This document shows positions 1-64,000 of a DNA stretch of 64,000 nucleotides, one piece after another. The notes under the pieces were generated by a model that worked only from the letters and a program-made list of their open reading frames with translations, was not told where the DNA came from and did no database searches. How positions within the stretch are numbered: the first letter of the stretch is position 1; every line of letters starts with the position of its first letter. The DNA is from Schmidtea polychroa (taxonomy: Eukaryota). The stretch covers positions 8,308,001 to 8,372,000 of the forward strand of contig CM097887.1 of the NCBI GenBank assembly GCA_044892525.1, written 5' to 3'. The translations under genes were made by a program, and so were the position numbers.

Positions 1-49
1 AGCAATAGCGAAAGCGGATAACGGAGATAACAACAATCAAGAACCGAAA

Positions 50-3000
50 ATGAATCAATTTATACCAGGAGCGCACCAAATTTTCAAACCACCACAAGGA
101 CGATCAAACGGGAATAATGGTAATCGTAACAACCCGAATAATGAGAACAATTTCAATAATCGGCGAAATATGAACGATAACAAGCAGTGCCGAACATGCG
201 GTAAACCAGGACACTGGGACAGAGATTGTTATAGAAATTCAAATTGTAATCGTTGCGGACGGCGTGGACATACCGAAAATGTATGCCAATTGCGAGGCTG
301 TTTTAACTGTGGTCAGCCAGGTCACATCTCCAGAGATTGCCGAGAAAGGGGCCAACAACAACGACCACCACAGCGAAATAATAATTATATAGCGAATCCG
401 CAACGACAAAGTAACCCTAACGAAGGAAAACAAATGAACGTTATGCAGGAAATTTCGCAGATGAAACAGATGATGCAACAAATGATGAGACCAAGACAAG
501 AATCAGCACCACAACAAACCCAGAATATACGTATGATGAGGAGTACCGAAAATCTCAACAATTATGAAGTGCATCAACATGTACAAGAATGGCAAAGGCT
601 ACAGGCCGAGGAAGAGAGGATAAAACAAGAACGCAACCAACAACGACAAGAACAACCATTGCGAATAAATATGATGAAGTTAGTAAAAGACATGAAGAGC
701 CAGTATTGCTACAATTACGGGAAAAGCCCAAGGGTAGTACCCATGACTGAACCAGAAAAAGTAAAGGAAATAACAACGGAAATGAAAACAGAGAATTCAA
801 CCACGATTTCAAAAGGAAACCAGAGAATTCAGAAAATATTCTGGAAAAAGATAAAGGATAAAATCGAAAAAGAACATAATAAAGCGAAAACCGAGACAGA
901 AGATGAAAATAACAAGAGCAAGGAACAAACCAGTCAACTAAACCACCAAATGCTACAAGAATCAGAATCAGAAGAAACAACAATATTCGAAAGAAAGAAA
1001 CTAAAGAGAGTACCAAGGATGAGAAACTTGCAAATCAATATGATGAAAAGGACAAAAGATGAAGCATCGTCAGACGAAGAAGAAGATTATGTAAGTAGTT
1101 TGGGTGGAGAAATACTACAGCCGAATGAAATAAGCGAACCCCCAAAAGGGGAAATCAAAGAGGAAGAAAGCGGAAACGAGATAACCAGTGAAAGTGAAGA
1201 CGAAGATATCGAAATAAAGTTGAGAAAAGCAAGGGAGGAAGCGATAAAACAGGTAGCCGAAATACTCCCAGTAGTAGTGAGAAACCAAGAGTTCATCGAC
1301 GTAATACCATTCAGGCGATTCGTGCAAAAAGTGATGAAATTGGAAAGAAACGAGAAAGATCTAATACCAAACGAGGAAAAATCAATTATAAAAAATTATA
1401 TGGAAAAAATGAAGCAGGCCGATACCACGCGGTATGTAATAAAAATTGGAACGAGTAGAGGACTTGAAAGAATGTGGATAAAAAATACAGTCACCGACGA
1501 ACTTTTCGATTGGATACGAGAACATTTGGGAAGTTCGAGAAAGAAAGAATATCTGTATCAATACCAAGGAGAACAGATCAAACCAGATATGCACTTAGTA
1601 GATGCACTAATATGGCCAGGAGAAACGCAAATACTGAAGTTGCATAAAGAAAAACAACCAGCCAACCTTTACGATTGGGCTAAAGATGCCAAGGCAGAAT
1701 ATGATTTTAATATCAAATTGAAATTAGAACAAATAAAACAATGTACTCTGAGACGAAACCTGGATAAGCTGATCAAACAAATTCAAGAACAAGTAGAAGA
1801 CAACTGGGATTTACTCATCACCAGACGAGCCCCAGCCATGTACGAACTAATGAGCCGGTTGCGAGATACAGAAATGCTCCGAATGAGTGATTGGAGAACC
1901 ATAAATTTGATCCACAAATATGGAAGGTTAAAAGAAACCCAGCCACAGAGGTTGGAAATAACCATATGGTTACCGAACGAAGAAAAACGACGAATAAAAA
2001 TGAGCAATCAGAGTACAGTGGATGACTTGGTATCAAAAATAAACCAAGAGATAACGGAAAAGGTACGTAGCGAAAGTAGTGATGGTATGGTGGATGATGT
2101 AGTCATGATGTACGATAAGATAATATTACGAGCGGAGGACGACACCTCGTTAAGCGAAATGGGTATGTGGGACAATCATCAGATAATCAGGATAGTACCA
2201 ATGGATGAATTCCGAACAAGAGATGTAACATATCAAAAAGAAATACGAGACCGGATGAAAACGTTATATCAAAAATCTACAGAAATAATTGAAATCCACC
2301 AACAATGGTTAAAAGAAAAAGAGCTACAAGGAAAAATCACGAAATTAAATACCAGATCCTGCAGACGAACCCCATGGGAAAGAGTGTGGAATGCAGAAAA
2401 TAAGGAATGGGAAATCCGGAAAGGAATCTTCGTAGAAACAGACATTGGTGAGACAGAAAGTGAATCGGAGGAAGAAGAAGAGGAACCCCCAGAATATGAA
2501 GAGGAAGCAAGGGGACAGACATCAGATGACGAAAGCGAGACGGATGTCACATCAGAAAGCGAAAATGAAGCGAGACATATTCATGCAATGAGGAAAAAGG
2601 AACGTGAATATGCTGATATGGACGGCGAGGAAGCGACGGAAGCAAGAGAACGAGAAGAGAAAGAAAGATATAAACAATTAGGCGATATTTTAGCAATGGG
2701 AGCGAAAAATCAAAAACGCCAGGTAGTAGCGTTGGCTAATATCATCTTAAAAACATCAGAGAATATCCACAATCTGAGAGGAATGGCAAAGGCAATAGAG
2801 GAATACCGGCAATATAATGAATGGTATCCAGAACAGCTAGAACAAATTATTCGAAAATGGAGAAATCAGGAATGGGCACAAGACACCCAGGAGAGGTATC
2901 ACATCCGAATCAAGTATCCGGACAAGAGCATCGAGGAACTAGAGGTGCATCCAACAACAAAAATTAGAGAATTAAAAAAGAAATTAGCATATGAAACTCC

Positions 3001-6000
3001 ATTCCATCTGCAACTGTTCGGAAAATCACTAGACGATAATGCAGACGTCGGGATAACACCCATGAGATTGGAAGAGACAAATGTATTAACAATGGCAGAA
3101 ACGTTGGGAAAACCGTTAAAAAGGAAAAGTAAAATTATTAAACCAACAAAAGGCAGTTTGAGTACTCCAAGTCCGAACAAAGCACCAAGTAAATCTAATG
3201 AAACTGAAGAAGTTGAAGAGATAATCCTGGAAGATAGTGACGATGAACCAGGAGAAAGATCACCGCTATTAGTGAGATGGCCGACAGGAGCCGAAATGTG
3301 GACTAATAACCAGCCATCAACGAGTTATCAACAACCAACGAAACTGAACATCAAAGAAATCATCGACAATACTACGGAAACCGAAACGGATGAACAATTC
3401 CAGAAGCAAAGAGAACCAACGAAAGTAACACCAGAAAGTCAAACCGACAAAATAATAGACGAATGGAATGAGTGGCTAAGAAATAACGATAGCTCATTAC
3501 CCAGAACGGATAACGAAAGAAATCCGAATTACGAAAATACCAGAGAAGCCGGAACGATGATGGAAAAACGGGCAAAAGGAAGACCGAAGAAACAAGGAGA
3601 AAAGTCTGAGTTCAAAACCAAAGAACAATTAAAGCAAGAACAAGGGCAAGTTCGATTAGAAAAATTGGATAAAATAGTATGGGATCTAAAGGAAGCCCAA
3701 CCAACGATCGAAAGAGGAGAAAAATGGATACGAGAATTGTTAAAAGATATGTTAATAATAACAAACCCACAACTTCGACGTTTGTGGCAACGGAAAGTAG
3801 CCAGTACGGAAGCTAGACAATTATGGCACACCATTTCGGGGATAATCCCAAAGTTAATCAAAGAGAAAACGAAAACCACCAAAACAGATTGGGACGAAAC
3901 AAAGAGAGTGATTGAGCAGCTCACGACAAATGCAAATGATGACGAGCATCACCTAGTGGTAATCACTTATTTGATGTATAATTTGATGGGACTAGCTGCG
4001 AGGAAAATACCAAATAAACAGTTTGCAAATCATGTGGAAATGACCGTTTCAATCATAGAGAATACTATTGAACCACATATTATTCGTGCCGGAGGATGGA
4101 AAAGACTTATACAAGCGCCACGGAAAAATGAGCAAGAAAGGTCGATGCAAGTTAGATTGAAAAAACTATTAAATGAACTAGAATGGGAACTACCAATGAA
4201 AGATCCCGCAAGCAGAAAAGCATCAATAAATTCGTTAATGATGACTATGATGATATGGATGTTGTGCACAAGTGGAGCAACAGGCTTCACCATCTACGAT
4301 TGTGATAATATGATAATGAGAGATAAATACTCATTGAGAGACATAGAAGAATGCAGACAAGCCTCACCCAACAAATTGGACATCGTGAGAACAAAAGTTA
4401 CTTACCATGTATATCAAGAATCAGATTTCATCAGAACGCAAGCAAGGGAATGCGTAGTATCAAAAAAGGTACTCGCATATTACTGTGGACAATATTCGTA
4501 TTCGACTCTTATACTACCCGGTCTGGATAAGGAAATCGTATCAATACAACGAGAGGATTGTAAAGAGCTATTTAGAACCGGAGCGCTAAAAATGCATAAC
4601 GGAGTGACAATTCACGGACAAACTGGAATGATTAAAACCGAAAGTGTTTACGTATCCGGAAAAGTAAAATCATCAGATGGGTCATGTAACGGGGGGACGT
4701 ATACGATCCGAGGCGAGGTAATATCGGGAGTTGTAGTGATCGAGTCTTACACGGTCGAATTAAAAGAATACGAAGCGCAATTTGACGCAAATAATTACCA
4801 AATGAAGACCAACCCAGCGTGTAAAGCTACAGAAAACGTATGCAGGACAGGAGTATCAACTATAATCTATGAAGCTAATACCCAAAAATGCCGACTCCAA
4901 CTGTTAAAAAGTGCTTTGTTCAATGAAGTAAAAGGAGAAATATATGAGAACGAGAACGACGAGGATGGAAACGACAGAGTGAGAATGCGAAATGGAAAAC
5001 CAATGCCACCATCTCCCAGAGAAAAGAGACTTTCAACGCAGAAGACACCAACAGCATTAATCACAGACGATCCAGATCTAGGTATGAGATTTATCAAAGA
5101 GAAAGAAACCACCAAATGTGACAGTATAGTATATAAAACCAATTACGCAGGTATCTACATGTCGAGACAAATAATCGATAGAGCAGTGGGAAAGATAGCA
5201 ACGGAGGACGTAAAACTGTACTTATATGCAAATAATAAAATGGATTTTCTATTTCATCGCGGACAAACGACCTTGCAAAAAGTATATTACGATCTGATAC
5301 AAAACGATTGTTCATTGAATAAAGAAATATTGAAAACAAAGCTAGCTATTGCGATAACGCACCCAGATAACACGATGCCATCACTCCCATTACCAGATGG
5401 ACACTTTGGTAGAATGGTAGGAGAAGTGATGTACACATACCAGTGTACCAAGACGTATGCACGAATGCCAGAAAAATCCATACTACCCGAAAAGAGATGT
5501 GCAAATGAATTAGAAATTCGTTATAAAGGACAAAATCGATTCGTCCAACCAGTCACTAGAATTATGAATCCAGTGGGTTTCTACCCAAATCTCTTTAACT
5601 GTTCTAATGCATACGGACCTTTGTATGAAAGACCCGATGGGAAATGGATGATGTTACCGGGAAAAACCATATCCGAGGAACCCAAGAAATTTGGATTAAT
5701 AGAACTCGCCACAGAGCTGGATTTCAAACCTATAGACGTGTCAAACGGTGGTATGTATTCCCCAGAAGACCTAGAAACAGCACGACTTAACGTACTCTTC
5801 CCAGCCAGACGAGAATCCATTTTGTCAAATATGGTCACAATAACTGGGGGCACAAACTATCAATCAGGCCCGAATTACGAGCTGCTATTATCACCAGACC
5901 ATTTTCAACAAGCTACGTCAAACATGATGAAAGCAATGTGGGGAAGATTCTTAGTTTTTGGACAAATGATGGCCGGGATATTAGGGATCATACTCATAAT

Positions 6001-9000
6001 TCAGATAGTCAGAGTAATACTAACACAAATGTTAGCTTGTTTCGATATATACAAGCGGGAAAAGAAAGTTAACTGGAAAATGATAGTAGGTTTCTTACCA
6101 TTTTTAGCTAAGACCATGGTATTACATGGCCACTCAAAAGACATTCATCGGATAAAGCGATTGATTAAAATATTAACAAAGATTAAAGGAACCGACGAAG
6201 AAGTAGGCAGACGATTCCGGAAAGCAATGTACGATGAAGCAACAAGACGACAATTGAAAAAGAATAAGCCAAAATTCTTGGACCGATTTAGAAGCCAATC
6301 ATCTAACAGCGATAGTGACGACGATGATAACGGGAACGATAAATGTCTTTATCCAAACAGAAACCCAAACGAAAAACCAATGGAAACGGCACCATATTGG
6401 GAAAAGGAAAAGACAAACACCTGGATCGCCAATGGAAGCTATATACCACCGGATATCGTGGGACCACAAGCAGCTTTGACCATGACACAAAATATGTATC
6501 CGCAATTACCGAGTCAACCCGGTATGCATTATATGCCAACACGACGTACCAAAAGTGTAGATCAAGCAGATGACGTAAGAACAATAGCAGCGATGAGTTT
6601 ACCTGGAGGTCCAGCAGTAACAGTTATGATTCAAATCAATGGTAAAGAAACCAATGCTATGATAGACACCGGAGCTAATGTATCAGCGATAGCGATTAAT
6701 CAAATTCCCAGTAAACACTGGAAAGATATCGAATCAACAACAATTCACATCATAGCATGTAGTAAAGAAACAGTGGACGTGGTCGGAAGATGGTGGACTA
6801 CATTGAGATACCAGGACAACGAAATTGAAACGTATTTGGCAGTAATACCAAAACTTAGCGTACCATGCATAATCGGAACGGATTTGATGCCAGAATTGTT
6901 AAAAGAAGTCGTAATTGACTTAACAACCATGTGTTTAAAAGACAAAACCGGTAGAATATGCAAAATGAATGCAGTCATCAGATGTCCAGAAAAAATAATA
7001 GTACCAGCAAAATCGCAGATGATTTGTCAGATAAAAGTGGATACGGGTATGGAAGGAGAAGTTATCTTTGAACCAAGCAAGTCATTTGAAAAGCGACGAG
7101 AATTACCACTCGCAAGAGAAATAATCACAATAAACCAAGAAGGAGTGATACCGCTCAACATCACGAATTTCGAAGAGGAAGACAAAATCATTTATGAGAA
7201 CGAAAAATTGGGAAGATTGACCCCAATGATGGACATAGAATTACCGAAAGTGACCAACGAGATGATCAAAGATGATGAATTATGGACAATAGATAGTATG
7301 TTGTTGACGAATGATGAAAAGAAAAAATTACACCGATTGTTGGTAGAATATAAAGATATATTCGCCATCTCAGATTTAGACTTGGGTACATGTGATGTTA
7401 CCTTACATGCAATACCACTCATAGACGAAACCCCAATTGCATTGAGACCATACAAGCTAGCAGAAATGCAGAAAGAAATAGCCGAAACAGAAGTACAAAA
7501 GATGCTAGACGCAAAAGTAATCGAACCAAGTTGCTCACCCTGGCAATTCCCAGTGGTCATGGTAAAAAAGAAAGATGGCACCCAACGATTCTGTATCGAT
7601 TATCGGAAGTTAAACGCAGTGACCAAGAGAGATACCTATCCATTGCCGGACATCAATGAGATGTTATTGATGTTGCAAGGGGCAGCATATTTTACTTCTT
7701 TAGATCTAAAAAGTGGATACTGGCAGATTAAAGTCAAAGATGAGGACAAAGAGAAAACAGCTTTCACGTTGGGACGAGATCTATATCAATTCAGGAAAAT
7801 GCCATTTGGACTGACCAACGCACCAGCATCATTTCAACGGTGTATGAACTTTGTCACCCATGGAATCAAACAATGTATGGTATATATTGATGATTTACTA
7901 ATCTATTCAGCGACATTTGAACAACATCTGGAAGATATCCGAAACGTATTTATTAGATTAAGACAGTGGAAACTCAAACTCAAACCATCAAAATGCGATT
8001 GGGCAAAGGAAAAAGTCACGTTTTTAGGACACATAGTGTCAGCTAAAGGAAAGGAGCCAGATCCAAGAAACATTGAGAAAATAAAAACATGTCCAGCACC
8101 GAAAACTGTCACCCAAGTTCAGGAATTTCTAGGATTATGCGGATACTATCGCAAATTTATCAAAAATTATGCAGGAATTGCAAAACCAATCCAGGAATTA
8201 GTAAAGAAGGATATTTCGTTCATTTGGGAAAAAGAACAACAACAGGCGTTCGAAACGCTGAGAGATAAACTAATCGAAGCACCTATCCTCGTACACCCAG
8301 ATTTTAAGAAGCCATTTCTATTGGCAACGGATGCAAGCGGGTACGCGGCAGGCGCGATTCTGGGACAATTAGACGATGAGGGAAAAGAGAGAGTAATCGG
8401 GTATTACAGTCGAACATTCAAAAAGCACGAAAAGAACTATTCGGTAACAGAACGAGAAGCATTGGCTATAATACAAGCTATCAAACACTTCCGATATTTA
8501 CTATGGGGACATGAGATATGCATAACCACAGATCATCAACCATTAGTGTGGTTAGGGCAACATAAAGAAGCGTCCAGTAGACTGATGCGATGGGCCATGC
8601 AATTGCAAGAATACTCCCCATTTATAAAATTCAAAGCGGGAAGAGCAAATGCCAACGCCGATTGTATGTCAAGATTTATTTTCCCAGATTTGGTGGATTC
8701 AGAAATGCAACGCATATGCTTAATAGTAGCGGAAGATTTGGATTTCTGTCAATTACGAAAGGACCAACAAGAGGACGCGGAATTAAAACAAATTATCGAT
8801 TATGTAAAAACCGGAAAGACAGAGGTATATGCGAAAGACCAAAAATTAAAAGAACATATGGATAAACACCGACACCGATATATTATAGAGAAAGATTGGT
8901 TGCTGATAATGGATGGGGAAAAACGATTAATGTGTATACCGGAAAACCGACGAAAAGAGTTACTAACGCAATATCACGATGGGAGATTGGGAGGACATAT

Positions 9001-10162
9001 GTCATCGAAAAAGACGTTAGCAAGAATGAAACAGAAATATTTTTGGCCTACGTTAACTGAAGATGTAACTGAATGGGTAAAAAATTGTCTAACTTGTGCA
9101 ACCAGGAAGAATACTGGATCGAAATGGAAAGCACCTTTAACGCCAATGCCAGTACCAATAGAACCAATGACAATGATATCCATGGACGTAGTTGGTCCAC
9201 TACCAGAGTCAGATAAAGGAAACGTTTACATTCTAGTGATCACAGACTTTCTTACGAAATTCCCAGAAGCATTCGCGATGCCAGACCAAAAAGCTAAAAC
9301 AATCGCAAAAATTTTGGTAGAAGAGATATGTTGCCGATATGGAACACCAAAACAAATCTTAACCGATCAGGGAACTAATTTTATGAGTGAGATAATGAGC
9401 GAAGTAACAAACTACTTCAAAATAGCAAAACTAAGAACATCTCCATACCACCCTCAAACCAATGGGATGACGGAAAGATTTAATGGAACACTTATACAAA
9501 TGTTATCAAACTACGTTGACCGTCACCAACGAGATTGGGACGAATATATAAACCTATGTCTTATGGCGTACAGAATGTCGATTCACGCATCAACGAAAAT
9601 GAGCCCATTCAAATTAATGTACGGAAGAGAATGTAATATGCCAATGGACCTAGAATACCAACCACCGATATCGCAGTATATGGAGATCGATGATTATGTT
9701 ACGAAATTCAAGGAAAGAATGCAAGAAATTTGGGAAACTGCGGGATTAAATATCAAGTTCTACCAGGAAAGTTATAAAGATTTACACGATCGAAAGAAAA
9801 ACGTGAAGCAACATACGTTCCAAACAGGTGATTGGGTAATGATAGAAACCCCGGAATTGATTCCAGGAACCACAAAAAAGTTACAACGCAACGGAAAAGG
9901 ACCATATGAGATCTTATTCGTAGGCGAAACTAATGTAAGAGTGAAATTGGTAAATAACCCCTTTACCAGACCAATATACGTAAACGTGGCACGATGCAAA
10001 TCAATTCCAAAAACAGCCACTAGTCAACCAGAAGGCCGTACATTAACCACACGTTCGCAAACCTACCGAATGAACATGATGCAACAACTCGCAGAACCGA
10101 TCACTGGACGATTAGGTATCCAACCATCAGAAGCGGAAAAGATTGTAAGAGGTAAAAATTAA
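50..10162 (+). CDS. Gag-(UBL x3)-(Bcl-2-like)-Env-Pol polyprotein, >3370 aa, 5'-truncated by the window (frame open back to position 2)
   Basis: CCHC knuckles 188-340; protease AMIDTGA (D at 6665); RT YIDD (7883-7894); RNase H TDAS/TDHQPL/NADCMSR (~8315-8670); integrase H-x6-H...CLTC, DVVGP, TDQG, NGMTERFN, GPY motif (~8975-9990). No stop codon in 10.1 kb. Confidence 0.97.
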   Translation: MNQFIPGAHQIFKPPQGRSNGNNGNRNNPNNENNFNNRRNMNDNKQCRTCGKPGHWDRDCYRNSNCNRCGRRGHTENVCQLRGCFNCGQPGHISRDCRERGQQQRPPQRNNNYIANPQRQSNPNEGKQMNVMQEISQMKQMMQQMMRPRQESAPQQTQNIRMMRSTENLNNYEVHQHVQEWQRLQAEEERIKQERNQQRQEQPLRINMMKLVKDMKSQYCYNYGKSPRVVPMTEPEKVKEITTEMKTENSTTISKGNQRIQKIFWKKIKDKIEKEHNKAKTETEDENNKSKEQTSQLNHQMLQESESEETTIFERKKLKRVPRMRNLQINMMKRTKDEASSDEEEDYVSSLGGEILQPNEISEPPKGEIKEEESGNEITSESEDEDIEIKLRKAREEAIKQVAEILPVVVRNQEFIDVIPFRRFVQKVMKLERNEKDLIPNEEKSIIKNYMEKMKQADTTRYVIKIGTSRGLERMWIKNTVTDELFDWIREHLGSSRKKEYLYQYQGEQIKPDMHLVDALIWPGETQILKLHKEKQPANLYDWAKDAKAEYDFNIKLKLEQIKQCTLRRNLDKLIKQIQEQVEDNWDLLITRRAPAMYELMSRLRDTEMLRMSDWRTINLIHKYGRLKETQPQRLEITIWLPNEEKRRIKMSNQSTVDDLVSKINQEITEKVRSESSDGMVDDVVMMYDKIILRAEDDTSLSEMGMWDNHQIIRIVPMDEFRTRDVTYQKEIRDRMKTLYQKSTEIIEIHQQWLKEKELQGKITKLNTRSCRRTPWERVWNAENKEWEIRKGIFVETDIGETESESEEEEEEPPEYEEEARGQTSDDESETDVTSESENEARHIHAMRKKEREYADMDGEEATEAREREEKERYKQLGDILAMGAKNQKRQVVALANIILKTSENIHNLRGMAKAIEEYRQYNEWYPEQLEQIIRKWRNQEWAQDTQERYHIRIKYPDKSIEELEVHPTTKIRELKKKLAYETPFHLQLFGKSLDDNADVGITPMRLEETNVLTMAETLGKPLKRKSKIIKPTKGSLSTPSPNKAPSKSNETEEVEEIILEDSDDEPGERSPLLVRWPTGAEMWTNNQPSTSYQQPTKLNIKEIIDNTTETETDEQFQKQREPTKVTPESQTDKIIDEWNEWLRNNDSSLPRTDNERNPNYENTREAGTMMEKRAKGRPKKQGEKSEFKTKEQLKQEQGQVRLEKLDKIVWDLKEAQPTIERGEKWIRELLKDMLIITNPQLRRLWQRKVASTEARQLWHTISGIIPKLIKEKTKTTKTDWDETKRVIEQLTTNANDDEHHLVVITYLMYNLMGLAARKIPNKQFANHVEMTVSIIENTIEPHIIRAGGWKRLIQAPRKNEQERSMQVRLKKLLNELEWELPMKDPASRKASINSLMMTMMIWMLCTSGATGFTIYDCDNMIMRDKYSLRDIEECRQASPNKLDIVRTKVTYHVYQESDFIRTQARECVVSKKVLAYYCGQYSYSTLILPGLDKEIVSIQREDCKELFRTGALKMHNGVTIHGQTGMIKTESVYVSGKVKSSDGSCNGGTYTIRGEVISGVVVIESYTVELKEYEAQFDANNYQMKTNPACKATENVCRTGVSTIIYEANTQKCRLQLLKSALFNEVKGEIYENENDEDGNDRVRMRNGKPMPPSPREKRLSTQKTPTALITDDPDLGMRFIKEKETTKCDSIVYKTNYAGIYMSRQIIDRAVGKIATEDVKLYLYANNKMDFLFHRGQTTLQKVYYDLIQNDCSLNKEILKTKLAIAITHPDNTMPSLPLPDGHFGRMVGEVMYTYQCTKTYARMPEKSILPEKRCANELEIRYKGQNRFVQPVTRIMNPVGFYPNLFNCSNAYGPLYERPDGKWMMLPGKTISEEPKKFGLIELATELDFKPIDVSNGGMYSPEDLETARLNVLFPARRESILSNMVTITGGTNYQSGPNYELLLSPDHFQQATSNMMKAMWGRFLVFGQMMAGILGIILIIQIVRVILTQMLACFDIYKREKKVNWKMIVGFLPFLAKTMVLHGHSKDIHRIKRLIKILTKIKGTDEEVGRRFRKAMYDEATRRQLKKNKPKFLDRFRSQSSNSDSDDDDNGNDKCLYPNRNPNEKPMETAPYWEKEKTNTWIANGSYIPPDIVGPQAALTMTQNMYPQLPSQPGMHYMPTRRTKSVDQADDVRTIAAMSLPGGPAVTVMIQINGKETNAMIDTGANVSAIAINQIPSKHWKDIESTTIHIIACSKETVDVVGRWWTTLRYQDNEIETYLAVIPKLSVPCIIGTDLMPELLKEVVIDLTTMCLKDKTGRICKMNAVIRCPEKIIVPAKSQMICQIKVDTGMEGEVIFEPSKSFEKRRELPLAREIITINQEGVIPLNITNFEEEDKIIYENEKLGRLTPMMDIELPKVTNEMIKDDELWTIDSMLLTNDEKKKLHRLLVEYKDIFAISDLDLGTCDVTLHAIPLIDETPIALRPYKLAEMQKEIAETEVQKMLDAKVIEPSCSPWQFPVVMVKKKDGTQRFCIDYRKLNAVTKRDTYPLPDINEMLLMLQGAAYFTSLDLKSGYWQIKVKDEDKEKTAFTLGRDLYQFRKMPFGLTNAPASFQRCMNFVTHGIKQCMVYIDDLLIYSATFEQHLEDIRNVFIRLRQWKLKLKPSKCDWAKEKVTFLGHIVSAKGKEPDPRNIEKIKTCPAPKTVTQVQEFLGLCGYYRKFIKNYAGIAKPIQELVKKDISFIWEKEQQQAFETLRDKLIEAPILVHPDFKKPFLLATDASGYAAGAILGQLDDEGKERVIGYYSRTFKKHEKNYSVTEREALAIIQAIKHFRYLLWGHEICITTDHQPLVWLGQHKEASSRLMRWAMQLQEYSPFIKFKAGRANANADCMSRFIFPDLVDSEMQRICLIVAEDLDFCQLRKDQQEDAELKQIIDYVKTGKTEVYAKDQKLKEHMDKHRHRYIIEKDWLLIMDGEKRLMCIPENRRKELLTQYHDGRLGGHMSSKKTLARMKQKYFWPTLTEDVTEWVKNCLTCATRKNTGSKWKAPLTPMPVPIEPMTMISMDVVGPLPESDKGNVYILVITDFLTKFPEAFAMPDQKAKTIAKILVEEICCRYGTPKQILTDQGTNFMSEIMSEVTNYFKIAKLRTSPYHPQTNGMTERFNGTLIQMLSNYVDRHQRDWDEYINLCLMAYRMSIHASTKMSPFKLMYGRECNMPMDLEYQPPISQYMEIDDYVTKFKERMQEIWETAGLNIKFYQESYKDLHDRKKNVKQHTFQTGDWVMIETPELIPGTTKKLQRNGKGPYEILFVGETNVRVKLVNNPFTRPIYVNVARCKSIPKTATSQPEGRTLTTRSQTYRMNMMQQLAEPITGRLGIQPSEAEKIVRGKN
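188..340 (+). other. Three tandem CX2CX4HX4C zinc knuckles (nucleocapsid)
   Basis: CRTCGKPGHWDRDC, CNRCGRRGHTENVC, CFNCGQPGHISRDC. Confidence 0.97.
1430..3091 (+). other. Three ubiquitin-like domains in the polyprotein (~1430-1645, ~1952-2200, ~2897-3091)
   Basis: The third aligns by eye to ubiquitin: LEVHPTTKIRELKKKL...FGKSLDD vs LEVEPSDTIENVKAKI...FAGKQLED. The second has I.LP..KRRIKM...STVDDLVSKI...DDTSLSEMGM. The first is SUMO/UBL-like (YQYQGEQIKPD) and weakest. Confidence 0.65.
3770..4108 (+). other. Bcl-2-like domain in the polyprotein
   Basis: BH2-like PHIIRAGGWKRL (GGW at 4091-4099), preceded at the expected spacing by a helix pattern matching the BH1/alpha5-6 region (TKRVIEQLTTN...HHLVVITYLMYNL...HVEMTVSII). 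The NWGR motif is not conserved. Confidence 0.65.
4226..6130 (+). other. Chuvirus/mononega-like class III fusion glycoprotein (Env) with internal signal peptide and C-terminal TM
   Basis: Hydrophobic signal (LMMTMMIWMLCTSGATG) then FTIYDC..YSLRDIEEC, DGSCNGGTY, CDSIVYKTNY, YANNKMDFL...YYDLIQNDC.L.KEIL, GEVMYTYQC, CANEL..F.QP.TRI, GMYSPEDL...FP.RRESIL; TM ~5948-6022. The motif series matches my recollection of chuviral glycoproteins. Confidence 0.85.
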
Positions 10163-10214
10163 AATACCTGGATGGGCAAAAGATCGATTAGATTTCGAAA
10201 TATTAGGAGGATTA

Positions 10215-13200
10215 TTGACGATGATCGAGAACTATGCAAATAGAGAAAGGACACACCCATTATTGCGAGTAGTCAAAAGCCAATGGCCAATATTATTTAC
10301 AATAACAGATCAATACGGAGACACACCATTACACAAACTCATGAAAGTAGGTAACAACGAGCAAATACTAGAAACAATAGAAGCATTTCACGACTGCAAG
10401 CGATCAACAGAACAAACAAACAACCAAGGTTACACACCATTAATGATAGCCGCAAACAGAGGCAAAACCAAAGACATTATAACCGCATTACTCGATACCG
10501 GATCGAAAATAACTACACAAGACCACGAGCGGAAAAACGCTCTACATCATGCCATCGAAGGGAGAAGTACCGAGGCGTTCACGTCATTGATGGAACTACT
10601 ATCATATGAGGACAATCGGGAAGTCGGAAACATGTATGATGGATTGTTAACAGCGATCAAAGAAAAACTGACGACAATTACCGGAATATTAATTACATGG
10701 AGAAGTCCAATTCAAAACGATTATATGATCAACGTAAACGAAGCGTTCACGAGAGGAGAGAACACGCTGATGAGAGAAGCTATGAAAGGACATCATTTAT
10801 TCGAAATCCCGAATCAATTACTAGAACGAGGGATAAAATTCACAAATCACAAAGACGAACAGTTAACAAAAAAGCGAATCGACACATTCGAAAAATCACT
10901 ATTCCAATTTACTAACCAAGTACGAAATAAATATTGGGAAACGGTAAGTGTGTTATATATGATGGACACAATGAATAACATCCGCGAGAATTACCTGGAT
11001 ATTATCCAAATACTTACAGCAGAGGAACGAATCAATAATCCAAACGGAAAGAAAACGAAAATAAGGTATGAGAAATCCAGGGAATCAAAGTCAACAACGA
11101 ACCAAACGGTCATAAACAACGTCATCGAAACCAAATCAATGAGTATAGATCAGGAGGCAATAATACGCAAAGCGAAAGAGGTATTCTTTGAGGAAATGCT
11201 AGAGTTGTCAGACGAAATAATATTGTCAAAAATAATAAAAGCTGTACATACATACGCAAGAGATCAAACCACGGGTTTAGATATCGGGAAAATCAAAACC
11301 TTCTTGCCTCGAGCATTTACGATGGTAACGAAGGATTCCAGAACACCCCTACAACAAGCAATACTAGCAGCGAAAGAAAATAGAGCAATAACGATCGTGA
11401 GAATCCTTGGAGATATGGGCGAGGAAACCAACACGAAAAATGAACAAGGCGAAACCGCCATGATGTATGCAGCTATAACAAAAATACACCCAAAAACACT
11501 CCACATCCTACATCAATCAGGATCGAAACTAGACGAAAGGTCCAATGAAGGAAATTCCACCTTGGACTGGGCAACCATACAGCCAAACCTAGAAATGATC
11601 AGATTTATTTGCAAAAATGCGACAAAAGAAGAAGTTGAAAATATGTGCAAAAACACATCTCAGTTTCAATGGAATACGGTACGGAAAAATCTAGAAGCAA
11701 TGAAATTATTATTAACCTGGAGAGTACCACAAAATAATAAATATGCGATAAATGTAAACGAATTCTACGAAAACGGAGAAAATGCGATGGTAAAGAATAC
11801 CCTAACGAAGGGGGGGACGCCTAAAATCATTTTAGTAGTATTAAATAGAGAAGACCTAAAATTCACGCAAAATCAGAACGAGCAACAACGAATTGGGAAA
11901 CATCGTCGTATGCAATTGAGAGAGTTAGTCAAAGAATGGAATAGAAAGAGGCATGCTGCAACGGGCAGGAAGGAGTTTGAATTCGAAGCAAAATTAGCAA
12001 GAAACAGAGTGCTAACAGCATATCGCAGATTATTGAACGATATAAATGTCGAGGACGACATTTTAAACGACAGCGGGGGAGATAAACACGATGACAATAA
12101 CGGAAAAGGCCGAAAGGAGGATAAAGAGAAAAGAGAACCGGAGGAGGGTAAACCGGAAAACAAGGATTCGGATACGAAAAGAGAGGGAAACAGCCCGGGA
12201 ACTAAGACCAAAGAGGAGGAAAAATCGAATAATGGAAAACAGAGGGTATGCCTACCTTTCACTAACAAAGAAATAGAGACAAATATGATATTAATGATAA
12301 TTATGCTTACCATGATAGAGTTAGTAACAGCTCATGGAGGGACGAGGACGATAAAAGAAACCAAAGAAGCGGAGAATCAAGATAGCAAAGAGGACGAACT
12401 AAAACAAGAAAAGAAAAAGCAAGCACAAGAGCAGCAGTGGGATTTAAAGGAAGAATGGGACTTAAAGGAAAGGTGCATACTAGGAAGATGCATGTCTAGA
12501 GCGTATCAGAAACTAGTACTGATAAATGAGGACACAGAACCAATAACAGAAGTAAGAATACAAGAAGCATACCGAAACCGAGACGGGAAAAGAATAACGA
12601 ACGTTAAAGGAAAAGAGGTACACCTAGGAAAAGGTGGCGAAGTAGTAATAACGCAGCTCCAACCAAGAAAAGAGCACAAAGTCTGTATTTCAAGATTAGG
12701 ACCGGGTGAGAGATGCCATCAATATGTGACGCAGCAGCAGCCTCCGAAGGAATATACGGTTTGTATCTGGAGAAACGAATCAAAAAGAGAATGCCGACGA
12801 TACCCGGGGAAAAGAGGAAAGAAAAGGAAAAACCACGACGAAAAGGACGAAGGAGGAAAGCACAAGAAAACTGGTGAGGAAGCTCAGGACAACTATGTTT
12901 CGGAGGAAGAGATGGAAAAAATACAAAAGATGGCAAAGGAGGGTATGAACGAGGAAATAGCAAGAATACGGGAAATGATGAAAGGAAATGGCAAAAGAGG
13001 AAACGAGAAAAGTACAGAAGCGATATCAACATTAACAAACAAGGAAAAACCAGAGAGTATAAGCGTGAAGCAGATGATGTGGATCAGTGGGATAATAATA
13101 ACAGGGGCATTCCTAATCATAACGGGGGGAACAATAAAAATAATTAAGGATAAACGACATCGCGGAGAACTAGAGATGACTCGAATCAGAAATTTCCAAC

Positions 13201-13286
13201 ATCGAGTGAAACGACCAAGTGATATCAAACAAGAACAGTGGGTGGAGGCCTGGAACGCTCAGCGCCCTCCAAACTCACGTATATAG
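10215..13286 (+). CDS. Ankyrin-repeat protein (two ~340-aa-spaced ANK modules) fused to an internal signal peptide, FN3-like ectodomain and TM; first ATG 10221, frame open from 10149
   Basis: ANK motifs GDTPLH, GYTPLMIAA, KNALHHAI, RTPLQQAI, GETAMMYAA, GNSTLDWA; duplicated TWRxP..Y.INVNE motif (10695, 11715); hydrophobic segments 12285-12332 and ~13074-13145. Confidence 0.85.
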   Translation: MTMIENYANRERTHPLLRVVKSQWPILFTITDQYGDTPLHKLMKVGNNEQILETIEAFHDCKRSTEQTNNQGYTPLMIAANRGKTKDIITALLDTGSKITTQDHERKNALHHAIEGRSTEAFTSLMELLSYEDNREVGNMYDGLLTAIKEKLTTITGILITWRSPIQNDYMINVNEAFTRGENTLMREAMKGHHLFEIPNQLLERGIKFTNHKDEQLTKKRIDTFEKSLFQFTNQVRNKYWETVSVLYMMDTMNNIRENYLDIIQILTAEERINNPNGKKTKIRYEKSRESKSTTNQTVINNVIETKSMSIDQEAIIRKAKEVFFEEMLELSDEIILSKIIKAVHTYARDQTTGLDIGKIKTFLPRAFTMVTKDSRTPLQQAILAAKENRAITIVRILGDMGEETNTKNEQGETAMMYAAITKIHPKTLHILHQSGSKLDERSNEGNSTLDWATIQPNLEMIRFICKNATKEEVENMCKNTSQFQWNTVRKNLEAMKLLLTWRVPQNNKYAINVNEFYENGENAMVKNTLTKGGTPKIILVVLNREDLKFTQNQNEQQRIGKHRRMQLRELVKEWNRKRHAATGRKEFEFEAKLARNRVLTAYRRLLNDINVEDDILNDSGGDKHDDNNGKGRKEDKEKREPEEGKPENKDSDTKREGNSPGTKTKEEEKSNNGKQRVCLPFTNKEIETNMILMIIMLTMIELVTAHGGTRTIKETKEAENQDSKEDELKQEKKKQAQEQQWDLKEEWDLKERCILGRCMSRAYQKLVLINEDTEPITEVRIQEAYRNRDGKRITNVKGKEVHLGKGGEVVITQLQPRKEHKVCISRLGPGERCHQYVTQQQPPKEYTVCIWRNESKRECRRYPGKRGKKRKNHDEKDEGGKHKKTGEEAQDNYVSEEEMEKIQKMAKEGMNEEIARIREMMKGNGKRGNEKSTEAISTLTNKEKPESISVKQMMWISGIIITGAFLIITGGTIKIIKDKRHRGELEMTRIRNFQHRVKRPSDIKQEQWVEAWNAQRPPNSRI

Positions 13287-13446
13287 AAAGGAATATGACT
13301 GTATATAATTGTAAAAAGTAAGTATATCTTATGTATATAACAGTACTATATCTTTATATAAGCGCGGTATCAATATTATACGATAACGGGAATCATAAAA
13401 TAAAATTAAATTTACATAAGAGTTGAAAAGTGTATATAAATTAGGA

Positions 13447-13806
13447 ATGGATCAAGGAAATAACGAAATGAACCACAATACAGTAACTGAAGAATTATGG
13501 AAGCAACAATGTGCCGTATTAGCACAATTAGTGTCCAATTTGCAAGAACAAGGACTGACGATGCACAGAAACCTGATCGAGAGTATGAACAGAGGATTTA
13601 GTTATTTGAAGATAATTGAAGACCAGAGGTTAAAAATCGAACAAATGCAAAGAGAGATAGAGAGGATAACCCAATATAGCCGTCGACAGGAAATTGAAAT
13701 AGACCGAATGAGGGAGGAAGCAGAACAGATAGAAATAGAAGACTGGTCGGAATGGCTAATGAATAGAGAGGAGAGCGGACACGAAGCCGACTCTTCCGAA
13801 CCCTAA
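13447..13806 (+). CDS. Small coiled-coil protein of unknown function (accessory ORF)
   Basis: Intact ORF with heptad-like segments; ATG at 13447 preceded by TTAG|GA; same composition as the element. Confidence 0.6.
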   Translation: MDQGNNEMNHNTVTEELWKQQCAVLAQLVSNLQEQGLTMHRNLIESMNRGFSYLKIIEDQRLKIEQMQREIERITQYSRRQEIEIDRMREEAEQIEIEDWSEWLMNREESGHEADSSEP

Positions 13807-13891
13807 ACCAAACCTAGCTTAAAATGTAAATAAGTGTAAATAAAATATCGAACCTGTATCGATAAGAACTACTTGTACATATAATTATAGA

Positions 13892-15280
13892 ATGGATAAA
13901 CGACAAAGAGAAGAGTTCAGAGAGATTGTCGAGCAAGTCCGAAAATCTACAACGATCAGAATACACAAACATGTTATGTGCGGAATATGTGAAAAGTTGT
14001 TAAAGGAACCTCACCAAACGCAATGTGGATGCCGAGCATGTAAAGAATGTATCAGTGAAGCAATAAAGAATAGACCACAGAGGTGCCCGGTGTGCAAAGA
14101 GACACTAATATCGAGTTTAGAAGACACTAACGAGGATAAAGCCGCAGTGAAAGACATGTTAAACACCAACCTGGGATGCAAAAATGCCCCATGCGAATGG
14201 AAAGGAGTAATATGGAAGGTAGTACAACATATGGGAGAATGTATGTACAGAATTGGCCAGTGTGAAAGGTGCCATAAAACCATTCGAGCAAGCGAAGGAA
14301 AAGAGCATCAAAGGCAGTGTGAAGAGAGATTAGAAAGATGTGAACACTGTGGAGAAATAGATACGTGGATAAATCTCACCCTCAAACATCACAATGTCCC
14401 AGAGGAGAGAGTATGTGCAGAGTTCAGTGGGGAATGCCCAAACGGATGTAACCAAGGGGAAATAATGAAGGTGGCACAGCATCTAAGAGAATGCGAAAAG
14501 AAAAGAATGACATGCGTACTAGGTAGATGGGGTTGTCAGAAATTACTACACCGAGGTGAGTTACCACATCATTTAGTAGAAAATGCTTCAACTCACGCAG
14601 AAATGTGGTCGACTGCGTTACGAGAAAGCGAAGAGAAAGTAAAACAAATGGAGATAGAGATAACATCGTTGAAAGTGTTAGTCAAAGAACTACTAGAAGA
14701 AAGGGAAGCGTTCGAAGAAGCCCGAGCAAACATAAAGATGCAAATAAACCGAATAGAAATCAGTAATAATCAGGCCAAGGAGCTACATCAGAAAATACGG
14801 GAAATAAATCTAAATGAGATAACCCCAACAGCACCCTACATATGGAAAATAACGGGAGTAAAAGAAAGAATACGAAAAGCAAAAACCGGAGAAGAGACAA
14901 GAATAACAAGTCCTGCATTCCATTCTTGGAAAAATGGGTACAAAATGAAAATGAAGATATATCCCAACGGGGACGGAACCGGATTAGATACGCACTTTTC
15001 GATTTTCTTTCTGTTATGTAAAGGAGAATACGACGAAATATTAGAATGGCCGTTCCAGGCAAAAATCGATATTACTCTGATGAACAACCAAAGTATACAT
15101 GAGCAAAGCTTCAAAACAACGGGGAATCAAATAGCTTACCAGAGGCCCCTCAACGAAGAAGGATCAGCAACAGGAGCACCTACGTTCATCTCACAACAAA
15201 GAGTAGAAGATATGGCGAGAAATGATACCATATATATCAAGATGACCGTGAGGAAAGAGGAGAAGGGTAGAACGGAGTAA
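13892..15280 (+). CDS. Intronless TRAF-like protein (RING, TRAF zinc fingers, coiled coil, MATH)
   Basis: RING CGICEKLLKEP.QT.CGCRAC..C...CPVC; zinc fingers C.N..C.WKG....VQH..EC; MATH YIWKI...SPAF..W.NGYKM.MKIYPNGDG.GL.THFS.FF.L.KGEYD.IL.WPF. Confidence 0.95.
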   Translation: MDKRQREEFREIVEQVRKSTTIRIHKHVMCGICEKLLKEPHQTQCGCRACKECISEAIKNRPQRCPVCKETLISSLEDTNEDKAAVKDMLNTNLGCKNAPCEWKGVIWKVVQHMGECMYRIGQCERCHKTIRASEGKEHQRQCEERLERCEHCGEIDTWINLTLKHHNVPEERVCAEFSGECPNGCNQGEIMKVAQHLRECEKKRMTCVLGRWGCQKLLHRGELPHHLVENASTHAEMWSTALRESEEKVKQMEIEITSLKVLVKELLEEREAFEEARANIKMQINRIEISNNQAKELHQKIREINLNEITPTAPYIWKITGVKERIRKAKTGEETRITSPAFHSWKNGYKMKMKIYPNGDGTGLDTHFSIFFLLCKGEYDEILEWPFQAKIDITLMNNQSIHEQSFKTTGNQIAYQRPLNEEGSATGAPTFISQQRVEDMARNDTIYIKMTVRKEEKGRTE

Positions 15281-15473
15281 CCAATCGAATAATGTTGTAT
15301 ATAATAATCTGTATATATCGGTGTATATAACCAATAAAATATTATATAATAATAGTATGAAAACCCTAAATACGAAAACCCAAAAATGATGCGAAAATTC
15401 CCCAAGAAACAGTAAATAATGAATAAATTCCTTTTTCATAATAAAAAGATTAATCGATGTCTATGATTTAGAG

Positions 15474-16529
15474 ATGACACAAGAGAAAATAACCGAAACT
15501 GCGATAGCCCCAACCAATGTCAACAAGACACAAATTCCCCGAGAACATAACAAAAAATGGAACAAAGTAATGTTCCAACTAACTAATCTCACCCGAAACC
15601 ACATCGAAGAAACTAGAGAAGATGAGAATAGTCAATACCAATGGTTAATACACAACTTAAGAGCGGAAGCAGAAGCATGCAAAAGAGCATCAAAATGGGC
15701 GTCACTAGAAAATACCCGCCAAGAAGCACACAGCCACTACTTAAAGCAGCTAGTGCAGGAAGCGAGAAAGAGACTTACCGATGAGAACACCAAGCGCGAA
15801 GCGGAAAAACAAATAGAAGACAGGAAAATGATGCACTTAGTGGCAGAAGCGAGAAAATGGAAAAGACAAAACAGAGAAATGAAAAAAGAGATGAAAGAAT
15901 TGCCCATGAGACTCGGATATGAGAGCGAACAGGGCAAATGGGAGGAGAATTTAATAATAAAGGAAGAATTGAAAAGGTTGAGAAAGGTCGCCGCCCGAAG
16001 CCAAACCTGGCAAACAAAGGCTATGGAGTTTGAGCGACATTTGGCAATGAAGTGCGACATAAGAGAGCACGAGAATGCCGCAATGGAAGAGATGATAACC
16101 CAACAAGCGGGACGGGTTGTGGAATTAGTAAATCAGGTAGAAGAGATGAAAAGAGACCTTAATGGATTACAAGGATCGCTGGAACAAAGAAACATGGTCC
16201 TAGCGGGAAAAAACAAAAAATTAGAAAACGAAAGGAAAATGTACACCGAAAATATTAAAAACTTAGAAATAGAAATTGAAAAATGGAAGGGCGACGAGAA
16301 AGTCAAGGCCCTAGACAAACAGATAGAGGCGAAAGATGAAGAGACAAGGTATCTCACCTATCTGCTCGACGAGGAATTGAATATCACTCGAGCTCTAAGA
16401 GACGAAATTAATGAATTGAGAGCTCAAATCCCCCAATATTACCTACCATACGACCCTATTGCGATACAGTTACATTCCGCGGTCGATAGTGATGAAGGTT
16501 ATGTAGGCCAGGAGGAAACCTTCGTATGA
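15474..16529 (+). CDS. Long coiled-coil protein of unknown function (accessory ORF)
   Basis: 351-aa intact ORF, E/K/R-rich heptads. Confidence 0.7.
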   Translation: MTQEKITETAIAPTNVNKTQIPREHNKKWNKVMFQLTNLTRNHIEETREDENSQYQWLIHNLRAEAEACKRASKWASLENTRQEAHSHYLKQLVQEARKRLTDENTKREAEKQIEDRKMMHLVAEARKWKRQNREMKKEMKELPMRLGYESEQGKWEENLIIKEELKRLRKVAARSQTWQTKAMEFERHLAMKCDIREHENAAMEEMITQQAGRVVELVNQVEEMKRDLNGLQGSLEQRNMVLAGKNKKLENERKMYTENIKNLEIEIEKWKGDEKVKALDKQIEAKDEETRYLTYLLDEELNITRALRDEINELRAQIPQYYLPYDPIAIQLHSAVDSDEGYVGQEETFV

Positions 16530-16699
16530 GGGTGGATGAAAAGATGAAAAACTAAAAACCGGGACGTATATCCCAAACAAAAAAAATTAAAGTACAGTAA
16601 AAGTATTTGAGGGACTGTAACCCTGTGTAAATAAAAACGATATAAATGTATAAGTATAAGTCGCACTGTAGCGCATGATTAATTGTAAATATTATAGAT

Positions 16700-17398
16700 A
16701 TGAAAATCGAGGAAATGATAGAAATTATGAGCGACGTAGAAGAGGGAGAGATTGAGGCAGAAACAACAGAAACACAAACGCTAAAGGCCGAGTTACGGGA
16801 AGAGAAATACGAAAACGGGAGATTAATAAACAAATACCTGGAGGACCGGAAAATGATAAAGGTGTTAAAGAAAGAGTGCGAAGCGTTGGGGGAAATAAAA
16901 AGAGAAACGGAAGAGGAAAATGAATGGCTACACGAACAAAGGAAGCGAGGGAAAAACTGGGAAAAGATAGCGGGAGAACTATGGAAAGAGAGGGCAAGCT
17001 TCAAAGCAAAGGAGGTAATCCAAGACTACTGGAAAACTGAGGCGAAGGAGCGCCAAACAGCTATAAATAAATTAAAACGACAACTAGAAGAAAACCAACG
17101 GGAAAGTAAAGAAATGAGGAAGTGGGTCCGCAAATATAGAGAAATAGAAAGAAAACATCAACAACAAAATTACCTGCAAGAAAACGAACAAGATCTCCTA
17201 CAAATCGAGCTAAAAAGAAACCTTGAAAAGAAAAGGGAAGAAATTAGACGCTTGGAAAAAGAAATTAGACATCTAAAGAGAGAAGCCCGTGAAAAAGACC
17301 GACAATTGGAAATGCTGCCCGAGTTAAGACACAGGGTAATTAAAGCAGAGTCCACCTTGATGAGAATCGGCGAAAATAATCCAAATCAGAACCATTAA
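16700..17398 (+). CDS. Coiled-coil protein of unknown function (accessory ORF)
   Basis: 232-aa intact ORF, E/K/R-rich heptads. Confidence 0.7.
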   Translation: MKIEEMIEIMSDVEEGEIEAETTETQTLKAELREEKYENGRLINKYLEDRKMIKVLKKECEALGEIKRETEEENEWLHEQRKRGKNWEKIAGELWKERASFKAKEVIQDYWKTEAKERQTAINKLKRQLEENQRESKEMRKWVRKYREIERKHQQQNYLQENEQDLLQIELKRNLEKKREEIRRLEKEIRHLKREAREKDRQLEMLPELRHRVIKAESTLMRIGENNPNQNH

Positions 17399-17438
17399 AT
17401 TAAGGGTCATTAAAACCAATTGTAAATAAACATAATGA

Positions 17439-18107
17439 ATGTATAATAGTATCATGCGAGGCGAGATGATGATAACAATGATGGTATTGATGATTCTGAT
17501 GGAAAGCAAACAAATAGACGCCCAACCGAAAATCGTACGAGATTACCGAAATCAAAATCAAGAACCTAAACAAGAATCCAGTCAATGCACATACCCGATG
17601 ACCGTAAAAACCCATATCATCCAAACCATTCAATCAACCCGATCACACATCAACAACATCCAAACAATGTGTAAAAAGAATCCCATTTGTAAAATGATAA
17701 ACAAACAAATCCTCGAACAAATCCAACAATTCGACCAGTTGGAACAACAAATGCAACAAGAGAATTTTGGAAATCTGGTAGAAAAGCCAAAAATACCTCC
17801 CGAAATCAATGACACCCATTATCTCATATATGTGGTGATCGCAGAAACCCTCCTCCTATGTCTACCAATATTCATGAAAATTTACGAAGTTCGAAATAGA
17901 TGTAGAGTCTCGACATCAATAAGAGTAACCTCGAACCAAAATCCTCAAGAAGTGCCCCTGACAAATCTTAACCCATCCCCATTCCGACCTCGAACCCCGA
18001 GTAATCAACCAATCCAGCCGAAATCTAATAGTCAGACCTATCTCAACATCAATACCCAAACCAACCAACAGCCGCCAGCAGAAGCATCAATGGTTAACAG
18101 TTCATAA
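17439..18107 (+). CDS. Putative small type I membrane protein (accessory ORF)
   Basis: Signal-like MMITMMVLMILMES..IDA, Gln-rich ectodomain with 3 Cys, TM YLIYVVIAETLLLCLPIFM, Pro/Asn-rich tail; AATAAA follows at ~18214. Confidence 0.65.
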   Translation: MYNSIMRGEMMITMMVLMILMESKQIDAQPKIVRDYRNQNQEPKQESSQCTYPMTVKTHIIQTIQSTRSHINNIQTMCKKNPICKMINKQILEQIQQFDQLEQQMQQENFGNLVEKPKIPPEINDTHYLIYVVIAETLLLCLPIFMKIYEVRNRCRVSTSIRVTSNQNPQEVPLTNLNPSPFRPRTPSNQPIQPKSNSQTYLNINTQTNQQPPAEASMVNSS

Positions 18108-18669
18108 ACTCTAACTCAAACATTTGTGTTATTATATGTGGAAACTTTTATTGTATGTACAAACTATCACCTTAAGTGATACTTGCTTGATCTTGCTTTG
18201 ACCTTGATCTTACAATAAAAATTTTATCATTGTTGTATAATTTTCGTGTTCGTGTTATATTTTTTTTTGAATGAATGAATTAAGTTAATTATGCAATTGC
18301 GGGACGCAATTTTGATGGGTCCCCGAGTGATTTGTTGGGCTGAGTCGAAAATTTAATCGTTGAAAAATAAGAAAGTAGGGAAGTAGAACATTAAGAAAAA
18401 TAAAAATAAAATAAATAAAATCAGAAATAAAATAGAATAAGGTATAAGGAAAATAATAATTAAGACATAAGAATTAAAACAAAAAATAAAATTAAGAAAA
18501 GATTAAAATAGAACAAGTTGACAAATAAATAAAGAGGAATTCAAGAAATAATAAGGAAATTAAGGAAATAAATAGAAAAACATATTAAAAATAAAGAAAA
18601 TAAGGAGAAAACAACCTAAAAACAAGAAAATTATATTAAATTAATAGAAATAAGCGGTACTCAACTCTG

Positions 18670-18703
18670 ATTGGTCCGCACAAATAAGAATTTGATATAT
18701 ATA
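18670..18703 (+). promoter_or_regulatory. LTR core promoter: inverted CCAAT box (ATTGG 18670) and TATA (TATATATA 18696-18703)
   Basis: Both motifs are conserved in the solo LTR (25166, 25192); a conserved AG|GTAAGA donor lies ~50 nt after the TATA. Confidence 0.55.
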
Positions 18704-19220
18704 CAACTACCAAAAACATTAAATTTACTGTTAACCCCGAGCATTTCATAGGTAAGAAAAAATGTTTACTGTTTCTACTGTTAACCCCGAGCATTTCATA
18801 GACATCTACAACTCACGGAGACTTATTTCAAGGATCAGCAATACAAGTAGAGCAACAGTTAATTCGAAAAACTTCACAGCAATTCGAACTCAGTCACAGC
18901 AATCGACATTCGACGAATTATCATCAGACTAATTTGGAACGACTAACGTTAATTTTCCGATTCAGCCTAATTCCATAGTAAGGGATTTTTATTTATGATA
19001 TTGTTTTTCGAAGTTAATAGTAAATATGTATATTTAATGAGTAATTAAACTTTTAAATTTAACCAGACTCTCTTTTCATTTGATCCTGAATAACGATTTT
19101 GATAAAGTAAATAATTTAAATGTTTAAAAGTATTTATTGGTAACAGGTGAACTCTTACATAATTTTTATGGATATTTATTTTGAAGTGATAGTTTTATGA
19201 TTTCTAATATTAACGAGAAA

Positions 19221-19350
19221 CGTGGCGTTGAGATACTCCATGTCATGGTGTGAGGTGCCTTCGGGAGCTCAGCCGGTGGACATGGAGTATTTCAATCACG
19301 CAGCTAGATTGGGCCGAAATGTGAAGGCTTCTTCACGGGTCCAATTGCTG
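19221..19350 (+). ncRNA. Conserved structured RNA element (two adjacent hairpins) in the LTR
   Basis: 17-bp stem 19228-19244/19279-19295 with 5 compensatory pair changes versus the copy at 25740-25807; cUUCGg apical loop; second hairpin 19301-19350. The strand is assumed from LTR orientation and G-U pairs. Confidence 0.75.
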
Positions 19351-21209
19351 AAGGACTTAAAATCTGTCAGAGTACCGAAATATAGACCGAAAGGAAACCT
19401 TATGAAATTTTCGAAAATAGGATATGTGCTTCACAGCGACTGAGGGAGTTCTCCTATTAACTCTGTATTGTCCAGAGTCGTCTTATAAGACATTCATGCC
19501 ACTTCTGTCTATAAATCCGAACTTACCATGTGGGGGAAGATACCATTAAACATCCATCGCTGGTTTTTCTAACATATCGAGAAGTTGAAATTGCATTCGG
19601 TAGATTTTTGAAAAAGTAAATCTAATTTAGGTCATCTCTTTCAGATGCGACATCCAAATCTTAGCATATGATGAGGAATTTACAATAAAGGAAAAGTAAA
19701 ACATAAAACCACAATAATACTGTATTCAATCACATATATTAACAAAATCTGGTAATACCCATTGAATAATTTTCATGCTGTCGCGTCGAAATATCCACTA
19801 CTGAAATATGCTTCATAGAGTCTAGTTGGCTGGTTCGTAGAGATCTTCCATCGTTCAAAAGCATCCAATATTGAGGAAATTACGAGTCGTAGTAAATAAA
19901 TCCAACATCATAAGCTCAGATGGGAATCGACACGCGATGTAACATTTGCAGTTCGCTCAGTACGGTTGATAGTTACAGATAAAATTTCCATCGAATAGGC
20001 ACCCATACATACAGACATACTGCTAACATAACTATGAGTAGCGTCATCCGGTCAGAAATATGCATGAGAAACAGCAGAATCATTCCGAATGCCTCTCACC
20101 GCAGGGAATGCCGCCATGTGTCACCCTCTCTAAGATTCTTAGTGTGTGAGTAGTAATCAGTGGTCCTATTAGATAATGCTGACATGAGATGTGACTTCCA
20201 GATGACTGACTCTTAAATTTCACTACTGATAAAGGTCATTCGTACCACTAAAAAGATAAGCCAAAATAACCAGTAACCGACTACTAAGATAAGAGACTCT
20301 CTAAAGTGCACTCATTAAAGATAATTTTGCTTAAATTAAATATTCTAAATAAAAATCGAAATTGTTGAAGGGGTATTTTAATTAATAACCGAAAATTCAA
20401 ACCAAACTTTATAACTAAACCATAGGAAGTTTCACCTAAGTGTTGTAGAGGTTTATCGTAATTCTGATTAGATGTTACAAATAATAGTAGTAGCCTTTGA
20501 GCCAAATTTAAATTAACTAAAGCATCCACAGGAATTTTTGGGTTATAAAATAGCTAGTAATATTGTACTTAAATTTCTCATATTCCATGTAAACTACGTA
20601 TCGCAATAGAAAACTAAATCCGATAACAAATTATTATGTAATTACAATGTTTTTTTACGATGCCATATTTCTACGACGATATCACCGTATGGTATGGATA
20701 AGGGGTGATCATAAAATAGTGACGTATAGTTTATACGAAATTACGAGTTGTTACTTATTCCGCTACTCGAGGTAAGGGTGCAAGTTTTTACTAGTCGCAT
20801 TTGGTCCAAAAACCTTATTTTGCATTAGAATAACAACAAATAATCAGCGAAATTTAAACGAAGTGTAGTATAGTGTATTTGTAATGAAATAGGTTTATTC
20901 ACTCCGGCATGAACAAATCCGTAAATTGCCTTTATGTGCGATAGATAGAAATCCAACTCGAACGCGATAGACGAAAATTAAAATTTTTACAAATAATTTG
21001 CATTCGTCAGGGAAGCAATCAGGGCGTTGAGGAATAATTTTTGTAAAGGATACGTAAAATATTAGTAATCAAGGGTGAAGGGAAGGATCCTGTTTCATCG
21101 ACTCGTCTTGTTTTCTTCCAGCACTAAGTATCCAATAGCGAATAAACCGTATATCTGATCCGAAATTTTTAGATATAGTCACCATAGTTTTCTTCTTTAG
21201 CCATCCATT

Positions 21210-21962
21210 ATGTTATCAAACAACAAATCAGCTTTACGTCCCTGCTTCTCCTGCTCAGATAAAAATGCAGTGATTAAAGATCTTCAAGCCCAGATCGGTC
21301 GATATAAACGAAAAATCGACGAGCTGGAAGGGACATGGTTTAGTCCCGCTCGGATGAAGGAGATCCAAAAGAAGCTCGATCGTAGCGAGCATTGCCGGGA
21401 CGCGCTAATATCTGAGAGCCGTGCCCAAAGAAGTCTAATCAGAGAACAATCCGAGGCACTGCATAAGGTTTACGTGCAGGCGGCTACAACCCGAAAGATC
21501 GTGCAGATTCCCATCCGAGAGGCCGATGACATCTTTCCGCCTCATCACAACCTTTCCTCGAATCCATCTCCACCGTTCAAGAGACCGTGCCGAGACTGCG
21601 TCGAAACCGAATGGTCCCCCAAGCGTCCAGATGTTGTCATCACGGGTACCAGTAAGCCCCCCACTGCTAGTCCATCTGTATCAGTCACCCTTCTACAAGT
21701 GGCATCTTCAAACAAACCCAAGCGCAAACAACTCTCTCGAGCAGAGCGCAAGAAGAGACAGCGCGAGCGCGCCACTGCAAAGCCAAACATCCCATCAACA
21801 GAGGACTCAACCAACGGTGGTAACTCTCACGTGTCCATCGACCTAACAACGGGACCCTCAGCGCGAATCATATCAGCCGCTGGCGTAAGGTGGGAAGAGA
21901 ACGCTTCCGAGTTTTTCAACCTCGACGAATTATTCGCCGACACTGAATGGGAGAAACAATAA
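21210..21962 (+). CDS. LTR-encoded 250-aa protein (CxxC, coiled coil, Arg/Lys-rich motif, acidic C-terminus)
   Basis: Intact in both LTR copies, ~84% aa identity by manual count with many synonymous changes; polypyrimidine splice acceptor TTTTCTTCTTTAG just upstream; AATAAA at 22086. Confidence 0.85.
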   Translation: MLSNNKSALRPCFSCSDKNAVIKDLQAQIGRYKRKIDELEGTWFSPARMKEIQKKLDRSEHCRDALISESRAQRSLIREQSEALHKVYVQAATTRKIVQIPIREADDIFPPHHNLSSNPSPPFKRPCRDCVETEWSPKRPDVVITGTSKPPTASPSVSVTLLQVASSNKPKRKQLSRAERKKRQRERATAKPNIPSTEDSTNGGNSHVSIDLTTGPSARIISAAGVRWEENASEFFNLDELFADTEWEKQ

Positions 21963-22085
21963 AACCCCAGTGGCGGTCAGGATGAGGAACAAGGATCCGA
22001 TCTATGTTGATTATGATGTTTTCTCTTCTTTCGACAAACATTAGTAAAGTGTACAGCTGAATCCTGGTGTCATAACGTTGAAATT

Positions 22086-22091
22086 AATAAA
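22086..22091 (+). terminator. Polyadenylation signal of the LTR transcription unit
   Basis: AATAAA followed by a TTGTTGTCTT GU-rich element, conserved in the solo LTR (~28351). Confidence 0.6.
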
Positions 22092-22226
22092 TCTTGTTGT
22101 CTTACACGTTTTCGTTCATGAATAATTAGACTTTAATTAAGTGGGTTGAGTAGAGAACCCGCAAGATCTAGTGAGAATTTCCCAATTTGCATTCAGCGAA
22201 TTCCTGATAGGTGGTTGTGTAAGGAA

Positions 22227-22410
22227 ATGGACGTAAGCCCTTCTATCGGCAGTCGTGAATGGGAAGTCGAGGCCTCAGCAAGGAGTAGTTTTAAGGCAGA
22301 AGCTCACCTGCTTGCTGGCGTCTCGCCTGCATAGTGCAGTACCAACGTGAAGTGATTCACGGGCACTATGTTGGAAGAAAGTTATGTGGGGTTTCACTCC
22401 AGGTTGACAA
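22227..22410 (+). ncRNA. Near-invariant structured block near the LTR 3' end (U5-like region)
   Basis: 184 nt with 2 differences versus 28491-28674; helices CATAGTGC/GCACTATG, CGTGAA/TTCACG capped by GNRA (GTGA vs GTAA), CAGCAAG/CTTGCTG. Confidence 0.5.
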
Positions 22411-22812
22411 ATCGGTGGCACCTTTTATTCGAGATGGACAATCAACCCTTAGACCCGCCAACATGGTAGAATGGTCAGCCGAGGTGTGACCCCAACATCA
22501 ACAACAATAACGAATTCCAAACAATATAACTTTATTGAATAACGATTGTAATGACACAAATTACTCAATGCAACTCAAACGTATTCGGGTGCTTATTAAA
22601 ACCCTTTGGAAGGAACTTTGGGAACACTTTAATTATACGACCACTCAAGATGACATTGAAAAATTACAAACAAACGAGAGTTTACATTACGTAACTAAAT
22701 GTAAAACGATTGTAGAAACTATTGTAAATAAATTCGGTCAAAATACACATGTCAATTTTAAGAATGATTTTAAAATACCATTTTTTAATGTTATGGATTA
22801 GATGTTTTTATT

Positions 22813-23140
22813 TGAGAATCTAGTATTGGCATAAAAAAACTTCGCATTAGCTCATTTCAAAGGCACCTGTAAATATAAAGCATTTGCAGATGCTTAATCG
22901 GAAAACATTTGATATCGAAAAATGTGACGACATTGTGATTGATGACTTATATTTTAATAAGTAACGCATTGAAGAATTTTTATCTCTTATCGATTGTGGC
23001 TTTGAAAATGCCATAAACATTAAGTATAGTGTTGCTATCATTCCAAAGGGATTGCCAAGGTTATTTTGCATCAATGAAATTGATTTATTTTTGCCAGAGA
23101 ACGCATCTCAGAGTATTATGGATGCTTACAGAAGGAGAAG
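22813..23140 (+). pseudogene. Degenerate SF3 helicase resembling the C-terminal half of a CRESS-DNA virus Rep
   Basis: With frameshifts: (G>stop)ESSIG(K) Walker A 22813-22840, IVIDD Walker B 22932-22946, KY...IPKGLPRLFCIN motif C ~23061-23075, DAYRRR Arg finger 23121-23138; in-frame TAA at 22962. Confidence 0.65.
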
Positions 23141-24687
23141 AAAAGGCAATCTTTTTAAAACTTACAAATCTGACCAAATATTATTATTATTATTCAGACT
23201 ATGAACTACCCGTATTTTCCAATAAAATTTGTTTGAGTTATCCTTTAATTTTTCAAAATACTTTTAATTGGTAAGAAACAAAATATATAGCTCAAGCAAA
23301 TTACTCAATGAGAAAAATTACAGCAAAATTAGGATAAGCTAACTTAAACTGGTATTTATAATTAAATACAAAAGAATATTACCATGACTTAGTAATTTTA
23401 TCTAATACTTAAATGTTATTATATAAAAAATAAATTAAAATTTTACAATAAGAATGTTTAATATTTATAATTCATTATATGACATAAAATGAAATTGTAA
23501 AATAAACTTACCCATTTTGCAATTAAATAAATTCATTTATATGTTTCACATATTACTCAATACTGAGGAAAAAATATAAAGAATACTTGCTTTTAATTAC
23601 ACGAAAAATGATTTATTGTGCAATTTAATTATTTCCAAAAAAGTCATTTTTACATAATTTACAATAGTTAAACAAAGGCAAAAGAAATTATTTATTTGAA
23701 GGATTTTAAGAAATCACATTTTTCCAAATTCCTAATATTTTCAACAGTTATTTGATTTTAATTGTTCAAATGTTCAATATTTAGCAGGTTTTATAAAAAT
23801 TATCTTCAATAATATTAATTCATTCATTTTATATTAATGTAATGGTTGTGTTATTTAAATGTTACAAAGTTTCTTATAAATATGGCATTAACTTTTCCCT
23901 AATCGCCATAAAGATTATTTTACCTTTCAGCATCCGTGTACCATGGTGCTTCTATTGATTATATCTTCAACTGGAATTCCCAGACATTTGAAAAATTTTC
24001 CACGATATTTCATGAAATGCATATCTTTATGAGTTTTTGTGAAATTCATTAAATTCTTAGATTTGAGTTCACTAAATTAAACTTGTCCATTGAGACTCAA
24101 ACCAATTAGTCAACTGCTTCTCACTTTTTTTCAGTGAATTCCAATTGATAATTTCTCCGTTCAACGAGTCAATGATTTAATCACTAAAAATGTTTTATAT
24201 CAGACTTCTTCGATTTTATCTTCACTAAAGTTTCTGCTATATTTATAAAGTTTATAAATATAATAGTTAATTTTTTAAATGATATAACAGTAAAAATTGC
24301 GTAACGATTAGAATAATTTACGAATTTTTTATAAATATTTATTTAATATTCTGTAACAACAACAATAGTCACTGGCCGTCAAAACCACTCAATTACAAGG
24401 TACGTTTATTGATTTTTCTATTGCTTAGATACGAGAATGGCTATTCTTCAAATGGTCTCGCAATAAGCTCTGTATGATTAATTGGTTTAGAGTTAATTGG
24501 TTGAAATCGCAACTTGTACGATCTATTGTGAATATTAATAAAGCTTCTCTTGTTCGGGATTGTTAATTTGTGAATTAATAAACACGCTTTGGAGTGAGAG
24601 TAAAAAAATTGAATTTACAAATATTTTCACCTATCCAATAACTCAACACACAGTAAATATTGGAAGCAGCTAACCAAGTCGAGAGGG

Positions 24688-24824
24688 ATGAATCAAAGGT
24701 CCAAAGATATCGAAGAATCGAAGTGTCAATGTCCTGTCCAATACATGTGCGCAATTAAAAAGCAAGGGTTCGATCCAATCGAGAAGTCGCAAGTCAAGGA
24801 TCATGGGATCAATTATGATCCCAA
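24688..24824 (+). pseudogene. Probable decayed LINE RT C-terminal fragment, split by the solo LTR (continues 28766-~28840)
   Basis: Removing the LTR and one TSD restores the frame VKDHGINYDPKITILEHAQKLIK, resembling the non-LTR motif VKDLGIxxDxKLxFxxH. Confidence 0.45.
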
Positions 24825-25732
24825 TGTTGGGCTGAGTCGAAAATTTAATCGTTGTAAAAATAAGAAAGTAGGAAAGTAGAACATTAAGGAAAATAAAAAT
24901 AAAATAAAGGAAATCAGAGATAAAATAGAATAAGATATAAGGAAAATAATAATTAAGACATAAGAATTAAAACAAAAAATAAAATTAAGAAAAGATTAAA
25001 ATAGAACAACAAGTTGACAAATAAATAAGGAGGAATTCAAGAAATAATAAGGAAATTAAGGAAATAAATAGAAAAACATATTAAAAATAAAGAAAATAAG
25101 GAGAAAACAACCTAAAAACAAGAAAATTATATTAAATTAATAGAAATAAGCGGTACTCAACTCTGATTGGTCCGCACAAATAAGAATTTGCTATATATAC
25201 AACCACCAAAATCATTAAATTTACTGTTAACCCCGAGCATTTTATAGGTAAGAGAGAATGTTTAAAGTTAACTGTTAACCCCGAGCATTTTATAGTAAAG
25301 ACATCCACAACTTACGGAGACACATTCAAGAATCAGAGACACTAACCGAGCAACAGTTCATTCAGAGAATTCCTAGCTACTTACAATCAATTCGAAGCTA
25401 AGAGATTTGTCACAGCAATCGATATTCCATCAACAAACTCAGTCAGAGCGACTAACATTAATTTTTCGATCCAGCCTAATTCGACAGTAAGGGATTTTAT
25501 TTCATTTATTTATTTAATTTCGAAGTTAACCGTACTATGTATCTTTAATGAATAATTAAAAATTTTTGAAAAATAACATTGACTCTCTTTTCATTTGATC
25601 CCAATAAATGATTTCGATAAAGTAAATAATTTAAAAGTCTAAAAGTAGTTATTAGTAATAAATGAGCGATTGCACAATCTTTATGATTACTGTTATGAAA
25701 TACCTTTTTATGATTTTTAAAGTAACGAGTAA

Positions 25733-25862
25733 CGTGGAGTTGAGGAACCGCAGATCATGGTGTGAGGTGCCTTCGGGAGCTCAGTCGGTGGATCTGAGGT
25801 TCTTCAATCACGCAGCTAGATTGGGCCGAAATGTGAAGGCTTCTTCACGGGTCCAATCGCTG
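25733..25862 (+). ncRNA. Second copy of the covarying double-hairpin RNA element
   Basis: Stem TTGAGGAACCGCAGATC/GATCTGAGGTTCTTCAA; apical part and second hairpin nearly identical to 19221-19350. Confidence 0.75.
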
Positions 25863-27473
25863 AAGGATTGACGCAAAATTAGACAAAATGAGAAAAACGA
25901 TTTAGATTAGTGACATGAATTTAGAACGAATACCGAAATGTACAGTGATTGAGGTGGACGTTACATCTGCAGTGAGTTTATTTCCATCCTGAGGAACCAT
26001 GCGATCCTGAGACTAACTCTTCGCTAGCATCGTCGTAATCAGTCCAATTTGACTCTAACATCGTACTAAATTCCACACTTATGTTCGGTTAATTAAAAAT
26101 TAGGACGAATTCTATATTTCTTCATTTTTCAGTTAAAAATAAATAAAGCTCTAATGTATAAATAACATTTATTAAAATTAAAGTAAAAACATAACTCCTG
26201 GTAATCATTTTATTTAACTTATACTTACTAGTAAACTAGAAATACCCGTTCAGCAGTTTCCACACCATCACATCAGGATGTCTATCATCGAAATAATATC
26301 CACCTAGAGTAGGGAGTTGAATTGTAGAACTTTTTCATCAAGTAATATCTAGAATTGAGGAAAATCTCCAAACATAGTAAATAATTCCAAAAAATCCAAG
26401 CGAGAGAATTGTCATGAAAATTGAACGGTTGAGAATTTGTCCATATGATGTGCGAGTGCAGATAAATTTTCCATTGAGTAGGCACACTAGCATGACTATG
26501 GGTAGCAACACCAGCGTTAGAATTACCTGAGAAATACACACGAGGATAGATGATAATCACGCAGCGAGTGCATGGCTAATCATAGTAATCCGTGTTCCAT
26601 ATGTCGTATCTAGCATAGATTCTAGCATTACGACTGATAACGGCGGGATATTGATTAACCGTCATAGTAGCTCCATGAATAGCAGATGATGGCTCTCATA
26701 GATTTTGTGTTGAAATGCGATTAACGAAAGATAACTACGTGCAGTAACATTTCACAAACCACTCATCTGGAAAATTTTCGAATGAATTAAATTTAACTGA
26801 TAATAGAATGACTAAATGGATAATTATAGACAATTATAATTTGAATTAAATAATTTAAAGGATAACCGAATGACCAAGTGCGTAATGGTAGACCAGTATG
26901 AGTTAAACTAAATAATTTAAACGGTAACGGGCATTGTTAAATTAAGTGGGGATAATTGGGACCTGCTAACTAATGATGGAAAACTAAAGCCAAGCATTAA
27001 TGATAGAGTCGGAAATTGTCAATTCGAGTGTTACGAGTGATCTAACGAACAACTAATAGTAATTTTGAATAATAGGTAAATTAATTCGAGTTCGTGAATA
27101 ATAACATTTTGAATAACCATGGTAAATATTTTAAATGATAATTAAGAGTGTTTTAAAAGCTACTCAAATGTACCATTTAACAATCAGATATGTTTATAGA
27201 CCAACAATCATAGGGCAATTTAGTAATTAATAAACCTTCTCAATTTCTAAGTTAAAGATCTATTTGCATTCGTCAATGCTATCCCTTTAATGAACTCTTC
27301 GTTAAATAAAAGCGATGTTACAAAATCGTCTAGAAGGGAAATACATTCCCCTACTTGTTCCGAATACCCGCTAACTGCTGACAGTGACTAACCAACCTCA
27401 TTCGACCTGCGATCTTATTCATATAAAAGATTTACTAAGTCGTTATAGTTCCTTATTTTACAGTTGATCAATT

Positions 27474-28223
27474 ATGCTGCCAACTACGAAATCCACCTTA
27501 CGTCCTTGCTTCTCTTGCGCGGACAAAAACGCGATTATAAAGGATCTTCAGGCCCAGATCGGGCGCTACAAAAAGAAGATAGATGAGCTGGAGGGCACTT
27601 GGTTTACCCCCGCTCAGATGAAGGAGACTCAAAAGAAGCTCCATCGTAGTGAGCATTGTCGGGACGCGCTCATCTCTGAAAGCCGTGCCCAGAGAAGCCT
27701 TATTAAAGAACAGTCAGAAGCGCTGCACAAAGTCTACGTGCAGGCAGCTACCACACAAAAAATCGTACAGATTCCCATCAAAGAGGCCGATAACATCTTC
27801 CCGCCTCATCATAACCCCTCATCAAATCCATCTCCACCGTTCAAGAGACCATGTCGAGACTGCGTGGAAACCGAACTGTCACCTATGCGACCGGACGTTG
27901 TCATCACAGGTACTAGTAAGACCTCAACTACTAGTACCTCTGTATCCGCTGCGCTTCAGCAAGTCGCATCTACGAGCAAACCCAAGCGCAAACAATTATC
28001 TCGTGCGGAACGTAAGAAGAGACAGCGTGAGCGCGCATCCACAAAGCCAAACATCCCATCGATAGAAAACTCAACCAGTGGTAGTAGTTCGCGCGTGTCC
28101 ATCGACTTGACAGTAGGACCCCCAGCGCGCATCATCTCAGCAGCTGGCGTGACATGGGAGGAGAACGCCTCCGAATTCTTTAATCTGGATGAGTTACTCG
28201 CCGACACCGAATGGGGAAAGTAA
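27474..28223 (+). CDS. LTR-encoded 249-aa protein, second copy
   Basis: Colinear with 21210-21962 without internal indels; acceptor TTATTTTACAG ends at 27463. Confidence 0.85.
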   Translation: MLPTTKSTLRPCFSCADKNAIIKDLQAQIGRYKKKIDELEGTWFTPAQMKETQKKLHRSEHCRDALISESRAQRSLIKEQSEALHKVYVQAATTQKIVQIPIKEADNIFPPHHNPSSNPSPPFKRPCRDCVETELSPMRPDVVITGTSKTSTTSTSVSAALQQVASTSKPKRKQLSRAERKKRQRERASTKPNIPSIENSTSGSSSRVSIDLTVGPPARIISAAGVTWEENASEFFNLDELLADTEWGK

Positions 28224-28490
28224 GAGAACCACAACGGCATTCCCGAAGCCTGTTGCGAAGTCGAACTACATTTGTTGGGGAGTTTTTCTTTTCCTTCGAC
28301 AAACGTTCGTGATGTGTACAGTTGAATCCTTGTGTCTAAATGTTGAAATTAATAAATTTTGTTGTCTTATATATTTTCGTTTATGAATAGCCAGACTTTG
28401 ATTAAATAGGTTAAATAAAGCGTCTTCGAGACCTAAGGAATAATCCCCGATTTGCTTTCGCGAAATTCTGACTAACGGTGGTGTAATGAG

Positions 28491-28674
28491 ATGGACGTAA
28501 GCCCTTCTATCGGCAGTCGTGAATGGGAAGTCGAGGCCTCAGCAAGGAGTAGTTTTAAGGCAGAAGCTCACCTGCTTGCTGGCGTCTCGCCTGCATAGTG
28601 CAGTACCAACGTGAAGTAATTCACGGGCACTATGTTGGAGGAAAGTTATGTGGGGTTTCACTCCAGGTTGACAA
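28491..28674 (+). ncRNA. Second copy of the near-invariant U5-like structured block
   Basis: 182/184 identical to 22227-22410. Confidence 0.5.
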
Positions 28675-29934
28675 GGCGGTAGCACATTTTATTCGAGATG
28701 GACAATCAACCCTTAGACCAGCCAATATTGTAGAGTAGTCAGCCGAGGTGTAACCCCAACACCAAAATCACGATCTTAGAACATGCACAGAAACTCATCA
28801 AAATTGTTACAGAGATCCACACGGATGCAAGAGTCAGGTGAATACCAATCTATACGGAGATCCAGCTATTTCTGGCAATTGCATCGATAATATCAAAAAT
28901 TCTAGGTATTGGCTCAAATAACAAAAAGCCTTGCAAACCAAGGTCAGGAAATTTTAGCGAAAGAGATTTCAAGAATTGAATATGAGTCGGAGATCTCAGT
29001 AGAAAAAATGAGAAATCTTTTTTTTCAATGTGCTTTATTTTATTGATTGCATTCATTTGTAAAGTGGCTATTTAATATTATCCTTATTGTTTGACTTTAG
29101 TTTTTCGAAAATTTATTTCAGTTGCATTCAAGTTAATAGTAAATAAATGTAAAATCAAACAAAATGTCAAATCAGTTTTTCATAATATTGGAACCATTTT
29201 AAACCTAAAAGAACATGAGTTGATTATAAATTATTAGCGACTCTATAAAATTTATATCTGTGTAATATAAATGACTCTGACATAATATATTAGTGTAATC
29301 GCGAGTGATTCGAATGAAAGCATTTATCATAAAATCTCGTATTTCTAGAAATCTATAAAACTTGTATTTCGTGAAAGTTTTTAATATAGAAGTCCCAGGT
29401 AGATAGCACCAATTAAGTGATAAAGTAAAATAAATCGCAGAACCAAAGACGCTTGCGACGGGCGTTTAATGACTGATTATGATTATTATGTGTGGTTGCT
29501 ATTCGAACGTGAAATTAATGAAAGTGTTGATCAGATAAGCAATTAGAAGTGAAAGATTCTCCACACATGTAACCACCACATGTAACCTTTTCTTACTTCC
29601 TGTCTTAATTACTTTGATTCAATTGATGTATTATCGTGAATTTGATTTGGCCCATTTACACAATGTTAAAATCCCCTGTGTTTCAACATAACATTATACT
29701 AAATTATTTTTAGTTTTCTAATTGTACAAATCTATTCAATTTCATAAATCGTGATCTTAAGTATTTTTTAACTTATATTTAAAAAAATAAAATCTCTAAA
29801 AAATTAACTTATTTCTATTATTTCACTATTTTTAAAAAAAAAATTTAAAATTCAATTTGTTTTAAGAATAATTAAGAATTTGTTTTAATAATAATTTTAA
29901 TAATTTCTTTAGATTTAAATTTTTACAAAGAGTT

Positions 29935-31786
29935 ATGTCTAAAAAATCTATTGAAACAAAATATGCTAAGCGGAAACTGCTTAAAAAATATTTAGAAGTG
30001 GATGAAAAGGTTTTTAATATATGTTTAAATTAACATTTAATTATGTATTTAGATAAATATATTATTTGCGATTGGTACTAGTTCCATCGAACAAAGAATT
30101 TCTTATATGATAGCCAATTATAAAAAACAGGAATTTAATCTACAAGATTGTAATGACGATCTTAGTCAGCATAAAGTGTGATAGTAGCGATAACTTTTAA
30201 TAGTTTCATTTAATTGTAATTAGGAGCTTTTGAAATGGATAATTAGTCAACAATCACAAAATCAAATGGAGAAAGATGAAATTTTGCGAAAAGTGTTGCA
30301 GGTATTTGCAGTTTATCATTGATGATCGAAATTAAAATTGTTAATCAAGGAACCATTTTCCAAAGAAACGAGTCGAGTTGAGCGACTACAAGAAGAGCTT
30401 AATTCCTATCAAAACGAGCAATTGAAAACTCCTATCAAAGTCCAACAGAAATTATCTGCATTCTCGCCCTCCGTGACTCCAATGAAGAATTCAATGATGG
30501 AGAAGATCATGAGCCAATCATTGAATGAATCCTTATGCACCAGCATGGATTCCAGCATGGATTGCCCCACCTCATTAACAATACCATCGATCAAGTTCCG
30601 TCTGTCCGAGCAGCACCAATGGGAGGATAAAAGCGCCTCAAATGAGATCTGTAATGATTGCATGCAGAAAGTGTCCCCATTGGAACTCAACGACAAGAAA
30701 CTGCACCATTGCTCGCGCTGTGGGTTCCACATGCACTCGTCATGCATTAGATTGTCCGCAAGGCGCAAGCTGTGCATCCCGGTGCACAAGGCGGTGGTGG
30801 CAGCCAATGCTGGGGCGCCCGTGAGGGTGACTGGGGAGCGCACGGTTGACATAAGGGACCTGTTGCGGTATGGTGACAAGCGGGATGCTGCTGCTTGCTA
30901 CTGGAGTGCTAGTGAGTGCTCCATGCAGCCTGCGGTGCCCTCGGTGCTGCTGTTGCTTATGCACCACGTGCACACATTCGGGTACGGCCATACCAATCTG
31001 TACCGCAACAGCGCTATCGGCAACCCCGGCGGCACGCACGGGTTCAGCAAGGCTGTCAAGGAATTGGCTGAGAAATTGATGAAGGGCAAGGCCAAGGCCA
31101 TCGGCAGGTTTGATATCGTCACCGTGTGTGACTGCATGAAGCTGTTGCTAGGCAGCCTCAAGGATCCCCTGCTCTCTGATGCTAATATCAATCAGTTCAT
31201 GGCGGCCACCGCCACCGCTGGCACCGCCTATCCAGGTAGCACTAGCAACGGCACTAGCAACGGCACCAGCAGCACTAGCAACGGCACCAATTTCACTGAC
31301 CTCCTCAGGAACATCCTAAACACCAGTCACAGGAACAAAGCCACCATCGCATATTTACTTGTCCATTTAAAGGTAACCATGGCGCCCATTATCTTATTAT
31401 TTTTATTGGTTAATGATTATTTGTCTTCATTGTTGATTTTTTATATTATCGATTTATCCCATTGATTATCCCCACTGATCAGATATTGATTGATTATAAC
31501 ATTTAGGTTGTTGCTGGTTACAGGCGGGGAATGCGTCGGCATGATGTGAATGAGTTAGCAAAAGTTTTTGCTCCTATCCTAATCAGTGAGGAGGCAAGAG
31601 GTAAATATTTGCCAGCGGCTATTGAAGTAATTCTATTGGTTGAATTATGTTGTCATTTGATTGGTGTAATTTATTCAGCTTCTAGAAGGCCTCATCAAAG
31701 TTGAATATGAAATATTCATCGATTATATCACAGATATTATGCTGTTCCAACACGTGACTCAGTTGATGAGGGATCCTTCTGAATGA
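29935..31786 (+). CDS. RACGAP1: Host RacGAP1/MgcRacGAP/CYK-4-like protein (coiled coil, C1, RhoGAP); predicted exons 29935-30009, 30053-30175, 30224-30301, 30350-31372, 31507-31626, 31679-31786 (~508 aa)
   Basis: All five GT-AG introns (43, 48, 48, 134, 52 bp) keep one frame; C1 H..C..C..C..C..H..C..C; GAP NLYRNS (Arg finger), VKELAEKL, LKDPLL, NKATIAYLLVHL, ELAKVFAPIL. Orthology is inferred from architecture and motifs. Confidence 0.8.
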
Positions 31787-32483
31787 TTTCTATTATTTGT
31801 TATTGTAATAAATATTTGTTATTTTTGACTGGTTCAATTGGTAACATTATACGAGAGCTGGTTAAATAAATTTTTTATTTTTCATTATTTATGACAAATC
31901 AAAATGTATTTATTGAAATATTGCTGCGGTTGCGATAATTTTAGAAACCAAGTCATCGAAAATTGATGTACTGAGTCAAGGAAAAAAGACCATAGAAATG
32001 CACAACCGTTTCAGGATACTCGCACTAAACAAATACTATTTGATAATAGGAAATTTGATTTCATTGATTACATTGGAAATTCTCTATTCAAGCAATCAGA
32101 AATTAAATCGATATTTTGGAAATTCATTTCGCTCAAATTACGGGATTAATAAACCTTAAGGAATTCGTTCAGATAGTGACGTAAATTGAATCATTGATTT
32201 TTTAAGAGCACCAGTATTTACATTTAGTACTGTAATGCTCTGGGATTAAATTTTAGCAGATCCACTATTAGGAAAAAGTATTGTCCGATTTCTGGGACAA
32301 TAGTATAGGGAGTAAATTTAAGGAATTACCCTCATCTTTTACAACCTTGACTCTCAGAAATATTTTTCAGGGCGGTTTGAATAACCAATTGACTTTCTTT
32401 TGCAGCAACTGGGTTGTTGATATTTGTTTTTAATCAGTTGTAAGCCTTTGTTTATTTAAATAAAGTTCTAGTATTAAACGATA

Positions 32484-33464
32484 GGGGTCATTGCATAATT
32501 ACGTCACGCTTGAAGGTGGGTGGGTGGGTTCCTTCAAAACGTGACGAGACGTGGGTGGGTGGGTGAGTTGAGCTGAACGTGACGTCACGCTAGTTGTATT
32601 TATTAGTCTATATTTTAATATAAATAAATCTTTAAATTAGAATATTAAAGAAAACTTTTTAATATCGGATGACTACAGACATGTTCAAGAAAAGTAAAGT
32701 TAACAAAATGCCAGATCTATACCAAGATCTAGTGAATACGTATGCTCTTGCACATCCTTCTTCTTCAAGATATTCACCCGGATGTTACGAATCAAACCAA
32801 TCTCAGAAAGCCATACCCATTTGATCTGTATTGTCCATCAATCTCTATTGTGGATTTGGAAAAAAGACAATGTCAAGTCTGTGGCATTAATTTATTAACT
32901 GTTGTTGCCAAACAAATCATTATCGCATCTGTCGTAGACAAAAAACGAATGCCACATTAATTTTTACGGAAGTAGTTGAAGAAGAAGTAGCAGAAGTCGC
33001 AGACACCAGCGACAGTCAGATAAACACGTCTGTTCACCCATTTGTGTGAACCGGAAACCGCTGTTTGGATCTTTTTTAGTTTTACCTTCGGAACAACGTG
33101 GTAATTCTCCATGGTTTCCTGACCTCGAAGAACCAGTTGATTAAATTAATTTTACTTGGTCCACTGTTATGATTTTGAAACATTTTAAAACGAATTCTTG
33201 CTTAATTTAAGCATCTTGAAACAATTTTAAAATCCTTATATAAATTTCATTTTACTTTTTGTTTGAAACATTAAATTGTTACAACTGTCTGTAAATTTGT
33301 AATTGGCATTGTATTAGTGTACCATTGGGCTACCCCCATTTCGTGAATAATAAAATGACGTCACGATTGGGGGTGGGTGTAGGGAAATGTGACCAAACGT
33401 GATAAGGTGGATGGATGTGCCAAAAATGGTTATTTTTGGCGTGACGTAATTATGCAATGACCCC
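32484..33464. mobile_element. Non-autonomous DNA transposon (Zator- or Harbinger-like) with 26-bp perfect TIRs
   Basis: GGGGTCATTGCATAATTACGTCACGC at both ends; flanks ATA/TTA (imperfect TWA-type TSD); internal transposase-like remnant PFDLYCPS...RQCQVCG. Superfamily uncertain. Confidence 0.75.
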
Positions 33465-36228
33465 TTATTGTTATTTATTCATTTATAACCCTGTAAATAG
33501 AATTTGGAGTGAGAAATTTTCTGTGTTAGTTCGAAAAGATACGAACTGAATACGTGTATGTGTGTGTTTTATTCGATGCATTTAAACAACCTCTAAATCA
33601 AATTTGAATATCATTGAATAAATTTCCATCGAATAAAATGAATTTGATTTTATTATATTTATTAACTAATGTGCCAAAGAGAATAGAAATTCAAACATCT
33701 AGATTATCACCAATAACCCGGAGCAATTCAGCGGGATTAATTTCCCATTTCATTAAAACAAATTTGTCTTGATATTTATTATCGCTCGCTAACTTCTTGA
33801 GAAGGCAAATTTTTTCGGTCTCACTGAAACATGTAAGTTTGGAATGACTCGTTAGCTACAGTTACACAACTTAATTGAATATCTATCACAAAAAATAAAA
33901 ACTTTGATAATTAATTGAGAGACAAGAACGGCAATATTATGTGGCAAGTCGGAAAGAGAATGCTGAACAAACCACACGGAAAATGATCGCCAGAGATTTG
34001 ATGTGACTGAAAGATTAATGGCTGAACTTGTCGACTCGAGCAGCTTGAAACATGATTATAATTTCTCTAAGCTATGAATTAGAAACCTGAATAAGAAACT
34101 CGAGGCATGTTTCGTCATATATGAAATCATTATTCTCATTTCCGGTGGATTCACAGAGGAGATTCTGTATAATGATATCTATCCAAATGCTACCAATGAT
34201 TTGCTCTTCTGTGATTGGAAGTATTATACAAATACAAGAAACGAACATAAAATAACCCAAATGACAGTAGTCATTCGAAGAAGAACAAAACTGTATGATT
34301 TTTCGGAATATTTTAACTGCCAAGTGTCTAGTGACAATCTCAGAACGATCGACAATGATAGTGTAGAGAATAGATATAATCTAATATGAACTTAAATCAA
34401 ATTTAACAAAATGTAATTCAGAATTTTAGAAATGATCCACACATTCATAATGCCGCCTAAATTCAACAAAAATTCCTACATATTCATATGCTCCCTGTGA
34501 TTAATTATGGATATAAATCCCACAAAAGGATGTTGAAGACCCTAATAACTGTCAAAGATTGAATACATTAATATTTCAATAATATGAACCAAAAAATCAC
34601 TATTGTTGGGTTATTATTTAACAAGTCGGTTAGTTTCTGGTTCCTCGTGTCCTTTTCCAATCAAATAACTCACACCCAATACAAAACATCTTTATTCAAA
34701 CTTTATCAGAATTACAATTAGACACTCGATTTGAACCTTTCTTTCGTAGACAATCGATATCGTTAGGAAGGTTACCAAGGGTACGATAAGTTATAATTTC
34801 CTTTAATTTTACTTGAATTATTTTCTCTTTGGATTTCTTTGATTTCTTAAACACTATCTAATTTTGTTTCTTAAACCAACTAGCAACTAGCTTTTCCTTT
34901 TATACTTTTATTAATTTATATTAATTTATTAATTCCTTGGCGGATTACCGACATTTACCCAATATTAGGTAGCATTATTTTAATCTTTTTGGGGGTTATC
35001 TGCATTTCCCTAACGCATTGGTTACCCATTATTTCCATTCTTCTGGAAGGGAACATTGAAATCCTACCAATTTCATTCCTAAACGGGCGCTCGATCGGTT
35101 TTCCTCATCCTCCAGATTTCCCGTTGACTGGGGCTTCTCATTAGATCGCGCATTCCATTAATTAATTTGTTATTTTACTATAACCTTTTCTAGAGGCCCC
35201 TCCCTAAAATTTTATTTTTGCTTCTGGATTTGTCTCATGATTAAGCATTCAACCATACCCATTTCACCCGATCGATATTATTTATTACATTTTTATAAAT
35301 TTTTAATTATTTTCGCACTTTTGCTATTTTGGTGTTTTTATTGATTTTTATTCTACTTCCGTTTCATTTTATGTCTCCAGGGAAATTCTTTGACTATTCT
35401 AAGCAGATAAATCTCGACATTTAAAAAAATCCCCATTCTAATTTACAGGATTATCCGAATCTTAAAATTTCTTAATTTATTTCCGGTTTTTATAATCAAT
35501 AATCTCGAATTGAAAATGGAAATTAGCGAAAGAAAGCGGCGGAATATTAGAATAAAACCTGCAATAAATATTCAGGATTCATTAGACAAGGATCCCGAGT
35601 ATCAACCAATGCCTGGCTGTCGAAAATACCATGCAAAATAATAAGTCCACTAATTTGTGAAAGACTTGTTTTCATTTTACAGCAATGATCAATACATTGC
35701 AATAAAAACCGACCAGAAATGTGAACCTATTAACATCATTTATAAAATTTACATTTAATGGGAATCTGAAAACCTTTTCCGCATGATCGAGCTTAAAAAC
35801 AGCAGAAACATCCAACATAAATGTGGAAATAATCACTAATTTCAAATATTTAACCGAGAAAGAATCATTTTCTGTCATAGACAAACACAGCCTGCCTTCT
35901 CCACTATTACATAGCAGAGTTATCACTGAGAATATTAAATAATTATATCCAACAGTAACAATAATAATAATAATAAAAAATAATAATAATTATTATTATT
36001 GTAAGTATAAAATAATGATTTCTTGGTAGCAGCATTAATTCAATATTAAATAAGTAAATAATAAGATAAGCCTTTTGCTGCAATGTATATATTGAATGAA
36101 ATGAAATATTTTCGATTATAAAAATTATTCCATTTCAGTCAATATATACTTTGCAGCAAATTGATTATCTTATCATCTAGTTGCTTACAATTATAATTGT
36201 ATCTATTAATAAAACTAATAATAATAAT

Positions 36229-36230
<2 letters not shown>

Positions 36231-36282
<52 letters not shown>
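36231..36282. repeat. (AAT)n microsatellite, target of the hAT insertion (resumes 38978-39000)
   Basis: Direct observation. Confidence 0.95.
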
Positions 36283-38977
36283 CAGTGCTCGAAGTGAGGC
36301 GGGATAGCCGGGATATTATCCCGGCATTGATTATGTAGGCGGAATTGCATCCCGGCACTTCATTTCATATAATCTATAGGTTTATCCCGGTACTTATTTC
36401 ATTTTATAGGCACACAAATACTGCAATTAAGGTCACACATAGTACATCCATATATGTATGTATATATATATTCTTTATTCTCTATTCTCTATTCAATTAA
36501 GAATTTCCCAAGCAGCAGTAATGGATAGGTAGGTATATTCTCTTATTTATTTTAGTTAAACCAGCAAGTTGTTTGTTGAGTTATTTATACTGCGACCCCC
36601 TCTATATATAATGTGTGCATGATTTCACATGCAGAGAGCTGTTATAATTAACGTGATAAGAAAACATATATGTGCTACGCAGATATACATACACATGCAC
36701 ATATTGACAATCACAATATGTAAGAGATAGGACCGCTTCAATGCCTTTATCGTACTTCTTATCCACTGTATATAGTATGAGTTTTGATGTATTAAAGGTG
36801 TGTGTGTGAAAGTGTAGGCATGAGTTTCTTGTCACGGGCACTGCGTAGCTTACACAAAGGGTGTGTTATTACGTATTTTGTGTCTATGAAATGGACCAAT
36901 TAAATTAATAGCAACTCATAATCACGACCACATAGTCTAGCTCTTTCTATCCCTCTATTCTTATCTCACACATTTGGACTGTCCACTCACATTCTCTATT
37001 GACACTATTGCTTGTGAGCCTTTTGTCTGAGTTACTCTTAAATGAGTGAAACGGATTGATGATTTTTTTAAGCCGAAGGCTCTGAAAATGCAACGAAGTG
37101 ATTCTCCATCTATACCTGATTGTTGGACAGTGGAAACCTGGCTGAAATACAAAAGCAAATATGATTGGCTGATTGTTTCTGCTAAGAATTTAGGATGTTC
37201 CACGTGTCACAAGGTGAAATTGCTTGGTCCGCATAAAAGTCGTGGCGTCAAAATGTCAGAGGAATGGATGTCGGCAAATGTTACACACTATGGTGACACT
37301 CTTGCAAAGCAGCAACAGTCTCTCCGCAAAAAGATGCTTGATCACTTGAATAGCTCAGCACATAAGACAGCATGTATGATATTGAATACTCAGAAATCTG
37401 CGATTATGGAAAATCTGGCAACTATTCATTGTAAAGCTTATGAGGCATCTACTGAAAGAGTTTTCCGAACGGCATATAAACAGGCCAAGTTAAACAGGCC
37501 TTTTTCGGACATGGAGATGGAAATCGACTTGCAACGGCTCAATGGAATAGACATGGGAAGGATTCTCCACAGCGATCATGCATGCGCCAATATAATTGAC
37601 CACATTGCAAAAGAGATGCGTAAAAGGATGTTGGAGGAAATTTAGCACAATTTAGCTGTGATGTACGATGGCTTACAAGAGCTAGCAGACCTTTCACTTT
37701 CTCTACAGCGCCGGGACATGAGCATTCCAGAGGCACACAAACTCATCAACCGTGAGCTGCTTGTCCTAGAGTCCCTAAAAAAAGGAAGAGGAGAGCATTT
37801 GTGTGAAATCTCTGAAAAACCAGCGTTCAAAGGAATTACCCTGCACGAGGGCAGCAAATGCGATGTACTCATTAATGCTAATCGGTTTTTCCAAGCCTTA
37901 CGAGACAATCTGGAATCGCGACTTCTCCCAACACATCATTCCAGCAACGTAACATCCGCACATTCTACAATCACCTTAAAGTGTTATACCCATCCTTCTG
38001 GCCGGATTCAATGGATATTTTATACGGTGATGACAGTATCCGGGCGCTTTGCACCCGATTCAAAATCGACACTGCTAGCTCTCTCCAGGGGATGCGGGAA
38101 TTTATTGAAAATGGTGGCAAGCGCATTTCACAACAACTGCTGCCACTTCTCCGTACAATAGAATGCATTCCTGTATCAACTGCCGAGTGTGAACGTGGGT
38201 TCAGTGCCATGAATCTAATTGTTACTGACTGCCGCTCAAGCTTATCCATATCGCGTTCTTCTGCACTAATGATGATTCGCCTTGTGGGTCCCCCATTAAG
38301 ATTATGGAAGCCCTCTGCTTATGTGCAAAGTTGGCTAACCAGTGGCCACAGACATGCAGACGAAAAGAACTGCCTATCGCGAATTGTCCGTGATGATCCC
38401 GTTAGCGAAACATCAATGTACTCTCTCTGCAAGTTATGAGGGTTTGTTAGTGTTATTCCCACTCTGTTGACGATATGTTCTCAACATGTTTGACAGCATT
38501 TAGTGCTACCAGTTCTTTAATATATTTTACTGTAATTAAATGTTGAATAAAAGCACGTAGAAAGTTAAGTGAATTTGCAGTTTTTTTGAGGTAATGTGAG
38601 AAAATGGGCTATCACCAAAAGGACTATCAGAGTAAGACGTTGACGCTTTATATTAGAAACAAAATTTCCGATTATTTATCAGACAAATTTACACATGCAA
38701 AAAATCTCTGTCATTTTGCTTGGTTAAAAATGAGAATCCCGCAGGGATTTACCCACCCCCCAAAATTGTTAGACACCCCCCCCCACATTAAAACAGGTAC
38801 ACCCCCTGAAACTTATGATTAAATGGGTGGACACCCCCCCCCCCCCAGAAAAAATTTGTTGGACACCCCCCAAAGTTTTGCAACACACCCAACTGAAAAT
38901 TTCTGCATAAAAGCCTGGAATCCCGGGTGCCACAGCATGCCTATCCCGGCACATATTTTGTTCCACTTCGAGCACTG
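36283..38977 (+). mobile_element. hAT transposon (internally deleted, ZNF862-like transposase)
   Basis: 14-bp TIR CAGTGCTCGAAGTG, 8-bp TSD ATAATAAT, subterminal ATCCCGG repeats. Confidence 0.92.
37046..38439 (+). pseudogene. Disrupted hAT transposase (N-terminal Zn finger and hATC dimerisation domain kept; catalytic core apparently deleted)
   Basis: W...Y.WL...GCSTC; IPVSTAECERGFSAMNLI; stop at 37643-37645 and a frameshift near 38000; no DxSTD motif seen. Confidence 0.8.
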
Positions 38978-39002
38978 ATAATAATAATAATAATAATAAT
39001 AT

Positions 39003-39451
39003 AAAGTAATGGTGTAAAATATTTTTGTCGGATGTCTCACTTGAATAAAATAAACAGTACAAGCTTTGTGATACCCAGTGCAAATCCCAATAGTAGACTA
39101 GTTTCGAGCTTTTGGCTCTCATCAGTACTATGCGGGAGACACGAAGATATCTCTTCGCGCCAGGTAAGTATACAATATTGTTGATTCAACTCTATTGCAT
39201 ACTTTCCCCGGTACACTGGAAATCACATCGCTTGCAAAATAGCTTGGTCACAGAAAAAATCTGTAAACTTGTAAACATGGCGTATGAAAAATCATAATCA
39301 CCTCTGCGGACTAAATAATTAGTCGATACACAGAAACTGTTTACAAGTGCATCCGATTACCTTTAGCATTTTTAACTTACAAAGTAATGGTGTAAAATCT
39401 TCTTGTCGGATGTCTCACTTGAATAAAATAAACAGTACAAGCTTTGTGATA
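39003..39451 (-). mobile_element. Penelope-like pseudo-LTR remnant: 71-bp direct repeats (39003-39073, 39381-39451) bracketing a hammerhead
   Basis: The repeats differ at 2 positions; a minimal hammerhead lies between them. Association with Penelope follows from established knowledge of minimal type I HHRs. Confidence 0.55.
39090..39131 (-). ncRNA. Minimal type I hammerhead ribozyme
   Basis: Minus strand: AUAGUA-CUGAUGA-GAGC caaaa GCUC-GAA-ACUAGU-C-UACUAU; stem I 6 bp, stem II 4 bp, palindromic stem III ACUAGU, GUC cleavage triplet. Confidence 0.88.
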
Positions 39452-39465
39452 ATAATATTAATATT

Positions 39466-39467
<2 letters not shown>

Positions 39468-39551
<84 letters not shown>
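39468..39551. repeat. (AAT)n microsatellite
   Basis: Direct observation. Confidence 0.95.
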
Positions 39552-39554
<3 letters not shown>

Positions 39555-40192
39555 CCATGATGAGGATAACTGAATAAAAAAAAAACTAAATAATGCTCCA
39601 AAATTAATAATAATGATCGGGGGAAAAACGGTTAAAACTAATGATGACATGCTCTCCAATTCTGAAAAAATGAATGAAATGGAAAACGAAAAAATATATA
39701 GCAAAAATCAATTAAATCGAATAATGAAATGTATCAAGATCGGTTTTAACTAATAAGTGCAAATGAAAATGAAAACGAAACAATTTTGGAATAGAAATCC
39801 CTTATTTTAAAAGTTACACGAGATAATTAATAAATTACTGAAACAGTCGGAAAAATTAAGAGGAAAACGAAATAAAATATTGACAGATGTCAGAGACAAT
39901 GAGGGAATTAGGAATATCCAAAGGCATATGCTGGAAAACAATTTAATTATCTACAAGTGTCAGGAAATGACAATATATAAAAGAAAGACACTAATTGCAA
40001 AAGACAGAAGGAAATTTATTTGCAGAAGCAGACTTAGAGAGGAGATTATAGAAGACAGAATATTGAGAATTTGAAAAGAGAACTGAAATCGAAACCATAT
40101 TTAATAAAAGTTAAAACGAAAGAGCAAAACAGAAATAGAAATATAATCGGTAAGTCAATAAACCAGTGATAATCAAATTAACAAGCAGAAAT

Positions 40193-40474
40193 TGTTAAAG
40201 TCCTATGTCAAGACAGGAAAGCAACCGGACCAATTGTGCGAGGTGTCACTAGCTAGCAGCATCTGAGTTGTCGTATAATTAAAGTGTTCCCAAGTGCTAT
40301 TCCTTCCTAAGGGTTTTAATAAGCACCAGAATACGTTTGAGTTCCATTCTATTATTGAGTAATTTGTGTCATTGTAATCGTTTGGAATTCGTTATTGTTG
40401 TTGAATAAAACCCGATCGGAGTCAGACAGTAGTTATTGATTTGATAAATTACCGACAACCAACTAACCCCAACA
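40193..40474 (+). repeat. Possible short LTR remnant
   Basis: TGTT...TAACCCCAACA (same last 11 nt as the solo LTR), internal AATAAA; no TSD found. Confidence 0.3.
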
Positions 40475-42714
40475 CATAATAATAAAACTAATTATAATAT
40501 TAACACCAGGTCACGAATCATTGTGTGTTTTAGTTCCATTTCAGAATAATATGCTTTAAATTAGCAACTCACAAATTAAAATCCTATAATTCATAATAAT
40601 GTAAAGTTTCCAAAATCCCCGGAAATATCAACTAGATTGCAAATACCAAAATATACCTGGCCTTATTATGTAGCACAATGAGTCAAGTAGTGATTCAGAA
40701 TTGTGAGTCCTAAACCGATTCTCAAAATCGATTATTTAGACTATTAGACTATTTTATTTCTAAGTGCTTAATTTCTTCCCAAAATCAGAGTTAGATATCA
40801 TTCATAAGGTTTTTATTCAAATTTGGATAATTCATTTAATATTTATAATTAACAAGTAACTGCTTGTTGATTGTCCTTTCTGTTCGGTTGATTTATCAAT
40901 TATAGTTCTATAAACAAATGGATTTGATTCTCCTAACTTAAATTTTAAAAAAATGGCATGGAACCTGTTACAAGATAAATTATTCCAACCCTTGAAACCT
41001 AATTTTCATCAGTATTTCTCAATCGGAGTTCAGTGAGAAATAATGATAAGGCGAACTGACCTGATGCACATTTCCATATTATCGTGGTAATTAATGGTTT
41101 TAACGCATTTTCTCTGCAAATTGTGATTGATCTTAAATAAGAGATTTTAAAAACAATTTCTTTCAAAAACCAAAGTAAAAAGAGAGGCAAAGAAAGTCAC
41201 AACGAAAGACATCTAATTTTGGTGATTTCTTAAGGTATAATTTTAAAAGTAAACATGTAATGAGTTAGACTTCATAGCATAAATAAATAAAATTACATTG
41301 CGATCGAACGTTTAAACTGCCATCTTTCAAAGACGCTTTCAACATTAACTTGAAAACCATTTCTTTTTCGATCTCATGGATTAATGCTCGCTTTATGAAC
41401 TCAGAAACTGAACATAAAAGAATAATATATAAATCGTTTAAACCAAAGACTTTCTTTCTGTGATATTTTAAATGAATGGTAATCGTATATTTTTAACACA
41501 TTATTTATCAAGAGTTACAAGGATATCATAAATCTAGTTTCCCCGGTTGAAAATTTCAAACAAAATGATATAGCAATTGTTAGATAACAATTTGAAATAT
41601 GATATTAAAATTAGATAAAAAGAAATTTAAAAAAGTTTTTTAAAAAGTTATACGATTTCTTATTTTCTCTCATCGGTACCATGTAAGAAACACTGCTCAT
41701 GCGCTTGGTTTGCAAAATATTGATATCACTGGATTCAGTTATATGCTTAATAGAGTTTCTTACATGATACCGATGAGAGCCAAATAAGCTTTTTCAAAGA
41801 AATAATTATATTAAAAAAATAGCGAATGCTAATTTTGAAGAACTGTGAGCGAGTTTTAAATATTATTGAGGATCAATGTTTATTTATTTTACAGAAATTT
41901 TTAGAAAGTTTTTATTCAACTGTTTTGCATTAAACAAAAATATTTGACTTCTATATTTTCAGATTTATTTCGAAGTCAAGGGTTACTAAAACGGGAAATA
42001 TATGATAAAACAATCTAAATAAAAGTTATGATTATAATTTCCAACTGGATAATGTTAACCTCTTAAGTGGTTTATTTCGTCATACGAAATGCGCTTCTCA
42101 GCGGCGAGTTTTGTTATCCGCTAGTGCATATATACGCCTTGGGCATAGTGTTACAAAAAATAAAATAATATCTTATTGGATAATATTTATTAGGATAATA
42201 TGTTAACAAAAGTAATATTTATGATATATTTTTATGTTATATTTTAAAGTAATAAAAATCTTAGCAACAATTGTAATACTAATAAAGGATACTAATAATA
42301 ATAATGATAATAATTCTTTCACAGCAACAATAATAATAATAATAATAATATTAGTTAAAACTAATTAAAAAATTGCTTTAAGAGGAAAATTTTTTTCCAT
42401 TTCCAATAGCACTTATGTGCTTTTTGACTTTTGGTCGCTATCTGGACGGACGTCCAGATAGCGAATTTCTTTTTGCATAATCTGGCACTTTGTGCTCCCA
42501 TTTAATTGAATTATCTGGAAATTTGTTTGGCACTTTATGCATTGACTTAATTCTAATTTGCCTAATCCCCGAAATGCCAATTGATATTCCGTGTTTTTTT
42601 CATATATAAAAGTTTTAATAAATTTTTATTCATATTTTAAAAACTTTTATATGCCCCGTCTCATGTAAGTTCTTAATTTATTTTTTTAATCTATTTTATT
42701 TAATTTAATTTATT

Positions 42715-42773
<59 letters not shown>

Positions 42774-45199
42774 TTTTATTTTGTTTTTCCTATCATAATT
42801 ATAAAAATTATAAAATAATGATACCAATAATAATACTTCAATATAATAATAATCCTATTCTGCTATATTGGTTTTGATGTTACTTTGATTTAGCCCACTG
42901 TTTTTATTGAATATATTTTTAATTTTGTTGCATTTTACTTTATTTTTATTTTCTCCCATATATTTTATTTGATTCACCACTAACCCTAGGCATTTAACAT
43001 TCTCAAAATTATCATATCCGCTGGTTATGTTACTGCTGCAGGCAGATATATTATTTTGCCATGAAGGTCTCATATCCCAAAGTTCGAGATCTGGGTCCTC
43101 CAAGGCCTTTAACCAACATTTATTAATAATTCATATATATATAATTATATATTTTATTTATTCATATTTGAATGATTTTGAATCTATCTCAGAGGAAGCT
43201 GAATAATTGGGATAGTATTTATTTGAATAAATACAGAGTGCGTAAAAAAGTATTTTGACCTATCAGGAAATTTGAAGTTCATAATGAATAACGAATCCAT
43301 TCAGTTGCAACATTAATGTTATTGTGATAAGAAAGAAGATCTAAGGATTTATCATTCACATTCTCATGAAAAAAGAATGGACAATAAACACGTGATATGG
43401 AAGCAGGTTTAGAACTGGAATGAGTTTCTTTAAATATTGTAGATATGTTTTACCATTTCAACTATTATAAATGTATTTTAATTCAAAGTTACTGATTCAA
43501 ACTGAAAAACTATTTGAATATTAAGTTATTAAAAACAAATATATTGCATTTATTAAAAAGAGCGTGAAGACTATAAATCAGTAAATATATCAACAAACAT
43601 CGATATATTACTGATTTATAGTCTTGAAGCTCATTTTAATAAATTCAATGGAAAAAAAATCAGTGGTGAAATTGGAAAAAAAGTTCGTATAAAAATATAT
43701 TTGATTCTAAATAATAAGTTTTGCTGTGTTCCATTTAGCCACATTTTACCTCCCTTCTTAAGACTTAGTAAATACCATTTCCTAATAAATATTTTACTTT
43801 TATTACAGATCTTGAGTTATTTTATATAGTTTGACAAGTTTGACTTGCTATTCTGAATCCATGTTCTCTTGATCAAGTAATACTAATTCAACACAATTAA
43901 CTTTTATTAACTTTTTTATATAGGTAACCCATGTAGAAGGCGGTCTAAAATTTTCTCAAATTTTTGTTGATAATAAAAAAAAGCAATTTATATTGATGCC
44001 ACATACACTGGAATGACTGCGCGTCATATCCGTTTTCAAGTTCCTGATCACTATCGATTGAAGGAATTGATTAATATTGGTAAACACATTTTGAATTGAA
44101 AAAACAGAATTTTGTGAATTTTTAGCGAAATTAATTAAAAAAAATTGATTAATTAGTTGATAAGTTTGTTTAAAAAATAGCAATTTATATTGATTTAGTT
44201 TGATTTTTAATTCTACCTGAAGATGACAGTGATTCTGTCGAAATATATTGTAGTAAAATATATACATTGGATTTGGTGCTTTTCGTTTTATAATATTTGT
44301 ATTTGTTAATAACTATAATTAGAAAAAAATTTAAATATAGTAATTTTAATATATTAAATAGTAATAAATTATTGCTAAAAATAATAATTAAGAAAGTTAA
44401 TTTTAATATAAATATTGATTAAAAATTTAGGATCGAATAAAATCGATAATTATTTATTAATCTTCTTTTTATAAATTATTTATTTACAAAAAGTTCGCGA
44501 AACCCCTGCTATCAGTCCACGGAACAAACTTTGGGAAACGCTGAACTAGATATTTGTTTAGCCCGACCCTGTAGTATGTTGTCAACTCAAAGTGTTCGAT
44601 GGGCCGTCCTCTGTCATTTAATATTTGTAATGATTCGGTCCACTTATCACAGGAACCACAAATCGGAAAGAAGCGATGTTGGTGTCGTTGGTCATTTCCC
44701 ACAATGAATATTAAGCCAAAAAATTGGAAAGAATTTTCGCCAAGATGAGTGGAAAGGGTTAACTATTGATTTTTAATTATCAACTATTTACCGTGTGACA
44801 TATTTTACAGTAGATAAATTAGGCAAATACCTATGGCACCAAATCTTCGATAAATATTTTTCCTCTTTAAAATTGCAAAGCCGTTAATGTTTTCGATTCA
44901 CATTAATTGTCGTGTTCTTGGATTTGTTCAGAGGTTGATAATTCTATTATTTGACATGTTTGATAAAATACTTTATTGATTTCATTTGTTTTTTGTTATT
45001 ATTTATTATGTTGTGCTTGTGTTGAGTTTTTTTGTTGTCAGTAGTATTTTTTAGTAAATCAATATTTTATTGAAAATAAGTAACTATTTTTTACATTCAT
45101 AAATTTTAATATTTAATTATTTTTATTTTTTTAACGTTTTATGTTTGATATTATCCATTGAATGAATGCCAAGACAGTTATGTAGGAACATAAAACTAA

Positions 45200-45530
45200 T
45201 TCGTACAATATATTTATTGAAAGTGACACCAAATTCACCGATCATAGAAATATATGCTCCAACATTCATGAAAGCATTGATACCTGATCTGACGATTAAT
45301 GAATTCAGCTTTGGTCATATCTATTCCAGTATCGTGCAATGTCAAAGTAATGGAATCTTTATCTGGAATAACTTTAATAATTTACTCCTTTTGGGTATCC
45401 AAGACTATTGAGCTCTAGTAACGAACTTTATCAAGTGCATCACTAGCACTGGAAATCAATCCCATAGGAATGTCTTTGTTTGAATAGAAGGTATTGATGA
45501 ATCAACTAAGAGACCCCAGCATCTCGAATG
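45200..45530 (-). pseudogene. HSP90: HSP90 N-terminal ATPase-domain pseudogene fragment
   Basis: FINTFYSNKDI...LISSASDALDKVRY*S...DTGIDMTKAEFIN...SG.NAFM...ISMIGEFGVTF, with stops and a frameshift. Confidence 0.88.
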
Positions 45531-45599
45531 TTTGACATTCTTTTAATAGATTTTAAACACTGGCCTAGAGTATAACTATGGCATAACGCAAAAACTGCC

Positions 45600-46011
45600 T
45601 TTAACTGTGATTTTAATTTTATTTAATACCGGTCAATCTTTTTCTGGTTAGCTTAAGCTTCTTTAACTTTCTAGAAACCTTTGATTGCGTCGTATTTATT
45701 CCGAATTCGTTGCTCAAGAGGGTTTTTACCTCATCCTGTATAAGTGAGTTGTTTCAGCTTATAATGTTGAGTATTCCCCTCTCTTCCGGATTAAGAGTCT
45801 ATGACCTTTGACGACAGGTCCTCCTACACTTCTCAGCGGCCGGTACAAACTCGACTTTATTCTCTTCGTCTCTTAGGATCTTTCTAACAGTCTTTCTATC
45901 CAGTTGAAAGGTTTCTGAAAGATCCTTAATGGTAGAATTTGGTTTTTTGGAAGAATTTATTACACGATCTCTAAGTTCTTTGTTGAGTGTTGTCCTTGCT
46001 TTGCGACCCAT
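45600..46011 (-). pseudogene. Tc1/IS630-like transposase N-terminal HTH fragment
   Basis: TIKDLSETFQLDRKTVRKIL HTH, then QSKVSRKLKKLKLTRK after a stop. Confidence 0.6.
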
Positions 46012-46704
46012 ATTGTGGGGTTATTTTTTCAAAACTTTTAATTAAAAAGGTATATAGATTTGCATAACCCTGTAATTGTGAATGCAGTCATATAGTGCCG
46101 CGGTAACAATATTTTAAGTCTCTTTAATTGTGAATTTTTTTCTTAATTATGTATATTTTCGTCGCTATAAATTTGGTATAATAGCATGACCCATATATGA
46201 CATTTTTTCGTATAACGTCGCGCTTTCTGGAACCATTTAGCAACGGTAACCGGTGTATGACTATATATGATTATTCTTTTTATTAATTTCCACTGTTTTA
46301 TTATCATAATTATTTTAAATGTTGATATTTTTTAATAATTATAAAACGTACATACTTTACATATGACCTACTTATCTTTAGACTTGACTTATATATTTAT
46401 ATACTACTTAATTTTAGACAACCTATTATTATATATTCTAATTAATTTTGAGCTAAAATCAACCTACTTTCCTACATCTATCTACTATTCAGTTTATTTC
46501 CACCATTTTATTTTACAGTGTTATTTTGTATTATAAATTAATTTATAATTATGAATAATTAGTTATGTTTAAGAATAAGCAATTTATAATTAATTATAAT
46601 AAACACTATGATGGCGAATATCCCTGTAAAATTATGAATATACGAGAAAATACAGTTGCGTAGTCAATGGGGGGGTGGGGTAAGTGGATATGCCTATACA
46701 ACAT

Positions 46705-47349
46705 CAGAGCTGTAGCTAGGGGGTGGCGAATGGGGCTACCGCCCGGGTGCCGAGTTGTAGGGCGCCAAAACTGTGAAATGATCATTTAAATTTTTTTTGC
46801 TTTTCTTTCTTTTTTCATATTAAATTTTATATTCTGCTTTCCATGTTTACTGTTTTCAAAAGTTAAACTAAAACAAAACTGTTTTTCTGGTCTATCTAAA
46901 GGTTTTTGCAAACGGGCGACTAAATCCGGAGGTGGCTGATCATGAAAACAGTTTAAAAGAAGGAAGGACAATTGATGATAATCTTTAATTTAATTTATCT
47001 TTAATTTCTTTTATTTAGAATTCAATGTTAAATGCTAAAGTTGATCACTTGATCTTCTCAAATATATTATAATAGTAACCTTAACAGGAACTTAATGATC
47101 AAAACTCTGAACTTAGGTTTAATAAATACGGAGTAAATAAATTTTCAATATTAATGTATAATATAACATGTATAATAAATATTTATAATTAATTGGTTTT
47201 CGCTATAATATAAGTTTGGTTAAGCATTGTATAGCTTTGCATCTTAATTTGACTCTTCAAAACCAATTCCATTCCTGTAAGTACATAATTAATGGGGGTG
47301 GTAGATTCTTTTGGCACCAGGGGCGCCATTTTCCCTAGTTACGGCTCTG
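46705..47349. mobile_element. hAT-type MITE
   Basis: TIR CAGAGCTGTAGCTAGGG / CCCTAGTTACGGCTCTG (15/17 match), 8-bp TSD TACAACAT. Confidence 0.88.
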
Positions 47350-48065
47350 TACAACATGCCTATACAACCATCGATATAATTACTATAATCAGCTTCATTA
47401 AAGATTATAATCAAATATTTTATAGAGGAATATATTCTAATTATAACAAAATATAATTTATTTAACCAATAAACATACCAAGGAAAGTAATCTTTAATAA
47501 AGGAACCGTTTCGCTATATACTGATGAGCACAGAAAAACTACGCTTAAACTTTGCCAAAGAATAATTCTAAAATCTAGATGAGAAATAAAAAGTTCTTAG
47601 TGAACAGATTCGTTACCATCACTTTGAAAAATCTCATCTAAATAGAGTTTGTCAGGAATCAACCAAAATTTCTCAATTAATTTTTTAGTCATGATTTCTG
47701 AGAATTCAAATTGTCCTCCATTCAAATTTGAATTCTAAAATAATATCACAACTATCATAAGCGAAGCAACAGTAACTCAATAAGCTTGCGCAACAGAGAA
47801 CAAATTATTTAGTTTAATTTAGTAATCGGTTGGCGTTGGTGGTAACATTATTTCTAGTTCAAAATTGTGTTTTACCCGTATATTCAACCATCAAGTAAGT
47901 ATATTTATTTATTGTGCGATATTTAAATCTAATTAAAACTTTTTTTATTAACAACATATAACAACATGTGTAGATAAAAATTTTATTTAAGTTATCAACA
48001 TTTGATGAGAGTCTTAAATTTTCCGGTTATTTTAATTACAGATATTTTAATTTAGATTATCCATT

Positions 48066-49783
48066 ATGTCAAAAAAACTTAAAAGAACACTTAATGAGGA
48101 AAACAGAGCTTTTAATGAAGAATGGCAGCTGCAATATTATCTTATTTCTATGAAAGATAAAATGGTTTGTTTGTTATGTAATTATGTTACTGACAACTTT
48201 AAAAAACTATAATACGAACCAGCATTATATATCTCACAAATATCGCAAATATGTTAAACTCGAAGGCCAACCTCGTAAATCTGCACTTCAGAAAATGAAA
48301 AAAGAAACACAGGATCAAACACTATCTTTCAGTGCTTTTACTAAGCAAGGATCCGCTTCAACTGATGCCACATTCAAAATAGGGTATATAGTTGGAAAAA
48401 GAGGTAAGCCATTTAGTGATGTTGAAATGATAAAGATCCTGAAAAAATTGAAATATATAAACAACTACGTCTTTCAAGAAGGATAGACAACACGAATTAG
48501 CTTACAATGTAACAGAACAGCTTCGCACAATAATTCAAGAAAAGGATGTATATTTTTCAATAGCATTAGATGAATCTACTGATAACACTGACTCAGCTCA
48601 GGTATTATATTTTATTCGTGCCATAACTGAAGATTTTCAATGTTATGAGGAACTGCTCGGTTTGGGCACTCTCACTGGAAGAACTCGTGGAATAAATATC
48701 CATGATAACTTTAAAAAAATATGTCGTGAAGCAGGACTAAAACTTGATAATGTGATTAGTGTGTGCACTGACGGTGCACCTTCCATGAAGGCAAAAAAGA
48801 GGGATTTGTTTCATTGTTAAAAAAACAATTTAAATTTACAAACATTAATTTCATTTCATTGTATATTGCACCAACAAAATCTTTGTGCTTTAAGCAATAC
48901 TATAGAGAAAATTATTGTACTTGTTAATTTTATCCCAGCAAATGCAACACGACATCGAAACTTGCTTATATCAGATGCTGAGACATATAGTGTAGATTTA
49001 CCGTATCATTGTAAAGTGCGCTGGCTATCAAGAGGAGAGGTTTTAGTCAAAGTTTTATCATTGCGAGAACAAATAGTGAAATTTTATGAGGAACAAAACG
49101 AGCATTGCGATTTACTAGATGACGAATTTGGCAGAAATAGTGCATTTTTGTGTGAAATATTTCTTTGCAAGGTAAAACAAAAAATATTTATGATGTGGCA
49201 AAAAATCCAGGCATTTCGAAAAAAATTATTATTTTTCAAAACTATTTTATCTCGATCGGAAATTTCTGGAGAACATTTTCCGCAATTAGCAAAAATATTA
49301 AATGAACAAGAACCTAGAAGTTTCATATCTCAAGATTACATAACTGTTTTGGATTCATTAATTGAAGAATATAAGGCACAGTTTTCTGATTTTGAAGAAG
49401 ATACTCTGACAATGAAATTAGCATTTGAACCACATCTAGTTGATATCTCAAAAGCACCTAGCGAACTATAAATGGAATTGTTTGAGTTATGTGAAGATAA
49501 TATTATAAAGTTTCTTTTTGATGCAAAGAAAGATCCGATTGAAATATGGAAGAATGCAATTGAATACCCATGTTTACGCGAACATGCTCGTAGACTTCTT
49601 TCTTGCTTTGGAAATACTTACTGCTGCGAATCAACTTTTTCATATTTAACACAAATTAAGACCAACTTAAGGACTCAGATAACTGATATTCACTTAGAAG
49701 ATCAACTTAAGTTACGTGTTACTAAGCTGGAACCTGATATCAAATTTCTTTCCAATAAAAAGCAGACACAAAAGTCCCATTAA
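48066..49783 (+). pseudogene. Decayed hAT (SPIN/Buster/GTF2IRD2-like) transposase
   Basis: FNEEWQLQY...CLLC, ALDESTD, CTDGAPSM, HCILHQQNL, VRWLSRG, FGNTYCCESTFS; multiple frameshifts. Confidence 0.9.
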
Positions 49784-50399
49784 ATTGGTTATGTGGACTT
49801 GTATATATCTTAGATCTTTTTATATTTTTAAATGGGCTATGCATGTGTTTTATATCGAACTAATAAAATAAATTGGATTTGTGAAATTATCATTTATTGT
49901 TTTAATTTTTATTTTTTGTGCTTCCAGAAAAATAGTAATATTACGATCTACAAAATTATAATTGGCCTTTTATGGTAAAAAGGTTCTATTATCAACTGAA
50001 TAAACTCTTGGTGCTTCTCTTTATTTCTGTTTTCTCTTTAATTTTCTCTGCTTCAATTTTATTTAAATTTGGTTCTTCCAAACTGTTCGCTAAATTGTTC
50101 TCTCACTTGTTGTCTTAATTCTTTCTAAATTGATCATCTCAAGACTCAATTCTAATAATTGTAATTCCGCAGTATTTACTTTAAACTTGCTCCAAAAATA
50201 AATTTTCAAGGTCTTCCGATATTTTAGAAATTTAATAGTTTTTTCTATTTTTTAATTTTAACATAATTGATTTAATTTATCAAAATCTGTAATAACAAAG
50301 AATTTTCCTAAACATAAAGAACTTAACTTTTTGATTTCTACTCAGTTACTCACTTTATATAAATATTTATATTGCTCTAATATTTTGATCAGTTGGTAA

Positions 50400-52150
50400 G
50401 ATTTGGTACCGTTTTTTCAAAATACCATTTTTTCGAAAATAAATTAATAATAAAACTATGAAAATTTTATAAAATTTTTGTAAGATATTAATTTATTAAG
50501 CTATAATTAAAAAATAAGATTATGAAAGATTTTTAGACAGCGGAATTTATTATTACAATTAGTGAGTTGATAAAGTCTTTAATTAAATCAGTAATCTTAT
50601 ATTTAGACTTTAATTAGCAAATTAATTTTTATACTGATTTTTATTGATTAAATTCTCCTAAATGCTTGAATTCCTACATACTAATAAGAATAAGAATGGG
50701 AAGCTGATATTGGAAGGACATATTTTTTATATGGACAAGAAAATCGATAGTGTGGTCTATTGGAAGTGTATGCGGGCTTTATAGATGTAAAGCAAGAGCG
50801 GTGACTGATAATGATGTATTGGTGAAGCGAATCAAAGATCACAACCATGTTTTTGATTTAGTAACTTTGGAAGTAGCCAGATCTATCTCGCAATCTAAAT
50901 AACTGGCTCTGGCTTCCCGTGAAACGCCCCAAAATATTGTTTCGAGAAGCCTGATTGAAGCTCCCAGAATTATTTATTCAAATCTTTCAACACCACATAA
51001 TTTAAAAAGATCTGTCCGAAGAATTCGAAAATCAAATAGCCTAAATGTGGTGCTTCCATTGGCTATTGCTGATATAGTAATCCCCGATGCATATAAACTA
51101 ACATTTAAAAATGAAGACTTTTTTTAGCTTCAACAGGAGAATCTAATGATAAAAGTTTTACTTTTGCGACATTGGCAAATTTAAGAATTCTAGAAATTTC
51201 TAAAGAGTGGTATATGGATGGAACATTTAAAATTGTTCCACTTTTATTCAACCAGCTTTTGACAATAAATGTAATACTACATAATGTGTCAATTCCTTTA
51301 GTATATGTGCTTATGCCAAATAGAACGATAGCAGCATATAAAGCTGTTTTGGAAAAGAAAAGCGCTTTTAGGGAAAATGATTTCTATAGATAGTGGATTC
51401 TCTGAAGATTTATCCACTCTATTCCATTATAAAACATTTGCTGCTTTAGCATATTTGCCTACGAATCTTATTGTTCAAGATTTTGAATTGATTGCTTCTT
51501 CCTTAGAACCTAATGAGTCATTGAATGAATTTTCATTATATTTTGAAGAAAACTTCATTGGGTGTATTGGAATAAATAATTTACGGCACTCACCAAGATT
51601 TCCTATTTCAATGTGGAGCATCTATGAAAATATTGTTGAGAATATGCCTAAAACCAATAATAACATTGAAGGTTGGCATAGGGGATTTTCAGAGATCAGT
51701 CAAGGATTTATAAATCTAGTCAGAAATCGGTCAAATCTAACAAGGATCACATCATTTAAGACTCACTATCATCCTAATCTTTGGAGTATTTTAGAATCTA
51801 TTAAAACTGAGCAAAACCTTTCTGAGGTAAAAATTGATCAGTTGCAAAGCGGGTTAAAATTCCCTTCTCAAACTCGTGCTATCAGCCATAATACAGAACA
51901 AATTTCAACTATAGTGTCTGAATTTAGCCTCGAGCCTTATGATATTAATAGTTATCTAACCCTTATTGCCTCCTTAATTTGAATAAATATTCGATTAATA
52001 TTGTTGATTCTTAACCGTCTTTTTAAATTGTGTAAATCTAGTCATGATTTTTAATAAATATTTTTAAAAATTGTTTATCAAATGTTAAAATTTCATTAAA
52101 AATGAATTGTTTTTCGAAAAAATGGTCATTCGAAAAAACGGTCCTCTACC
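50400..52150 (+). mobile_element. Mutator/MULE element with FLYWCH transposase remnant (~50700-51982)
   Basis: ~40-bp imperfect TIRs (ACCGTTTTTTC...ACCATTTTTTCGAAAA), 9-bp flanks AGTTGGTAA/AATTGGTAA; WYMDGTFK, PLVYVLM, KTNNNIEGWH. Confidence 0.85.
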
Positions 52151-54499
52151 AATTGGTAACTGTAATATTTAATATTTACGTATCAGATTTTAATCCAGCT
52201 TTCGTGATGAAGCTAAACGGACTAAGAAGAAATTATTTTTTCTTTTCTAATAAAGTTTGATTTTAAAATTTTTTCATTTAGATATTACTAATTTGTACAC
52301 TGCACTGATTTTTATTGTAACATAACCAATATAACCAAATATAAATTCCTAACAACCGTGTAGAGAATTTCAAAATTTACCTTGACAGATTTATCAACGA
52401 GTTTCAATAGGGAATATAGAGAATTTATAATATTCACATCTTTATTGAGTATGACTTTGAAGCATAATATCTATGAAACAAATGGGGTAAAAACGCTACC
52501 GTTTCATCTATCAACTCACAGTAATGTTCACCAAATCGAGCAGATTGCAATTAAAAATTACAGACACATTCTTACCGTTCACAATAGTTGAATCAGTCAA
52601 AGATTTATAAATCTAGTCAGAAATCGGTCAAATCTAACAAGGATCACATCATTTAAGACTCACTATCAACTGAGTCGCTTCCATACAAACCAACGACTCG
52701 CTATTGAGCATTTTCATTATGGAAAATTCAACTAGAAGATTATTCAACACTTCTGGAATCATAAGATTTGGTGACAAGCACAAACGGGCTAAGTAATCTA
52801 ACATAAACATTCGATATGGTCTCACTAAATTATAAATTATAATAATTACCCTTATAGAAATTGCCGATATTAGAGGTCGATTTGTCAGACGTCTCCAATA
52901 ATATCTAGAATTTATCAGCAATTTTAACTATTCCTTTCATTAATAAAATACATTATTTCTACAATTTCCCGATTTGAAAGTGGCAAGTAAAAGTTGTACA
53001 AGAAGGTAATTAATACCAAACTATTCATTAATTAATACAAATATTCATTAAAACTTTATATCTAATAGAATTTTCTAATTTTCTATATTCTAAAGTGTTA
53101 TTTAAATGAAATTTCAGATTCAAATTTAATATTTTTTGAATATCGGTAAATCAGCCAGTAGATGGATGTGTCCATTCTCCACCACTACCACCCCACCCTC
53201 CCCCGGAAAATATCTAGGTCAACTCAGAATTTAATGTAGGACACGAACATATATAGTGTGTATATACAAACAAATGCTTAGTTTCCACAAAAATGAGCTC
53301 CAAAGTTTCTAAATTAAAATGTAGGTCATGCCATAATATAACAACTTTCATATATAAAATATATCAAACATAGAAAATCTTATATTATAGAAAATAATTC
53401 AAAAGATTCTCGTCACTTCTCGTTTCACTCTGTTCTGAATTCTGTTTAATTATATCTTTAAATGTTCTTTTAAATTCTCCTTATGATTCTTTTTTTAACT
53501 CTCAAACTTTAATTCTCCTTTTTGCTCTCGTTTTCTCGGTTTTGTCTCTAATTTTGTTCCACTTTTGTTTCTAATTTCATTCTATTTTTGTTCTGATTTC
53601 TCGGTCAACTGTTCTGATTTATATAGCCTGTTTCATTTGTGGCACTGGCGACAGATTGTGTTTTCCATTTTCCTTTTCCTTTTTTCTTTCTCCTGCTTTC
53701 CCCGACTGTACCATTTTTATCTCTGACAGCTGTCAAGTTGTTTTCCCTTTTTCCTTTTCTGTTTGATCGCCTTCCCCCATTAATTCTGTTATCACTGACA
53801 AGCTGTCGAGATAAGGATATTGTTGTTTTCCTTTTCCCATGATTTCAAAATTCCTTTCCCTTTCTGTACTAATTAATTAGTACTGACCTTGGTTTTTATT
53901 TTCCTGTTTGTTTCCTTTTATTTTCTTTATATTTCTCATTTTTAATTTATTTTTACTTCCGTTTTCTTTTCTGAGTTCCAATAGATCGTCCCGTTTGTCA
54001 TGGCGATCTTCCCCTCAGGTAATTTTATTTATTTCTATAAATTGTTATTTAGGTATCCTCAACAAATTTACAATCAATTCAAAATGTCCACAAATCTATT
54101 AATTGTTCTTGGGAGAAAATGGTAAATTTAATTTTATTATTTACTTTAGTATTATTATTTAGAAAGTAGAGCAGTTAATGCCCAAATATTTTATTAATAT
54201 TATTTTAGATCTTTCTATCAGAGATTGGTATGAGATCAAGGAGAATGAAGATCTCCTTGATGTTTCCAGAATATTTGAACACGGTAAATTGTTAGTTTGG
54301 TCCATAAATTTGTCCTGTCTTTTAGAACAAAATGAAACTAAAAATTTATTTATTAAAAATCCCATTTAATCAGTAAAATATTTTCCATTATGTTCTATTA
54401 CCTTTCTCCATCTCTCCAGCAGTTATATAATCCCGCGCTCATAGAAGCTCTGAGGTTTCTGGATGAAGAAATGTTTACAGGTGACTTTTCAACTCTTTC

Positions 54500-54840
54500 A
54501 AGGAATACAATATCTTAACCCCTAAGCTATTTTGAAGTGATCTAATAATTGGTAATCGGAAAGTGCAAGGTCGGAAGAGTATGGTCGATGTTCCAAATCA
54601 TCAAAATTGAGTTGTGATAACTTGTCCCGGTGGCCAAAGATATACATGATTCTCTGCAAGAGATTTTCCTGCCGTAAACCAAGATTATTTGAGCTTAGAA
54701 TTAAAATACAAAATCCATTTTTCATCTCCTGTGACCAAGCACTTTAAAAATGGATCTATAATGTTCCTATTCAATAGAGTTTTGTATGCATTAAAGCGTT
54801 CTTTCAAATTTTTCCTGTTAAATCATGCGGTAACCATACA
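54500..54840 (-). pseudogene. mariner transposase fragment
   Basis: VTGDEKWILY and HRPYSSDLALSDY (YSPDLAPSD-like), with the intervening region deleted. Confidence 0.85.
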
Positions 54841-55879
54841 TCGACCTTGCTGACCAAATTTCTAATTTCATTTCATTGTATTATTTTTTCCTGCATTATC
54901 CATTCTCATCAAGTTCTCGGGTTACACATACAGAATCAAATAACTACTAGTAATCGTCTAACTCAAATCCTTTATACGTTAGGAAAATTATTCCCTCGTT
55001 TCCCATGATTTCTTTTCACATTTATTTCATAAAATGGGGCACATAGTTCGATAACTATTTCAGTTTTCCCTAAACTCAAAGGCATCTTACTCAATTTCGT
55101 TAAGATTTCAATAGGTTTTTGAAGACTTTCTTCTGGATCTTAGGCAGTGTACAATAACAGTAATTGCACGGTAGTAATAAGAAAAATAAAAAATGATCAC
55201 AGAATGCCGAACGAATTCAACAATCTTACGATACAAATGAATAAATTGTCATGTGTGATAGCTATCGAAATACTGTATATACCGACCATCTCAAATCCTT
55301 TCCGAGAGTTGAAAGATATCAAATCCAAAATCCAAACACAAGAAGATCTAATCAACAGATGGATGTATTTCACACACCATGTTCTATCACCCGCAGAAAA
55401 GGACCAACTCATCATGTTCGTAGAGGCAAGAATGATATGTGACATCAATAACAATCAAAGACCTATGGGAATGTGTATTCGAAATTTCAAAGAAACAGTA
55501 GTCAGGGATAAAAGGATCACACACAGAACAAAGAAAACATCATCGGCAATGAAGACGAGTATCGAGCACTTGTGGAGATTCAAGAACTTCTGTGTGAACA
55601 AACAAGAGTGGGGTATGACATCATAAGCTAACTAAAAGCCTTAATACTGGACTTGGATAATATGATGCGAGTAAGAGAGATGGCAAATGAAATCATTCGT
55701 AAAAAACGTGGCTCCTCACAAGATTAAATTGTCAAACTTGGAATACAAAGTCATGAAGCATCATAACACGAAAAAGCTTGCTCACAGATGTATGTGGACC
55801 CAAATAATGACAAAACTTTAGCGGTAAAATTTTTGAAGTGTGGAAATGTAGATTTTCCAGGGCCAAATAAGCTTCTGCA

Positions 55880-56800
55880 CTAATTGGCGAACTTAGATAT
55901 TAAATATTCGTTCCAAGCTCTTGAAGCCTTTGAACCTAATTTCAAATTCCACCAACAAGATATCCAATTGATCCTTGTATATGTCATTTATTATAGAAGA
56001 AATTTTTTGTTTTAACAAAAGGAAATGACTAAACAAGGAGTTTTGCCTGAAATGATTTATCGTGTATTTACATTTCATGTGCAAACAACTTATTGCCCTG
56101 AAGACTGACTGTAGTAAATAATAGCATAATGTTCATTTCCCAAATTTTGAAGCAGTACCTTAAACTGCCTGTGATTAAGCGCCCTTTCTCTGATAAAGTT
56201 TATCACACCTGATAACAGGGTCAATAACATGTTTTATATTCAGCGCAGCCTTACACAGATTTTCCTGGTGAATAACACAATGGATAGGTAACAGTGTATG
56301 ATCAGGATATTCTTGTTTAATTTTATTATTTTTTAACTTCACCGGACCCACTTTTCAACAGTCAAAGCACCCACTCCATCGACAGTACACTTACCATATT
56401 GTTCCACGCCAATCCATTTTTTCAACACTCAAATCGGTAAGCTGGAAAACGAGTGTTAATTACCTGTATAAATATCAACAATTGTTCAGTATCCTGTACA
56501 TCGGTACTTTCGCTCAATGCAAGAGAGTACCACAAAAAATCCTTGCTTGAATCTCAAAGTTGGTGCATCAAATTACCATTTATAGTTTCAGCACGCCGAA
56601 CTTGATAGAAAAATGCGGTCAAATTTTATTCTCTGTTCTGGACACAATATTTCCTGATTTTGACAAGCACTTCTTGATGAACTCACCATCAGAAAAAAGC
56701 TTGTTCCGCTTTACAATCTTATGGGCCAGTATCAAGCTGGCTCCAGTTGCAGCATCTTGTATTTAAAACTGTTTAGTGAAATATTTTGCTGCTTTTTTAA
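55880..56800 (-). pseudogene. Decayed hAT (GTF2IRD2-like) transposase
   Basis: FSDGEFIKKC, CVIHQENLC, VINFIRERALNHRQF, EFEIRFKGF. Confidence 0.8.
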
Positions 56801-56898
56801 AATTATTAACTAATTCTTGTCATTTTCTTCGTTCCTTAAATTTTGTTCGAAATCTAAATGTTTTGTTTGGCAGTGTCTTTTTAAATTATACTCTTTAA

Positions 56899-57105
56899 CC
56901 CTTACAACACTCCTGGGATATTATATATCCCAAACATTTTTGAAAAATTATTTCTATGCCATCTTTTTTATAATGAGAAAATGGGCGGTGTAGACCTCTG
57001 TGACCAACTTGTGGCCGTTTACGACCTCAATAGAAGGTCAGCTAAATGGTGGAAGAAAGTCTTATACAAAGTTCTAATGATGTCAGTAACAAATAGTTTT
57101 ATTAT
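56899..57105 (+). mobile_element. piggyBac fragment
   Basis: TTAA|CCCTT terminus at 56895-56903; YNEKMGGVDLCDQ...KWWKK from 56969. Confidence 0.8.
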
Positions 57106-57405
57106 AAAAAATTAATCATTTTCTGAAGAAATAAAATTCAGTGTTGACACAGTAAACAAGCTGCTTTGCTCTCAACGTTCGTGAAACAAAATTTTGCAGT
57201 CCACTTGTCATTAAAAATGCGACATTCGTTCTCAATCTTTCTTTTTTAGCAGCACATTTATAAAAAATTTATTTTAAACTTTATTAAAAATATTAAAATA
57301 TATACCTAATTTTGATAATTATTATTCACTAATCAATTCTAGTGAAAATTATAGTTGAATAAAATTGACATATACATAGAATTATAAGATGTACGTACTT
57401 GCGGG

Positions 57406-57409
<4 letters not shown>

Positions 57410-57496
<87 letters not shown>
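57410..57496. repeat. (AT)n microsatellite
   Basis: Direct observation. Confidence 0.95.
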
Positions 57497-57500
<4 letters not shown>

Positions 57501-58920
57501 TCAAAATACTGATTGGTTTGGCTTTGCGAATTAACAAGAAATTAAACTGAAACTTTGATAGATTACGAGAAAATTAGATTATTCAGGAATCCTCATAAAT
57601 ATATCAAAAATGTTATAATAAGTAATTATTTTTTAATTCGAGTAACATACAAATTTATCTCAATGTCATTTTTCTTTCGAGGCTCTACTGGGCGGAAAAA
57701 GATTTTTCAAACAAAAGAAATTTCAGCATGACTACATATAATTCTGCAGTTTGAAGATTTAAAAATTCCACTGGGATATATTTTATACGTAAAGATGACA
57801 TGAAAAAGAAAATTCAAGACGCGATGAAAAGAAGAGTGATTGATTCAATGTCAAGAATCAAAATAAAAGCATAATAATGGGGAAATTATAATAAAATATT
57901 AAAAATTTATTTTACCTTTATTAATTTGATAAATTTAACTGAGAACATTACTGGGCTACAATTAAGGCTTTCTAATAATTTCGATGTGCATGCACTTTCG
58001 ATGCTTTCCAACATGATAAGTTTCTCATTGTCACTAGATGTAACACAAATTTGTTATTTAAATTATCTTTATTATTTAATATTATAGTTTTCTTTTACAA
58101 CGGATGCTCAATATTCAATCATATAATAGGCATTTTGATATACCATTTACGAAATCTGTAAATGTTACACCCGTAACAAGGATTTAATTTTTCTTTCAAA
58201 ATATCATATTAGAAATAGAAATATTTAGAAGCGCTCTGGACAACAAGTTTTGTCCGATTTTTTTTCTAAAGAAGCCGAAGTCTGGCGAAGATTTAACCCC
58301 AATAACAAACTGCAATTTAACTAATATTGTACAAACAGCAGAAACAGAATTAATTTTTAATTTTTTTGGGTGATTGCGATCAGGTTCTCAAATGTTTCGA
58401 GGGTACGAACTGGTTATTAAATATTTTGAATCACACAACTGATCCTAACCGATAGAAAATGTAATTAATTGGTAATCCGCTTTGAAAAATATCGAAAATA
58501 TGGAAGTAAATTTGTCAAAGCATTTTTTCAAAGAAAAATTTGAAGGAGTTGAAAAAAGAAGTTGTCTAGAGGTCAATTAAAGGAAGCTTTTAAAACCTAT
58601 GAATTTAATTGGTGATTTAAGCAGAGCTCTTTAATAATGACAAAAGACTTGAGTAAAATGGAAAAATTTGCAAATGAAGATTTATGGAAATGTTTAATTT
58701 TTCAATCCATTAAAACAGTGTTTTCCGACATTTAGTCATCAAAGGATCAACAATCTTAATCTAGAAGAGTTACACGGAAAGAGTTCATCAGTAGCCCATA
58801 TCTCAATTCAAGACCTGTTTTATTCCGAAAGTTCGCCGAAGCTGAATCATACTGAGAAGCAATAATTGATAATATGTTGAAAGAAATCTAGTCGCAATAT
58901 TGCCATTTACACAAGTTTAA

Positions 58921-59121
58921 CCTTCTTAAGACCATGTGAGGTAATTGTGTACCACAGCATCATATTTTTTGAAAATTTTGTTAAATCTAGAACCAATCAC
59001 ATTCGCTCTTAAGTTATTCCAAGTGCGATCATTTAAAACCTTAGTACAGTGAAAAAGTATTGTGGTACCAATTAACCCCAAGTGGTCTTTCATGTAATAA
59101 ATTTGATCCGGCCTAGGAAGG
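58921..59121. mobile_element. Small piggyBac-type MITE
   Basis: TTAA flanks on both sides; imperfect TIRs CCTTCTTAAGACC / GGCCTAGGAAGG. Confidence 0.5.
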
Positions 59122-61759
59122 TTAATAATACGCTTATTTTCAAATTAACTCATTTATTCATTTAATATGAATAGAGAATTGTAATTGTTGTAATGATTCA
59201 ATTAATTCAGAACCCTATGTTGAAGAATATGTCCTCGCAAAGAAAAGGCTGACATATCCATAAATTGTTAATTTTTTTATAACAGTAAATAACCTAATTT
59301 GCGGAAAATCTAATTTGAAAGCTTTAAAATCTTTAACATTTAAAATTAATGAATCAATCTCATCGATTAGGAAATAAATCATTTGCAAATTATTAATTTT
59401 GGTTCAATGATATATAATGCAAAACTTTTAATATATATTTGTTTGCCAATTTTTTAATTTTAATTATATAATCAACACGGTTTCGATATTACACATTAAT
59501 GAAAATGCAGGAAACCCTCTTATAATTCTGAGTGTATGTAATATTTCAATAACACGATTTTTATTCCAAACATTTACAAAATTACGTTTTGTACTATGGT
59601 CATCGTTAGTAGGAAACTTGCTTAAATGTCTAGATTCTAGAAAATAGGATTCAAGAATTATGGAACTTGCTAAATCGATCTGAGAGGATGGTTTTGTAGA
59701 TACATATTTCTTTGTTTCACAGTCCTTTTACATGTATAACAAGGCCAAACCCGAACGCTGTAGATAATTTTTGTTTTACAACGGAGTTAGAGGAAGTAAC
59801 TTGAAAAAAACTTTCAAATTTGTAGATTATTATTTGGAAAAATAAACGTTCATTTAAAATGGATTTTCATGTTTATTCATTACCTATGACCACCAAAGTC
59901 AGTAATATATATAATATAAAAGTAGTATGTTAACACCAAAGAGAAAATCCCACCCAATCTCATAATAATATCGCCGTCATTAACAATGTAAAATCATATT
60001 TACGAATAAATCAATCAAATAAACAAATTTCAGTAAATTGTTTGATCAAATACTAATATAAAAATTATTGAATTTTGGAAGGTCACATTATAATCCTCAA
60101 TTAAAATTAATCAGGTTTGATGGTCAGTGTTATGTATTAGTATTACGTTTTATATTGTTGTAATTTCGACCATATGAGAAATGAGGGAAATTATATACAT
60201 ATATTGTCTACATGCTCGGGACGTAGACTTTTTGATTCCCCACACCTTATTTATTTTTGTGGAAACAATAATTATCTAATATACATGAAATTCAAAGAAA
60301 AGAATTTAAAAAGGAATAATTCAAGAATAATTGGATAAACTTTATAATTTAACAGCAACAGAATTATTTAAAAGCAAGAATTCAAATTATATAAGAAAAG
60401 CCAAATGCAAGCACGAAATTACTAGCATAGAATGTTTGAGATACAGTACGATACTGATACACGAATATTCAAACATCCCAGCCGTCCCGAAACAAGTTTT
60501 TAACAGATAACTCTGTTATGTCCATCAGTTTTCATGAAAACACACGACTATATTTCACACACAATTCGGTTAGGGTTACATTTAATCAAACTTATAAGGT
60601 GACCTTCAACAGTAAGTATAAATTCCATGGGAAATAAGCACACTAAGTGTGATCATAACAAGTGATTTATATCATTCAGATATCAATTATAAAATTGATA
60701 ATAATTTATTTAAAATTATGTGAATCAGTTATACATTTTTATTCTTTATATGCATTTTATTTATTTTTTTAATTCAGTGTTTTTATTTTAATTTTGGTAA
60801 CTTCTTGCTTTTTCTGCCGTATGTAACTCTCACTTCGTCAGCCTTCGGCAATGCTTATACTTTTATTTAATCAATTTTGACGCATCAGCAGTCCGGCCCA
60901 ACACTATTTAGCAAACTCAGGATATTTATGAATATTTGGTAGAAGTATAAATATATCTGATAGAAATATATGGTTATATATGGTACTTTCTTCATATTTT
61001 ACGCCTTATGAATTGATATAATAAATATATTCTGTGGTTATTATTATTACTATTTGGTGATTTTATATTTACTATTCGAAATATTCTAAAAAATACATTT
61101 ATACATGGAACTCATCTACTTATTACTATGCATCAAGAAGAAATGTCTTTATTAAAAAAGATAATTGAAAAAATTAATAAAAGTCAAGAATAAAAAAATT
61201 ATTTGCAAAAAATCTGCGGAGGAGATTGATAAGAAAAATAATTAATTGTTTGATTATTGTATAAATAAATTCCATTGATTTATTTAACTATTTTAAATCG
61301 ATGTAAACAATTTGTAGAGAATATTGCTACGAATCGAATGAAATCCATTTCTCTAGTAAATCATTTAAATCTGACTTATTTGAGAAATATTTGGTTTTTA
61401 TTAGTTTAAAATCTCATTAAAATTATTGATTTTAGTAATGACAGGCTTTGTCTTTGAGATGTAGTTTGCATTTTGCTATCTATGTAATCGATCTTGATAA
61501 AATTAGCTTCTGTTTACCCTGTTCGTTAAAGTAAAGATTAACCTTATCATTGTTTTCAAAACAATTCGTAAAATAATGATAAAATTTAATATTATAATAC
61601 ATTTTAGAGTTAAAATTTTATATTGTGTTTTAATTGTTTGTTAGAATTCCGACGGGAGGAATCGCACTTTTATTATCTATTTTATATCAAGAGCAGAATT
61701 TATGTTGAGCAAGCGGTATCGAATGACCCAATATAGAAGGAATTCAAGTATTATAATGG

Positions 61760-61980
61760 AGGTTGTGATCAGAATTCTTTTACGGCGGAAGATAATAAAT
61801 GGAAGTACAATTTTTACCGATGAACACAAATCTTATATTTCATTGGTAAAAAAGGTCATATTCATACAACTGTTTGCCACAAGTATAACTTCATTGATAA
61901 AATTACGGGAGCACATACACAATCTGTAGCCAGTTTTAATACTGAATTAAAACCTGAGATAAAAAGACGTAAAGGTGTTT
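61760..61980 (+). pseudogene. Merlin/IS1595 (ISXO2-like) transposase fragment
   Basis: GSTIFTDEHKSY..L / GHIHTTVCHKYNFID..TGAHTQ (frameshifted). Confidence 0.8.
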
Positions 61981-62746
61981 TTACTTGGAAATTCAAGAAC
62001 AGAAACAAAAGATTTCAAAAATTGCTTGATTTAATTAATTTAATTGATATTTTTTTATCTATTCAAATTTTATTAATATAGATTTAATTATTGGGATTAA
62101 TATTCATATCAATATTTTTTAATTTTTATATTTATATTTTTGGGACGTAAGACAATTCTGATCCGGAGGTTGGTTTGTGAATCAAATGAGCAGTAAATAT
62201 TCGAAATCCGCCGATAAGATTAATGTTAAATTAAAAAAGAAAAAATTTTATAGAGCGGGTTAGTAATATGATCTAGGGAGGTTGACGGCATTTTCCCTTT
62301 AGTGTTATGGGCTAATTATCTATATGAAGAAGTTAAATGCATGAATCGACTATGCACCAGAATTGTGTTAATGATTGAAAATTTGAGTTGCATGGAAAAT
62401 TAATTTTTGATCTTTCATTATAACTTTTTTTGGAAAATAAAGGACATCGAAAAAAATAAAAAAATACCTTATAAAATTCATAAGTTTATAATATTTATTA
62501 CGAAAACAGCAGTCAAATAAAGAACTGTCTGTTATGGTCATTGTAGTTATAACAGATCAGAGATGACAAAAATGTGTGCAGGAATGCTTAGCTCATTCCA
62601 GGTCGTTTAATTTATTAAAATTTCTATCAATTATGTTAAAGATCACAAAATTTAGGTTTACTCAATAATTAGGGGAGTGATAGATTTTATTTTAATGATT
62701 TTGTTTCAATGAAGTCGTTATTTTATTATTTTAAAAATTAACTTTA

Positions 62747-63478
62747 TTATAAATTGTTATTAAATAAAATATCAGACCACCCTATTGAACAACTGGAACT
62801 GCTGACATTCAATTCTACTAAGCTACCGAGTAACCAAAAACATGTCAAGCGGGTATTCAAGTCCGTATGAGGAGCACTACATAATACAATCAGGCCTTCA
62901 CGGGAACAGTCTATGGATAATTCTATAGCCGGAATAATAATAAATAACGAACCAGTGATTGATAAAATTCCCTTGAAAATGACCTTTCTCCAGTTCTGCT
63001 CATCAGATTTGAGCAAATCCGACATAGTACATATTTCAATTAGGTCTAATATCACTGTTTCCAATATGTCATTAGTGAATGTGCAATTTTCTGATCTATT
63101 GAAAGGCTTACAAATAGCCCAATAAAATAATTAGTGAACCTGATTTCTGATTTCAAAATAAACAGTGCATTGATTAACTGAGGGAAAATCATTTGCAGTG
63201 ACGGCCTGGTAGCAACAAAATTGTATGAGGAGCATAGTACAATACGAGTCACTTCAAGGAATTTGTCAACAGACAAAAGATTAAGGTATTTCTTTCGTTT
63301 AATTAAACTCTTATTTAAATATGAATAATGAGTGCATCATATCTGATTGATTGGACTTACCAGCATATATCGTAAATAAGTTGAGAAGAAAATAGAATAG
63401 GCAAATCCATGGATAGAATTGATTTGCTGAATGGTTTCTTTTGATAGCACTATATTAGATCGGTCAAGGATAGCAAAC
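62747..63478 (-). CDS. Probable host exons of an unidentified helical (HEAT/ARM-like?) protein
   Basis: Exon 63478-63361 is bounded by ACAG| and |GTAAGT; further open Leu-rich frames lie downstream. A full model could not be assembled. Confidence 0.3.
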
Positions 63479-63902
63479 CTGTCATTACATCATTTTTTGA
63501 TATATTATGTAATTAAGTGATGTATTACAATTGACATTTTATCAAAGGATTTAGTGATGTATTTGATTTCCAACATTAACAGTGAGCATTTATGCGAAAC
63601 AATTTTGGATTTAACTGGTATTTTTGTAAATTATAACAGATGCTAATAAAAATTATCTAGATTATATTAAATGGAATTATCATTTATGGGTAACTGATTC
63701 GGTATATAATAGTGGACAGGTTGGAATTATCATTTATGGGTAACTGATTCAATACTACCTTTAACTACCCCCTAACTATTACCCTTTGAATACCACCCTT
63801 AACTTTCACCTTTAATCTTCGTATCTCGACCACTACCACCACCTACTAACCAATACCTATAATCCTACCACTACCACCTTTCATTTTCTACCTACCTCCA
63901 CC

Positions 63903-64000
63903 CAGTGCTCGAAGTGAGGCGGGATAGCCGGGATATTATCCCGGCATTGATTATGTAGGCGGAATTGCATCCCGGCACTTCATTTCATATAATCTATAGG
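63903..64000 (+). mobile_element. Left end of a second copy of the 36283 hAT element (cut by the window end)
   Basis: 98/98 identical to 36283-36380. Confidence 0.92.

What the first reader, a model, noticed from the sequence alone, without database searches (positions are those of the whole stretch)
1..22497. Giant virus-like gypsy retroelement carrying a cell-death and immune-signalling toolkit
Seen: one co-oriented, essentially intact unit of >22 kb (>26 kb if the unseen 5' LTR is also ~4 kb). It combines Gag/Pol, a fusion glycoprotein, UBLs, a Bcl-2-like domain, an ankyrin protein, a full TRAF and an LTR-encoded ORF. Established: Bcl-2, TRAF and ankyrin/IkB mimics are typical cargo of large DNA viruses, not of ordinary Metaviridae. 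Giant LTR elements are known (plant Ogre, planarian Burro), so size alone is not new. Inference: this is an infectious, complex-retrovirus-like lineage of invertebrate Metaviridae that manipulates apoptosis and TNF/NF-kB signalling. Overlap with Burro cargo must be checked before claiming novelty.
Basis: partly seen in the sequence, partly recalled or inferred. Interest (0 to 1): 0.95.

Follow-up and report, generated by a model that had tools for sequence, protein, structure and literature searches.

The report
Burro-type giant gypsy retroelement copy
The region is a real, apparently intact copy of a giant virus-like gypsy retroelement that carries an envelope gene and immune and cell-death-type cargo, but this unusual design was already described for the 'Burro' elements of planarian flatworms, so it is a new example and not a new kind.

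Summary
Bases 1-22497 are the 3' 22.5 kb of one co-oriented LTR element, cut by the window's left edge.

- **Main reading frame:** one frame is open from base 2 to 10162. It holds three CCHC knuckles, a ubiquitin-like domain, an in-frame fusion glycoprotein, protease, RT, RNase H and integrase.
- **Downstream ORFs:** six compact ORFs follow. They include a two-module ankyrin protein and a full RING-zinc finger-coiled coil-MATH TRAF.
- **LTR:** a 4165-bp LTR (18333-22497) closes the element. It carries a 250-aa ORF.
- **Not established here:** the Bcl-2-like domain and two of the three UBLs stay below significance.

The novelty claim fails. This design is published for Burro/GYPSM1 elements of planarians (PMC6431247): gag-UBL-BCL2-env-pol in one polyprotein, plus TRAF/MATH, ankyrin and coiled-coil motifs. 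An anti-apoptotic role is reported for Burro1's IAP module.

Points I did not find in the papers I could read:
- The env folds like class III fusion proteins and matches chu-like virus glycoproteins.
- TRAF is a separate gene downstream of pol.
- The LTR ORF is under strong purifying selection (dN/dS 0.07 against a neighbouring solo LTR).
- A 187-nt LTR block is nearly invariant.

The host was not identified. I did not fetch other copies or reference elements.

The parts
1..22497 (+). Part of the LTR element that lies in the window. It runs from inside gag to the end of the 3' LTR. The 5' end is beyond the window.
   Evidence: One strand, A-rich skew, LTR boundary at 22497.
2..10162 (+). ORF1 polyprotein. 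It is open from the first full codon of the window. The first ATG is at 50 and the stop at 10160-10162. No stops or frameshifts lie within the window.
188..340 (+). Three CCHC zinc knuckles (nucleocapsid-like part of gag).
   Evidence: (zf-CCHC 5e-15).
1433..2209 (+). Two candidate ubiquitin-like stretches (aa 462-535 and 635-720). Suggestive only.
   Evidence: i-E about 0.3 against a profile of the third UBL. Searches found nothing significant.
2882..3097 (+). Ubiquitin-like domain (aa 945-1016).
   Evidence: ubiquitin E 0.045; it aligns with P0001 residues 767-842, which score ubiquitin 4.4e-5 and Rad60-SLD 1.5e-3.
3662..4129 (+). Candidate Bcl-2-like helical segment (aa 1205-1360). Not established.
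   Evidence: Bcl-2 E 0.043, below cut-off. Searches were negative or non-significant.
4220..6052 (+). Envelope-type fusion glycoprotein, in frame. It has a signal-like hydrophobic stretch (aa 1391-1410), an ectodomain with 14 cysteines, and a membrane anchor (aa 1965-2001).
   Evidence: PF24664, 1e-70. (14 of 14 Cys conserved in five relatives).. (model matches herpesvirus gB, GP64 and chu-like virus glycoproteins).
6623..6898 (+). Aspartic protease, with the DTGA motif.
7562..8614 (+). Reverse transcriptase (YIDD motif) and a single RNase H.
   Evidence: (Ty3 Gag-Pol 7q5b, 6e-177).
8936..9919 (+). Integrase, with an HHCC zinc finger, a DD35E core and a GPY/F-type C-terminal part.
10215..13286 (+). 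ORF2, 1023 aa as listed from 10215; the first ATG is two codons in, at 10221. It has two ankyrin modules. Its C-terminal third has two hydrophobic membrane-type stretches.
13423..13806 (+). ORF3, 127 aa. Acidic, with no recognised family.
13892..15280 (+). ORF4, 462 aa. A full TRAF homologue with RING, TRAF-type zinc fingers, coiled coil and MATH/TRAF-C.
15474..16529 (+). ORF5, 351 aa. Charged and coiled-coil-like.
16700..17398 (+). ORF6, 232 aa. Very charged and coiled-coil-like.
   Evidence: (Fib_alpha 1.3e-3, below cut-off).
17439..18107 (+). ORF7, 222 aa. Hydrophobic N-terminus and one membrane-type stretch (aa 126-151).
18333..22497 (+). 3' LTR, 4165 bp. It has TG..CA ends with a 7-bp inverted terminal repeat and is followed by TCAA (22498-22501).
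21210..21962 (+). LTR-borne ORF, 250 aa, with no recognised family.
   Evidence: dN/dS 0.07 against the solo-LTR copy; 103 of 150 differences at third positions. Searches found no relatives.
22224..22410 (+). Nearly invariant 187-nt block of the LTR. It has 3 differences from the solo LTR.
   Evidence: Fold and Rfam searches were not significant.
24825..28761 (+). Solo LTR of a related lineage, 3937 bp. It is flanked by CCAA on both sides and carries the homologous 249-aa ORF at 27474-28223.

Best explanation
This is a copy of a Burro-type giant Ty3/gypsy (Metaviridae) endogenous virus-like retroelement. Its 5' LTR, leader and capsid-coding start lie beyond the left edge of the window.

Shown:
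- One uninterrupted polyprotein frame joins gag knuckles, a ubiquitin-like domain, an envelope-type fusion glycoprotein and PR-RT-RH-IN.
- Six further intact ORFs and a 4.2-kb LTR with its own conserved ORF follow on the same strand.

Inferred mechanism:
- The element is transcribed from the unseen 5' LTR.
- The polyprotein is threaded through the ER membrane at the internal signal-like stretch. The glycoprotein ectodomain then faces the lumen, while gag and pol stay cytosolic.
- Signal peptidase and the element's protease cut it into parts.
- Particles reverse-transcribe and integrate with a 4-bp duplication.
- The downstream proteins (ankyrin, TRAF homologue, coiled-coil proteins, small membrane protein) and the LTR protein act on host ubiquitin, TRAF and cell-survival pathways or on the element's own expression. 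They are made from spliced or internally started RNAs.

The full length is probably about 28 kb.
For: - Pol is Ty3-like: 7q5b at 6e-177, with all Pfam pol domains and catalytic motifs.
- Env lies in frame between gag and pol: PF24664 at 1e-70. All 14 cysteines are conserved in five relatives. The model's confident half matches class III fusion proteins and chu-like virus glycoproteins.
- The cargo lies inside the LTR boundary and shares ORF1's composition and codon use.
- Relatives P0001-P0005 have the same gag-UBL-env-PR-RT-RH-IN order. P0001 holds an ankyrin module inside its polyprotein.
- The solo LTR with a CCAA/CCAA duplication shows that the family integrates like an LTR element and has at least two lineages in this genome.
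- The published Burro description matches point by point.
- BURRO1 is expressed and is under PIWI control.
Against: - The host was not identified. The one clear host exon is a GC-rich island (GC3 0.64). From my own recollection, not checked here, that would be unusual for the AT-rich coding sequence of Schmidtea.
- No BIR and no dUTPase were found, although both are reported for Burro1.
- TRAF is a separate ORF after pol, not part of ORF1.
- The Bcl-2-like call is not significant.
- I saw no obvious polypurine tract before the LTR.
- No direct comparison with Burro sequences was made.
- Expression, processing and membrane topology are inferred only.
Confidence: 0.85

Rival explanations
1. A shorter ordinary gypsy element lies next to single-copy host genes (ankyrin, TRAF, coiled-coil genes). 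The large size would then be an illusion.
For: TRAF and ankyrin genes are common host genes. No relative of ORFs 3, 5, 6 and 7 was found.
Against: - The LTR starts only after ORF7, at 18333.
- ORFs 2-7 are intronless, tightly packed (89% coverage) and on the same strand.
- They share ORF1's A-rich codon use (r 0.66-0.90, A3 0.39-0.48). The host exon differs (r 0.23, A3 0.15).
- Relative P0001 carries an ankyrin module inside its polyprotein.
- Burro is reported to carry TRAF and ankyrin motifs.
Confidence: 0.03
2. The element is a currently infectious enveloped virus that spreads between cells or individuals.
For: - The glycoprotein is intact, with a signal-like stretch, an anchor and all 14 conserved cysteines.
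- All enzymes are intact.
- The accessory gene set is of the kind seen in complex viruses.
- The family has relatives in aquatic metagenome contigs.
Against: - Sequence alone cannot show particles or transmission.
- Many env-bearing LTR elements spread only within the genome.
- The polyprotein gives gag, env and pol in equal amounts, which is unusual for particle assembly.
- Burro1 is reported as a host-controlled and even host-beneficial resident.
Confidence: 0.2
3. The open frames are kept by selection on the host (co-option or mutualism), not by the element's own replication. The cargo would then act as host survival genes.
For: Burro1's IAP module is reported to protect planarian stem cells (citing Lee et al. 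2026, not read). The LTR ORF is under strong purifying selection.
Against: - Selection on the host would not keep all of gag, env, PR, RT, RH and IN open over 10 kb.
- The solo LTR and this element sit at different sites, so the conserved LTR ORF travels with the element.
- This view is compatible with the best explanation rather than exclusive of it.
Confidence: 0.15
4. An assembly chimera joins unrelated pieces.
For: Giant repeats are hard to assemble.
Against: - There are no N runs.
- Composition and skew are uniform across 1-18100.
- One frame is open over 10 kb.
- The LTR termini are clean, and a matching solo LTR lies nearby.
Confidence: 0.02

Closest known systems
Burro1-4 / GYPSM1 giant gypsy-like LTR retroelements of planarians (Grohme et al. 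2018; Jurka 2007; Arkhipova and Yushenova 2019, PMC6431247)
   Same: - Giant size and kilobase-scale LTRs.
- One huge polyprotein with CCHC gag.
- A ubiquitin/SUMO-like domain.
- Env in frame between gag and pol, with hits to mononegavirus-type glycoproteins.
- PR-RT-RH-IN order.
- TRAF/MATH, ankyrin and coiled-coil (Smc-like) motifs.
- An AT-rich host flank.
   Different: - TRAF is a free-standing full-length gene after pol. In Burro1 it is inside ORF1, and in the Dugesia tigrina element it is upstream.
- No BIR and no dUTPase were detected.
- The BCL2 call is not significant here.
- The part of ORF1 in the window is 3386 codons, against 4873-5140 aa in the published elements.
- The host is unknown, and no direct sequence comparison was made.
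Anakin, a BEL/Pao element of mosquitoes with a captured chuvirus glycoprotein (PMC7642597, as cited in PMC12440569)
   Same: An LTR element carrying a glycoprotein of the chu-like virus type.
   Different: Pol here is Ty3/gypsy-like, not BEL/Pao. Env is fused in frame upstream of pol. There is a large accessory gene set.
Errantiviruses (insect gypsy, ZAM and others)
   Same: Metaviridae with an envelope gene and a 4-bp target duplication.
   Different: From general knowledge, their env is a separate ORF after pol and is of the baculovirus F type. Here the only Pfam family at E up to 1 is PF24664, and the model matches class III proteins.
Mouse mammary tumour virus sag, an ORF inside the LTR (general knowledge, not tested)
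   Same: A protein-coding gene lies wholly within the LTR.
   Different: No sequence relationship was found. The function here is unknown, and the virus family is different.
Cargo of large DNA viruses: viral Bcl-2 homologues and poxvirus ankyrin proteins (general knowledge)
   Same: The same classes of host-interaction domains.
   Different: Here they ride on a reverse-transcribing element. The Bcl-2 membership is unproven.

Membership tests
Metaviridae (Ty3/gypsy LTR elements) | Pol order PR-RT-RNase H-IN, with RT closest to Ty3/gypsy | tested here: met
   One search gives the domain order. In one search the best solved structure is Ty3 Gag-Pol 7q5b at 6e-177.
Metaviridae (Ty3/gypsy LTR elements) | LTRs with TG..CA ends and a short target-site duplication | tested here: met
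   The termini are inverted over 7 bp. The solo LTR is flanked by CCAA on both sides. The left flank of the full element is outside the window.
Metaviridae (Ty3/gypsy LTR elements) | Primer binding site and polypurine tract | tested here: inconclusive
   The primer binding site lies outside the window. I saw no clear purine run just upstream of 18333.
Burro-type giant elements | Gag (CCHC) and pol in one giant ORF | tested here: met
   The frame is open from base 2 to 10162. The knuckles are at 188-340.
Burro-type giant elements | Env in frame between gag and pol, related to mononegavirus-type fusion glycoproteins | tested here: met
Burro-type giant elements | Ubiquitin/SUMO-like domain upstream of env | tested here: met
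   One domain at aa 945-1016, supported through the aligned relative. Two further candidates are not significant.
Burro-type giant elements | BCL2-like domain between the UBL and env | tested here: inconclusive
   Pfam E 0.043, below cut-off. Searches were negative or non-significant. The segment is predicted to be all-helical, and P0001 shares a GGW motif.
Burro-type giant elements | MATH/TRAF and ankyrin motifs | tested here: met
   Both are separate ORFs after pol.
Burro-type giant elements | BIR (IAP) module and a dUTPase between PR and RT, as in Burro1 | tested here: not met
   No such Pfam hit in any ORF (E up to 0.01) or in the PR-RT spacer (E up to 1).
Burro-type giant elements | Nucleotide or protein similarity to the catalogued Burro1-4/GYPSM1 sequences | not tested
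Burro-type giant elements | Host is a planarian (Dugesiidae/Geoplanoidea) | not testable with these tools
   The flank is about 69% A+T, which fits. The host exon is GC-rich.
TRAF family | RING, TRAF zinc fingers, coiled coil and C-terminal MATH/TRAF-C | tested here: met
   The one database relative, P0037, carries zf-TRAF.
Class III viral fusion proteins (gB, GP64, rhabdovirus G) | The fold of the ectodomain | tested here: inconclusive
   In the model, only residues 40-300 are confident (pLDDT 70-89; overall 50.7). Every row shown in the table (top 50 of 81 hits at E up to 0.001) is gB or GP64, but TM-scores are about 0.2. BFVD hits reach 5e-23.
Errantivirus | Separate env ORF after pol, of the baculovirus F type | tested here: not met
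   Env lies upstream of pol in ORF1. The only Pfam family is PF24664.

The most novel reading that the evidence does not exclude
The 4-kb LTR is more than a promoter block. It carries a selection-maintained gene for a 250-aa protein with no detectable relatives. The protein has a coiled-coil N-terminus, a basic stretch and an acidic C-terminus. Next to the gene lies a 187-nt block that stayed almost invariant while the rest of the LTR diverged by 20-27%. Together these could form a regulator-plus-target module not yet described for giant Metaviridae. Add the free-standing TRAF gene and the shared 9-mers in the gene spacers, and the element would have a complex-virus-like expression programme.
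Probability: 0.3. Interest if true: 0.6.

Novelty: new member of a known kind. Interest (0 to 1): 0.4.

Why it matters
Burro-type elements are the largest known LTR retroelements. They join a retroelement core to an RNA-virus-type envelope protein and to host-signalling cargo. An apparently unbroken copy gives a clean map of that gene set.

This copy adds four testable details:
- the fold class of the envelope protein;
- a stand-alone TRAF gene;
- an LTR-borne gene under purifying selection;
- an almost invariant LTR block.

It does not open a new category. The architecture and the apoptosis/ubiquitin idea are already in the literature, and one cargo module of Burro1 has reportedly been tested functionally.

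Tried and rejected
- **Bcl-2-like segment.** Five tests gave nothing significant, so the call stays open:
  - PDB sequence search: nothing.
  - Exhaustive HMMER search of 1.84 billion representatives: no hit.
  - Single-sequence AlphaFold model: pLDDT 46.
  - Foldseek on that model: no hit below E 1. Mcl-1, Bax and F1L appear only among the noise.
  - Pfam scan of relative P0001: no Bcl-2 among the hits shown.
- **UBLs 1 and 2.** The PDB search found nothing. A profile of UBL3 gives only i-E about 0.3.
- **LTR ORF, ORF2 C-terminal part, ORF3 and ORF7.** No family in Pfam or PDB. PHROGs, which did not include the ORF2 part, also gave nothing. The LTR ORF also found nothing in the word-indexed protein search.
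- **TRAF search to identify the host.** One unnamed hit only.
- **Internal paralogy among the ORFs.** None found.
- **Further fragments of the element in 22498-64000.** Only the solo LTR.
- **Rfam and tRNA scans.** Nothing.
- **RNA fold of the invariant block.** z -1.77, not significant.
- **Papers not held.** Grohme et al. 2018 and Lee et al. 2026 could not be read. Their content is cited second-hand.
- **Rejected readings.** Cargo as adjacent host genes, an assembly chimera, and errantivirus membership.
- **Rule check.** Consensus lines printed by the alignment and tandem-repeat tools were not used. Whole protein sequences of six relatives were shown by get_proteins after the permitted protein search.
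Full report
**What is there**

The window has no N runs. From base 1 to about 18100 the + strand is strikingly A-rich. AT skew is 0.26-0.45 and GC is about 0.39. The flank beyond 22.5 kb has skew near zero and about 31% GC.

One reading frame is open from base 2 to the stop at 10160-10162. That is 3386 codons. The longest open stretch in 300 shuffles of the same bases was 225 codons. The first ATG is at 50, and the 16 codons before it hold no stop, so ORF1 runs off the left edge of the window.

Relatives carry 270-450 residues of gag ahead of their zinc knuckles. The capsid part of gag, the leader, the primer binding site and the 5' LTR are therefore most likely outside the window. By inference the whole element is about 28 kb.

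**ORF1**

Pfam gives these domains in this order:

| Domain | Residues | E-value |
|---|---|---|
| Three CCHC knuckles | 47-97 | 5e-15 |
| Monjiviricetes_fusion glycoprotein (PF24664) | see env below | 1e-70 |
| Retroviral protease | 2192-2283 | 3e-9 |
| RVT_1 | 2505-2663 | 3e-35 |
| RT_RNaseH | 2751-2855 | 4e-39 |
| Integrase_H2C2 | 2963-3021 | 3e-20 |
| rve | 3038-3135 | 2e-12 |

- The DTGA, YIDD, HHCC, DD35E and GPY/F motifs are all present.
- A profile of ORF1 and five relatives has Ty3 Gag-Pol (7q5b) as its best solved structure, at 6e-177.
- No stop or frameshift interrupts ORF1 within the window.
- No dUTPase is seen between protease and RT.

**The envelope protein**

It lies in frame between gag and pol. 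It has three parts:
- a signal-like hydrophobic stretch (aa 1391-1410);
- an ectodomain of about 555 residues;
- a strong membrane anchor (aa 1965-2001).

All 14 ectodomain cysteines are conserved in five relatives that are 34-42% identical.

An AlphaFold model made with that six-row alignment is confident only for residues 40-300 (pLDDT 70-89; overall 50.7).
- Against the PDB, every row shown in the table (top 50 of 81 hits at E up to 0.001) is herpesvirus gB or baculovirus GP64. The best E is 1.5e-6, but TM-scores are only about 0.2.
- Against BFVD, the best matches are glycoproteins of chu-, qin-, xinmo-, nyami- and rhabdo-like viruses of arthropods, from 5e-23 down.

I read this as a class III fusion protein of the chu-like virus type, with moderate confidence. 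The published note on Burro stressed a likeness to gypsy Env as well as hits to mononegavirus glycoproteins. Here the only Pfam family at E up to 1 is PF24664.

**The two soft calls**

*Ubiquitin-like domains.*
- The third candidate (aa 945-1016) scores ubiquitin at only E 0.045 by itself.
- It aligns with residues 767-842 of relative P0001, which score ubiquitin 4.4e-5 and Rad60-SLD 1.5e-3.
- The first two candidates reach only i-E about 0.3 against a profile of the third. They find nothing in the PDB.

*Bcl-2-like segment (aa 1205-1360).*
- It scores Pfam Bcl-2 at E 0.043 and 14.8 bits, against a cut-off of 31.4.
- It finds nothing in the PDB and nothing among 1.84 billion representative proteins.
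- Its single-sequence model has pLDDT 46, and that model gives no Foldseek hit below E 1.
- It is predicted to be all-helical, and it shares a GGW motif with P0001.
- The literature reports BCL2 at this position in Burro, so I lean towards yes. My tests do not establish it.

**Downstream genes**

Six ORFs on the same strand cover 89% of 10163-18332. Five open stretches of at least 200 codons lie on the + strand and none on the - strand.

| ORF | Coordinates | Length | Content |
|---|---|---|---|
| ORF2 | 10215-13286 | 1023 aa | Two ankyrin modules (Ank_2 5e-21), each similar to the ankyrin module inside the polyprotein of P0001; two membrane-type stretches in its last third |
| ORF3 | 13423-13806 | 127 aa | No recognised family |
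| ORF4 | 13892-15280 | 462 aa | Complete TRAF: TRAF-C matches TRAF2/1/3 at 1e-28, RING-zinc fingers match TRAF6/5 at 2e-14 |
| ORF5 | 15474-16529 | 351 aa | Highly charged, coiled-coil-like; a plausible counterpart of the 'Smc' motif noted in GYPSM1 |
| ORF6 | 16700-17398 | 232 aa | As ORF5 |
| ORF7 | 17439-18107 | 222 aa | Small membrane protein |

ORFs 2-7 share ORF1's codon use (r 0.66-0.90; A at third positions 0.39-0.48). The nearby host exon does not (r 0.23; 0.15). The LTR begins only after ORF7. The cargo therefore belongs to the element.

**LTR and neighbour**

The 3' LTR is 18333-22497 (4165 bp). Its ends are TG..CA with a 7-bp inverted repeat, and TCAA follows it.

A second copy lies at 24825-28761. 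It is a solo LTR flanked by CCAA on both sides. The two LTRs compare as follows:
- 73% identical over the first 1.75 kb;
- not alignable in the middle;
- 80% identical over the last 1.3 kb.

No other piece of the element lies in the rest of the window. The family thus has at least two lineages here.

Both LTRs carry a homologous ORF (21210-21962 and 27474-28223).
- 209 of 249 residues are identical.
- 103 of 150 nucleotide differences fall at third codon positions.
- dN/dS is 0.07 and dS is 1.24.

This is a real gene under purifying selection. It has no detectable relative. Its composition (GC3 0.53) is unlike that of the internal genes.

Just downstream, 22224-22410 differs from the solo LTR at only 3 of 187 positions. 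The binomial P is 1e-14 at 20% divergence. The RNA fold is not significant (z -1.77) and Rfam has nothing. This block could be a cis-acting R/U5 element or the product of recent recombination between lineages. I cannot tell which.

**What is known**

The design is published. Arkhipova and Yushenova (PMC6431247) summarise Burro/GYPSM1 of Schmidtea mediterranea and a relative in Dugesia tigrina:
- elements of more than 30 kb;
- an ORF1 of 4873-5140 aa;
- gag with CCHC knuckles;
- MATH_TRAF_C;
- a SUMO/ubiquitin-like domain;
- BCL2;
- env in frame between gag and pol ('the first case');
- protease, dUTPase, RT, RNase H and integrase;
- BIR, ankyrin and Smc motifs.

They also propose that Burro elements are proviruses that meddle with apoptosis and ubiquitination. 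BURRO1 is expressed in a tissue-specific way and is held down by SMEDWI-2 (PMC8532177).

PMC13465017 cites Lee et al. 2026, which I could not read. It reports that Burro1's RING+BIR module protects planarian stem cells from caspase-dependent death, and that the expansion covers Geoplanoidea and Dugesiidae.

The protein search adds that relatives with the same layout, 42-45% identical over about a third of ORF1, occur on 9-26 kb contigs. Most of these are ENA assemblies. One is an NCBI record filed under a Flavobacteriaceae bin.

**Differences from the published picture**

- TRAF is a free-standing gene after pol.
- No BIR and no dUTPase were found.
- The env looks like a class III protein.
- The LTR gene, the invariant block and two 9-mers concentrated in the gene spacers are features I did not find described in the papers I could read. 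The 9-mers are TGTATATAA (5 of 6 window matches) and TGTAAATAA (4 of 7). I picked them after looking at the spacers, so they are post hoc.

**Left out**

I did not extend the contig to the 5' side. I did not fetch other copies, the contigs of the relatives or Burro reference sequences.

For the same reason no RT/IN tree with named reference elements was built. The host was not identified:
- None of those searches returned the window's own proteins, so they may not be in that collection.

**Verdict**

The feature is real, large and apparently intact. It is best filed as a new member, or possibly an already catalogued subfamily, of the known Burro-type giant Metaviridae. The interest is moderate.

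Noticed in passing
window 24825-28761: Solo LTR of a related lineage, flanked by a CCAA/CCAA duplication, 2.3 kb downstream of the element. Its ends are 73-80% identical to the element's LTR and its middle cannot be aligned.
   Followed up: yes
window 22224-22410 and 28488-28674: A 187-nt LTR block with only 3 differences between LTRs that are otherwise 73-80% identical. The RNA fold is not significant and there is no Rfam family.
   Followed up: partly
window 13284-17441 (spacers between ORFs 2-7): Two 9-mers are concentrated in the AT-rich gene spacers on the + strand: TGTATATAA (5 of 6 window matches) and TGTAAATAA (4 of 7). They were chosen post hoc. They may be gene-junction signals.
   Followed up: partly
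window 21210-21962 and 27474-28223: The LTR ORF has a composition (GC3 0.53, A3 0.24-0.28) unlike the internal genes of the element and closer to the host exon. This hints at a different origin or different constraint.
   Followed up: partly
window 30338-31465: Host-type exon with C1 and RhoGAP domains (RhoGAP 1.3e-7). It forms a GC-rich island (0.44-0.58) in surroundings of 0.19-0.33 GC, with GC3 0.64.
   Followed up: partly
window 37046-38439: Remnant of a hAT-type transposase, in pieces (hAT dimerisation domain 1.1e-5).
   Followed up: partly
window 36283-36380 and 63903-64000: A 98-nt direct repeat, 100% identical. The second copy is cut by the window end.
   Followed up: no
window 22541-22652 and 40260-40382: An inverted pair of about 120 nt, 84% identical. 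It is probably a small dispersed repeat. One copy lies just outside the element's LTR.
   Followed up: no
window 51695-51771 and 52592-52668: A 77-nt direct repeat, 99% identical, 897 nt apart. The first copy overlaps the 3' part of an unassigned 201-aa ORF (51377-51982).
   Followed up: no
window 36150-36300, 39400-39600, 42660-42800: Long (TAA)n-type microsatellites in the AT-rich flank.
   Followed up: no
protein P0005: A relative of ORF1 with env, PR, RT and IN is filed in NCBI as a hypothetical protein of a Flavobacteriaceae metagenome bin. It is most likely a eukaryotic retroelement contig that was binned wrongly.
   Followed up: no

Follow-up and report, generated by a model that had tools for sequence, protein, structure and literature searches.

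A predicted class III fusion protein encoded in-frame between Gag and protease in a giant Ty3/gypsy element of Schmidtea polychroa

Structure of the element and its polyprotein

The analysed window, a 64,000-nucleotide stretch of contig CM097887.1 of Schmidtea polychroa, contains part of a 30.4-kb Ty3/gypsy LTR element that extends upstream of it; all features given below lie on the plus strand. The 3' LTR (18333..22497; 4,165 bp; TG...CA) showed no mismatches with the 5' LTR (contig positions 8300097-8304261), and the four bases that follow it (22498..22501) were also found ahead of the 5' LTR, as a target-site duplication. The primer-binding site shows complementarity to host tRNA-Pro(TGG) genes at their 3' end; ARAGORN detected tRNA-Pro in two of the three host loci scanned and none in the third. 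The element is taken to be a young, intact giant Ty3/gypsy element, of the Burro type by published description.

A single stop-free frame runs from 910 bases 5' of the window to position 10162 and encodes a Gag-Env-Pol polyprotein (2..10162 within the window) of 3,575 aa, counted from the first Met at contig position 8307435. In a Pfam analysis from this Met, Gag began with a capsid domain, encoded upstream of the window (Retrotrans_gag, E 4e-12; Ty3_capsid, E 2e-6, just short of the cut-off), and contained no matrix domain. Three CCHC zinc knuckles of the nucleocapsid (zf-CCHC; 188..340) are separated from an internal signal sequence by about 1,290 codons, in which weak matches were found to ubiquitin (2903..3007; Pfam, E 0.023, below cut-off; E 0.003 in family 2, see below) and to Bcl-2 (3884..4108; Pfam, E 0.025, likewise below cut-off), the latter with a BH2-like motif at its end. 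The signal sequence (4220..4285), with a predicted signal-peptidase site before 4286, leads into a 554-aa ectodomain resembling class III proteins of the chuvirus G and herpes gB type (4286..5947), a single predicted transmembrane (TM, stop-transfer) helix of 21 uncharged residues (5948..6010; KD19 2.53), and a second, conserved hydrophobic segment (6074..6127) that hydropathy and hydrophobic moment predict to be amphipathic and to lie in-plane on the cytosolic side. The interval from TM to protease comprises about 190 codons and is followed by an aspartyl protease (PR; RVP, E 5e-10; 6584..6964; protease motif 6659-6676), reverse transcriptase and RNase H (RT and RH; Pfam RVT_1, RT_RNaseH; 7562..8614) and, last in Pol, integrase with H2C2, core and GPY motif (IN; Pfam Integrase_H2C2, rve; 8936..9907). 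Between PR and RT, a conserved stretch of ~110 aa matched no Pfam family; Burro has a dUTPase-like domain at this place.

These results confirmed the original prediction that env (here 4220-6127) is located inside an uninterrupted Gag-Pol ORF, upstream of the protease, in an element with the gypsy-type order PR-RT-RH-IN. Its reported position between nucleocapsid and protease proved correct as to the order of domains and not as to direct adjacency, with intervals of about 1,290 codons before and 190 codons after it.

Downstream of the polyprotein, an accessory ORF with ankyrin repeats (10149..13286; Ank_2, E 5e-21) contains, as read from its translation, another internal stretch resembling a signal (12285-12338) and then a TM-like stretch (13074-13136). 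It is followed by a TRAF-like ORF with RING and MATH domains (13844..15280; Pfam TRAF-mep_MATH, E 2.5e-27) and by three more accessory ORFs (15423..18107, the middle one at 16679-17398), two of them coiled-coil-like, with signal-like and TM-like stretches in 17439-18107. No Pfam family exceeded the cut-off in the two of these that were scanned, 15423-16526 and 17439-18104. A RING ORF (Pfam, E 3e-11) lies upstream in the element, and Pfam reported no BIR domain among the ORFs scanned.

Identity and conservation of the env region

The ectodomain matched PF24664 (Monjiviricetes_fusion) at 245.6 bits (cut-off, 27; E 1e-72), which indicated that the match was not due to chance. Its predicted monomer structure (pLDDT 88.4) contains a central helix of 48 residues. 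Among the matches listed in a Foldseek search of viral structures, chu-related glycoproteins scored best (E 1e-34; TM-score up to 0.70), while all 36 matches listed in the PDB were herpes gB (best E 1.4e-13), with TM-scores of about 0.4 and rmsd of 10-13. The ESM Atlas gave 0.97 to PF24664 clusters, followed by rhabdovirus G, gB, and gp64 clusters, and a family profile searched against the PDB returned herpes gB in 37 of 38 matches (best E 0.0014). The whole ectodomain and its disulfide Cys were conserved over 124 aligned sequences, including stand-alone glycoproteins. The env region is a predicted class III fusogen of the chuvirus G / herpes gB type, as had been proposed from the letters alone. 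Hydropathy also recovered the signal-like stretch and the TM named with it, but the claimed Cys-rich character was modest only: 4286-5947 contains 14 Cys, or 2.5%, versus 1.1% upstream and 2.0% downstream. One N-glycosylation sequon is present in the ectodomain.

A single-sequence search of the PDB gave no matches, a six-sequence search gave one, which was irrelevant, and a structure model built from only six sequences (pLDDT 31) was set aside. Word-based homologue searches yielded nothing at E <= 0.001, and scans of metagenome and viral contigs were likewise empty; these blanks carry no meaning, because a HMMER search did recover homologues. A search for further env families with a degenerate pattern lacked specificity (21,028 matches versus 29,079 in the control).

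Marker searches of the genome yielded 128 matches for env, 129 for Bcl-2, and 139 for PR. Among 73 paired copies, all with env, 71 had a Bcl-2-to-PR spacing of 2999-3001, and 19 of the 20 best env copies were open across 4.9 kb. In the ectodomain, these 20 best matches, a choice favouring intact copies, showed 49 synonymous and 5 non-synonymous variants and one stop (pN/pS 0.031, versus 0.066 at the start of PR/RT). Env is under purifying selection and is kept in about 128 copies; decay across copies, which the original prediction had named as a contrary sign, was looked for and not found. Two further families with the same arrangement (families 2 and 3), whose ectodomains are 37-38% identical, occur in the S. 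polychroa genome, and 25 of 30 loci of family 2 were open from BH2 to PR. In 11 of the 23 database hits scanned, PF24664 was followed by an aspartyl protease in one chain.

Proposed processing and alternative explanations

Membrane topology was assessed from hydropathy (KD, KD19) and residue counts at positions -1 and -3. The signal region has a 26-residue uncharged stretch following a basic pair. In 21 internal homologues, the -1 residue was small in 20 (background 27%) and the -3 residue was small or aliphatic in all. With a KD19 of 1.27, the signal of the window's family is the least hydrophobic among the three families, and the TM is the strongest hydrophobic window of the polyprotein. The second hydrophobic segment (KD 1.2-1.4, hydrophobic moment 0.74-1.06 in the three families) contains Pro and Lys/Arg and is also present in stand-alone glycoproteins. 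In the ten homologues with a located protease motif, a single strong TM was seen, and a third hydrophobic peak was absent ahead of that motif. If the enzymes that follow it are to function, the second segment cannot span the membrane.

We consider it probable that the class III env, in-frame between Gag and protease, is preceded by a signal-peptidase cut and that its single predicted TM returns Pol to the cytosol, steps of the original prediction to which hydropathy and the -1/-3 pattern lend indirect support. Gag and the accessory domains would be made in the cytosol until the internal signal (4220-4285) sends the chain to the ER, where signal peptidase would cut before 4286 and leave the N-terminal half anchored via the signal helix, at the place of a Bcl-2 tail anchor. 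The ectodomain would fold and trimerise in the lumen, the TM would stop transfer, the second hydrophobic segment would lie along the cytosolic leaflet, and PR-RT-RH-IN would be made as a C-terminal extension of the Env tail. The element's protease may then cut at a four-residue motif that recurs in the sequence and so free the enzymes and the parts of Gag, and particles would bud with Env at secretory membranes and enter other cells via class III fusion. The original prediction also put forward a possible 1:1:1 synthesis of Gag, Env, and Pol. Structural polyproteins of flaviviruses and alphaviruses combine an internal signal and stop-transfer segment with host cleavage; their likeness to the proposed topology is an analogy only. 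A flavivirus anchored-capsid-style protease site just before the signal was rejected, as the motif does not match there and no such site was seen in families 2 and 3.

Candidate self-cleavage motifs flank the protease (6584 and 6965). The four-residue motif gave nine matches, several at domain borders, versus 1.6 in shuffles, a test that is biased because the motif was defined from the same sequence; it was found elsewhere at only two places in family 2 and at none in family 3. Its shape is that of Ty1 cleavage sites, which have hydrophobic P2/P2' (PMC6952103). Also rejected was extra Gag output through a conserved -1 slippery site ahead of env: the heptamers in the three families (4, 6, and 4) were no denser than elsewhere, and a stable downstream fold (z -3.2) accompanied one heptamer in the window's family and none in the other two.

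The Bcl-2-like domain has no tail anchor of its own ahead of the env signal. A three-family profile matched Bcl-2-family proteins in all 60 PDB matches listed (E 0.04-0.07), and a 240-residue Bcl-xL chain aligned over equal lengths, from BH2 into the signal of family 2 (E 0.72 and 0.23). The ESM Atlas gave no Bcl-2 match, and 12 of 16 database proteins checked lacked a BH2-like motif at a distance of up to 120 residues from the ectodomain. These alignments weakly suggest that the env signal helix may stand in place of a Bcl-2 tail anchor.

Processing of this kind would likely separate Gag from Pol, let Pol ride on the Env tail, and anchor the Bcl-2-like domain by the signal helix. Pol packaging in retroelements normally proceeds via a Gag-Pol fusion, in a ratio set by frameshift or splicing. 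A cleaved internal signal between Gag and Pol would break this link, so that another route for Pol would be needed, most simply the Env tail. We tentatively suggest that no lasting Gag-Pol fusion exists, that Pol might enter particles as the tail of the Env trimer, with the protease clustered for activation, and that Gag might be held at the membrane by the env signal helix as a Bcl-2-like tail anchor. If so, Env would be needed in each copying round, even within one cell, and the amount of Env incorporated, rather than frameshifting, would determine the Gag:Pol ratio of particles. In-frame polyproteins would also constrain the topology of chuvirus-type glycoproteins.

An unlikely alternative is that the single frame is a genomic layout only, from which spliced or subgenomic RNAs give Gag-Pol and Env(-Pol) separately and unequally, as in retroviruses and Drosophila gypsy. 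Retroviruses as a rule translate Env from a spliced mRNA, and a spliced product is also made by Cer1, a gypsy element with a single frame, according to the available portion of PMC10309623. An in-frame Met at 4196 would yield a normal N-terminal signal peptide, as would one in family 3, and donor-like sites are present at 1091 and 2063. However, family 2 has no Met before the hydrophobic core of its signal, acceptor-like sites 3' of env are weak, their density does not exceed that within env, and any Env message would also carry Pol, since no stop follows the TM. Packaging of spliced RNA should generally give rise to env-less copies, of which the 73 paired copies include none. Of four contig runs of uncertain kind, three were only guessed to be RNA; in those three, env was skipped in none of the 15 joints listed among 65. 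One DNA-type joint (1305-7778) appeared at depth 3.7.

Somewhat less probable still is that the proposed processing takes place while Env, instead of letting released particles enter cells, acts in fusion between cells or in anchoring to intracellular membranes and particle assembly. Env is constrained as much as the enzymes in copies spreading within one genome, which fits a need at every copying round, and because Gag starts with capsid and has no matrix domain, some other part has to supply a membrane anchor. The discussion of PMC13524379, in the portion available, calls entry by gB-type errantivirus env unknown. Against a function other than entry stand the conservation of ectodomain and disulfide Cys across sequences that include stand-alone glycoproteins, and the viral glycoproteins found as closest structural matches. 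Very improbably, the second hydrophobic segment also crosses, or the signal is ignored, and the fusion is a tolerated accident: although this conserved segment has a KD19 of 1.5-1.7 (maximum 1.71) in three homologues, near the TM range, and 7 of 70 stand-alone glycoproteins have two peaks above 1.6, its amphipathic character with Pro and Lys/Arg argues against crossing, PR, RT, and IN would end up in the lumen after a second crossing without a third, at odds with an element whose LTRs are identical and whose near-identical copies number more than 100, and the -1/-3 pattern and purifying selection speak against an ignored signal.

Comparison with known systems

Giant gypsy-like LTR retrotransposons known as Burro / GYPSM1 occur in dugesiid planarians (PMC6431247, citing Jurka 2007 and Grohme et al., 2018). 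Their in-frame env between gag and pol was published in 2019 (Arkhipova and Yushenova; PMC6431247). With GAG-ENV-POL flatworm elements also in print (PMC13524379), the novelty implied by the original prediction was not upheld. Compared by description, the present element shares with Burro a size of at least about 30 kb, LTRs of several kb, and many copies (here 30.4 kb and 128-139 marker matches), an env in-frame between a BCL2-like domain (here a weak match) and PR, and cargo of TRAF/MATH, ankyrin, and RING/BIR type, here MATH, ankyrin, and the upstream RING ORF. In contrast, ORF1 of Burro1 encodes 4,873 aa versus 3,575 aa here, a length that excludes Burro1 as described, and MATH is here in a downstream ORF. 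PMC6431247 related the Burro env to the Env of gypsy and to fusion proteins of mononegaviruses, whereas here it is resolved as a predicted class III protein.

HSV/gB-type GAG-ENV-POL errantiviruses of Platyhelminthes, Nematoda, and Bryozoa (Chary and Hayashi, eLife 2026; PMC13524379) share with the element a Ty3/gypsy pol, a Chuviridae-like gB-type env, the GAG-ENV-POL order, and many near-identical copies. Compared by eye, family 2 of S. polychroa and Smed_errantivirus_2 are distinguished in domain I-II by 4 residues out of 251, while the window's family has no close match among the six S. mediterranea entries, the nearest being Smed_errantivirus_5 (30 of the first 60 columns). The available main text of PMC13524379 contains neither 'fused' nor 'polyprotein' and does not discuss processing, and no published account of the processing of in-frame env was found in the literature searched.

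Anakin elements of mosquitoes (Dezordi et al., 2020; PMC7642597, available portion) also carry a chuvirus-type glycoprotein within an LTR element, in this case of the BEL/Pao type. In one likely Pao-type database hit, the glycoprotein followed DUF5641 and did not precede the protease. BEL/Pao membership of the present element was rejected: no DUF5641 or Pao protease match was found, RT_RNaseH is of gypsy type, the capsid is Ty3-like, and env precedes PR. The accessible part of PMC12583693 contains nothing on chuviruses. Atlas virus, a hookworm belpaovirus, is described in excerpts of PMC9094657 as encoding a single stop-free polyprotein that includes Env; its Env is of class II and C-terminal, so that Gag-Pol stays joined, whereas Env here separates Gag from Pol. 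In foamy viruses, according to passages of PMC7828637, Pol is packaged without a Gag-Pol fusion and the Env leader stays in the membrane; as their Pol comes from a spliced mRNA and would here come on the Env tail, the likeness is an analogy only. The layout of the element was thus already published, and its processing is the point that would matter; the present analysis adds the predicted class III assignment for another Burro-type family and copy-level evidence of strong selection on env.

Reading frame and genomic copies of the element

No stop codon interrupted the Gag-Env-Pol frame of the Burro-type element between a point 910 bases ahead of the window's start and position 10162; counted from the first Met, the frame encoded a polyprotein of 3,575 amino acids. 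Pfam searches identified Retrotrans_gag and Ty3_capsid in its N-terminal part, followed by CCHC knuckles, ubiquitin, Bcl-2, Monjiviricetes_fusion (PF24664), aspartyl protease (PR), reverse transcriptase (RT), RNase H, and integrase (IN); the ubiquitin and Bcl-2 matches were weak and below the Pfam cut-off, while Monjiviricetes_fusion reached an E-value of 1e-72 when the env region was scanned alone. As originally predicted, a signal-like stretch (4220-4285), the env ectodomain (4286-5947), and a transmembrane helix (TM, 5948-6010) lay within one uninterrupted Gag-Pol ORF upstream of the protease, in an element of gypsy order with IN last. The predicted location of env between nucleocapsid and protease held for its position in the frame, but env adjoined neither, since gaps of ca. 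1,290 codons (knuckles to env) and ca. 190 codons (TM to protease) intervened.

The element measured 30.4 kb, with two flanking 4,165-bp TG...CA LTRs (0 mismatches), a 4-bp target-site duplication, a primer-binding site that corresponds to tRNA-Pro genes of the host, and accessory ORFs for RING (upstream), ankyrin, and TRAF-like proteins. The tRNA-Pro(TGG) genes formed a tandem array with a 475-bp period (loci L068 and L069; G000:C1:130.90-130.95 Mb), and the 3' end of the primer tRNA had 2,190 matches genome-wide. Between the RING ORF and gag, the 5' leader held a tandem array of a 72-74-bp unit (locus L022, 7668-8179, upstream of the window). A diverged LTR-like copy (81-85%) at 24825-28765, 2.3 kb past the 3' LTR, probably represents a solo LTR that is older and belongs to a related family; a 253-codon ORF within the LTR itself (21201-21962) was also open in this copy (27468-28223). 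One contig of run X6 ended in a poly(A) loose end at 17098, inside the element and before the LTR, which may reflect internal priming. By eye, the sequences at 30326-31465, 37046-38439, 48821-49471, and 51332-51982 presumably represent a host exon resembling RhoGAP and transposase-like remnants.

Env matches in the genome comprised 624 candidates, and all 40 that were scored showed 99-100% identity. With at most one mismatch allowed, the Bcl-2 region, env, and PR markers occurred 129, 128, and 139 times, respectively. Listed places numbered 83 for Bcl-2 and 100 for PR and yielded 73 pairs, spaced by 2999-3001 bases in 71 cases, by 256 bases less in one and by far more in another; 10 Bcl-2 places were unpaired, and none of the 73 paired places lacked env. 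In 19 of the 20 best copies, whose selection by env similarity biases toward intact copies, the frame was open across 4.9 kb. Their ectodomains carried 49 synonymous and 5 non-synonymous variants and 1 stop (pN/pS 0.031), compared with pN/pS values of 0.103 upstream and 0.066 at the PR/RT start. By all sequence tests, env is a real and functional feature.

Fold class and predicted membrane topology of Env

Ranking in the ESM Atlas, although of low recognition value, placed PF24664 clusters on top (0.97), followed by rhabdovirus G, gB, and gp64 clusters. HMMER searches against cluster representatives gave 1,891 matches at E ≤ 0.001, of which 150 were listed. Herpes gB accounted for 37 of 38 rows when a 124-sequence profile was compared with the PDB. 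A structure model from the same alignment (pLDDT 88.4, pTM 0.71) was compared by Foldseek: each of the 36 PDB rows shown was a herpes gB (best E 1.4e-13, TM-score ca. 0.4), and the top BFVD rows were chu-related and other negative-strand virus glycoproteins (E 1e-34, TM-score up to 0.70). The ESM Atlas, profile, and Foldseek matches to gB and chu-related glycoproteins thus revealed the likeness to class III fusogens on which the original prediction depended, and its name, a chuvirus-type fusion glycoprotein, was correct according to Pfam, profile, and Foldseek alike.

Signal peptidase follows the -1/-3 rule. Among 153 proteins examined, 102 passed a filter set by us, which required a hydrophobic stretch ahead of the conserved start of the ectodomain; 21 of these starts were internal and 81 N-terminal. 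The -1 residue was small in 20 of the 21 internal starts (background share of small residues, 27%), and a small or aliphatic residue occupied -3 in all 21; for N-terminal starts, these numbers were 64/81 and 67/81. Downstream of the ectodomain, each family showed one strong TM and then a weaker amphipathic segment, which stand-alone glycoproteins also have. No third hydrophobic peak preceded the protease in the 10 homologues in which the protease motif was located. Because RT and IN have to work on the cytosolic side, we infer a single membrane crossing.

Proposed processing of the polyprotein

Cleavage at the internal signal would separate Gag from Pol, a consequence that goes beyond the original prediction. 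The Gag-side half would stay membrane-anchored through the signal helix, and Pol would stay attached to the tail of Env until the protease encoded by the element acts. Pfam found no matrix domain ahead of the capsid in Gag, which fits an anchor provided by the signal helix. Packaging of Pol through the Env tail is conceivable, though rather unlikely. Equal synthesis of Gag, Env, and Pol would follow only if unspliced RNA were the sole message and recoding did not occur; no conserved slippery site was found, and splice-like sites in the element were weak. Even with equal synthesis, packaging would not have to be equal after Gag and Pol have been separated.

In seven lineages, a BH2-like motif lay 46-81 residues ahead of the ectodomain, so that the signal helix might conceivably double as tail anchor of the Bcl-2-like domain. 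In-frame env is independent of such an anchor, because the motif was missing in 12 of 16 database proteins checked. A four-residue motif, defined post hoc from the window family, is a candidate protease site: it occurred 9 times (1.6 in shuffles), and several of these occurrences lay at domain borders, among them the two ends of PR. This motif resembles Ty1 sites (PMC6952103), and families 2 and 3 did not share it.

Occurrence in other elements and published work

Two further families in the genome showed the same domain order, with ectodomains 37-38% identical to that of the window family; in family 2, 25 of 30 loci were open from BH2 to protease in a motif test. Of 23 database proteins scanned (19 picked for length >740 amino acids, 4 stand-alone), 11 combined PF24664 and a subsequent aspartyl protease in a single chain, five of them also with RT. 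An ectodomain tree of 62 sequences (17 polyprotein-type or close fragments and 45 others; 60 of 122 usable rows omitted; midpoint root) united the 17 and one further fragment in one clade (support 0.983).

Several individual cases were observed. At least two aspartyl-protease stretches downstream of env in database proteins P0003, P0006, P0007, P0011, and P0015 suggest tandem protease duplication. Protein P0086 carried a chuvirus-type glycoprotein with internal signal in-frame behind DUF5641, which we take to link it to Pao, and is likely a BEL/Pao Pol-Env fusion. Protein P0008, a gypsy env-PR-RT-IN polyprotein recorded as a Flavobacteriaceae MAG hypothetical protein, is likely eukaryotic contamination of the bin. 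In family 2 (L066, G000:C4:73216598-73226602), another internal signal with ectodomain and TM followed integrase in-frame, and the ankyrin ORF of the window (10149-13286) held an internal signal and a TM of similar kind; each element has the signal/stop-transfer layout twice. According to its translation, a non-LTR-type RT element was apparently nested in the family-2 copy (G000:C4:73206464-73212871).

Searches of mainly open-access literature turned up no study of how signal peptidase processes such polyproteins or of their topology. The interest of the element would lie in the processing model, as predicted from sequence, and more so if Pol were packaged through the Env tail. The arrangement and env class are already published: Chary and Hayashi (2026, PMC13524379) report gypsy elements of flatworms, nematodes, and bryozoans that combine a gB-type env with the order GAG-ENV-POL, and list six from S. 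mediterranea. The host is likely a dugesiid planarian, since in a comparison by eye with the sequences of that paper family 2 was almost identical to S. mediterranea no. 2, and the window family was about half identical to no. 5.

What the first reader, a model, noticed from the sequence alone, without database searches (positions are those of the whole stretch)
13287..17438. Twelve exact TGTAHATA (Pumilio-element) motifs in ~650 bp of inter-ORF spacers
Seen: TGTATATA at 13300, 13332, 13431, 15296, 15310, 15322; TGTAAATA at 13825, 13835, 16626, 16684, 17421; TGTACATA at 13874. All three H variants occur and every spacer has at least one. A rough composition estimate expects well under one hit. 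Established: UGUAHAUA is the Pumilio/PUF response element. Inference: the accessory mRNA 3'UTRs are wired to germline/stem-cell Pumilio-Nanos control. Alternatives are UGUA (CFIm) polyadenylation enhancers next to AATAAA, TATA boxes or forkhead sites.
Basis: partly seen in the sequence, partly recalled or inferred. Interest (0 to 1): 0.75.

Follow-up and report, generated by a model that had tools for sequence, protein, structure and literature searches.

The report
Pumilio sites in giant retroelement spacers
A 30-kb virus-like retroelement carries a conserved eight-base motif just behind the stop codons of its extra genes, which likely lets the host RNA-binding protein Pumilio control messenger RNAs that are predicted to be cut out one gene at a time by splicing.

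Summary
Observation confirmed: 12 sense-strand TGTAHATA in 648 nt of spacers against 0.54 expected. They lie between the accessory genes of a 30.4-kb Burro-like Gypsy/env LTR element. Across 20 diverged copies the motif changes as rarely as second codon positions, with position 5 free among A/C/T. It recurs in two further lineages, one with only 23-31% accessory protein identity. In 13 of 16 spacers the first motif lies 13-22 nt after the stop codon; it is anchored on the stop, not on AATAAA. The host encodes a Pumilio with the canonical recognition code. Best reading: spliced, single-gene mRNAs with miniature 3'UTRs bound by Pumilio. Against: three motifs lie downstream of the predicted poly(A) signal, bare TGTA cores are equally conserved, no Nanos-type flank is enriched, and no RNA data tested any of this. 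Verdict: new variant of a known kind, interest 0.62.

The parts
50..10162 (+). Window part of the polyprotein ORF (zinc knuckles, env-like fusion glycoprotein, protease, RT, RNase H, integrase); the frame starts 615 nt upstream of position 50, outside the window
10221..13286 (+). Ankyrin-repeat ORF, 1021 aa; in two related lineages it is one frame with the integrase
13287..13446 (+). Spacer S1: motifs 13300, 13332, 13431; AATAAA 13399; AG 13443-13444 (TAG here, AAG in 19 of 20 other copies)
13447..13806 (+). Accessory ORF, 119 aa, no Pfam family; homolog in family B (32% aa)
13807..13891 (+). Spacer S2: motifs 13825, 13835 (overlaps AATAAA 13839), 13874; YAG 13888-13890 (TAG 18, CAG 2 of 20 copies)
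13892..15280 (+). TRAF-like ORF, 462 aa (RING ... MATH)
15281..15473 (+). Spacer S3: motifs 15296, 15310, 15322; AATAAA 15333, 15422, 15440; TAG 15469-15471 (20 of 20 copies)
15474..16529 (+). Accessory ORF, 351 aa, no Pfam match over cut-off; homolog in family B (31% aa)
16530..16699 (+). Spacer S4: motif 16626 (overlaps AATAAA 16630; kept in only 4 of 20 copies), motif 16684 (20 of 20; position 5 A, C or T by lineage); YAG 16695-16697 (TAG 19, CAG 1)
16700..17398 (+). Accessory ORF, 232 aa, weak fibrinogen coiled-coil match below cut-off
17399..17453 (+). Spacer S5: motif 17421 (20 of 20; overlaps AATAAA 17425); YAG 17447-17449 (TAG 13, CAG 6, none 1), which points to ATG 17454 rather than 17439 as the start
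17439..18107 (+). Last accessory ORF, 222 aa from the first ATG, hydrophobic N-terminus
18108..18332 (+). Terminal 3'UTR: TGTATGTA at 18152 (an exact motif in 7 of the 12 other copies shown), AATAAA 18214 followed by a GT/T-rich tract, small inverted repeats 18166-18180 and 18297-18309
18333..22497 (+). 3' LTR, TG...CA, identical to the 5' LTR 26.2 kb upstream (outside the window); target-site duplication TCAA
18670..18756 (+). Predicted LTR promoter and leader: ATTGG 18670, TATA 18696-18703, splice donor AG|GTAAG at 18752; the working copy would be the 5' LTR
21190..22091 (+). LTR-internal ORF 21210-21962 (250 aa) with a pyrimidine-rich acceptor ending at 21200 and AATAAA at 22086; no motif

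Best explanation
The twelve motifs are conserved sense-strand 8-mers in the spacers of a Burro-like Gypsy/env retroelement, and they likely act as Pumilio response elements in the miniature 3'UTRs of accessory mRNAs that are predicted to be made one gene at a time by splicing. Mechanism: (1) transcription would start at the TATA box of the 5' LTR; (2) a leader exon of about 30 nt would be spliced from the conserved AG|GTAAG donor to the YAG that lies 0-4 nt before a chosen accessory ATG; (3) the transcript would be cleaved at the AATAAA/ATTAAA in the next spacer, or at a later one; (4) host Pumilio would bind UGUAHAUA placed as close behind the stop codon as a terminating ribosome allows, and would dampen the mRNA through deadenylation. 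Shown: the motifs, their conservation and position, the acceptor- and donor-like sequences, the Pumilio code. Inferred: every RNA-level step and the sign of the regulation.
For: Enrichment 12 vs 0.54. Motif sites 0.53 parsimony changes per site, other spacer sites 1.31, codon position 2 0.54, four-fold sites 2.23, over 21 copies; 51 changes observed vs 118.5 in base-matched resampling, 0 of 10000. The ATA half is conserved where it does not overlap AATAAA (7 vs 30.0, 1 of 10000), position 5 is not (8 vs 15.0, 1084 of 10000) and is T 126, A 73, C 20, G 0 in family A spacers. Family B (no blastn match in the accessory region, 23-32% aa): 7 motifs in 695 nt vs 0.63, shuffle max 6 of 3000. Lineage A' (L127): 9 motifs in 706 nt of spacers, 0 in its ORFs. 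First motif 13-22 nt after the stop in 13 of 16 spacers, SD 2.4 nt, against SD 44.8 to the next poly(A) hexamer and 53.7 to the AG; none closer than 13 nt; with the window fixed from family A, all 5 motif-bearing B spacers fit, 0 of 200000 random placements. YAG within 4 nt of the ATG in 10 of 11 spacers vs 1.28, 28 of 209 at internal ATGs, with TAG/CAG exchange in three spacers. Donor AG|GTAAG at a fixed distance from the CCAAT box in 14 of 18 copies although the leader diverges, and a donor-like GTAAG/GTGAG behind the TATA box in most family B LTRs shown. Host Pumilio repeats read S-R-Q, N-Y-Q, C-R-Q, N-H-Q, C-R-Q, N-Y-Q, S-N-E, N-Y-Q (identity to the fly and human code is recalled). PRE consensus UGUAHAUA/UGUANAUA and strongest effect in 3'UTRs: PMC4995099, PMC5758885 (passages).
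Against: No RNA evidence was obtained. Three motifs sit behind the predicted poly(A) signal, next to the acceptor; the one at 16684 is the only conserved motif of S4. Five TGTA cores without HATA are as well conserved (6 vs 26.5 changes, 0 of 10000), and the 3 nt after the motif are partly conserved (16 vs 35.1, 70 of 10000), so the constraint is not confined to the 8-mer. S1 of family A and S6 of family B end in AAG, not YAG, in most copies. The 3' accessory acceptors lack a clear pyrimidine tract. One family B spacer with a motif has no AATAAA/ATTAAA after it. The spacer after family B's IAP gene has only TGTAGATA and near matches. The three 'S4' spacers were left out of the SD comparison after seeing them (offsets 96, 158, none). 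The three lineages share ancestry and are not independent inventions. How full-length RNA escapes so many internal signals is unexplained.
Confidence: 0.5

Rival explanations
1. Same Pumilio sites, but the accessory cluster is an operon resolved by the host's spliced-leader trans-splicing: 3'-end formation in each spacer is coupled to SL addition at the YAG, so one pre-mRNA yields several mRNAs.
For: Spacers of 55-219 nt with a poly(A) signal upstream of an acceptor resemble flatworm intercistronic regions (peak near 100 bp, PMC8629364; median 99 bp, PMC12582326; passages). SL trans-splicing is reported in planarians (same passages). These acceptors lie 17-25 kb from the LTR donor, behind three pyrimidine-rich acceptors.
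Against: A conserved cis donor exists in both families. Flatworm leaders end in AUG (PMC12582326); the AG-to-ATG gap is not a multiple of three in 12 of 16 spacers (one search lists 15; the sixteenth, 3 nt, is), so that AUG would mostly be out of frame.
Confidence: 0.17
2. The motifs are upstream poly(A) enhancers (UGUA for CFIm25 plus AU-rich sequence) that make up for weak downstream elements in an A-rich element; Pumilio is not involved.
For: TGTA is itself enriched (17 vs 7.27; 41 vs 17.23 in A+B) and bare cores are conserved. Three motifs overlap AATAAA. The two 5' accessory genes have strong T-rich downstream tracts and no motif. A CFIm25 homolog is reported in planarians (PMC5068929).
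Against: The motif is anchored on the stop codon (SD 2.4 nt), not on the hexamer (SD 44.8 nt), which a nuclear factor should not sense. ATA is conserved with a free fifth base. PMC5068929 reports no UGUA upstream of planarian poly(A) signals, no enriched octamer, and no confident CFIm59/68 (passages).
Confidence: 0.15
3. The internal poly(A) signals are mostly skipped; mRNAs are nested and share the strong signal at 18214, and a protein bound just behind each stop codon shields these long-3'UTR RNAs from nonsense-mediated decay or steers termination, a protective rather than repressive role.
For: Tight stop anchoring. Only the terminal signal has a GT/T-rich downstream tract. This reading places the three acceptor-proximal motifs inside mature RNA. 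Stop-proximal stability elements of retroviral RNAs are recalled, not from a call.
Against: An AATAAA or variant is kept in most spacers, with AATAAA/ATTAAA exchange in S4 and AATAAA/AATATA/AATACA exchange in S5; the latter two are reported planarian variants. The polyprotein stop, with the longest downstream region, has no motif.
Confidence: 0.12
4. DNA-level elements: TATA boxes or forkhead sites of internal promoters, one per accessory gene.
For: TGTATATA contains TATATA; TGTAAATA fits a forkhead consensus (recalled). Several TGTA starts are about 10 nt apart.
Against: 12:0 strand bias. A/C/T swaps at orthologous sites break either consensus. Three motifs are only 16-18 nt from the ATG. Conserved acceptors would be needless.
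Confidence: 0.04
5. Chance or TA-slippage in AT-rich spacers.
For: TA/TG microsatellite expansion does create such 8-mers (7 in L123:1944-2041).
Confidence: 0.01

Closest known systems
Burro / GYPSM1 giant Gypsy elements of planarians (PMC6431247, section 7 read whole)
   Same: About 30 kb with LTRs; gag-env-PR-RT-RH-IN in one frame with env matching mononegavirus-type fusion proteins; TRAF/MATH, ankyrin, RING accessory domains; hundreds of copies. Family B here has BIR+RING and a MATH domain inside the polyprotein, as described for Burro1.
   Different: The window's element has a 3,575-aa polyprotein, ankyrin as a separate ORF, no BIR found in the ORFs scanned. The review says nothing on spacer motifs or on how accessory ORFs are expressed.
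Pumilio response element, UGUAHAUA / UGUANAUA (PMC4995099, PMC5758885; passages)
   Same: Exact consensus, free position 5, sense strand, behind stop codons, clustered in twos and threes; host has the canonical PUF code.
   Different: Here in a retroelement, at a fixed 13-22 nt from the stop, three copies overlapping AATAAA and three abutting an acceptor; binding untested; no Nanos-type flank enrichment.
Adenovirus major late unit and complex retroviruses such as foamy viruses (recalled, no call)
   Same: One promoter, a common leader donor, alternative acceptors before each ORF; in adenovirus also a poly(A) signal after each gene block.
   Different: Predicted here for up to eight accessory ORFs of a Gypsy element, with an acceptor and a signal around nearly every ORF; no junction observed.
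SL trans-spliced flatworm operons (PMC8629364, PMC12582326; passages)
   Same: Same-strand genes about 100 nt apart, poly(A) signal then acceptor.
   Different: A cis donor is conserved in the LTR; SL addition untested.

Membership tests
Burro-like giant Gypsy element | Total length about 30 kb with long LTRs and target-site duplication | tested here: met
   30,401 nt, LTRs 4,165 nt and 100% identical, TCAA duplication
Burro-like giant Gypsy element | env-like fusion protein in frame between gag and PR-RT-RH-IN | tested here: met
   Pfam order zf-CCHC 82-98, Monjiviricetes_fusion 1663-2002, RVP 2192-2283, RVT_1 2505-2663, RNase H, rve 3038-3135
Burro-like giant Gypsy element | Accessory TRAF/MATH, ankyrin, RING domains | tested here: met
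Burro1 proper | BIR (B-IAP) gene and MATH inside the polyprotein | tested here: not met
   No BIR among the window element's scanned ORFs; both features are present in sister family B
Burro-1 to -4 named families | Sequence identity or RT-tree placement with the published elements | not testable with these tools
   No reference sequence is held; the original paper was not held
Pumilio response element | UGUAHAUA on the sense strand, outside coding sequence | tested here: met
Pumilio response element | Eight-base constraint with free position 5 | tested here: met
   bare TGTA cores and 3' neighbours are also constrained
Pumilio response element | Host PUF protein with the canonical recognition code | tested here: met
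   Eight repeats at G000:C4:75.19-75.21 Mb (six found by pattern, two read by eye; reference code recalled)
Pumilio response element | Located in the mature mRNA 3'UTR | tested here: inconclusive
   9 of 12 lie before or on the predicted AATAAA, 3 of 12 behind it; no RNA ends observed
Pumilio response element | Bound and regulated by Pumilio | not testable with these tools
   Needs CLIP, EMSA, RNAi
Nanos-Pumilio element | A/U-rich triplet directly upstream of UGUA | tested here: not met
   6 of 20 and 10 of 21 against background 0.46 (feature from PMC4995099)
CFIm UGUA enhancer | Position tied to the poly(A) signal; only UGUA constrained | tested here: not met
   Offsets to the hexamer 4-136 nt, SD 44.8; ATA conserved
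Leader-spliced, alternatively polyadenylated unit | Conserved donor after the promoter and acceptors before each ORF | tested here: met
   (sequence level only)
Leader-spliced, alternatively polyadenylated unit | Observed junctions and 3' ends in RNA | tested here: inconclusive
   Only contigs of runs guessed to be RNA were available
SL trans-spliced operon | Spliced leader on downstream mRNAs | tested here: inconclusive
   Same data limit

The most novel reading that the evidence does not exclude
Burro elements are built from a modular expression cassette (stop codon, about 17 nt, Pumilio sites, poly(A) signal, splice acceptor, ATG) that lets a giant retroelement plug captured genes into one transcription unit and puts its ubiquitin/apoptosis accessory genes under the host stem-cell regulator Pumilio; genes can be tuned individually, the IAP gene of the Burro1-like family having only degenerate sites. 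This would be a retroelement that has adopted host Pumilio control as a self-limiting or cell-type switch.
Probability: 0.3. Interest if true: 0.85.

Novelty: new variant of a known kind. Interest (0 to 1): 0.62.

Why it matters
Burro elements are the record-size Gypsy elements, occur in very high copy number, and one of them is reported to protect planarian stem cells through its IAP gene (as cited in PMC13465017, passages). How a single LTR promoter expresses six to eight downstream ORFs, and what keeps them in check besides piRNAs, was not addressed in what could be read here. The finding gives exact, testable coordinates for donor, acceptors, poly(A) signals and Pumilio sites, testable with existing long-read, 3'-end and pumilio RNAi data. 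If true, it links a host stem-cell translational regulator directly to a transposon's accessory programme.

Tried and rejected
RNA evidence: no RNA holder listed. Contigs of 4 of 12 listed runs (X1, X6, X7 guessed RNA; X5 unknown) were laid on 9800-22600; none of the 15 joints shown (33 more not shown) had GT..AG ends and none of the 24 loose ends shown (690 more not shown) lay at a predicted acceptor; this is no evidence either way. Nanos flank: not enriched. The TAG 14 nt before the ankyrin ATG is not an acceptor of the same class: it is absent in lineage A', where that frame runs through. TAG before ATG as a stop codon for reinitiation: rejected because it exchanges with CAG. A search with the MATH domain was saturated by the own family (150 of 1554 candidates scored); the env search led to a 52%-identical family whose five fetched copies show no motif cluster behind the polyprotein, and family B was met by chance as a neighbour in L054. 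The seven-motif cluster in L123 is a microsatellite and was not counted. L129 showed no match to the accessory proteins and was dropped. L060's TRAF ORF lacks the motif behind it and was not shown to belong to such an element. Earlier findings of the scan: none returned. Papers not held: Lee et al. 2026 on Burro1 and the 2018 genome paper. A paper for the 15-nt ribosome shadow was not identified in the listing; that point is recalled.
Full report
OBSERVATION. The twelve motifs are present as listed. The five spacers total 648 nt (GC 0.23-0.31). Dinucleotide shuffles give a mean of 0.54, max 4, 0 of 5000 reaching 12; the minus strand of the spacers has none. 12 of 17 spacer TGTA continue as HATA, against 1 of 57 in the ORFs and about 4% in the flank. 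In the whole 30,401-nt element there are 13 sense-strand motifs, 12 of them in these spacers.

CONTEXT. The spacers belong to an LTR element that begins 7.9 kb upstream of the window: two identical LTRs of 4.17 kb, a TCAA target-site duplication, a polyprotein with zinc knuckles, an env-like fusion domain, protease, RT, RNase H and integrase in one frame, then ankyrin, 119-aa, TRAF-like, 351-aa, 232-aa and 222-aa ORFs; a 161-aa RING ORF lies in the leader and a 250-aa ORF in the LTR. This is the architecture described for planarian Burro elements (PMC6431247, section 7); the host is inferred to be a planarian from that likeness only. All 40 scored of 379 candidate copies matched an 801-nt probe at 99-100%, and a pre-LTR pattern shared by the lineages has 1,152 genomic matches, control 0.

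CONSERVATION. I chose 20 copies from the lower part of the 150 scored MATH hits; they are 78-93% identical to the window in DNA. Parsimony changes per site on their tree: motif 0.53, other spacer sites 1.31, codon positions 1 and 2 0.78 and 0.54, four-fold sites 2.23. Eleven motifs are exact in 15-20 of 20 copies; 16626 in 4 of 20. Base-matched resampling: all motif sites 51 changes vs 118.5 (0 of 10000); ATA away from AATAAA 7 vs 30.0 (1 of 10000); position 5 8 vs 15.0 (1084 of 10000). Position 5 exchanges among A, C and T at orthologous sites, the pattern expected of a PUF site (PMC5758885, passages). Against a pure 8-mer reading: five TGTA cores without HATA are as constrained (6 vs 26.5) and the three bases after the motif partly so (16 vs 35.1, 70 of 10000). 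These resampling tests treat sites as independent and copies include post-insertion decay, so the counts are guides, not exact probabilities.

OTHER LINEAGES. Family B, met in L054, has the same gene order plus a BIR+RING gene and a MATH domain inside its polyprotein, that is Burro1-like. Its accessory proteins are 23-32% identical and its spacers give no blastn match, yet one copy (L079) has 7 motifs in 695 nt against 0.63 (max 6 in 3000 shuffles), and 18 copies examined show the same sites. Lineage A' (4 of 8 loci fetched; accessory identity 30-80%) has 9 motifs in 706 nt of spacers and none in its ORFs (L127). Three further loci are rearranged derivatives whose only accessory-region blastn match to the window element, apart from a 42-nt piece in one, is the S3 motif block (82-83%).

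POSITION. Taking one copy per lineage, the first motif lies 13-22 nt after the stop in 13 of 16 spacers (SD 2.4 nt), while its distance to the next AATAAA/ATTAAA (n=12, SD 44.8) and to the acceptor AG (SD 53.7) scatters; no motif is closer than 13 nt. The three exceptions are the fourth spacer of each lineage (96, 158, none; family B's has TGTATAAA at +17) and were left out of the SDs. With the 13-22 window fixed from family A, all 5 motif-bearing B spacers fit; 0 of 200000 random placements do. Anchoring on the stop codon points to a cytoplasmic, translation-aware site placed just outside the terminating ribosome (the 15-nt shadow known for microRNA sites is recalled). It argues against a nuclear CFIm enhancer, as does a planarian 3P-seq study that found no UGUA upstream of poly(A) signals, no enriched octamer and no confident CFIm59/68, though it found CFIm25 (PMC5068929, passages; its supplements were not opened). 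The genome encodes a Pumilio with eight repeats of the canonical code. Planarian Pumilio is reported in stem cells and in brain (PMC1896013, passage). Nanos-type A/U flanks are not enriched.

WHAT MAKES THE 3'UTRS. Each spacer ends in an AG 0-4 nt before the next ATG. YAG was found in 10 of 11 spacers of the window and L079 against 1.28 by shuffle (0 of 3000); counting the usual state of S1 (AAG in 19 of 20) gives 9 of 11, still 0 of 200000 by a positional background, and internal in-frame ATGs show it in 28 of 209. TAG exchanges with CAG in S2, S4 and S5 and the base before it varies, as at 3' splice sites. The LTR has ATTGG, a TATA box, then AG|GTAAG at a fixed distance in 14 of 18 copies with a CCAAT box in the locus (2 more have AG|GTAAAG, 1 AG|GTACT, 1 lacks it; 2 of 20 loci could not be scored), while the sequence between diverges; family B LTRs show a like arrangement. 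The LTR ORF, the RING ORF and the polyprotein have pyrimidine-rich acceptors upstream, the first ATG after the last being the gag ATG; the first two are followed by AATAAA with T-rich tracts and have no motif. So the element reads as one transcription unit resolved by alternative acceptors and poly(A) signals, with the motif confined to the 3' cluster. SL trans-splicing would use the same acceptors and cannot be excluded.

WHAT DOES NOT FIT. Motifs 13431, 13874 and 16684 lie 32-54 nt behind the predicted hexamer and end 6-9 nt before the acceptor AG; 16684 is exact in 20 of 20 copies. They would be in mature RNA only in read-through or full-length transcripts, or they act on pre-mRNA. No RNA run on record holds the stretch and the contigs laid gave nothing decisive, so transcription, splicing, cleavage and binding are all untested.

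NOVELTY. Burro elements and Pumilio elements are both known. Ten literature searches (listings only unless stated) showed no title or abstract start that describes Pumilio elements or an acceptor/poly(A) grammar in Burro or another LTR element. The two most relevant primary papers (Lee et al. 2026; the 2018 genome paper) were not held and may describe accessory transcripts, which would lower the novelty of the splicing part. Read as passages: PMC5068929, PMC5758885, PMC4995099, PMC13465017, PMC8532177, PMC8629364, PMC12582326, PMC1896013, PMC3868585; one whole section: PMC6431247. The scan's earlier notes returned nothing.

VERDICT. A real, conserved RNA-level element; most likely Pumilio sites in tiny 3'UTRs of splice-resolved accessory mRNAs (0.5; about 0.7 that a PUF protein binds them under any processing model). 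New variant of a known kind; interest 0.62.

Noticed in passing
window 24825-28761: Solo LTR of a related subfamily (81-85% identical to the element's LTR) flanked by CCAA on both sides; it keeps the CCAAT, TATA, donor and a 249-aa ORF.
   Followed up: partly
L032:6604-7089 (3.4 kb upstream of the window): 161-aa ORF with a C3HC4_3 RING in the leader between 5' LTR and gag; its RING resembles that of family B's IAP gene (41% over 39 aa); pyrimidine-rich acceptor 2 nt before the ATG.
   Followed up: partly
window 18725-22105: If the TATA box and the AATAAA at 22086 are used, the R region would be about 3.4 kb long and hold an intron and a 250-aa gene; unusual for an LTR.
   Followed up: no
window 18297-18309: Inverted repeat just before the 3' LTR shared by all three lineages, 1,152 genomic matches; possibly a plus-strand priming signal in place of a plain polypurine tract.
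   Followed up: partly
window 18166-18180: Small inverted repeat ATCAC/GTGAT right behind the terminal near-motif, kept in 10 of the 12 other copies shown.
   Followed up: no
window 16573-16586: An A-run in spacer S4 that is expanded to 15-27 A in some copies; a similar run lies in the matching spacer of family B.
   Followed up: no
L123, L125, L126: Rearranged derivatives ending at the same pre-LTR signal; two carry a 760-aa gag-like ORF at the 3' end, preceded by TAG 2 nt before its ATG and followed by a TGTA-rich spacer, i.e. the same cassette grammar around a gag-like gene.
   Followed up: partly
L079:4794-4875: The spacer behind family B's BIR+RING gene has TGTATAAA and TGTAGATA (G at position 5 in 17 of 17 copies) but no TGTAHATA, unlike its neighbours.
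   Followed up: partly
window 30482-31465: ORF with C1 and RhoGAP matches, probably an exon of a host gene beside the solo LTR.
   Followed up: no
window 1-18100: Strong A-over-T skew (0.23-0.53) on the sense strand along the internal region, absent in the flank.
   Followed up: no
L032 (window -2332..-1821): Seven tandem units of about 74 nt in the leader.
   Followed up: no

Follow-up and report, generated by a model that had tools for sequence, protein, structure and literature searches.

How does a complete gene for a TRAF adaptor come to stand between the pol region and the 3' LTR of a planarian retroelement, and what might it do there? A preliminary description of this locus, in a window of 64,000 nucleotides from Schmidtea polychroa (the whole stretch of DNA analyzed here), had read it as an intronless host TRAF that was captured by the element and now acts as a dominant-negative or rewired E3/adaptor. 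We conclude with high confidence that the TRAF is indeed element-borne, host-derived cargo. The fuller account, in which the gene is one of the 3' accessory genes of a giant Ty3/Gypsy endogenous retrovirus of Burro-like kind and has the history, expression and function set out below, is one that we favor with moderate confidence. The coordinates of all features are listed in Table 1.

Table 1. Features of the element and its neighborhood, in window coordinates.
Feature	Position	Strand	Evidence or remarks
gag-env-pol polyprotein, single ORF	1-10162	+	Pfam; open from base 2, cut by left window edge
Three CCHC zinc knuckles, nucleocapsid end of Gag	185-343	+	zf-CCHC, E 5e-15
Weak ubiquitin-like match within polyprotein (tentative)	2903-3007	+	PF00240, E 0.023, below cut-off
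env, mononegavirus-type class III fusion glycoprotein, in frame between gag and pol	4232-6055	+	PF24664
pol, Ty3/Gypsy order	6623-9505	+	Pfam
Protease	6623-6898	+
Reverse transcriptase	7562-8038	+
RNase H	8225-8614	+
Integrase	8936-9505	+
Accessory ORF 1, 1023-aa ankyrin-repeat protein	10215-13286	+	Ank_2, E 5e-21; two repeat blocks
Accessory spacer	13287-13422		same layout as spacer before TRAF
Accessory ORF 2, 127 aa, coiled-coil-like	13423-13806	+	no family match
Spacer before TRAF	13807-13891	+	two TGTAAATA motifs, one AATAAA, TATAG two bases before ATG
Accessory ORF 3, complete TRAF	13892-15280	+	ORF, Pfam, PDB, AlphaFold2, Foldseek
TRAF RING	13979-14095	+
Four TRAF zinc fingers	about 14168-14581	+
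TRAF coiled coil, 75 residues	14585-14809	+
TRAF MATH/TRAF-C	14837-15256	+
Accessory spacer	15281-15473		same layout
Accessory ORF 4, 351 aa, charged coiled-coil protein	15474-16529	+	no family match
Accessory spacer	16530-16699		same layout
Accessory ORF 5, 232 aa, charged coiled-coil protein	16700-17398	+	no significant family match
Accessory spacer	17399-17438		same layout
Accessory ORF 6, 222 aa	17439-18107	+	hydrophobic N-terminus, one internal hydrophobic span, Pro/Gln-rich tail
3' LTR, 4165 bp	18333-22497	+	termini TGTTGGG...CCCAACA; no target-site duplication of its own
250-aa ORF inside 3' LTR	21210-21962
Solo LTR of related subfamily	24825-28761	+	flanked by 4-bp duplication CCAA
249-aa ORF in solo LTR	27474-28223		homologous to 250-aa ORF of 3' LTR
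Neighboring host gene, RhoGAP with C1-like zinc finger, GC-rich exons	30338-31783	+	homology to P0282

The TRAF reading frame and its predicted protein

The TRAF reading frame runs uninterrupted from ATG to stop over 462 codons; because the nearest in-frame stop upstream lies at 13841, translation can begin no earlier than at the ATG at 13892. Pfam assigns TRAF-mep_MATH (PF21355) at 96 bits, well above its cut-off of 27.4 (E 2.6e-27), together with MATH_2 (E 7.6e-27). The RING family zf-C3HC4 reaches 21.3 bits and so just passes its cut-off of 21; zf-TRAF gave no match at E < 0.01. In sequence searches of the PDB, the MATH domain and coiled coil resemble those of TRAF2, TRAF1, TRAF3 and TRAF5 (E about 1e-28, with a TRAF3 chain aligned from residue 243), while the RING and zinc fingers resemble TRAF6 (E 9e-15) and TRAF5 (E 4e-14). 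The fingers can be aligned to ZnF1-3 of TRAF6 with all conserved Cys/His columns filled.

The AlphaFold2 model (mean pLDDT 92.4) contains a RING, four beta-beta-alpha fingers, a single helix at residues 232-306 with pLDDT above 90, and a beta-sandwich at 316-455. The helix directly precedes the MATH domain and corresponds to the coiled coil, or TRAF-N. Foldseek returned target-normalized TM-scores of 0.75-0.85 against solved TRAF domains of TRAF2, TRAF3, TRAF1 and TRAF5. The protein thus carries the features of the TRAF family (MATH/TRAF-C, a preceding coiled coil, an eight-ligand RING and TRAF-type zinc fingers), and the complete RING-zinc finger-coiled coil-MATH architecture noticed in the preliminary description is confirmed in one ORF by Pfam, PDB, AlphaFold2 and Foldseek. 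Relative to TRAF2/TRAF3/TRAF5-type adaptors, domain order and fold are the same, and the best MATH similarity is to TRAF2/1/3/5. Residues 23-457 align to full-length TRAFs in one stretch, so the gene is intronless, as had been described.

The giant element and its relatives

The TRAF gene belongs to a giant Ty3/Gypsy-type element that spans positions 1 to 22497. At least 22.5 kb is visible; the 5' part lies beyond the window edge, and the LTR pairing of the element is inferred because the 5' LTR lies there as well. The gag-env-pol ORF extends over at least 3370 codons without a stop or frameshift, and zf-CCHC, Monjiviricetes_fusion, RVP, RVT_1, RT_RNaseH, Integrase_H2C2 and rve all match in that one frame. 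The env match is strong (E 2e-67 overall) and covers profile positions 3-208 and 244-579 of 653. Neither Pfam nor the PDB returned anything significant for the 1300 residues that separate gag from env, for the gap between protease and reverse transcriptase, or for the small ORFs. Judged from its sequence, accessory ORF 6 may be a small membrane protein. Directly ahead of the 3' LTR there is no evident purine-rich tract, and Rfam and tRNA scans of the whole window gave no match.

Downstream of the element lies a solo LTR whose two ends match the 3' LTR at 81-85% identity and whose center cannot be aligned. We considered whether these two LTRs bound a separate small element and rejected this pairing: the second is flanked by a CCAA duplication of its own, the sequences outside the pair do not match, and the identity is only 81-85%. 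Further along is the host RhoGAP-like gene, for which the preliminary description gave five introns; homology to P0282 supports at least two, both short (about 128 and about 40 nt). A protein search with its exon returned one match, at 55% identity.

The closest published systems are the Burro/GYPSM1 elements, reportedly described by Jurka (2007) and by Grohme et al. (2018). These are giant Gypsy-like LTR retrotransposons of dugesiid planarians that carry MATH_TRAF_C, ankyrin, BIR and BCL2-like modules along with an in-frame env, the position of which between gag and pol was described as a first for Burro (PMC6431247). The element examined here likewise features three Gag CCHC knuckles, an in-frame env between gag and pol, the order protease, reverse transcriptase, RNase H and integrase, an apparently very large size with multi-kilobase LTRs, and TRAF/MATH and ankyrin cargo. 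It also has a Ubl-like stretch, weak in this case and to be read as tentative, that is placed like the Ubl/SUMO-like motif reported for Burro (PMC6431247). Burro-like elements exceed 30 kb with multi-kilobase LTRs; the visible length here, at least 22.5 kb, includes the 4165-bp 3' LTR. The visible part of this element yielded no BIR or BCL2-like module of the kind reported for Burro, and no dUTPase-like motif. The element is therefore apparently of Burro type, a likeness that concerns architecture and published descriptions rather than sequence identity to Burro1-4 or GYPSM1.

The position of the cargo is where these elements differ. Burro/GYPSM1 accessory modules occur within the polyprotein or as separate ORFs; MATH_TRAF_C is sometimes a separate accessory ORF, and in one species the TRAF is an ORF of its own (PMC6431247). 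Burro1 has a MATH_TRAF_C domain within its ORF1 and the Girardia (Dugesia) tigrina element has its TRAF as an upstream ORF, whereas here a complete stand-alone gene follows pol.

Seven metagenomic retroelements with a single-ORF gag-env-pol (loci L002-L008; proteins P0172-P0190) are relatives at 42-46% identity in pol and 32-40% in env. They share the in-frame env and have two to four downstream accessory ORFs, some with ankyrin; in L004 and L005, the ankyrin region follows pol or is fused to it. Their accessory genes nevertheless differ from those described here, including RNase_T-like and DNA_pol_B_2-like ORFs, and none of the seven carries a TRAF.

Origin, residence and expression of the cargo

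In the phylogeny, the element TRAF nests in a clade that holds Dendrocoelum lacteum TRAFs. It falls inside this planarian-type clade in 89% of bootstraps and is sister to P0004 in 195 of 200. The best named matches are from Dendrocoelum and Dugesia, and two traits are shared with the clade: Cys at RING ligand 4, and a Tyr that stands where Phe would follow the finger. Placement in the planarian clade, location inside an LTR-bounded element, and the strand, composition and spacer motifs shared with the other ORFs all uphold the original reading of a captured host gene.

Even so, the protein is remote from every known TRAF. The nearest among 1.84 billion representatives is 36% identical, a word-indexed protein search returned a single match (also at 36%), and no relative above 40% was present in any collection searched. 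Exact protein look-up found no record of the element TRAF or of P0004, and single-protein scans of viral contigs and metagenome contigs gave no match. A locus search with a five-sequence TRAF alignment recovered 80 TRAF loci; even their best segments did not exceed 40% identity, and in none of them was the TRAF inside an element. Two of the 80 adjoin unrelated Gypsy fragments on the opposite strand.

Codon usage ties the gene to its surroundings. It is purine- and A-rich, as in the element: third-position A stands at 0.451 in the TRAF, 0.449 in gag-env-pol and 0.450 in the ankyrin ORF, and relative synonymous codon usage correlates with pol at r = 0.80 and with the neighboring host RhoGAP exon at -0.28. 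The reported match between the A-rich codons and the element, and not the host exon, is thereby borne out. The long residence that had been proposed fits both this full adoption of element codon usage and the 36% identity to the nearest protein. Compared with cellular TRAFs and with planarian ones such as D. lacteum TRAF-2, TRAF-4 and TRAF-5, then, this one is retroelement-borne, intron-free, A-rich in its codons and at most 36% identical.

A retrocopy of a host TRAF could instead have landed in this one copy as a private passenger, meaningless to the element. One element copy was examined, and the relatives at 42-46% pol identity lack the gene, both of which would fit. However, the third-position composition cannot be distinguished from that of pol and the ankyrin ORF, there is neither a poly(A) tract nor a duplication around the TRAF ORF, and the motifs in its spacers recur in the spacers next to the other accessory ORFs. 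The gene is also fully intact despite its deep divergence from all known TRAFs, and Burro-type elements with TRAF modules have been published (PMC6431247). We regard a private passenger as extremely improbable.

Alternatively, the element copy may be fixed and silent, with the TRAF exapted by the host as one member of an expanded family. Planarians do have such an expansion of TRAF/MATH genes, with 99-121 transcripts, of which many show good expression (PMC6109357), and the reading frame here is intact. So, however, are all seven element ORFs in the window, the polyprotein of 3370 codons and the six accessory ORFs, and this is not the picture of a lone gene in a decayed element. Seven intact ORFs indicate a young copy whose integrity was kept by replication, and exaptation is accordingly very unlikely.

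For cargo carried by the element itself, the spacers hint at a mode of expression. After each accessory ORF comes a short spacer that contains AATAAA and UGUA(A/C/U)AUA motifs, the latter resembling the PUF-binding consensus. The motif TGTAAATA occurs five times in the spacers against 0.28 expected (five or more in 0 of 20000 resamples) and is absent from the 17.4 kb of element ORFs. In four of the six accessory ORFs, (T)TAG stands no more than four bases ahead of the ATG, which may be chance in A-rich sequence. The layout resembles a site of 3'-end formation with a cis- or trans-splice acceptor behind it, and each accessory ORF probably has its own mRNA.

As to history, we propose that the TRAF entered an ancestor of the element as a processed, intron-free host transcript and has since been kept through selection on the element. 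The ankyrin gene would have been acquired first and the TRAF later, because ankyrin also occurs in the more distant relatives.

Predicted function and bearing on planarian TRAFs

The RING of the element TRAF reads CGCRAC where the aligned TRAF6 and TRAF5 have CGHRFC. The PDB alignment confirms this difference as first noted, but it is not peculiar to the element: ligand 4 is Cys rather than His in 19 of 60 homologues, including nearly all planarian-clade members, and we reject CGCRAC as an element-specific change. All eight RING zinc ligand positions are occupied, and the protein keeps every column conserved in at least 90% of the 60 homologues, the zinc-finger Cys/His included.

Its unusual trait, judged from the alignment, lies instead in the MATH groove, which has lost its Ser-Ser-Ser finger. 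The finger is replaced by Q-I-A at positions where Ser is found in 45, 31 and 41 of the 60 homologues, which also separates the protein from cellular and planarian TRAFs. The K-x-Y and D of the groove are kept, while the canonical TRAF2-type groove (Arg/Tyr/Asp plus Ser finger) is absent; in TRAF2-peptide structures, these residues make the peptide contacts. Such a groove marks the TRAF2 subtype and not the TRAF family as a whole. Because the Ser finger is replaced, the partner specificity of the element TRAF has probably changed.

Classical dominant-negative TRAFs generally lack RING or zinc-finger parts. A simple dominant-negative, one half of the function first suggested, is accordingly weakened by the retention of the eight RING ligands, the zinc-finger Cys/His and all highly conserved columns, and the other half, rewiring, finds no support in the RING. 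A decoy could still damp immune or death signaling by forming mixed trimers with host TRAFs or by occupying receptors without signaling. The coiled coil is a trimerization module through which the protein could conceivably mix with related host TRAFs, and with the Ser finger gone, normal receptor contacts may be gone too. Yet a pure decoy has no need of the RING, zinc fingers and conserved columns that are kept, and 36% identity to the nearest TRAF makes co-assembly with host paralogues uncertain. We consider a decoy rather unlikely.

The TRAF might otherwise serve the life cycle of the element as an E3 or adaptor for its own proteins, for example in the ubiquitination or trafficking of Gag or Env. 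The intact RING and the weak ubiquitin-like match in the polyprotein are compatible with this role, as is the Burro polyprotein, which is reported with both a Ubl/SUMO-like motif and a TRAF inside it (PMC6431247). The seven relatives, however, have the same gag-env-pol layout and manage without a TRAF, which argues that it is not needed for the basic cycle, and no TRAF-binding motif is established in the element proteins. A role of this kind is distinctly unlikely.

We tentatively prefer a part in host signaling, although we hold this less firmly than cargo status. In cells that express the element, the TRAF protein would trimerize via its coiled coil, and the trimer, as an active adaptor or E3, would enter host TRAF-dependent death, stress and immune signaling alongside the ankyrin protein. 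Large DNA viruses provide a parallel, with host TRAFs likewise in virus-like genomes (megalocytivirus/iridovirus, e.g., ISKNV ORF111L, and klosneuvirus-type TRAF-like proteins); Foldseek matched the element TRAF to iridovirus and giant-virus TRAF proteins at E 1e-28 to 1e-15. The iridovirus TRAFs listed are 206-368 aa in length, 18-23% identical and encoded by DNA viruses, whereas the protein described here is longer and belongs to a reverse-transcribing element. One iridovirus TRAF acts on host death signaling: it binds TRADD and sets off apoptosis by way of caspase-8 (PMC3352826).

TRAF cargo in planarian Burro/GYPSM1 elements is already published, and the basic fact is not new. What this locus adds is detail: a full set of TRAF domains, an origin within the planarian clade, the probable acquisition of ankyrin ahead of TRAF, and the motifs in the spacers. 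Genome size is tight in retroviruses, which for that reason seldom retain large immune regulators of host origin. These giant elements break this size rule and resemble large DNA viruses, with TRAF and ankyrin here and IAP- and BCL2-like modules in published relatives. A complete TRAF with an intact RING and an altered peptide groove also amounts to a natural experiment in the rewiring of an immune adaptor.

The preliminary description also suggested that such elements could seed TRAF expansions in the host. Along this line, we raise a broader idea that is speculative and, at present, doubtful. Burro-type endogenous retroviruses may multiply complete, selectively maintained TRAFs, each with its own mRNA via an operon-like poly(A) signal, PUF-type motif and acceptor, and a sizeable share of the planarian TRAF expansion would then be retroviral cargo or its derivatives rather than the product of ordinary host duplication. 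Should many of the thousands of Burro copies carry cargo of this kind, that would bear on how the planarian TRAF/MATH expansion is read (PMC6109357) and on the annotation of TRAF genes in planarian genomes.

A TRAF gene in a Burro-like element

The first 22.5 kb of the window is set apart by composition, with a G+C content of ~39% vs 25-35% downstream in a composition scan, and by a strong AT skew on the + strand (0.26-0.45, A over T) that is absent downstream. Here seven ORFs follow one another on the + strand with gaps of 40-193 nt between them, and none (0/7) is interrupted in the visible part. In the gag-env-pol ORF, three CCHC knuckles share one frame with the env and pol domains; the env match covers the mononegavirus-type fusion glycoprotein family (PF24664) nearly in full (E 2e-67), and protease, reverse transcriptase, RNase H, and integrase are arranged in Ty3/Gypsy order in the same single frame. 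A weak ubiquitin-like match (E 0.023) between gag and env recalls, by its location, the Ubl/SUMO-like motif reported in Burro.

The internal ORFs are followed by an LTR unit of 4165 bp that starts with TGTTGGG and ends with CCCAACA. A further copy, 81-85% identical at both ends and unalignable in its center, has CCAA on either side; this 4-bp target duplication identifies it as a solo LTR. The first unit has no duplication of its own, which fits the 3' LTR of an element whose internal part lies leftward. The window does not reach the 5' LTR or the beginning of gag, and the visible element measures at least 22.5 kb.

Features of the window
Feature	Position	Strand	Description
gag-env-pol ORF	2-10162	+	open from base 2; at least 3370 codons
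Ubiquitin-like match	2903-3007		polyprotein
Six accessory ORFs		+	1023, 127, 462, 351, 232, 222 codons in order
Accessory spacer 1	13287-13422		after ankyrin ORF
Accessory spacer 2	13807-13891
Accessory ORF 3 (TRAF)	13892-15280	+	462 aa
Accessory spacer 3	15281-15473
Accessory spacer 4	16530-16699
Accessory spacer 5	17399-17438		after 232-aa ORF
Last internal ORF	17439-18107	+	222 aa
LTR unit	18333-22497
ORF in LTR unit	21210-21962	+	~250 aa
Solo LTR	24825-28761
ORF in solo LTR	27474-28223	+	~250 aa
RhoGAP/C1-like host gene	30338-31783
98-nt repeat, first copy	36283-36380
98-nt repeat, second copy	63903-64000		clipped by window's end

The preliminary description had reported a full-length intronless TRAF inside a retroelement; in accessory ORF 3, at the same coordinates, this TRAF is borne out by domain, structural, and alignment evidence. 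Pfam assigns a MATH domain (E 2.6e-27) and a RING barely over the cut-off; in a PDB sequence search, the coiled coil and MATH domain match TRAF2/1/3/5 (E ~1e-28), and the RING and zinc fingers match TRAF6 and TRAF5 (E 9e-15 and 4e-14). A predicted model built with 60 homologues (mean pLDDT 92.4) comprises a RING, four zinc-finger units, a 75-residue helix, and a beta-sandwich, and its TRAF domain compares with solved TRAF2/3/1/5 domains at target-normalized TM-scores of 0.75-0.85. Full-length TRAFs align with the protein end to end in one stretch, so the gene is intronless.

On present evidence, from the one copy examined, the TRAF belongs to the element. It is placed on the element's strand, downstream of pol and ahead of the 3' LTR. 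A at third positions (0.451) is as frequent as in pol (0.449) and in the ankyrin ORF (0.450), and codon usage follows that of pol (r = 0.80) but not that of the neighboring host exon (r = -0.28). The spacer features shared by the accessory ORFs, described below, count toward the same conclusion. The match between the TRAF's A-rich codon usage and the element, noted in the preliminary description, is confirmed, and the core interpretation of a captured host TRAF as long-resident cargo is supported.

Several other features of the window were recorded. The ORF open in both LTR copies encodes proteins 84% identical, and its low dN/dS (0.066; dS 1.24, dN 0.082) points to a gene within the LTR that codes for protein and is kept by purifying selection. 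No family matches it, its G+C content is 51%, and its codon usage differs from that of the A-rich internal ORFs; the protein features a coiled coil at the N-terminus, pairs of Cys, and a basic NLS-like run. Exons of the RhoGAP/C1-like gene are ~50% G+C and C-rich at third positions, against 27-30% G+C around them; its introns are very short (~128 and ~40 nt), and its best database relative is just 55-75% identical per exon. The exact direct repeat of 98 nt probably marks the border of a further repeated element, and long (TAA)n tracts adjoin 36.2, 39.5, and 42.7 kb.

Planarian affinity and the receptor groove

The closest of 1.84 billion library representatives is no more than 36-42% identical to the element TRAF. 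Planarians account for four of the six named entries among the best full-length matches (Dendrocoelum lacteum TRAF-2, -4, and -5; Dugesia japonica TRAF-2-like A). A phylogeny, the kind of check that the preliminary description had suggested, nests the element TRAF inside the planarian-type clade: in a neighbor-joining tree of 56 sequences, its nearest relative (P0004) is sister to it in 195/200 bootstraps, and in 89% of bootstraps the element TRAF falls inside a clade composed solely of planarian-type sequences. With that clade it shares two substitutions, Cys for His at RING ligand four and Tyr for Phe after the groove finger. The CGCRAC motif singled out earlier is therefore real but not peculiar to this protein; the Cys occurs in 19/60 homologues and is a lineage trait. 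Also topping the library search are tandem-MATH proteins reaching 3052 aa and 19 MATH stretches, similar to two unbroken ORFs (1606 and 1555 aa) of about ten tandem MATH/TRAF-C domains apiece on a 1.25-Mb contig (L001, ENA ERZ25072724; 10001-14821 and 19858-24525).

What distinguishes the element TRAF in sequence is a Q-I-A stretch in place of Ser-Ser-Ser (Ser in 45, 31, and 41 of 60 homologues). In TRAF2-peptide structures, these serines touch the core of the receptor motif, so their replacement has probably changed which partners are bound. All columns at least 90% conserved among homologues are kept despite strong divergence, which argues for maintained function.

Cargo acquisition and spacer signals

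The nearest env-bearing pol sequences among long proteins (42-46% identity) come from metagenome assemblies and likewise carry env in frame. Seven such loci (L002-L008) have two to four accessory ORFs downstream, some with ankyrin, and a TRAF in 0/7; this suggests that ankyrin cargo came first and that TRAF was gained later, in a lineage-specific way. None of the TRAF loci found on metagenome contigs was associated with such elements, and protein searches together with scans of viral and metagenome contigs yielded no further copy of the family. Other accessories include an RNase_T-like exonuclease (L003, L006, L007) and a DNA_pol_B_2-like ORF (L002). Within a few kb, the L003 and L004 elements have bacterial-type neighbors (ABC transporter, TetR, luciferase-like, Mnh), which could stem from chimeric assembly or from a host that has acquired many bacterial genes.

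Each of the five accessory spacers contains at least one AATAAA, and UGUA(A/C/U)AUA is strongly enriched, with eleven occurrences across them. The octamer TGTAAATA occurs five times vs 0.28 expected (five reached in 0/20000 resamples) and is absent from 17.4 kb of element ORFs. In four of six accessory ORFs, including the TRAF, (T)TAG lies 1-4 bases ahead of ATG. These features suggest signals for separate mRNAs through operon-like or subgenomic processing, in which 3'-end formation in the spacer would be followed by a splice or trans-splice acceptor before the next ORF. Several papers indicate that spliced-leader trans-splicing is in use among flatworms. The octamer also represents the PUF/Pumilio recognition consensus, and UGUA(A/C/U)AUA is of PUF/Pumilio type.

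Possible roles and relation to published Burro cargo

In their review of Burro/GYPSM1, giant Gypsy-like elements found in dugesiid planarians, Arkhipova and Yushenova give sizes above 30 kb and thousands of copies; the Schmidtea mediterranea Gag has three CCHC knuckles, and env in frame between gag and pol was, per the review, the first such case (PMC6431247). The cargo includes MATH_TRAF_C, BIR, ankyrin, BCL2-like, and Ubl-like modules, with the TRAF module on a separate accessory ORF in the Girardia (Dugesia) tigrina element, and interference with apoptosis and ubiquitination was already proposed (PMC6431247). Our find is a rediscovery of this cargo type in a Burro-like element. A large TRAF/MATH expansion is reported in S. 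mediterranea (PMC6109357); our literature search found no paper joining it with Burro TRAF cargo. Viral TRAF homologues of iridoviruses and giant viruses were among the structural matches, and one of these homologues binds TRADD and causes apoptosis through caspase-8 (PMC3352826).

We favor an active adaptor or E3 that would interfere with host death and immune signaling alongside the ankyrin protein. Alternatively, the TRAF may be a decoy, serve the element's own cycle, be a passenger private to this copy, or have been exapted as a host gene. The 222-aa ORF (hydrophobic N-terminus, one hydrophobic span, Pro/Gln/Asn-rich tail) looks like a small membrane protein and could be its partner or anchor. 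To the published cases the window adds a complete stand-alone TRAF, RING intact, downstream of pol, together with its planarian-clade origin, an altered groove, a suggested order of acquisition, and common spacer signals.

Follow-up and report, generated by a model that had tools for sequence, protein, structure and literature searches.

A putative spliced regulatory gene inside the LTR of a Burro-type Gypsy element of Schmidtea polychroa

In a giant Gypsy element of Burro type, the long terminal repeat (LTR) was found to carry an ORF accompanied by promoter, splice and poly(A) signals that recur in a second, diverged LTR. We read this LTR as a self-contained early regulatory gene of the element, laid out like a complex-retrovirus unit, and put the probability of this reading at roughly 0.55. 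The window analysed comprises 64,000 nucleotides of contig CM097887.1 (positions 8,308,001 to 8,372,000); coordinates refer to this window, all features lie on its plus strand, and start site, splicing and protein function are sequence-based predictions throughout. That a complete gene cassette lies inside the LTR, as an earlier sequence-only reading had proposed, is well supported by purifying selection on the ORF, by signals that persist although synonymous divergence is saturated, and by homologous gene models that join at one position just ahead of the Met.

The element and its LTR copies

A Burro-type element fills positions 1-18332 and has LTR1 (18333..22497; 4165 bp, TG...CA) as its 3' LTR; the window does not reach its 5' LTR or the flank of that LTR. 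Neither a target duplication flanking LTR1 nor a purine-rich tract 5' of it (7/15 purines) was found. LTR2 (24825..28761; 3937 bp) is a solo LTR of a diverged subfamily with a 4-bp target duplication, CCAA. Its anatomy is that of LTR1, with repeat copies at 25223-25247 and 25271-25295, a donor at 25487, the RNA element at 25734-25865, the ORF at 27474-28223 and AATAAA at 28351. The two LTR copies of the sequence-only reading are not the pair of one element: the first is a 3' LTR, the second a solo LTR unrelated to it, and signals common to both are therefore more informative. The DNA comparison of LTR anatomy comprises these two copies (n=2), both within the window.

The element body (2..13286) contains an open polyprotein frame followed by an ankyrin ORF in a different frame. 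Zinc knuckles, a Bcl-2-like region, a fusion glycoprotein, PR, RT, RH and IN make up the polyprotein; in a single 3386-aa frame the env-like PF24664 match (E 4e-67) lies 5' of RVP, RVT_1, RNase H and rve. As to Burro-type cargo, ankyrin and MATH/TRAF are present, and the Bcl-2 match (E 0.025) is below cut-off. Burro elements are further marked by a BIR domain and a length of more than 30 kb; the window holds 18.3 kb of internal region, the 5' end of which lies outside, and no BIR domain was found in this part. Five spacers 5' of internal accessory ORFs (13287..17453) each carry TGTAHATA, AATAAA and TAG. The AATAAA is weakly enriched (5/5 spacers, a count reached in 87/1000 shuffles), and the TAGs, which stand 1-4 nt 5' of the ATG in all five ORFs, are candidate further acceptors for the LTR leader.

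Cassette, LTR ORF and intron RNA

As a first step of the proposed mechanism, the CCAAT/TATA promoter would very probably give rise to RNA from position 18727, and two splices would place a non-coding leader of 201 nt in front of a terminal exon that encodes a 250-aa protein and ends at the LTR poly(A) site, yielding an mRNA of ~1.1 kb. CCAAT box, TATA box, GTAAGG donor, acceptor and AATAAA, all noted before, were recovered at their positions in both LTRs, the CCAAT box in reverse orientation. The promoter (18667..18703) consists of this box at -55 (ATTGG at 18670 in LTR1 and 25166 in LTR2), the sole CCAAT-type box common to both LTRs, and of TATATATA at 18696 (25192 in LTR2), which is one of three TATA matches in LTR1 and one of four in LTR2 and the only homologously placed one.

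Predicted non-coding exon 2 (18802..18977) is 80% identical between the LTRs. It lacks ATG in both copies, as noted previously; for the leader, this lack carries no significance alone (P about 0.42 per copy). Predicted intron 2 (18978..21200; 2223 nt, and 1977 nt in LTR2) is conserved between the LTRs in its 5' part and mostly unalignable in its middle. Its donor (GTAAGG at 18978) has a weak exon side, with 5/9 consensus matches, five host donors ranging from 4 to 7. The acceptor AG ends at 21200 in LTR1 and 27463 in LTR2, that is 9 and 10 nt 5' of the ATG (21210 and 27474), and ranks second by pyrimidine content among the YAG sites of the intron (67 in LTR1, 59 in LTR2); the one site that outranks it in each intron lies at a non-homologous place. 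For a possible antisense coding gene in intron 2, homology at the DNA level was evident (61%, score 74 versus a shuffle maximum of 35), but neither a shared open frame nor clear codon periodicity was found. The poly(A) signal (22086..22125) combines AATAAA at 22086 with an upstream TGTA and a downstream GT/T-rich tract; cleavage, and with it the R/U5 border, is predicted near 22106. Distal U5 (22226..22497) is 95% identical between the LTRs, contains a donor-like conserved GTAAG at 22233 and folds weakly above shuffles (z -1.3 and -2.0). No feature was found in the window that would tell the poly(A) site of the 5' LTR, which lies outside it, apart from that of the 3' LTR.

The LTR ORF (21210..21962) encodes 250 aa with a coiled coil (15-98), a basic helix (169-189) and an acidic-aromatic tail. 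Between LTR1 and LTR2, 209/249 residues are identical with zero indels, and dN/dS is 0.07 (bootstrap 0.04-0.11) at a dS of 1.18; the ORF is therefore under purifying selection. Fourteen homologs at about 30-45% identity, all of them predicted gene models and not observed transcripts, form with it an unnamed family with invariant residues. Twelve of the 14 models are fused to unrelated host domains, and three fused models share one junction, four codons upstream of the Met. The Arg-rich motif, which forms the basic helix of both window proteins, is present in 9/14 homologs and partial in one, the remaining four ending or being cut at or before it. Pfam REV (PF00424) matched one of 15 family members in the motif region only (E 0.0013; 19.1 bits versus a cut-off of 22). 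The protein is a probable RNA-binding regulator.

Other searches were uninformative in their respective scopes. With the LTR ORF, Pfam gave sub-cut-off coiled-coil matches only, a word-index search with the single ORF no match among 403 candidates, phage tblastn no match, and an Atlas query a best score of 0.84. The PDB profile search returned actin noise from chimeric rows. The structure model consists of coiled coil and disorder; fold searches with models of low confidence (pLDDT 51 and 63) found nothing at E 0.001, only generic coiled coils (Z <=6.3). Zinc binding via two CxxC pairs was rejected, as the pairs are not kept in homologs. No hydrophobic segment of the kind expected for a type II membrane protein occurs in the ORF as read. 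A conserved leucine-rich nuclear export signal was likewise not found: the class-1 pattern is lacking in the LTR1 protein and has one non-conserved match in that of LTR2.

Within intron 2, a two-hairpin RNA element (19222..19353; 5' edge at +496) with an invariant apical part, a UUCG loop and a GAAA bulge was the top-ranked window in both LTRs (1/63 and 1/59), with folding z of -7.4 and -5.5. Of its 51 pairs, 44 are unchanged, five compensatory, one one-sided and one broken. It is a candidate response, export or packaging signal. Rfam contained no family match; hammerhead and SECIS readings were dropped on that ground and on a pattern wrong by eye. A pre-miRNA was also rejected, given that the stem varies with compensation, that the apical part is nearly invariant and that the best Rfam miRNA match has an E of 3.7, as was a likeness to Tat/TAR, since the element does not occupy the extreme 5' terminus of every transcript. 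Long-range pairing among element, U5 and leader did not exceed 8 nt. The structured RNA, the protein family and a likely reason for the repeat described below are absent from the sequence-only reading.

In the least certain step of the mechanism, put forward tentatively, the coiled coil might oligomerise the protein, the Arg-rich helix might bind the intron hairpins, and intron-retaining RNA might be favoured via export or poly(A) read-through. A plausible alternative, somewhat short of even odds, retains the same gene structure and makes the protein a Tas/Tax/Tat-like transcriptional activator (coiled coil, basic localisation signal, acidic activation tail), with the hairpins acting independently as packaging, dimerisation or constitutive export signal 3' of the major donor. 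The W..EF..EL tail, which is found in both window proteins and 4/14 homologs and which we take to resemble an activation domain, fits this alternative, as does the lack of a conserved export signal in the LTR ORF proteins. It is opposed by the basic segment, an Arg-rich helix as is typical of RNA binders, with its weak REV match, and by the location of a covarying RNA with an invariant loop inside the same LTR gene unit. That 5' leaders house packaging signals (PMC12789967, excerpt) agrees with independent hairpins.

A predicted, duplicated exon 1 and the probable extent of R

A 25-bp direct repeat framing a GT-AG mini-intron of host-typical size, reported before, was confirmed in both LTRs. 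Copy 1 (18727..18751), the predicted exon 1, extends from TATA+31 to the GT donor; the predicted mini-intron (18752..18801) has 50 nt, the last 25 of which are copy 2 (18777-18801), bearing a branch-like TTAAC and the acceptor. In LTR2 the GT-AG interval is 48 nt, or 53 nt to a second AG at 25300. The repeat begins at TATA+31 (with one extra matching base in LTR1) and ends at GT in both LTRs. Exact repeats of at least 20 nt with a spacing of <100 nt occur at three places in the 64 kb, two being the LTR repeats and one unrelated. Repeat copies are identical inside each LTR, and the single variant site that differs between LTR1 and LTR2 suggests concerted change. LTR1/LTR2 differences concentrate in the 8 nt 5' of copy 2 (three substitutions and a 2-nt gap), versus none in the 10 nt 5' of copy 1; the first 17 nt of the mini-intron contain two, slightly above the expectation from the U3 rate (p 0.07), which tells somewhat against our reading. 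A 5-nt indel at the mini-intron junction falls between the two AGs, the pattern expected from second-acceptor use.

In both LTRs, an RNA with the predicted splice would have a 5' end identical to the genomic sequence that begins with copy 2, and reverse transcription could therefore restore the mini-intron. With chances that we judge to be even, the cap-proximal mini-intron could be spliced from the genomic 5' end and yet survive, because exon 1 is duplicated at the 3' end of the intron. Strong-stop DNA of the spliced end would pair with copy 2 where the 3' R is still unspliced; reverse transcriptase would go on to recopy the intron and copy 1, so that in every cycle copy 2 is overwritten with copy 1.

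Genomic RNA is likely to begin at the same position, 18727, giving an R of 3.1-3.4 kb; RNA retaining intron 2 would bear the hairpin element and read past the 5' poly(A) site, where RNA with intron 2 spliced would end. The previously proposed short U3 (~0.4 kb) and long R (~3.4 kb) are favoured, though unproven, by repeat ends that coincide with predicted start and donor, by an identity that falls just beyond, and by the lack of a conserved second promoter. Predicted U3 (18333..18726; 394 bp, very A-rich) is 97.5% identical between the LTRs, R about 60-84%. The drop from 384/394 in U3 to 135/168 in exon 2 (p 5e-11) sits where intermolecular first strand transfer would place a breakpoint; gene conversion between the LTRs, 2.3 kb apart, could alternatively be the source of the near-identical U3. 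In the last 1.1 kb no TATA, CCAAT, TCT or GC box is common to both LTRs, and third-position identity is flat at 0.54-0.60. The start at 18727 is predicted from its position at TATA+31 on a T/A step; the planarian Initiator matrix (PMC10558129 Table S3), which scored 13.2 bits upstream of a host gene, has no match there and supports neither start site. Against a long R, a 3.8-kb strong-stop product would be extreme beside retroviral R regions of 15-250 nt (PMC12789967, excerpt).

Such short known R regions speak for the alternative, in our view unlikely, of a real cassette that has a promoter of its own and sits in a very long U3, similar to an LTR-resident accessory gene such as MMTV sag, and of genomic RNA from a TATA-less start shortly 5' of the poly(A) signal. 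Around AATAAA, 100 nt show 79% identity, more than their flanks, no multi-kb strong-stop DNA would be needed, and the difficulty posed by a 5' poly(A) site would largely disappear. However, there is no shared promoter motif near the poly(A) signal, the last codons are without extra constraint, and a short R offers no simple reason why the repeat should span exactly start to donor or show concerted evolution, for which one would have to invoke gene conversion or, now and then, the copying of LTR mRNA packaged alongside.

Splicing of the mini-intron is itself predicted. We consider it quite improbable that the mini-intron is unspliced. In that case the repeat would be a factor site present twice, or a landing pad for strand transfer, and spliced-leader trans-splicing or donors within the element would serve the ORF acceptor. 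Trans-splicing and operons occur in flatworms (PMC8629364, excerpt), the internal spacers are operon-like, and a first exon of 25 nt is very short. Contrary to such an unspliced mini-intron, GTAAG directly follows copy 1 and is absent 3' of copy 2 in both LTRs, donor 18978 is conserved, and intron size and branch distance resemble those of the host. Five introns of the neighbouring RhoGAP gene, picked by eye (the frame stays open without the first four; the fifth boundary is uncertain), measure 43, 48, 48, 134 and 78 nt; a branch-like YTNAY lies 17 nt from the mini-intron end, and 3/5 host introns have one at 17-19 nt. A captured ORF in decay, surrounded by motifs that arose by chance in AT-rich DNA, would be in keeping with the shortness of each motif and the chance-level lack of ATG; this reading is contradicted by the dN/dS of 0.07, the family-wide invariant residues and the compensatory base pairs, and can practically be dismissed.

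Comparison with known systems

The reading in its full extent, with a doubly spliced 3.4-kb regulatory R, an intron kept by duplicated exon 1, a protein/RNA switch between LTR-only mRNA and genomic RNA, an adenovirus-late-like leader to accessory acceptors and a trans circuit of dispersed solo LTRs, must be regarded as doubtful. The proposed LTR gene model, if true, would make R about ten times longer than any known, offer a concrete route by which an LTR element can inherit a spliceosomal intron, and mean that regulation in the style of complex retroviruses arose in a Gypsy lineage from a protein family of separate origin. In planarians, solo LTRs that carry the gene could supply a regulator from a hidden source. 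The previous claim that every solo LTR could express the protein goes too far: the one solo LTR examined is intact (1/1), and Burro elements are repressed by piRNA (PMC8532177 and PMC10558129, excerpts). Intact solo LTRs could provide protein in trans where not silenced.

Burro elements, giant Gypsy elements of planarians, occur in large numbers; stem-cell support by one of them is reported (cited in PMC13465017). According to the excerpt of PMC6431247, they share with the present element zinc knuckles, a Bcl-2-like region and PR-RT-RH-IN, an env-like fusion protein that sits between gag and pol in the same frame, and ankyrin, TRAF/MATH, accessory ORFs and multi-kb LTRs; here, in contrast, TRAF is a separate ORF 3' of pol. 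An LTR-encoded gene, LTR introns and R length are not described in that excerpt. Titles and abstract openings of literature on Burro, LTR ORFs or introns, Rev-like proteins in Gypsy, R regions and intron retention did not describe the anatomy either, which may nevertheless have been described earlier.

Penelope-like elements also have a small 5' UTR intron beside the start in a terminal repeat, the pseudo-LTR (bioRxiv 10.1101/2021.04.23.441226, excerpt). They belong to another class without integrase, whereas the element described here has integrase and a retroviral protease, and identity as a Penelope-like element (PLE RT with GIY-YIG, no integrase) was rejected accordingly. That excerpt leaves the significance of intron retention unknown; the duplicated exon 1 suggests a mechanism. 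MMTV sag is likewise a protein-coding ORF carried by an LTR. It lies in U3, whereas here one LTR holds the promoter, the leader exons, the ORF and the poly(A) site, probably in R. MMTV Sag is a membrane protein made from singly spliced RNA (PMC12789967, excerpt), in contrast to the soluble LTR ORF protein. The latter differs from Tat in that its CxxC pairs are not kept in homologs, so that there is no conserved Cys-rich domain.

Similar in layout are Rev, Rex, Rem and Rec together with their response elements; the LTR gene has in common with them a small protein, a predicted doubly spliced RNA, an Arg-rich motif, an oligomerisation helix and a structured RNA confined to intron-retaining transcripts. 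By this analogy, the hairpins are a candidate element that the LTR protein might bind for the export of unspliced RNA. Sequence homology above cut-off and a leucine-rich export signal are lacking here and, unlike in those systems, the whole unit lies inside a Gypsy LTR, so that solo LTRs keep it.

A probable gene cassette within the LTR

The internal part of a giant Gypsy-type element takes up bases 1-18332 of the window. A single open frame of 3386 aa contains zinc knuckles, a mononegavirus-type fusion glycoprotein, protease, reverse transcriptase, RNase H, integrase and a weak Bcl-2-like match; downstream of it lie ORFs for ankyrin, TRAF and other accessory proteins. This predicted architecture matches that of planarian Burro elements as described in the accessible part of PMC6431247. 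Ankyrin repeats are given among the motifs of the large ORF of Burro1; here, ankyrin has an ORF of its own in a different frame, with a 14-nt overlap with the end of the polyprotein ORF (10149-10162).

The element ends in its 3' LTR, LTR1 (18333-22497). A second copy, LTR2 (24825-28761), has a 4-bp target duplication and is therefore a solo LTR. A polypurine tract for plus-strand priming is absent before LTR1 (18303-18332; 7/15 purines). The element was inserted in a dispersed repeat (22498-22652) with a second copy at ~40.3 kb (40260-40404, minus strand). LTR1 and LTR2 were 97.5% identical over the first 394 bp, ~80% in the leader, 84% at the protein level in the LTR ORF and 95% in distal U5, and mostly unalignable in mid-intron; they belong to separate subfamilies.

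The sequence-only reading proposed that each LTR carries a spliced gene with a CCAAT/TATA promoter, a mini-intron, a second exon, a second donor (GTAAGG, 18978/25487), an acceptor (21200/27463) before an ORF, and AATAAA. Every one of these motifs was found in both LTRs, and the CCAAT and TATA boxes are the only ones of their types common to both. The mini-intron is indeed of host-typical size, as three of five neighbouring RhoGAP introns (chosen by eye) measure 43-48 nt; like three of these five, it also has a branch-like motif close to its 3' end, at a distance of 17-19 nt. The second exon is ATG-free as claimed, which is expected by chance (P ~0.42 per copy). The ORF acceptor ranked second among intronic YAG sites (2/67 in LTR1, 2/59 in LTR2), and the upstream intron has diverged beyond alignment. 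Between the LTRs the ORF showed a dN/dS of 0.07 (0.04-0.11) at a dS of 1.18, with no indels. We put the probability that the cassette is real at about 0.85. The host C1-RhoGAP gene (29935-31785) has 43-48 nt introns and a large GC-rich exon; the planarian Initiator is matched strongly at 29879.

Extent of R and the 25-nt repeat

A start site at 18727 would give the genomic RNA an R region of ~3.1-3.4 kb, while a start shortly before the poly(A) signal would give a short R. The long R is considered probable. The last 1.1 kb of the two LTRs have no promoter motif in common, and identity at third codon positions stays flat. The planarian Initiator matrix (Table S3 of PMC10558129) supported neither start site; according to the available part of that paper, the motif is present in only 10-40% of promoters. 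Two points speak against a long R: retroviral R regions measure 15-250 nt (PMC12789967, part available), and a 5' poly(A) site would have to be passed. In HIV and foamy viruses, the same source states, U1 bound at a donor permits this. A conserved GTAAG lies 147 nt downstream of AATAAA, but both LTRs have it. A plausible switch would be one in which 3'-end formation is coupled to use of the 21200 acceptor. From the donor-like GTAAG (22233/28497) onward, U5 has a single difference over 128 nt and then 12 over 144 nt.

One copy of a 25-nt direct repeat lies in predicted exon 1 (copy 1, 18727-18751) and the other at the 3' end of the mini-intron (copy 2, 18777-18801). In both LTRs the repeat starts on a pyrimidine-purine step, 31 nt past the first T of TATA, and runs up to the GT donor. 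The copies are identical within each LTR, and a single variant site differs between LTR1 and LTR2. Once the mini-intron is removed, the 5' end matches exactly the genomic sequence that begins with copy 2. If genomic RNA started at the repeat, strong-stop DNA of the spliced 5' end would pair with copy 2 in the unspliced 3' R and be extended through the mini-intron and copy 1; the intron would thus be restored and copy 2 overwritten.

Differences between the LTRs are concentrated in the 8 nt that precede copy 2, with none before copy 1, and a 5-nt indel at the junction spans AG to AG. Exon 2 is less conserved than U3 (p 5e-11), and the drop lies where the intermolecular first transfer described in the accessible part of PMC12789967 would leave a breakpoint. 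These patterns fit intron regeneration, within the limits set by two LTR copies, one variant site and two differences in the first 17 mini-intron bases. Gene conversion between the neighbouring LTRs is a possible alternative source of the repeat and U3 pattern. The chances of intron regeneration are rated as even. An exact direct repeat at 63672-63751, unrelated to this one, also has a spacing of 50 nt but carries no splice signals; it serves as a chance control.

The intronic RNA element and the LTR protein

The best folding window of each LTR lies in intron 2 (19222-19353 and 25734-25865), with folding far above shuffles (z -7.4 in LTR1, -5.5 in LTR2) and weaker on the antisense strand. Of 15 differences between the LTRs, ten make five compensatory pairs, one is one-sided, two break one pair and two are unpaired. 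The apical part is almost invariant, a pattern that suits a site bound by protein but not a miRNA; no match was found in Rfam. Since the element sits 3' of the second donor, only intron-retaining RNA would carry it. Intron 2 also contains a 61%-identical block (19686-20082 vs 26173-26559), whose minus strand has a donor-like GT at the homologous place, AGs 39 and 48 nt later, and hydrophobic frames including a 71-aa ORF (26338-26553; no Pfam match); it is possibly a decayed or non-coding antisense unit. A ~60-nt tandem repeat in intron 2 (26783-26928) is confined to LTR2.

A full-library search with the LTR protein retrieved ten homologs (E 3e-8 to 5e-4); four more came from a profile search with six matches. 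All 14 are gene models without a name. Fusion to unrelated host domains is seen in 12 of them, which would be expected if gene predictors met an acceptor and an exon in many dispersed LTR copies; three share an identical junction point four codons upstream of Met. The family retains a coiled-coil core with invariant residues. An Arg-rich helix is present in 9/14 homologs, and an acidic W..EF..EL tail in four plus both window proteins. The structure model predicts two long helices, one basic helix and disorder; fold searches with it returned generic coiled coils and nothing else. One family member matched Pfam REV below cut-off, and a conserved export signal was not found in the family. The LTR protein thus resembles a nuclear RNA-binding regulator, but one from outside the Rev family; a Rev-like function is proposed only tentatively. 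PDVVIT and VSIDLT (21627-21647, 21831-21848) resemble calcineurin-docking and SUMO-interacting motifs, and IxIDL-like motifs recur in some homologs.

Element context and comparison with known systems

TAG ends 1-4 nt before ATG in all five internal spacers between accessory ORFs (13287-17453; background rate 3% per spacer position and 10% for internal ATGs), counted in spacer 17399-17453 against the ORF's second in-frame ATG, chosen by the analyst. TGTAHATA, presumably a Pumilio element, occurs one to three times per spacer, in total 12 times vs 0.57 in shuffles (0/2000 reach 12). AATAAA lies 29-70 nt upstream of each ATG, with weak enrichment. The layout resembles an operon or late transcription unit. 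The spacer acceptors would each receive the LTR leader by splicing or else be trans-spliced as in an operon (PMC8629364, part available).

Broken frames at 22700-23140 resemble, by eye, a small-DNA-virus Rep helicase, without a Pfam match. A hAT-type element (36283-38975) has a second copy beginning at the window end (63903-64000; 98 nt identical), and DNA-transposon relics of hAT (48154-49783), FLYWCH/MULE (50708-51982) and PF13843 (56885-57112) type are present.

It had also been suggested that every solo LTR could express the protein in trans. The underlying cassette is probably real, and the claim on expression is narrowed by piRNA repression of Burro, as reported in the accessible parts of PMC8532177 and PMC10558129. 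This LTR anatomy was not described in the literature titles and abstract beginnings covered; the LTR ORF or start site may already be on record in Grohme 2018, in Lee 2026 (cited second-hand through the available part of PMC13465017), in their supplements or in Repbase. Penelope-like elements retain a 5' UTR intron of unknown significance, according to the accessible part of bioRxiv 2021.04.23.441226. By membership tests, cassette and protein fall outside Rev, Tat and Sag; by analogy, the cassette may work like the early regulatory unit of complex retroviruses.

Follow-up and report, generated by a model that had tools for sequence, protein, structure and literature searches.

A covarying two-hairpin RNA element in the predicted LTR intron of a Burro-type Ty3/gypsy retrotransposon from Schmidtea polychroa: a candidate Rev/Rex-type response element

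Introduction

In the complex retroviruses a structured RNA is paired with a small basic protein, as in the Rev/RRE, Rex/RexRE, Rec/RcRE and Rem/RmRE systems covered in the accessible text of one account (PMC12789967). The CTE of MPMV, the RTE of IAP and the MTE of MusD are cis-acting RNA structures that are required to export full-length retroelement RNA (accessible portions of PMC12789967 and PMC12786077). In the LTR of foamy viruses the major donor lies upstream of the poly(A) signal and a regulating structure masks the donor (PMC3694450, accessible text). The Ty3/gypsy element Cer1 of Caenorhabditis elegans encodes CERV, which is made from a spliced message and is needed to export unspliced RNA; CERV is a large multi-domain protein with exons shared with Gag, and in the accessible text of the Cer1 paper, where the terms 'RRE' and 'response element' do not occur, an RNA partner is not defined (PMC10309623). 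How Ty3/gypsy elements with introns bring unspliced RNA past splicing, polyadenylation within the 5' LTR and nuclear retention is poorly known.

The giant planarian elements Burro/GYPSM1 exceed 30 kb and have long LTRs, ankyrin and MATH-TRAF cargo and, between gag and pol and in frame with them, an env-like region (PMC6431247). An LTR intron, an LTR gene and an RNA element are not described in the accessible part of that account; all three are present, as predictions, in the retrotransposon considered here. This lies in the window, by which we mean the whole stretch of 64 000 nucleotides of S. polychroa DNA that was analysed (contig CM097887.1, positions 8 308 001–8 372 000). The original prediction had proposed an RRE- or TAR-like RNA element at 19221–19350; its account did not include the conserved poly(A) signal upstream, the exchange between families or the replacement by unrelated hairpins. 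The features of the retrotransposon, and of a nearby solo LTR, are on the + strand.

The host retrotransposon

The element is situated in a 3' LTR of 4165 bp (18333–22497), bounded by TG and CA, which belongs to a Ty3/gypsy element of ~30.4 kb with a 4-bp target duplication (TCAA). The 5' LTR is upstream of the window (locus L121), the two copies being 26.2 kb apart with 4.2 kb of LTR to be added; next to it comes a primer-binding site with complementarity to the host tRNA-Pro. A stop-free part of the polyprotein (3379 amino acids; 2–10138) contains zinc knuckles, a viral fusion glycoprotein, protease, RT, RNase H and integrase, and ankyrin and RING-MATH ORFs stand between it and the 3' LTR. 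The length of more than 30 kb, the multi-kilobase LTRs, the single polyprotein, the env-like region between gag and PR-RT-RH-IN, and the ankyrin and MATH-TRAF cargo all match, as judged from the sequence, a Burro-type giant Ty3/gypsy element. A diverged solo LTR (24825–28761; 4-bp target duplication CCAA) carries a second copy of the RNA element, recognized by sequence match (copy B, 25733–25862). We refer to the flagged copy as copy A.

Some further observations were made on this element and its surroundings. No polypurine tract precedes the 3' LTR (18290–18332); a conserved non-purine stretch and a small hairpin are found there instead, as at every internal junction seen. The usual spacer between an LTR and its primer-binding site is 0–3 nt, and that of families II–V is longer, with 7 nt between the LTR end and the tRNA-Pro site (L121, 5243–5267). 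At another locus (L132), tRNA-Pro(TGG) genes are arranged in a large tandem array that repeats every 475 bp. A 49-nt inverted repeat has its arms at 22567–22615, just outside the LTR, and 40300–40348, 17.7 kb apart, and is possibly the remnant of a DNA transposon. The stretch 30326–31465 is probably a host gene exon with C1 and RhoGAP domains.

Structure of the RNA element

The element consists of hairpin 1 (19221–19300) and hairpin 2 (19301–19350), which abut directly and are each supported by fold and covariation. The outer pairs are exact, with C19221–G19300 opening hairpin 1 and C19301–G19350 closing hairpin 2. Hairpin 1 is built from a 4-bp base, a 2-nt bulge, an 18-bp stem, an internal loop with AU facing GGUG, and an apical part in which a bulged stem, with a G·G mismatch inside, is capped by C(UUCG)G. 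The basal stem had been given as 17 bp; it is real, and comprises 18 pairs once the first G·U is counted. In its upper 12 pairs the sequence is free, with compensation, and the length is nearly fixed. Hairpin 2 has a CAGC/GCUG base, a GGGCC/GGUCC stem, a G-N-A-A bulge (19316–19319), a 7-bp stem and a GCUU loop, and is still recognizable in distant cassettes that bear another hairpin 1. The fold z scores are −6.5 for copy A (19221–19350) and −6.1 for copy B (25733–25862), with 0 of 200 shuffles in each case.

Conservation begins abruptly at a single-stranded 5' flank, GAGNAA (19215–19220), as indicated by the alignment of copies. The invariant unpaired positions are A19245, U19246, G19255, G19267, G19278, G19316, A19318, A19319, G19327, U19329 and U19330. 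A conserved unpaired GGUG (19275–19278) faces the invariant A19245–U19246 in the alignment of 28 copies; A19245, U19246 and G19278 are conserved in all 28, and G19275 and G19276 in 27. On this pattern the GGUG loop is a candidate protein-binding loop. The conserved G·U pairs, the retention of the UUCG cap in 25 of the 28 representatives and the better folding of the + strand in all 28 point to a sense RNA rather than to DNA.

Several resemblances were considered and set aside. The internal loop is 2 × 4 rather than the 2 × 3 of the GNRA 11-nt receptor. The A, B and C boxes of Pol III and snoRNA genes were found in none of the 28 copies, and there is no hinge between the hairpins. In 18 of 28 copies, 13 of 15 letters in the 3' arm of the apical stem agree with the tRNA-Pro primer-binding site; the arm was not retained as a mimic of that site, being paired and showing compensated changes in family III-a while the primer-binding site is unchanged.

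Covariation and conservation

DNA searches yielded ~1330 candidate copies, of which 40 were scored per search. Pattern searches gave 216 matches for the apex, 771 for hairpin 2 (up to three mismatches) and 791 for a G-rich hairpin 2, in overlapping sets, and none for the reversed controls. In the sampled loci 171 matches reduced to 82 distinct sequences and then to 29 representatives less than 96% identical to one another; the alignment holds 28 of these, one with a different hairpin 1 having been left out.

The five two-sided changes reported between copies A and B are present: 19233/19290 (A–U to G–C), 19234/19289 (U–A to A–U), 19237/19286 (U–A to C–G), 19241/19282 (U–A to G–C) and 19242/19281 (G–C to A–U); so is the single mismatch, at 19238/19285. 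The additional copies do not break the pairing. Across the 28 representatives it is kept in 96.6% of cells, compared with 33–51% in slid registers, and 19 of the 48 pairs change on both sides (90 such cells; 0 of 500 shuffles), including 14 of the 22 lower-helix pairs of hairpin 1. The apex and hairpin 2, which had been described as nearly invariant, also covary when copies from the whole genome are compared. Parsimony on a tree built from the flanks only gives 50 double changes, 42 single changes that keep the pair and 42 steps that involve a mismatch, counts that recombination may inflate. Median identity to copy A is 87% for the element, and 61% and 58% for the 150-nt flanks (27 comparisons). 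Shuffled flanks give 58% and 53%, so the real flanks are near the shuffled level, in agreement with the poor alignability noted originally. The pairs of highest mutual information with pairing letters fall within the structure, and among the 28 representatives mutual information revealed no pseudoknot, kissing or tertiary covariation. Taken as evidence from sequence comparison, these results indicate that a two-hairpin RNA structure is under selection in hundreds of retrotransposon copies. We regard this structure as secure and its function as a separate matter.

Rfam gave no match at gathering score in the window; its matches to the LTR and to 12 other loci are all weak and unrelated. When metagenome and viral contigs were scanned for exact patterns, the element was not found. 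Six of its short motifs occur in none of the papers searched, and no description of it was found in the main texts covered, including the accessible text of PMC8532177, PMC8797187, PMC11410931, PMC12786077 and PMC8579622. Whatever its mechanism, and with no match in Rfam, the element is an uncatalogued structured RNA family.

The original prediction allowed for a protein-binding or a catalytic RNA. The conserved unpaired nucleotides are consistent with the former. The many invariant unpaired nucleotides and the spacer stem of fixed length would suit an RNA of a new class that cleaves itself or is catalytic in some other way, but we consider this reading very unlikely. The original prediction recognized no ribozyme consensus, and no Rfam ribozyme matches. 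CUGANGA occurs in only 6 of the 28 copies and GAAA in 18, tertiary covariation is lacking, hairpin 1 is replaceable, and a cut close to the 5' end would harm the genomic RNA. The hammerhead in particular was rejected, its core not being formed: the CUGANGA-like tail is paired, the wrong base follows and stem I would have one pair.

The same alignment bears on whether hairpin 1 is the precursor of an intronic microRNA or other small RNA. Its intronic location, arms of ~35–40 nt with 11 pairs below a plausible cut, and the different long hairpins that other lineages carry in this position would suit such a precursor. Yet in 28 copies the predicted seeds fall into 18 5p and 12 3p variants, while the loop is nearly invariant; the cap is UUCG, the 3' flank is paired, and the basal UG, apical UGU and CNNC motifs, read by eye on copy A, are out of place. 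Pol III boxes are absent (0/28) and an internal TTTT is present in 12 of 28. We therefore hold a small-RNA precursor to be improbable, as the original prediction did for a microRNA.

The predicted transcription unit

The signals around the element are predicted to follow the order promoter, donor, poly(A) site, element, acceptor, ORF, second poly(A) site. The putative promoter (18670–18703) combines a reverse CCAAT box (ATTGG) with TATATATA, and similar motifs are present in other families. The predicted intron that holds the element is 2.2 kb long (18978–21200), with a GTAAGG donor and an acceptor formed by a pyrimidine tract and AG. Between the donor and the poly(A) slot there is a conserved TTTCATTTGAT-like motif (19074–19084), which was found in 20 of 24 representatives, with 0.06 expected. 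The intronic poly(A) hexamer slot (19142–19147) is degenerate in the flagged copy and holds an intact AATAAA in copy B (25657–25662).

These signals were counted on 24 long-LTR representatives; three copies with short LTRs and a divergent one were excluded. The divergent copy has the ORF but neither the donor nor the hexamer, and its inclusion would bring the denominators for the donor and AATAAA to 25. A GTAAG donor stands ~220 nt (206–247 nt) upstream of the element in 21 of the 24 (0.85 expected) and AATAAA ~75 nt (66–95 nt) upstream in 17 (1.3 expected). The intronic AATAAA is followed within 8–16 nt by CA in 10 of 17 cases (2.4 expected), and TTATG-rich repeats after it number 43 against 7.3. 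In the flagged young subfamily the upstream AATAAA is absent (0 of 12 distinct contexts). Among 25 LTRs examined, 18 have a visible ORF start, and in 17 of these an AG acceptor stands a short distance ahead of the ATG. A second poly(A) signal is located at 22086–22091, a hexamer being found 116–142 nt after the ORF in 13 of 18 LTRs with the ORF.

Following as it does the donor and the poly(A) site, and lying inside the predicted intron, the element would be carried only by unspliced, uncleaved RNA. In all 30 loci that were located through the ORF exon alone the intron end is still present, which is what copying of unspliced RNA only would predict, and no intron-less LTR was seen in this sample of 30. 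Contigs from four sequencing runs behaved like DNA, with no joint at the long intron, and are uninformative on splicing. A second intron, a GT-AG mini-intron of 50 nt (18752–18801), is predicted between 26-nt direct repeats ending in AG (18726–18801), an arrangement also seen in families II and V. It is precisely absent from some genomic copies, the joined form being present in 5 of 27 scored loci, a product that repeat slippage would also yield; the arrangement fits intron gain by tandem duplication.

The position of the element bears on the proposed likeness to TAR. On this reading the element, TAR-like or an attenuator, would control how Pol II elongates beyond the intronic poly(A) site, and the LTR protein would be the transactivator. 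The element does lie just after a promoter-proximal poly(A) site, and the LTR protein combines a basic motif with an acidic tail. However, the element is ~500 nt downstream of the predicted TATA box and the start predicted from it, unlike TAR at the extreme 5' end, so the TAR-like position fell away and we judge elongation control to be quite unlikely.

The LTR-encoded protein

The ORF after the predicted intron (21210–21962) encodes a protein of 250 amino acids that is a candidate regulator. It has a predicted coiled coil (residues 13–98), a basic helix (168–189) and an acidic-aromatic tail. In the window protein 10 of 18 residues of the basic helix are Lys or Arg, five of them Arg, and the motif, which could also act in localization, is present in 21 of 21 aligned homologues. 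Homologues occur in families I, II, IV and V of the same genome. The basic motif could instead be a plain nuclear localization or DNA-binding helix. The conserved acidic tail (21890–21960) resembles an activation domain and also, loosely, the PAM2 motif, with no Pfam match.

No homologue was found among near-length proteins or solved structures, all Atlas matches scoring below 0.85, and the model of the protein, of low confidence (pLDDT 62), gave no fold match at an E value of 0.001. In none of the searches did the protein resemble Rev, Rex or a CERV-like fold. A leucine-rich export pattern shared by the 12 family II/IV proteins was not found.

Other families and exchange of cassettes

Primer-binding sites numbered 1058, and 40 among the matches listed were traced upstream, known copies of the window's family being skipped. 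These 40 comprise 18 sites of family I, three of family II, 12 of family III and seven of family V. The element model matches three of three family II members and six of 12 in family III at full length, with one further family III copy matched weakly. It matches no sampled LTR cassette of family I or V.

Family III is an abundant and very young family of ~14–15 kb elements with LTRs of 1.6–1.7 kb that are 99.9–100% identical (~14 kb at loci L165, L174 and L204–L221). In five of five elements with both LTRs found, pol and the LTR ORF are absent, and a Gag ORF is present in four of the five; family III is a non-autonomous, Gag-only family. At least four different hairpin cassettes occupy the one LTR slot of this family. 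Subfamily III-b, with a 94% identical Gag, has an unrelated 92-nt hairpin in the same slot (678 matches), for which no autonomous carrier was found among the first 100 matches listed, in which two widely spaced pairs were checked. One family III LTR matches a long LTR over the element only (96% in 135 nt), which suggests transfer between families. Family III keeps or re-acquires the element. AATAAA precedes the cassette in each of the eight family III LTRs examined, and six of the eight lack a canonical hexamer downstream of it.

Families I and V have their own hairpins in the slot, and that of family V covaries at 7 of 31 pairs. Its cassette shows a GGUGG loop similar to that of the element; in spite of this visible resemblance neither model detects the other, and the cassette was not accepted as a homologue. 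Family V has two structured intronic cassettes, of which the first is a long-range helix starting ~30 nt after AATAAA (L176, L167 and L213). Family I LTRs contain two ORFs, one ending in what appears by eye to be an AT-hook-like motif and one a shorter homologue of the LTR protein (L166, L201 and L202). Three protein types accompany three cassette types, a correspondence that gives weak support to a functional match because shared descent would also produce it.

In two other readings the LTR protein takes no part. In the first, the element would act in cis on processing or export and host factors alone would read it; it would be either CTE-, RTE- or MTE-like or a regulator of splicing and polyadenylation acting with U1 at the nearby donor. 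The donor-then-poly(A)-signal order shared with foamy viruses (PMC3694450, accessible text), the fixed spacing to donor and hexamer, the retention of the element where the LTR protein is missing and its replacement by unrelated hairpins would all agree with this. Lineage-specific cassettes are nevertheless less expected for one host receptor, the basic LTR protein is left unexplained, the CTE motif AAGACA is in none of the 28 copies, and Rfam gives no match. We consider dependence on host factors only to be unlikely, while giving it some weight.

In the second, the element is a packaging or dimerization signal bound by the nucleocapsid of Gag, which would mark unspliced read-through RNA. Nucleocapsid prefers loops with unpaired guanosines such as GGUG. 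The conserved unpaired guanosines of the element include this very loop, the location downstream of the donor would confine the element to unspliced RNA, and Gag-only elements keep it. Against this, the same Gag accompanies unrelated cassettes, the element is ~3.2 kb upstream of the primer-binding site, it has no palindromic loop (the cap being UUCG), and covariation indicates neither a pseudoknot nor a kissing contact. Another structured RNA, close to the end of the LTR (22231–22385; ~28495–28650 in the LTR of copy B), is common to families II–V; in 14 sequences two-sided changes affect 16 of its 32 predicted pairs, and it has no Rfam match. This more widely shared structure is a candidate packaging, initiation or major-donor structure, and is a better packaging candidate than the two-hairpin element. 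A packaging role for the latter is accordingly rather doubtful.

Proposed function

An export signal in the intron was part of the original prediction. The splice signals conserved around the element agree with the location, and an RRE-like role is the leading hypothesis. In our view the element may be a Rev/Rex-type response element for the LTR's own basic protein, a reading that we hold tentatively and at somewhat less than even likelihood. By default the LTR transcript would either end by cleavage at the intronic poly(A) site or become a spliced message for the 250-residue protein, and neither product would contain the element. The protein would oligomerize through its coiled coil and its basic helix would bind the conserved loops, with the sequence-free stem serving as a spacer. 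Binding would then favour full-length genomic RNA that keeps the intron, reads through the 5' LTR and is exported, and Gag-only elements would keep or re-acquire the tag in order to borrow the LTR protein in trans.

A Rev/Rex-like role is favoured by the structure with invariant unpaired purine-rich positions, by its fixed place after the donor, and usually after AATAAA, ahead of the acceptor and second poly(A) signal, and by family III, which is without pol and the ORF and still carries the element in 6 of 12 sampled members. It is opposed by the export signal not being conserved, the orphan hairpin of subfamily III-b, the flagged subfamily without the upstream AATAAA, the mutual blindness of the element and family V models, and the dissimilarity of the protein to Rev, Rex and CERV. 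As regards the features of a response element, the RNA is a stable conserved structure with purine-rich non-canonical loops; the leucine-rich CRM1 export signal, a defining feature, was not found conserved in the LTR protein (12 family II/IV proteins). With this feature failing and binding only predicted, we do not class the element as an RRE.

It is possible, and we put this forward with more reserve, that each Burro LTR is a self-contained circuit of an intronic tag and its reader protein, in which the tags are lineage-specific swappable cassettes captured by Gag-only parasites and solo LTRs could supply the regulator in trans. The tag and its reader would then represent a defined RNA–protein pair of the Rev/RRE type in a Ty3/gypsy element. 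If the response-element reading is right, Rev-like control would have arisen independently outside the Retroviridae, and non-autonomous elements would clearly have captured a cis-acting element. The fold, the invariant loops, the candidate protein and the natural swap variants make the question testable in a model animal group.

Comparison with known systems

The systems outlined in the Introduction differ in how closely they approach this arrangement, and the comparisons given here are with the accessible text of the cited accounts. The foamy virus LTR (PMC3694450) shares the order of donor before poly(A) signal, whereas the element described here is a separate cassette after the poly(A) site and before the LTR gene. 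The MPMV CTE, IAP RTE and MusD MTE depend on host factors and are not in a 5' LTR intron, and the CTE motif is absent from the element (PMC12789967, PMC12786077). Cer1 (PMC10309623) is a precedent for a gypsy-type element that has such a regulator, translated from spliced RNA; in the window's element the regulator is predicted. With the Rev/RRE type the element shares a structured RNA that would be confined to, or would act on, intron-containing RNA, together with a small basic protein whose message is predicted to be spliced; the RexRE, like the element, is located in an LTR (PMC12789967). The differences are that here the host is a Ty3/gypsy element, that the RNA and the protein gene are both inside the LTR, that the RNA is 130 nt long, that there is no sequence or model match and no conserved leucine-rich export signal, and that binding and export are predictions in this case only. 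A tag that would be present only in unspliced, uncleaved RNA, in an intron whose removal would yield a basic protein, nevertheless follows the logic of Rev, Rex and Rem (PMC12789967).
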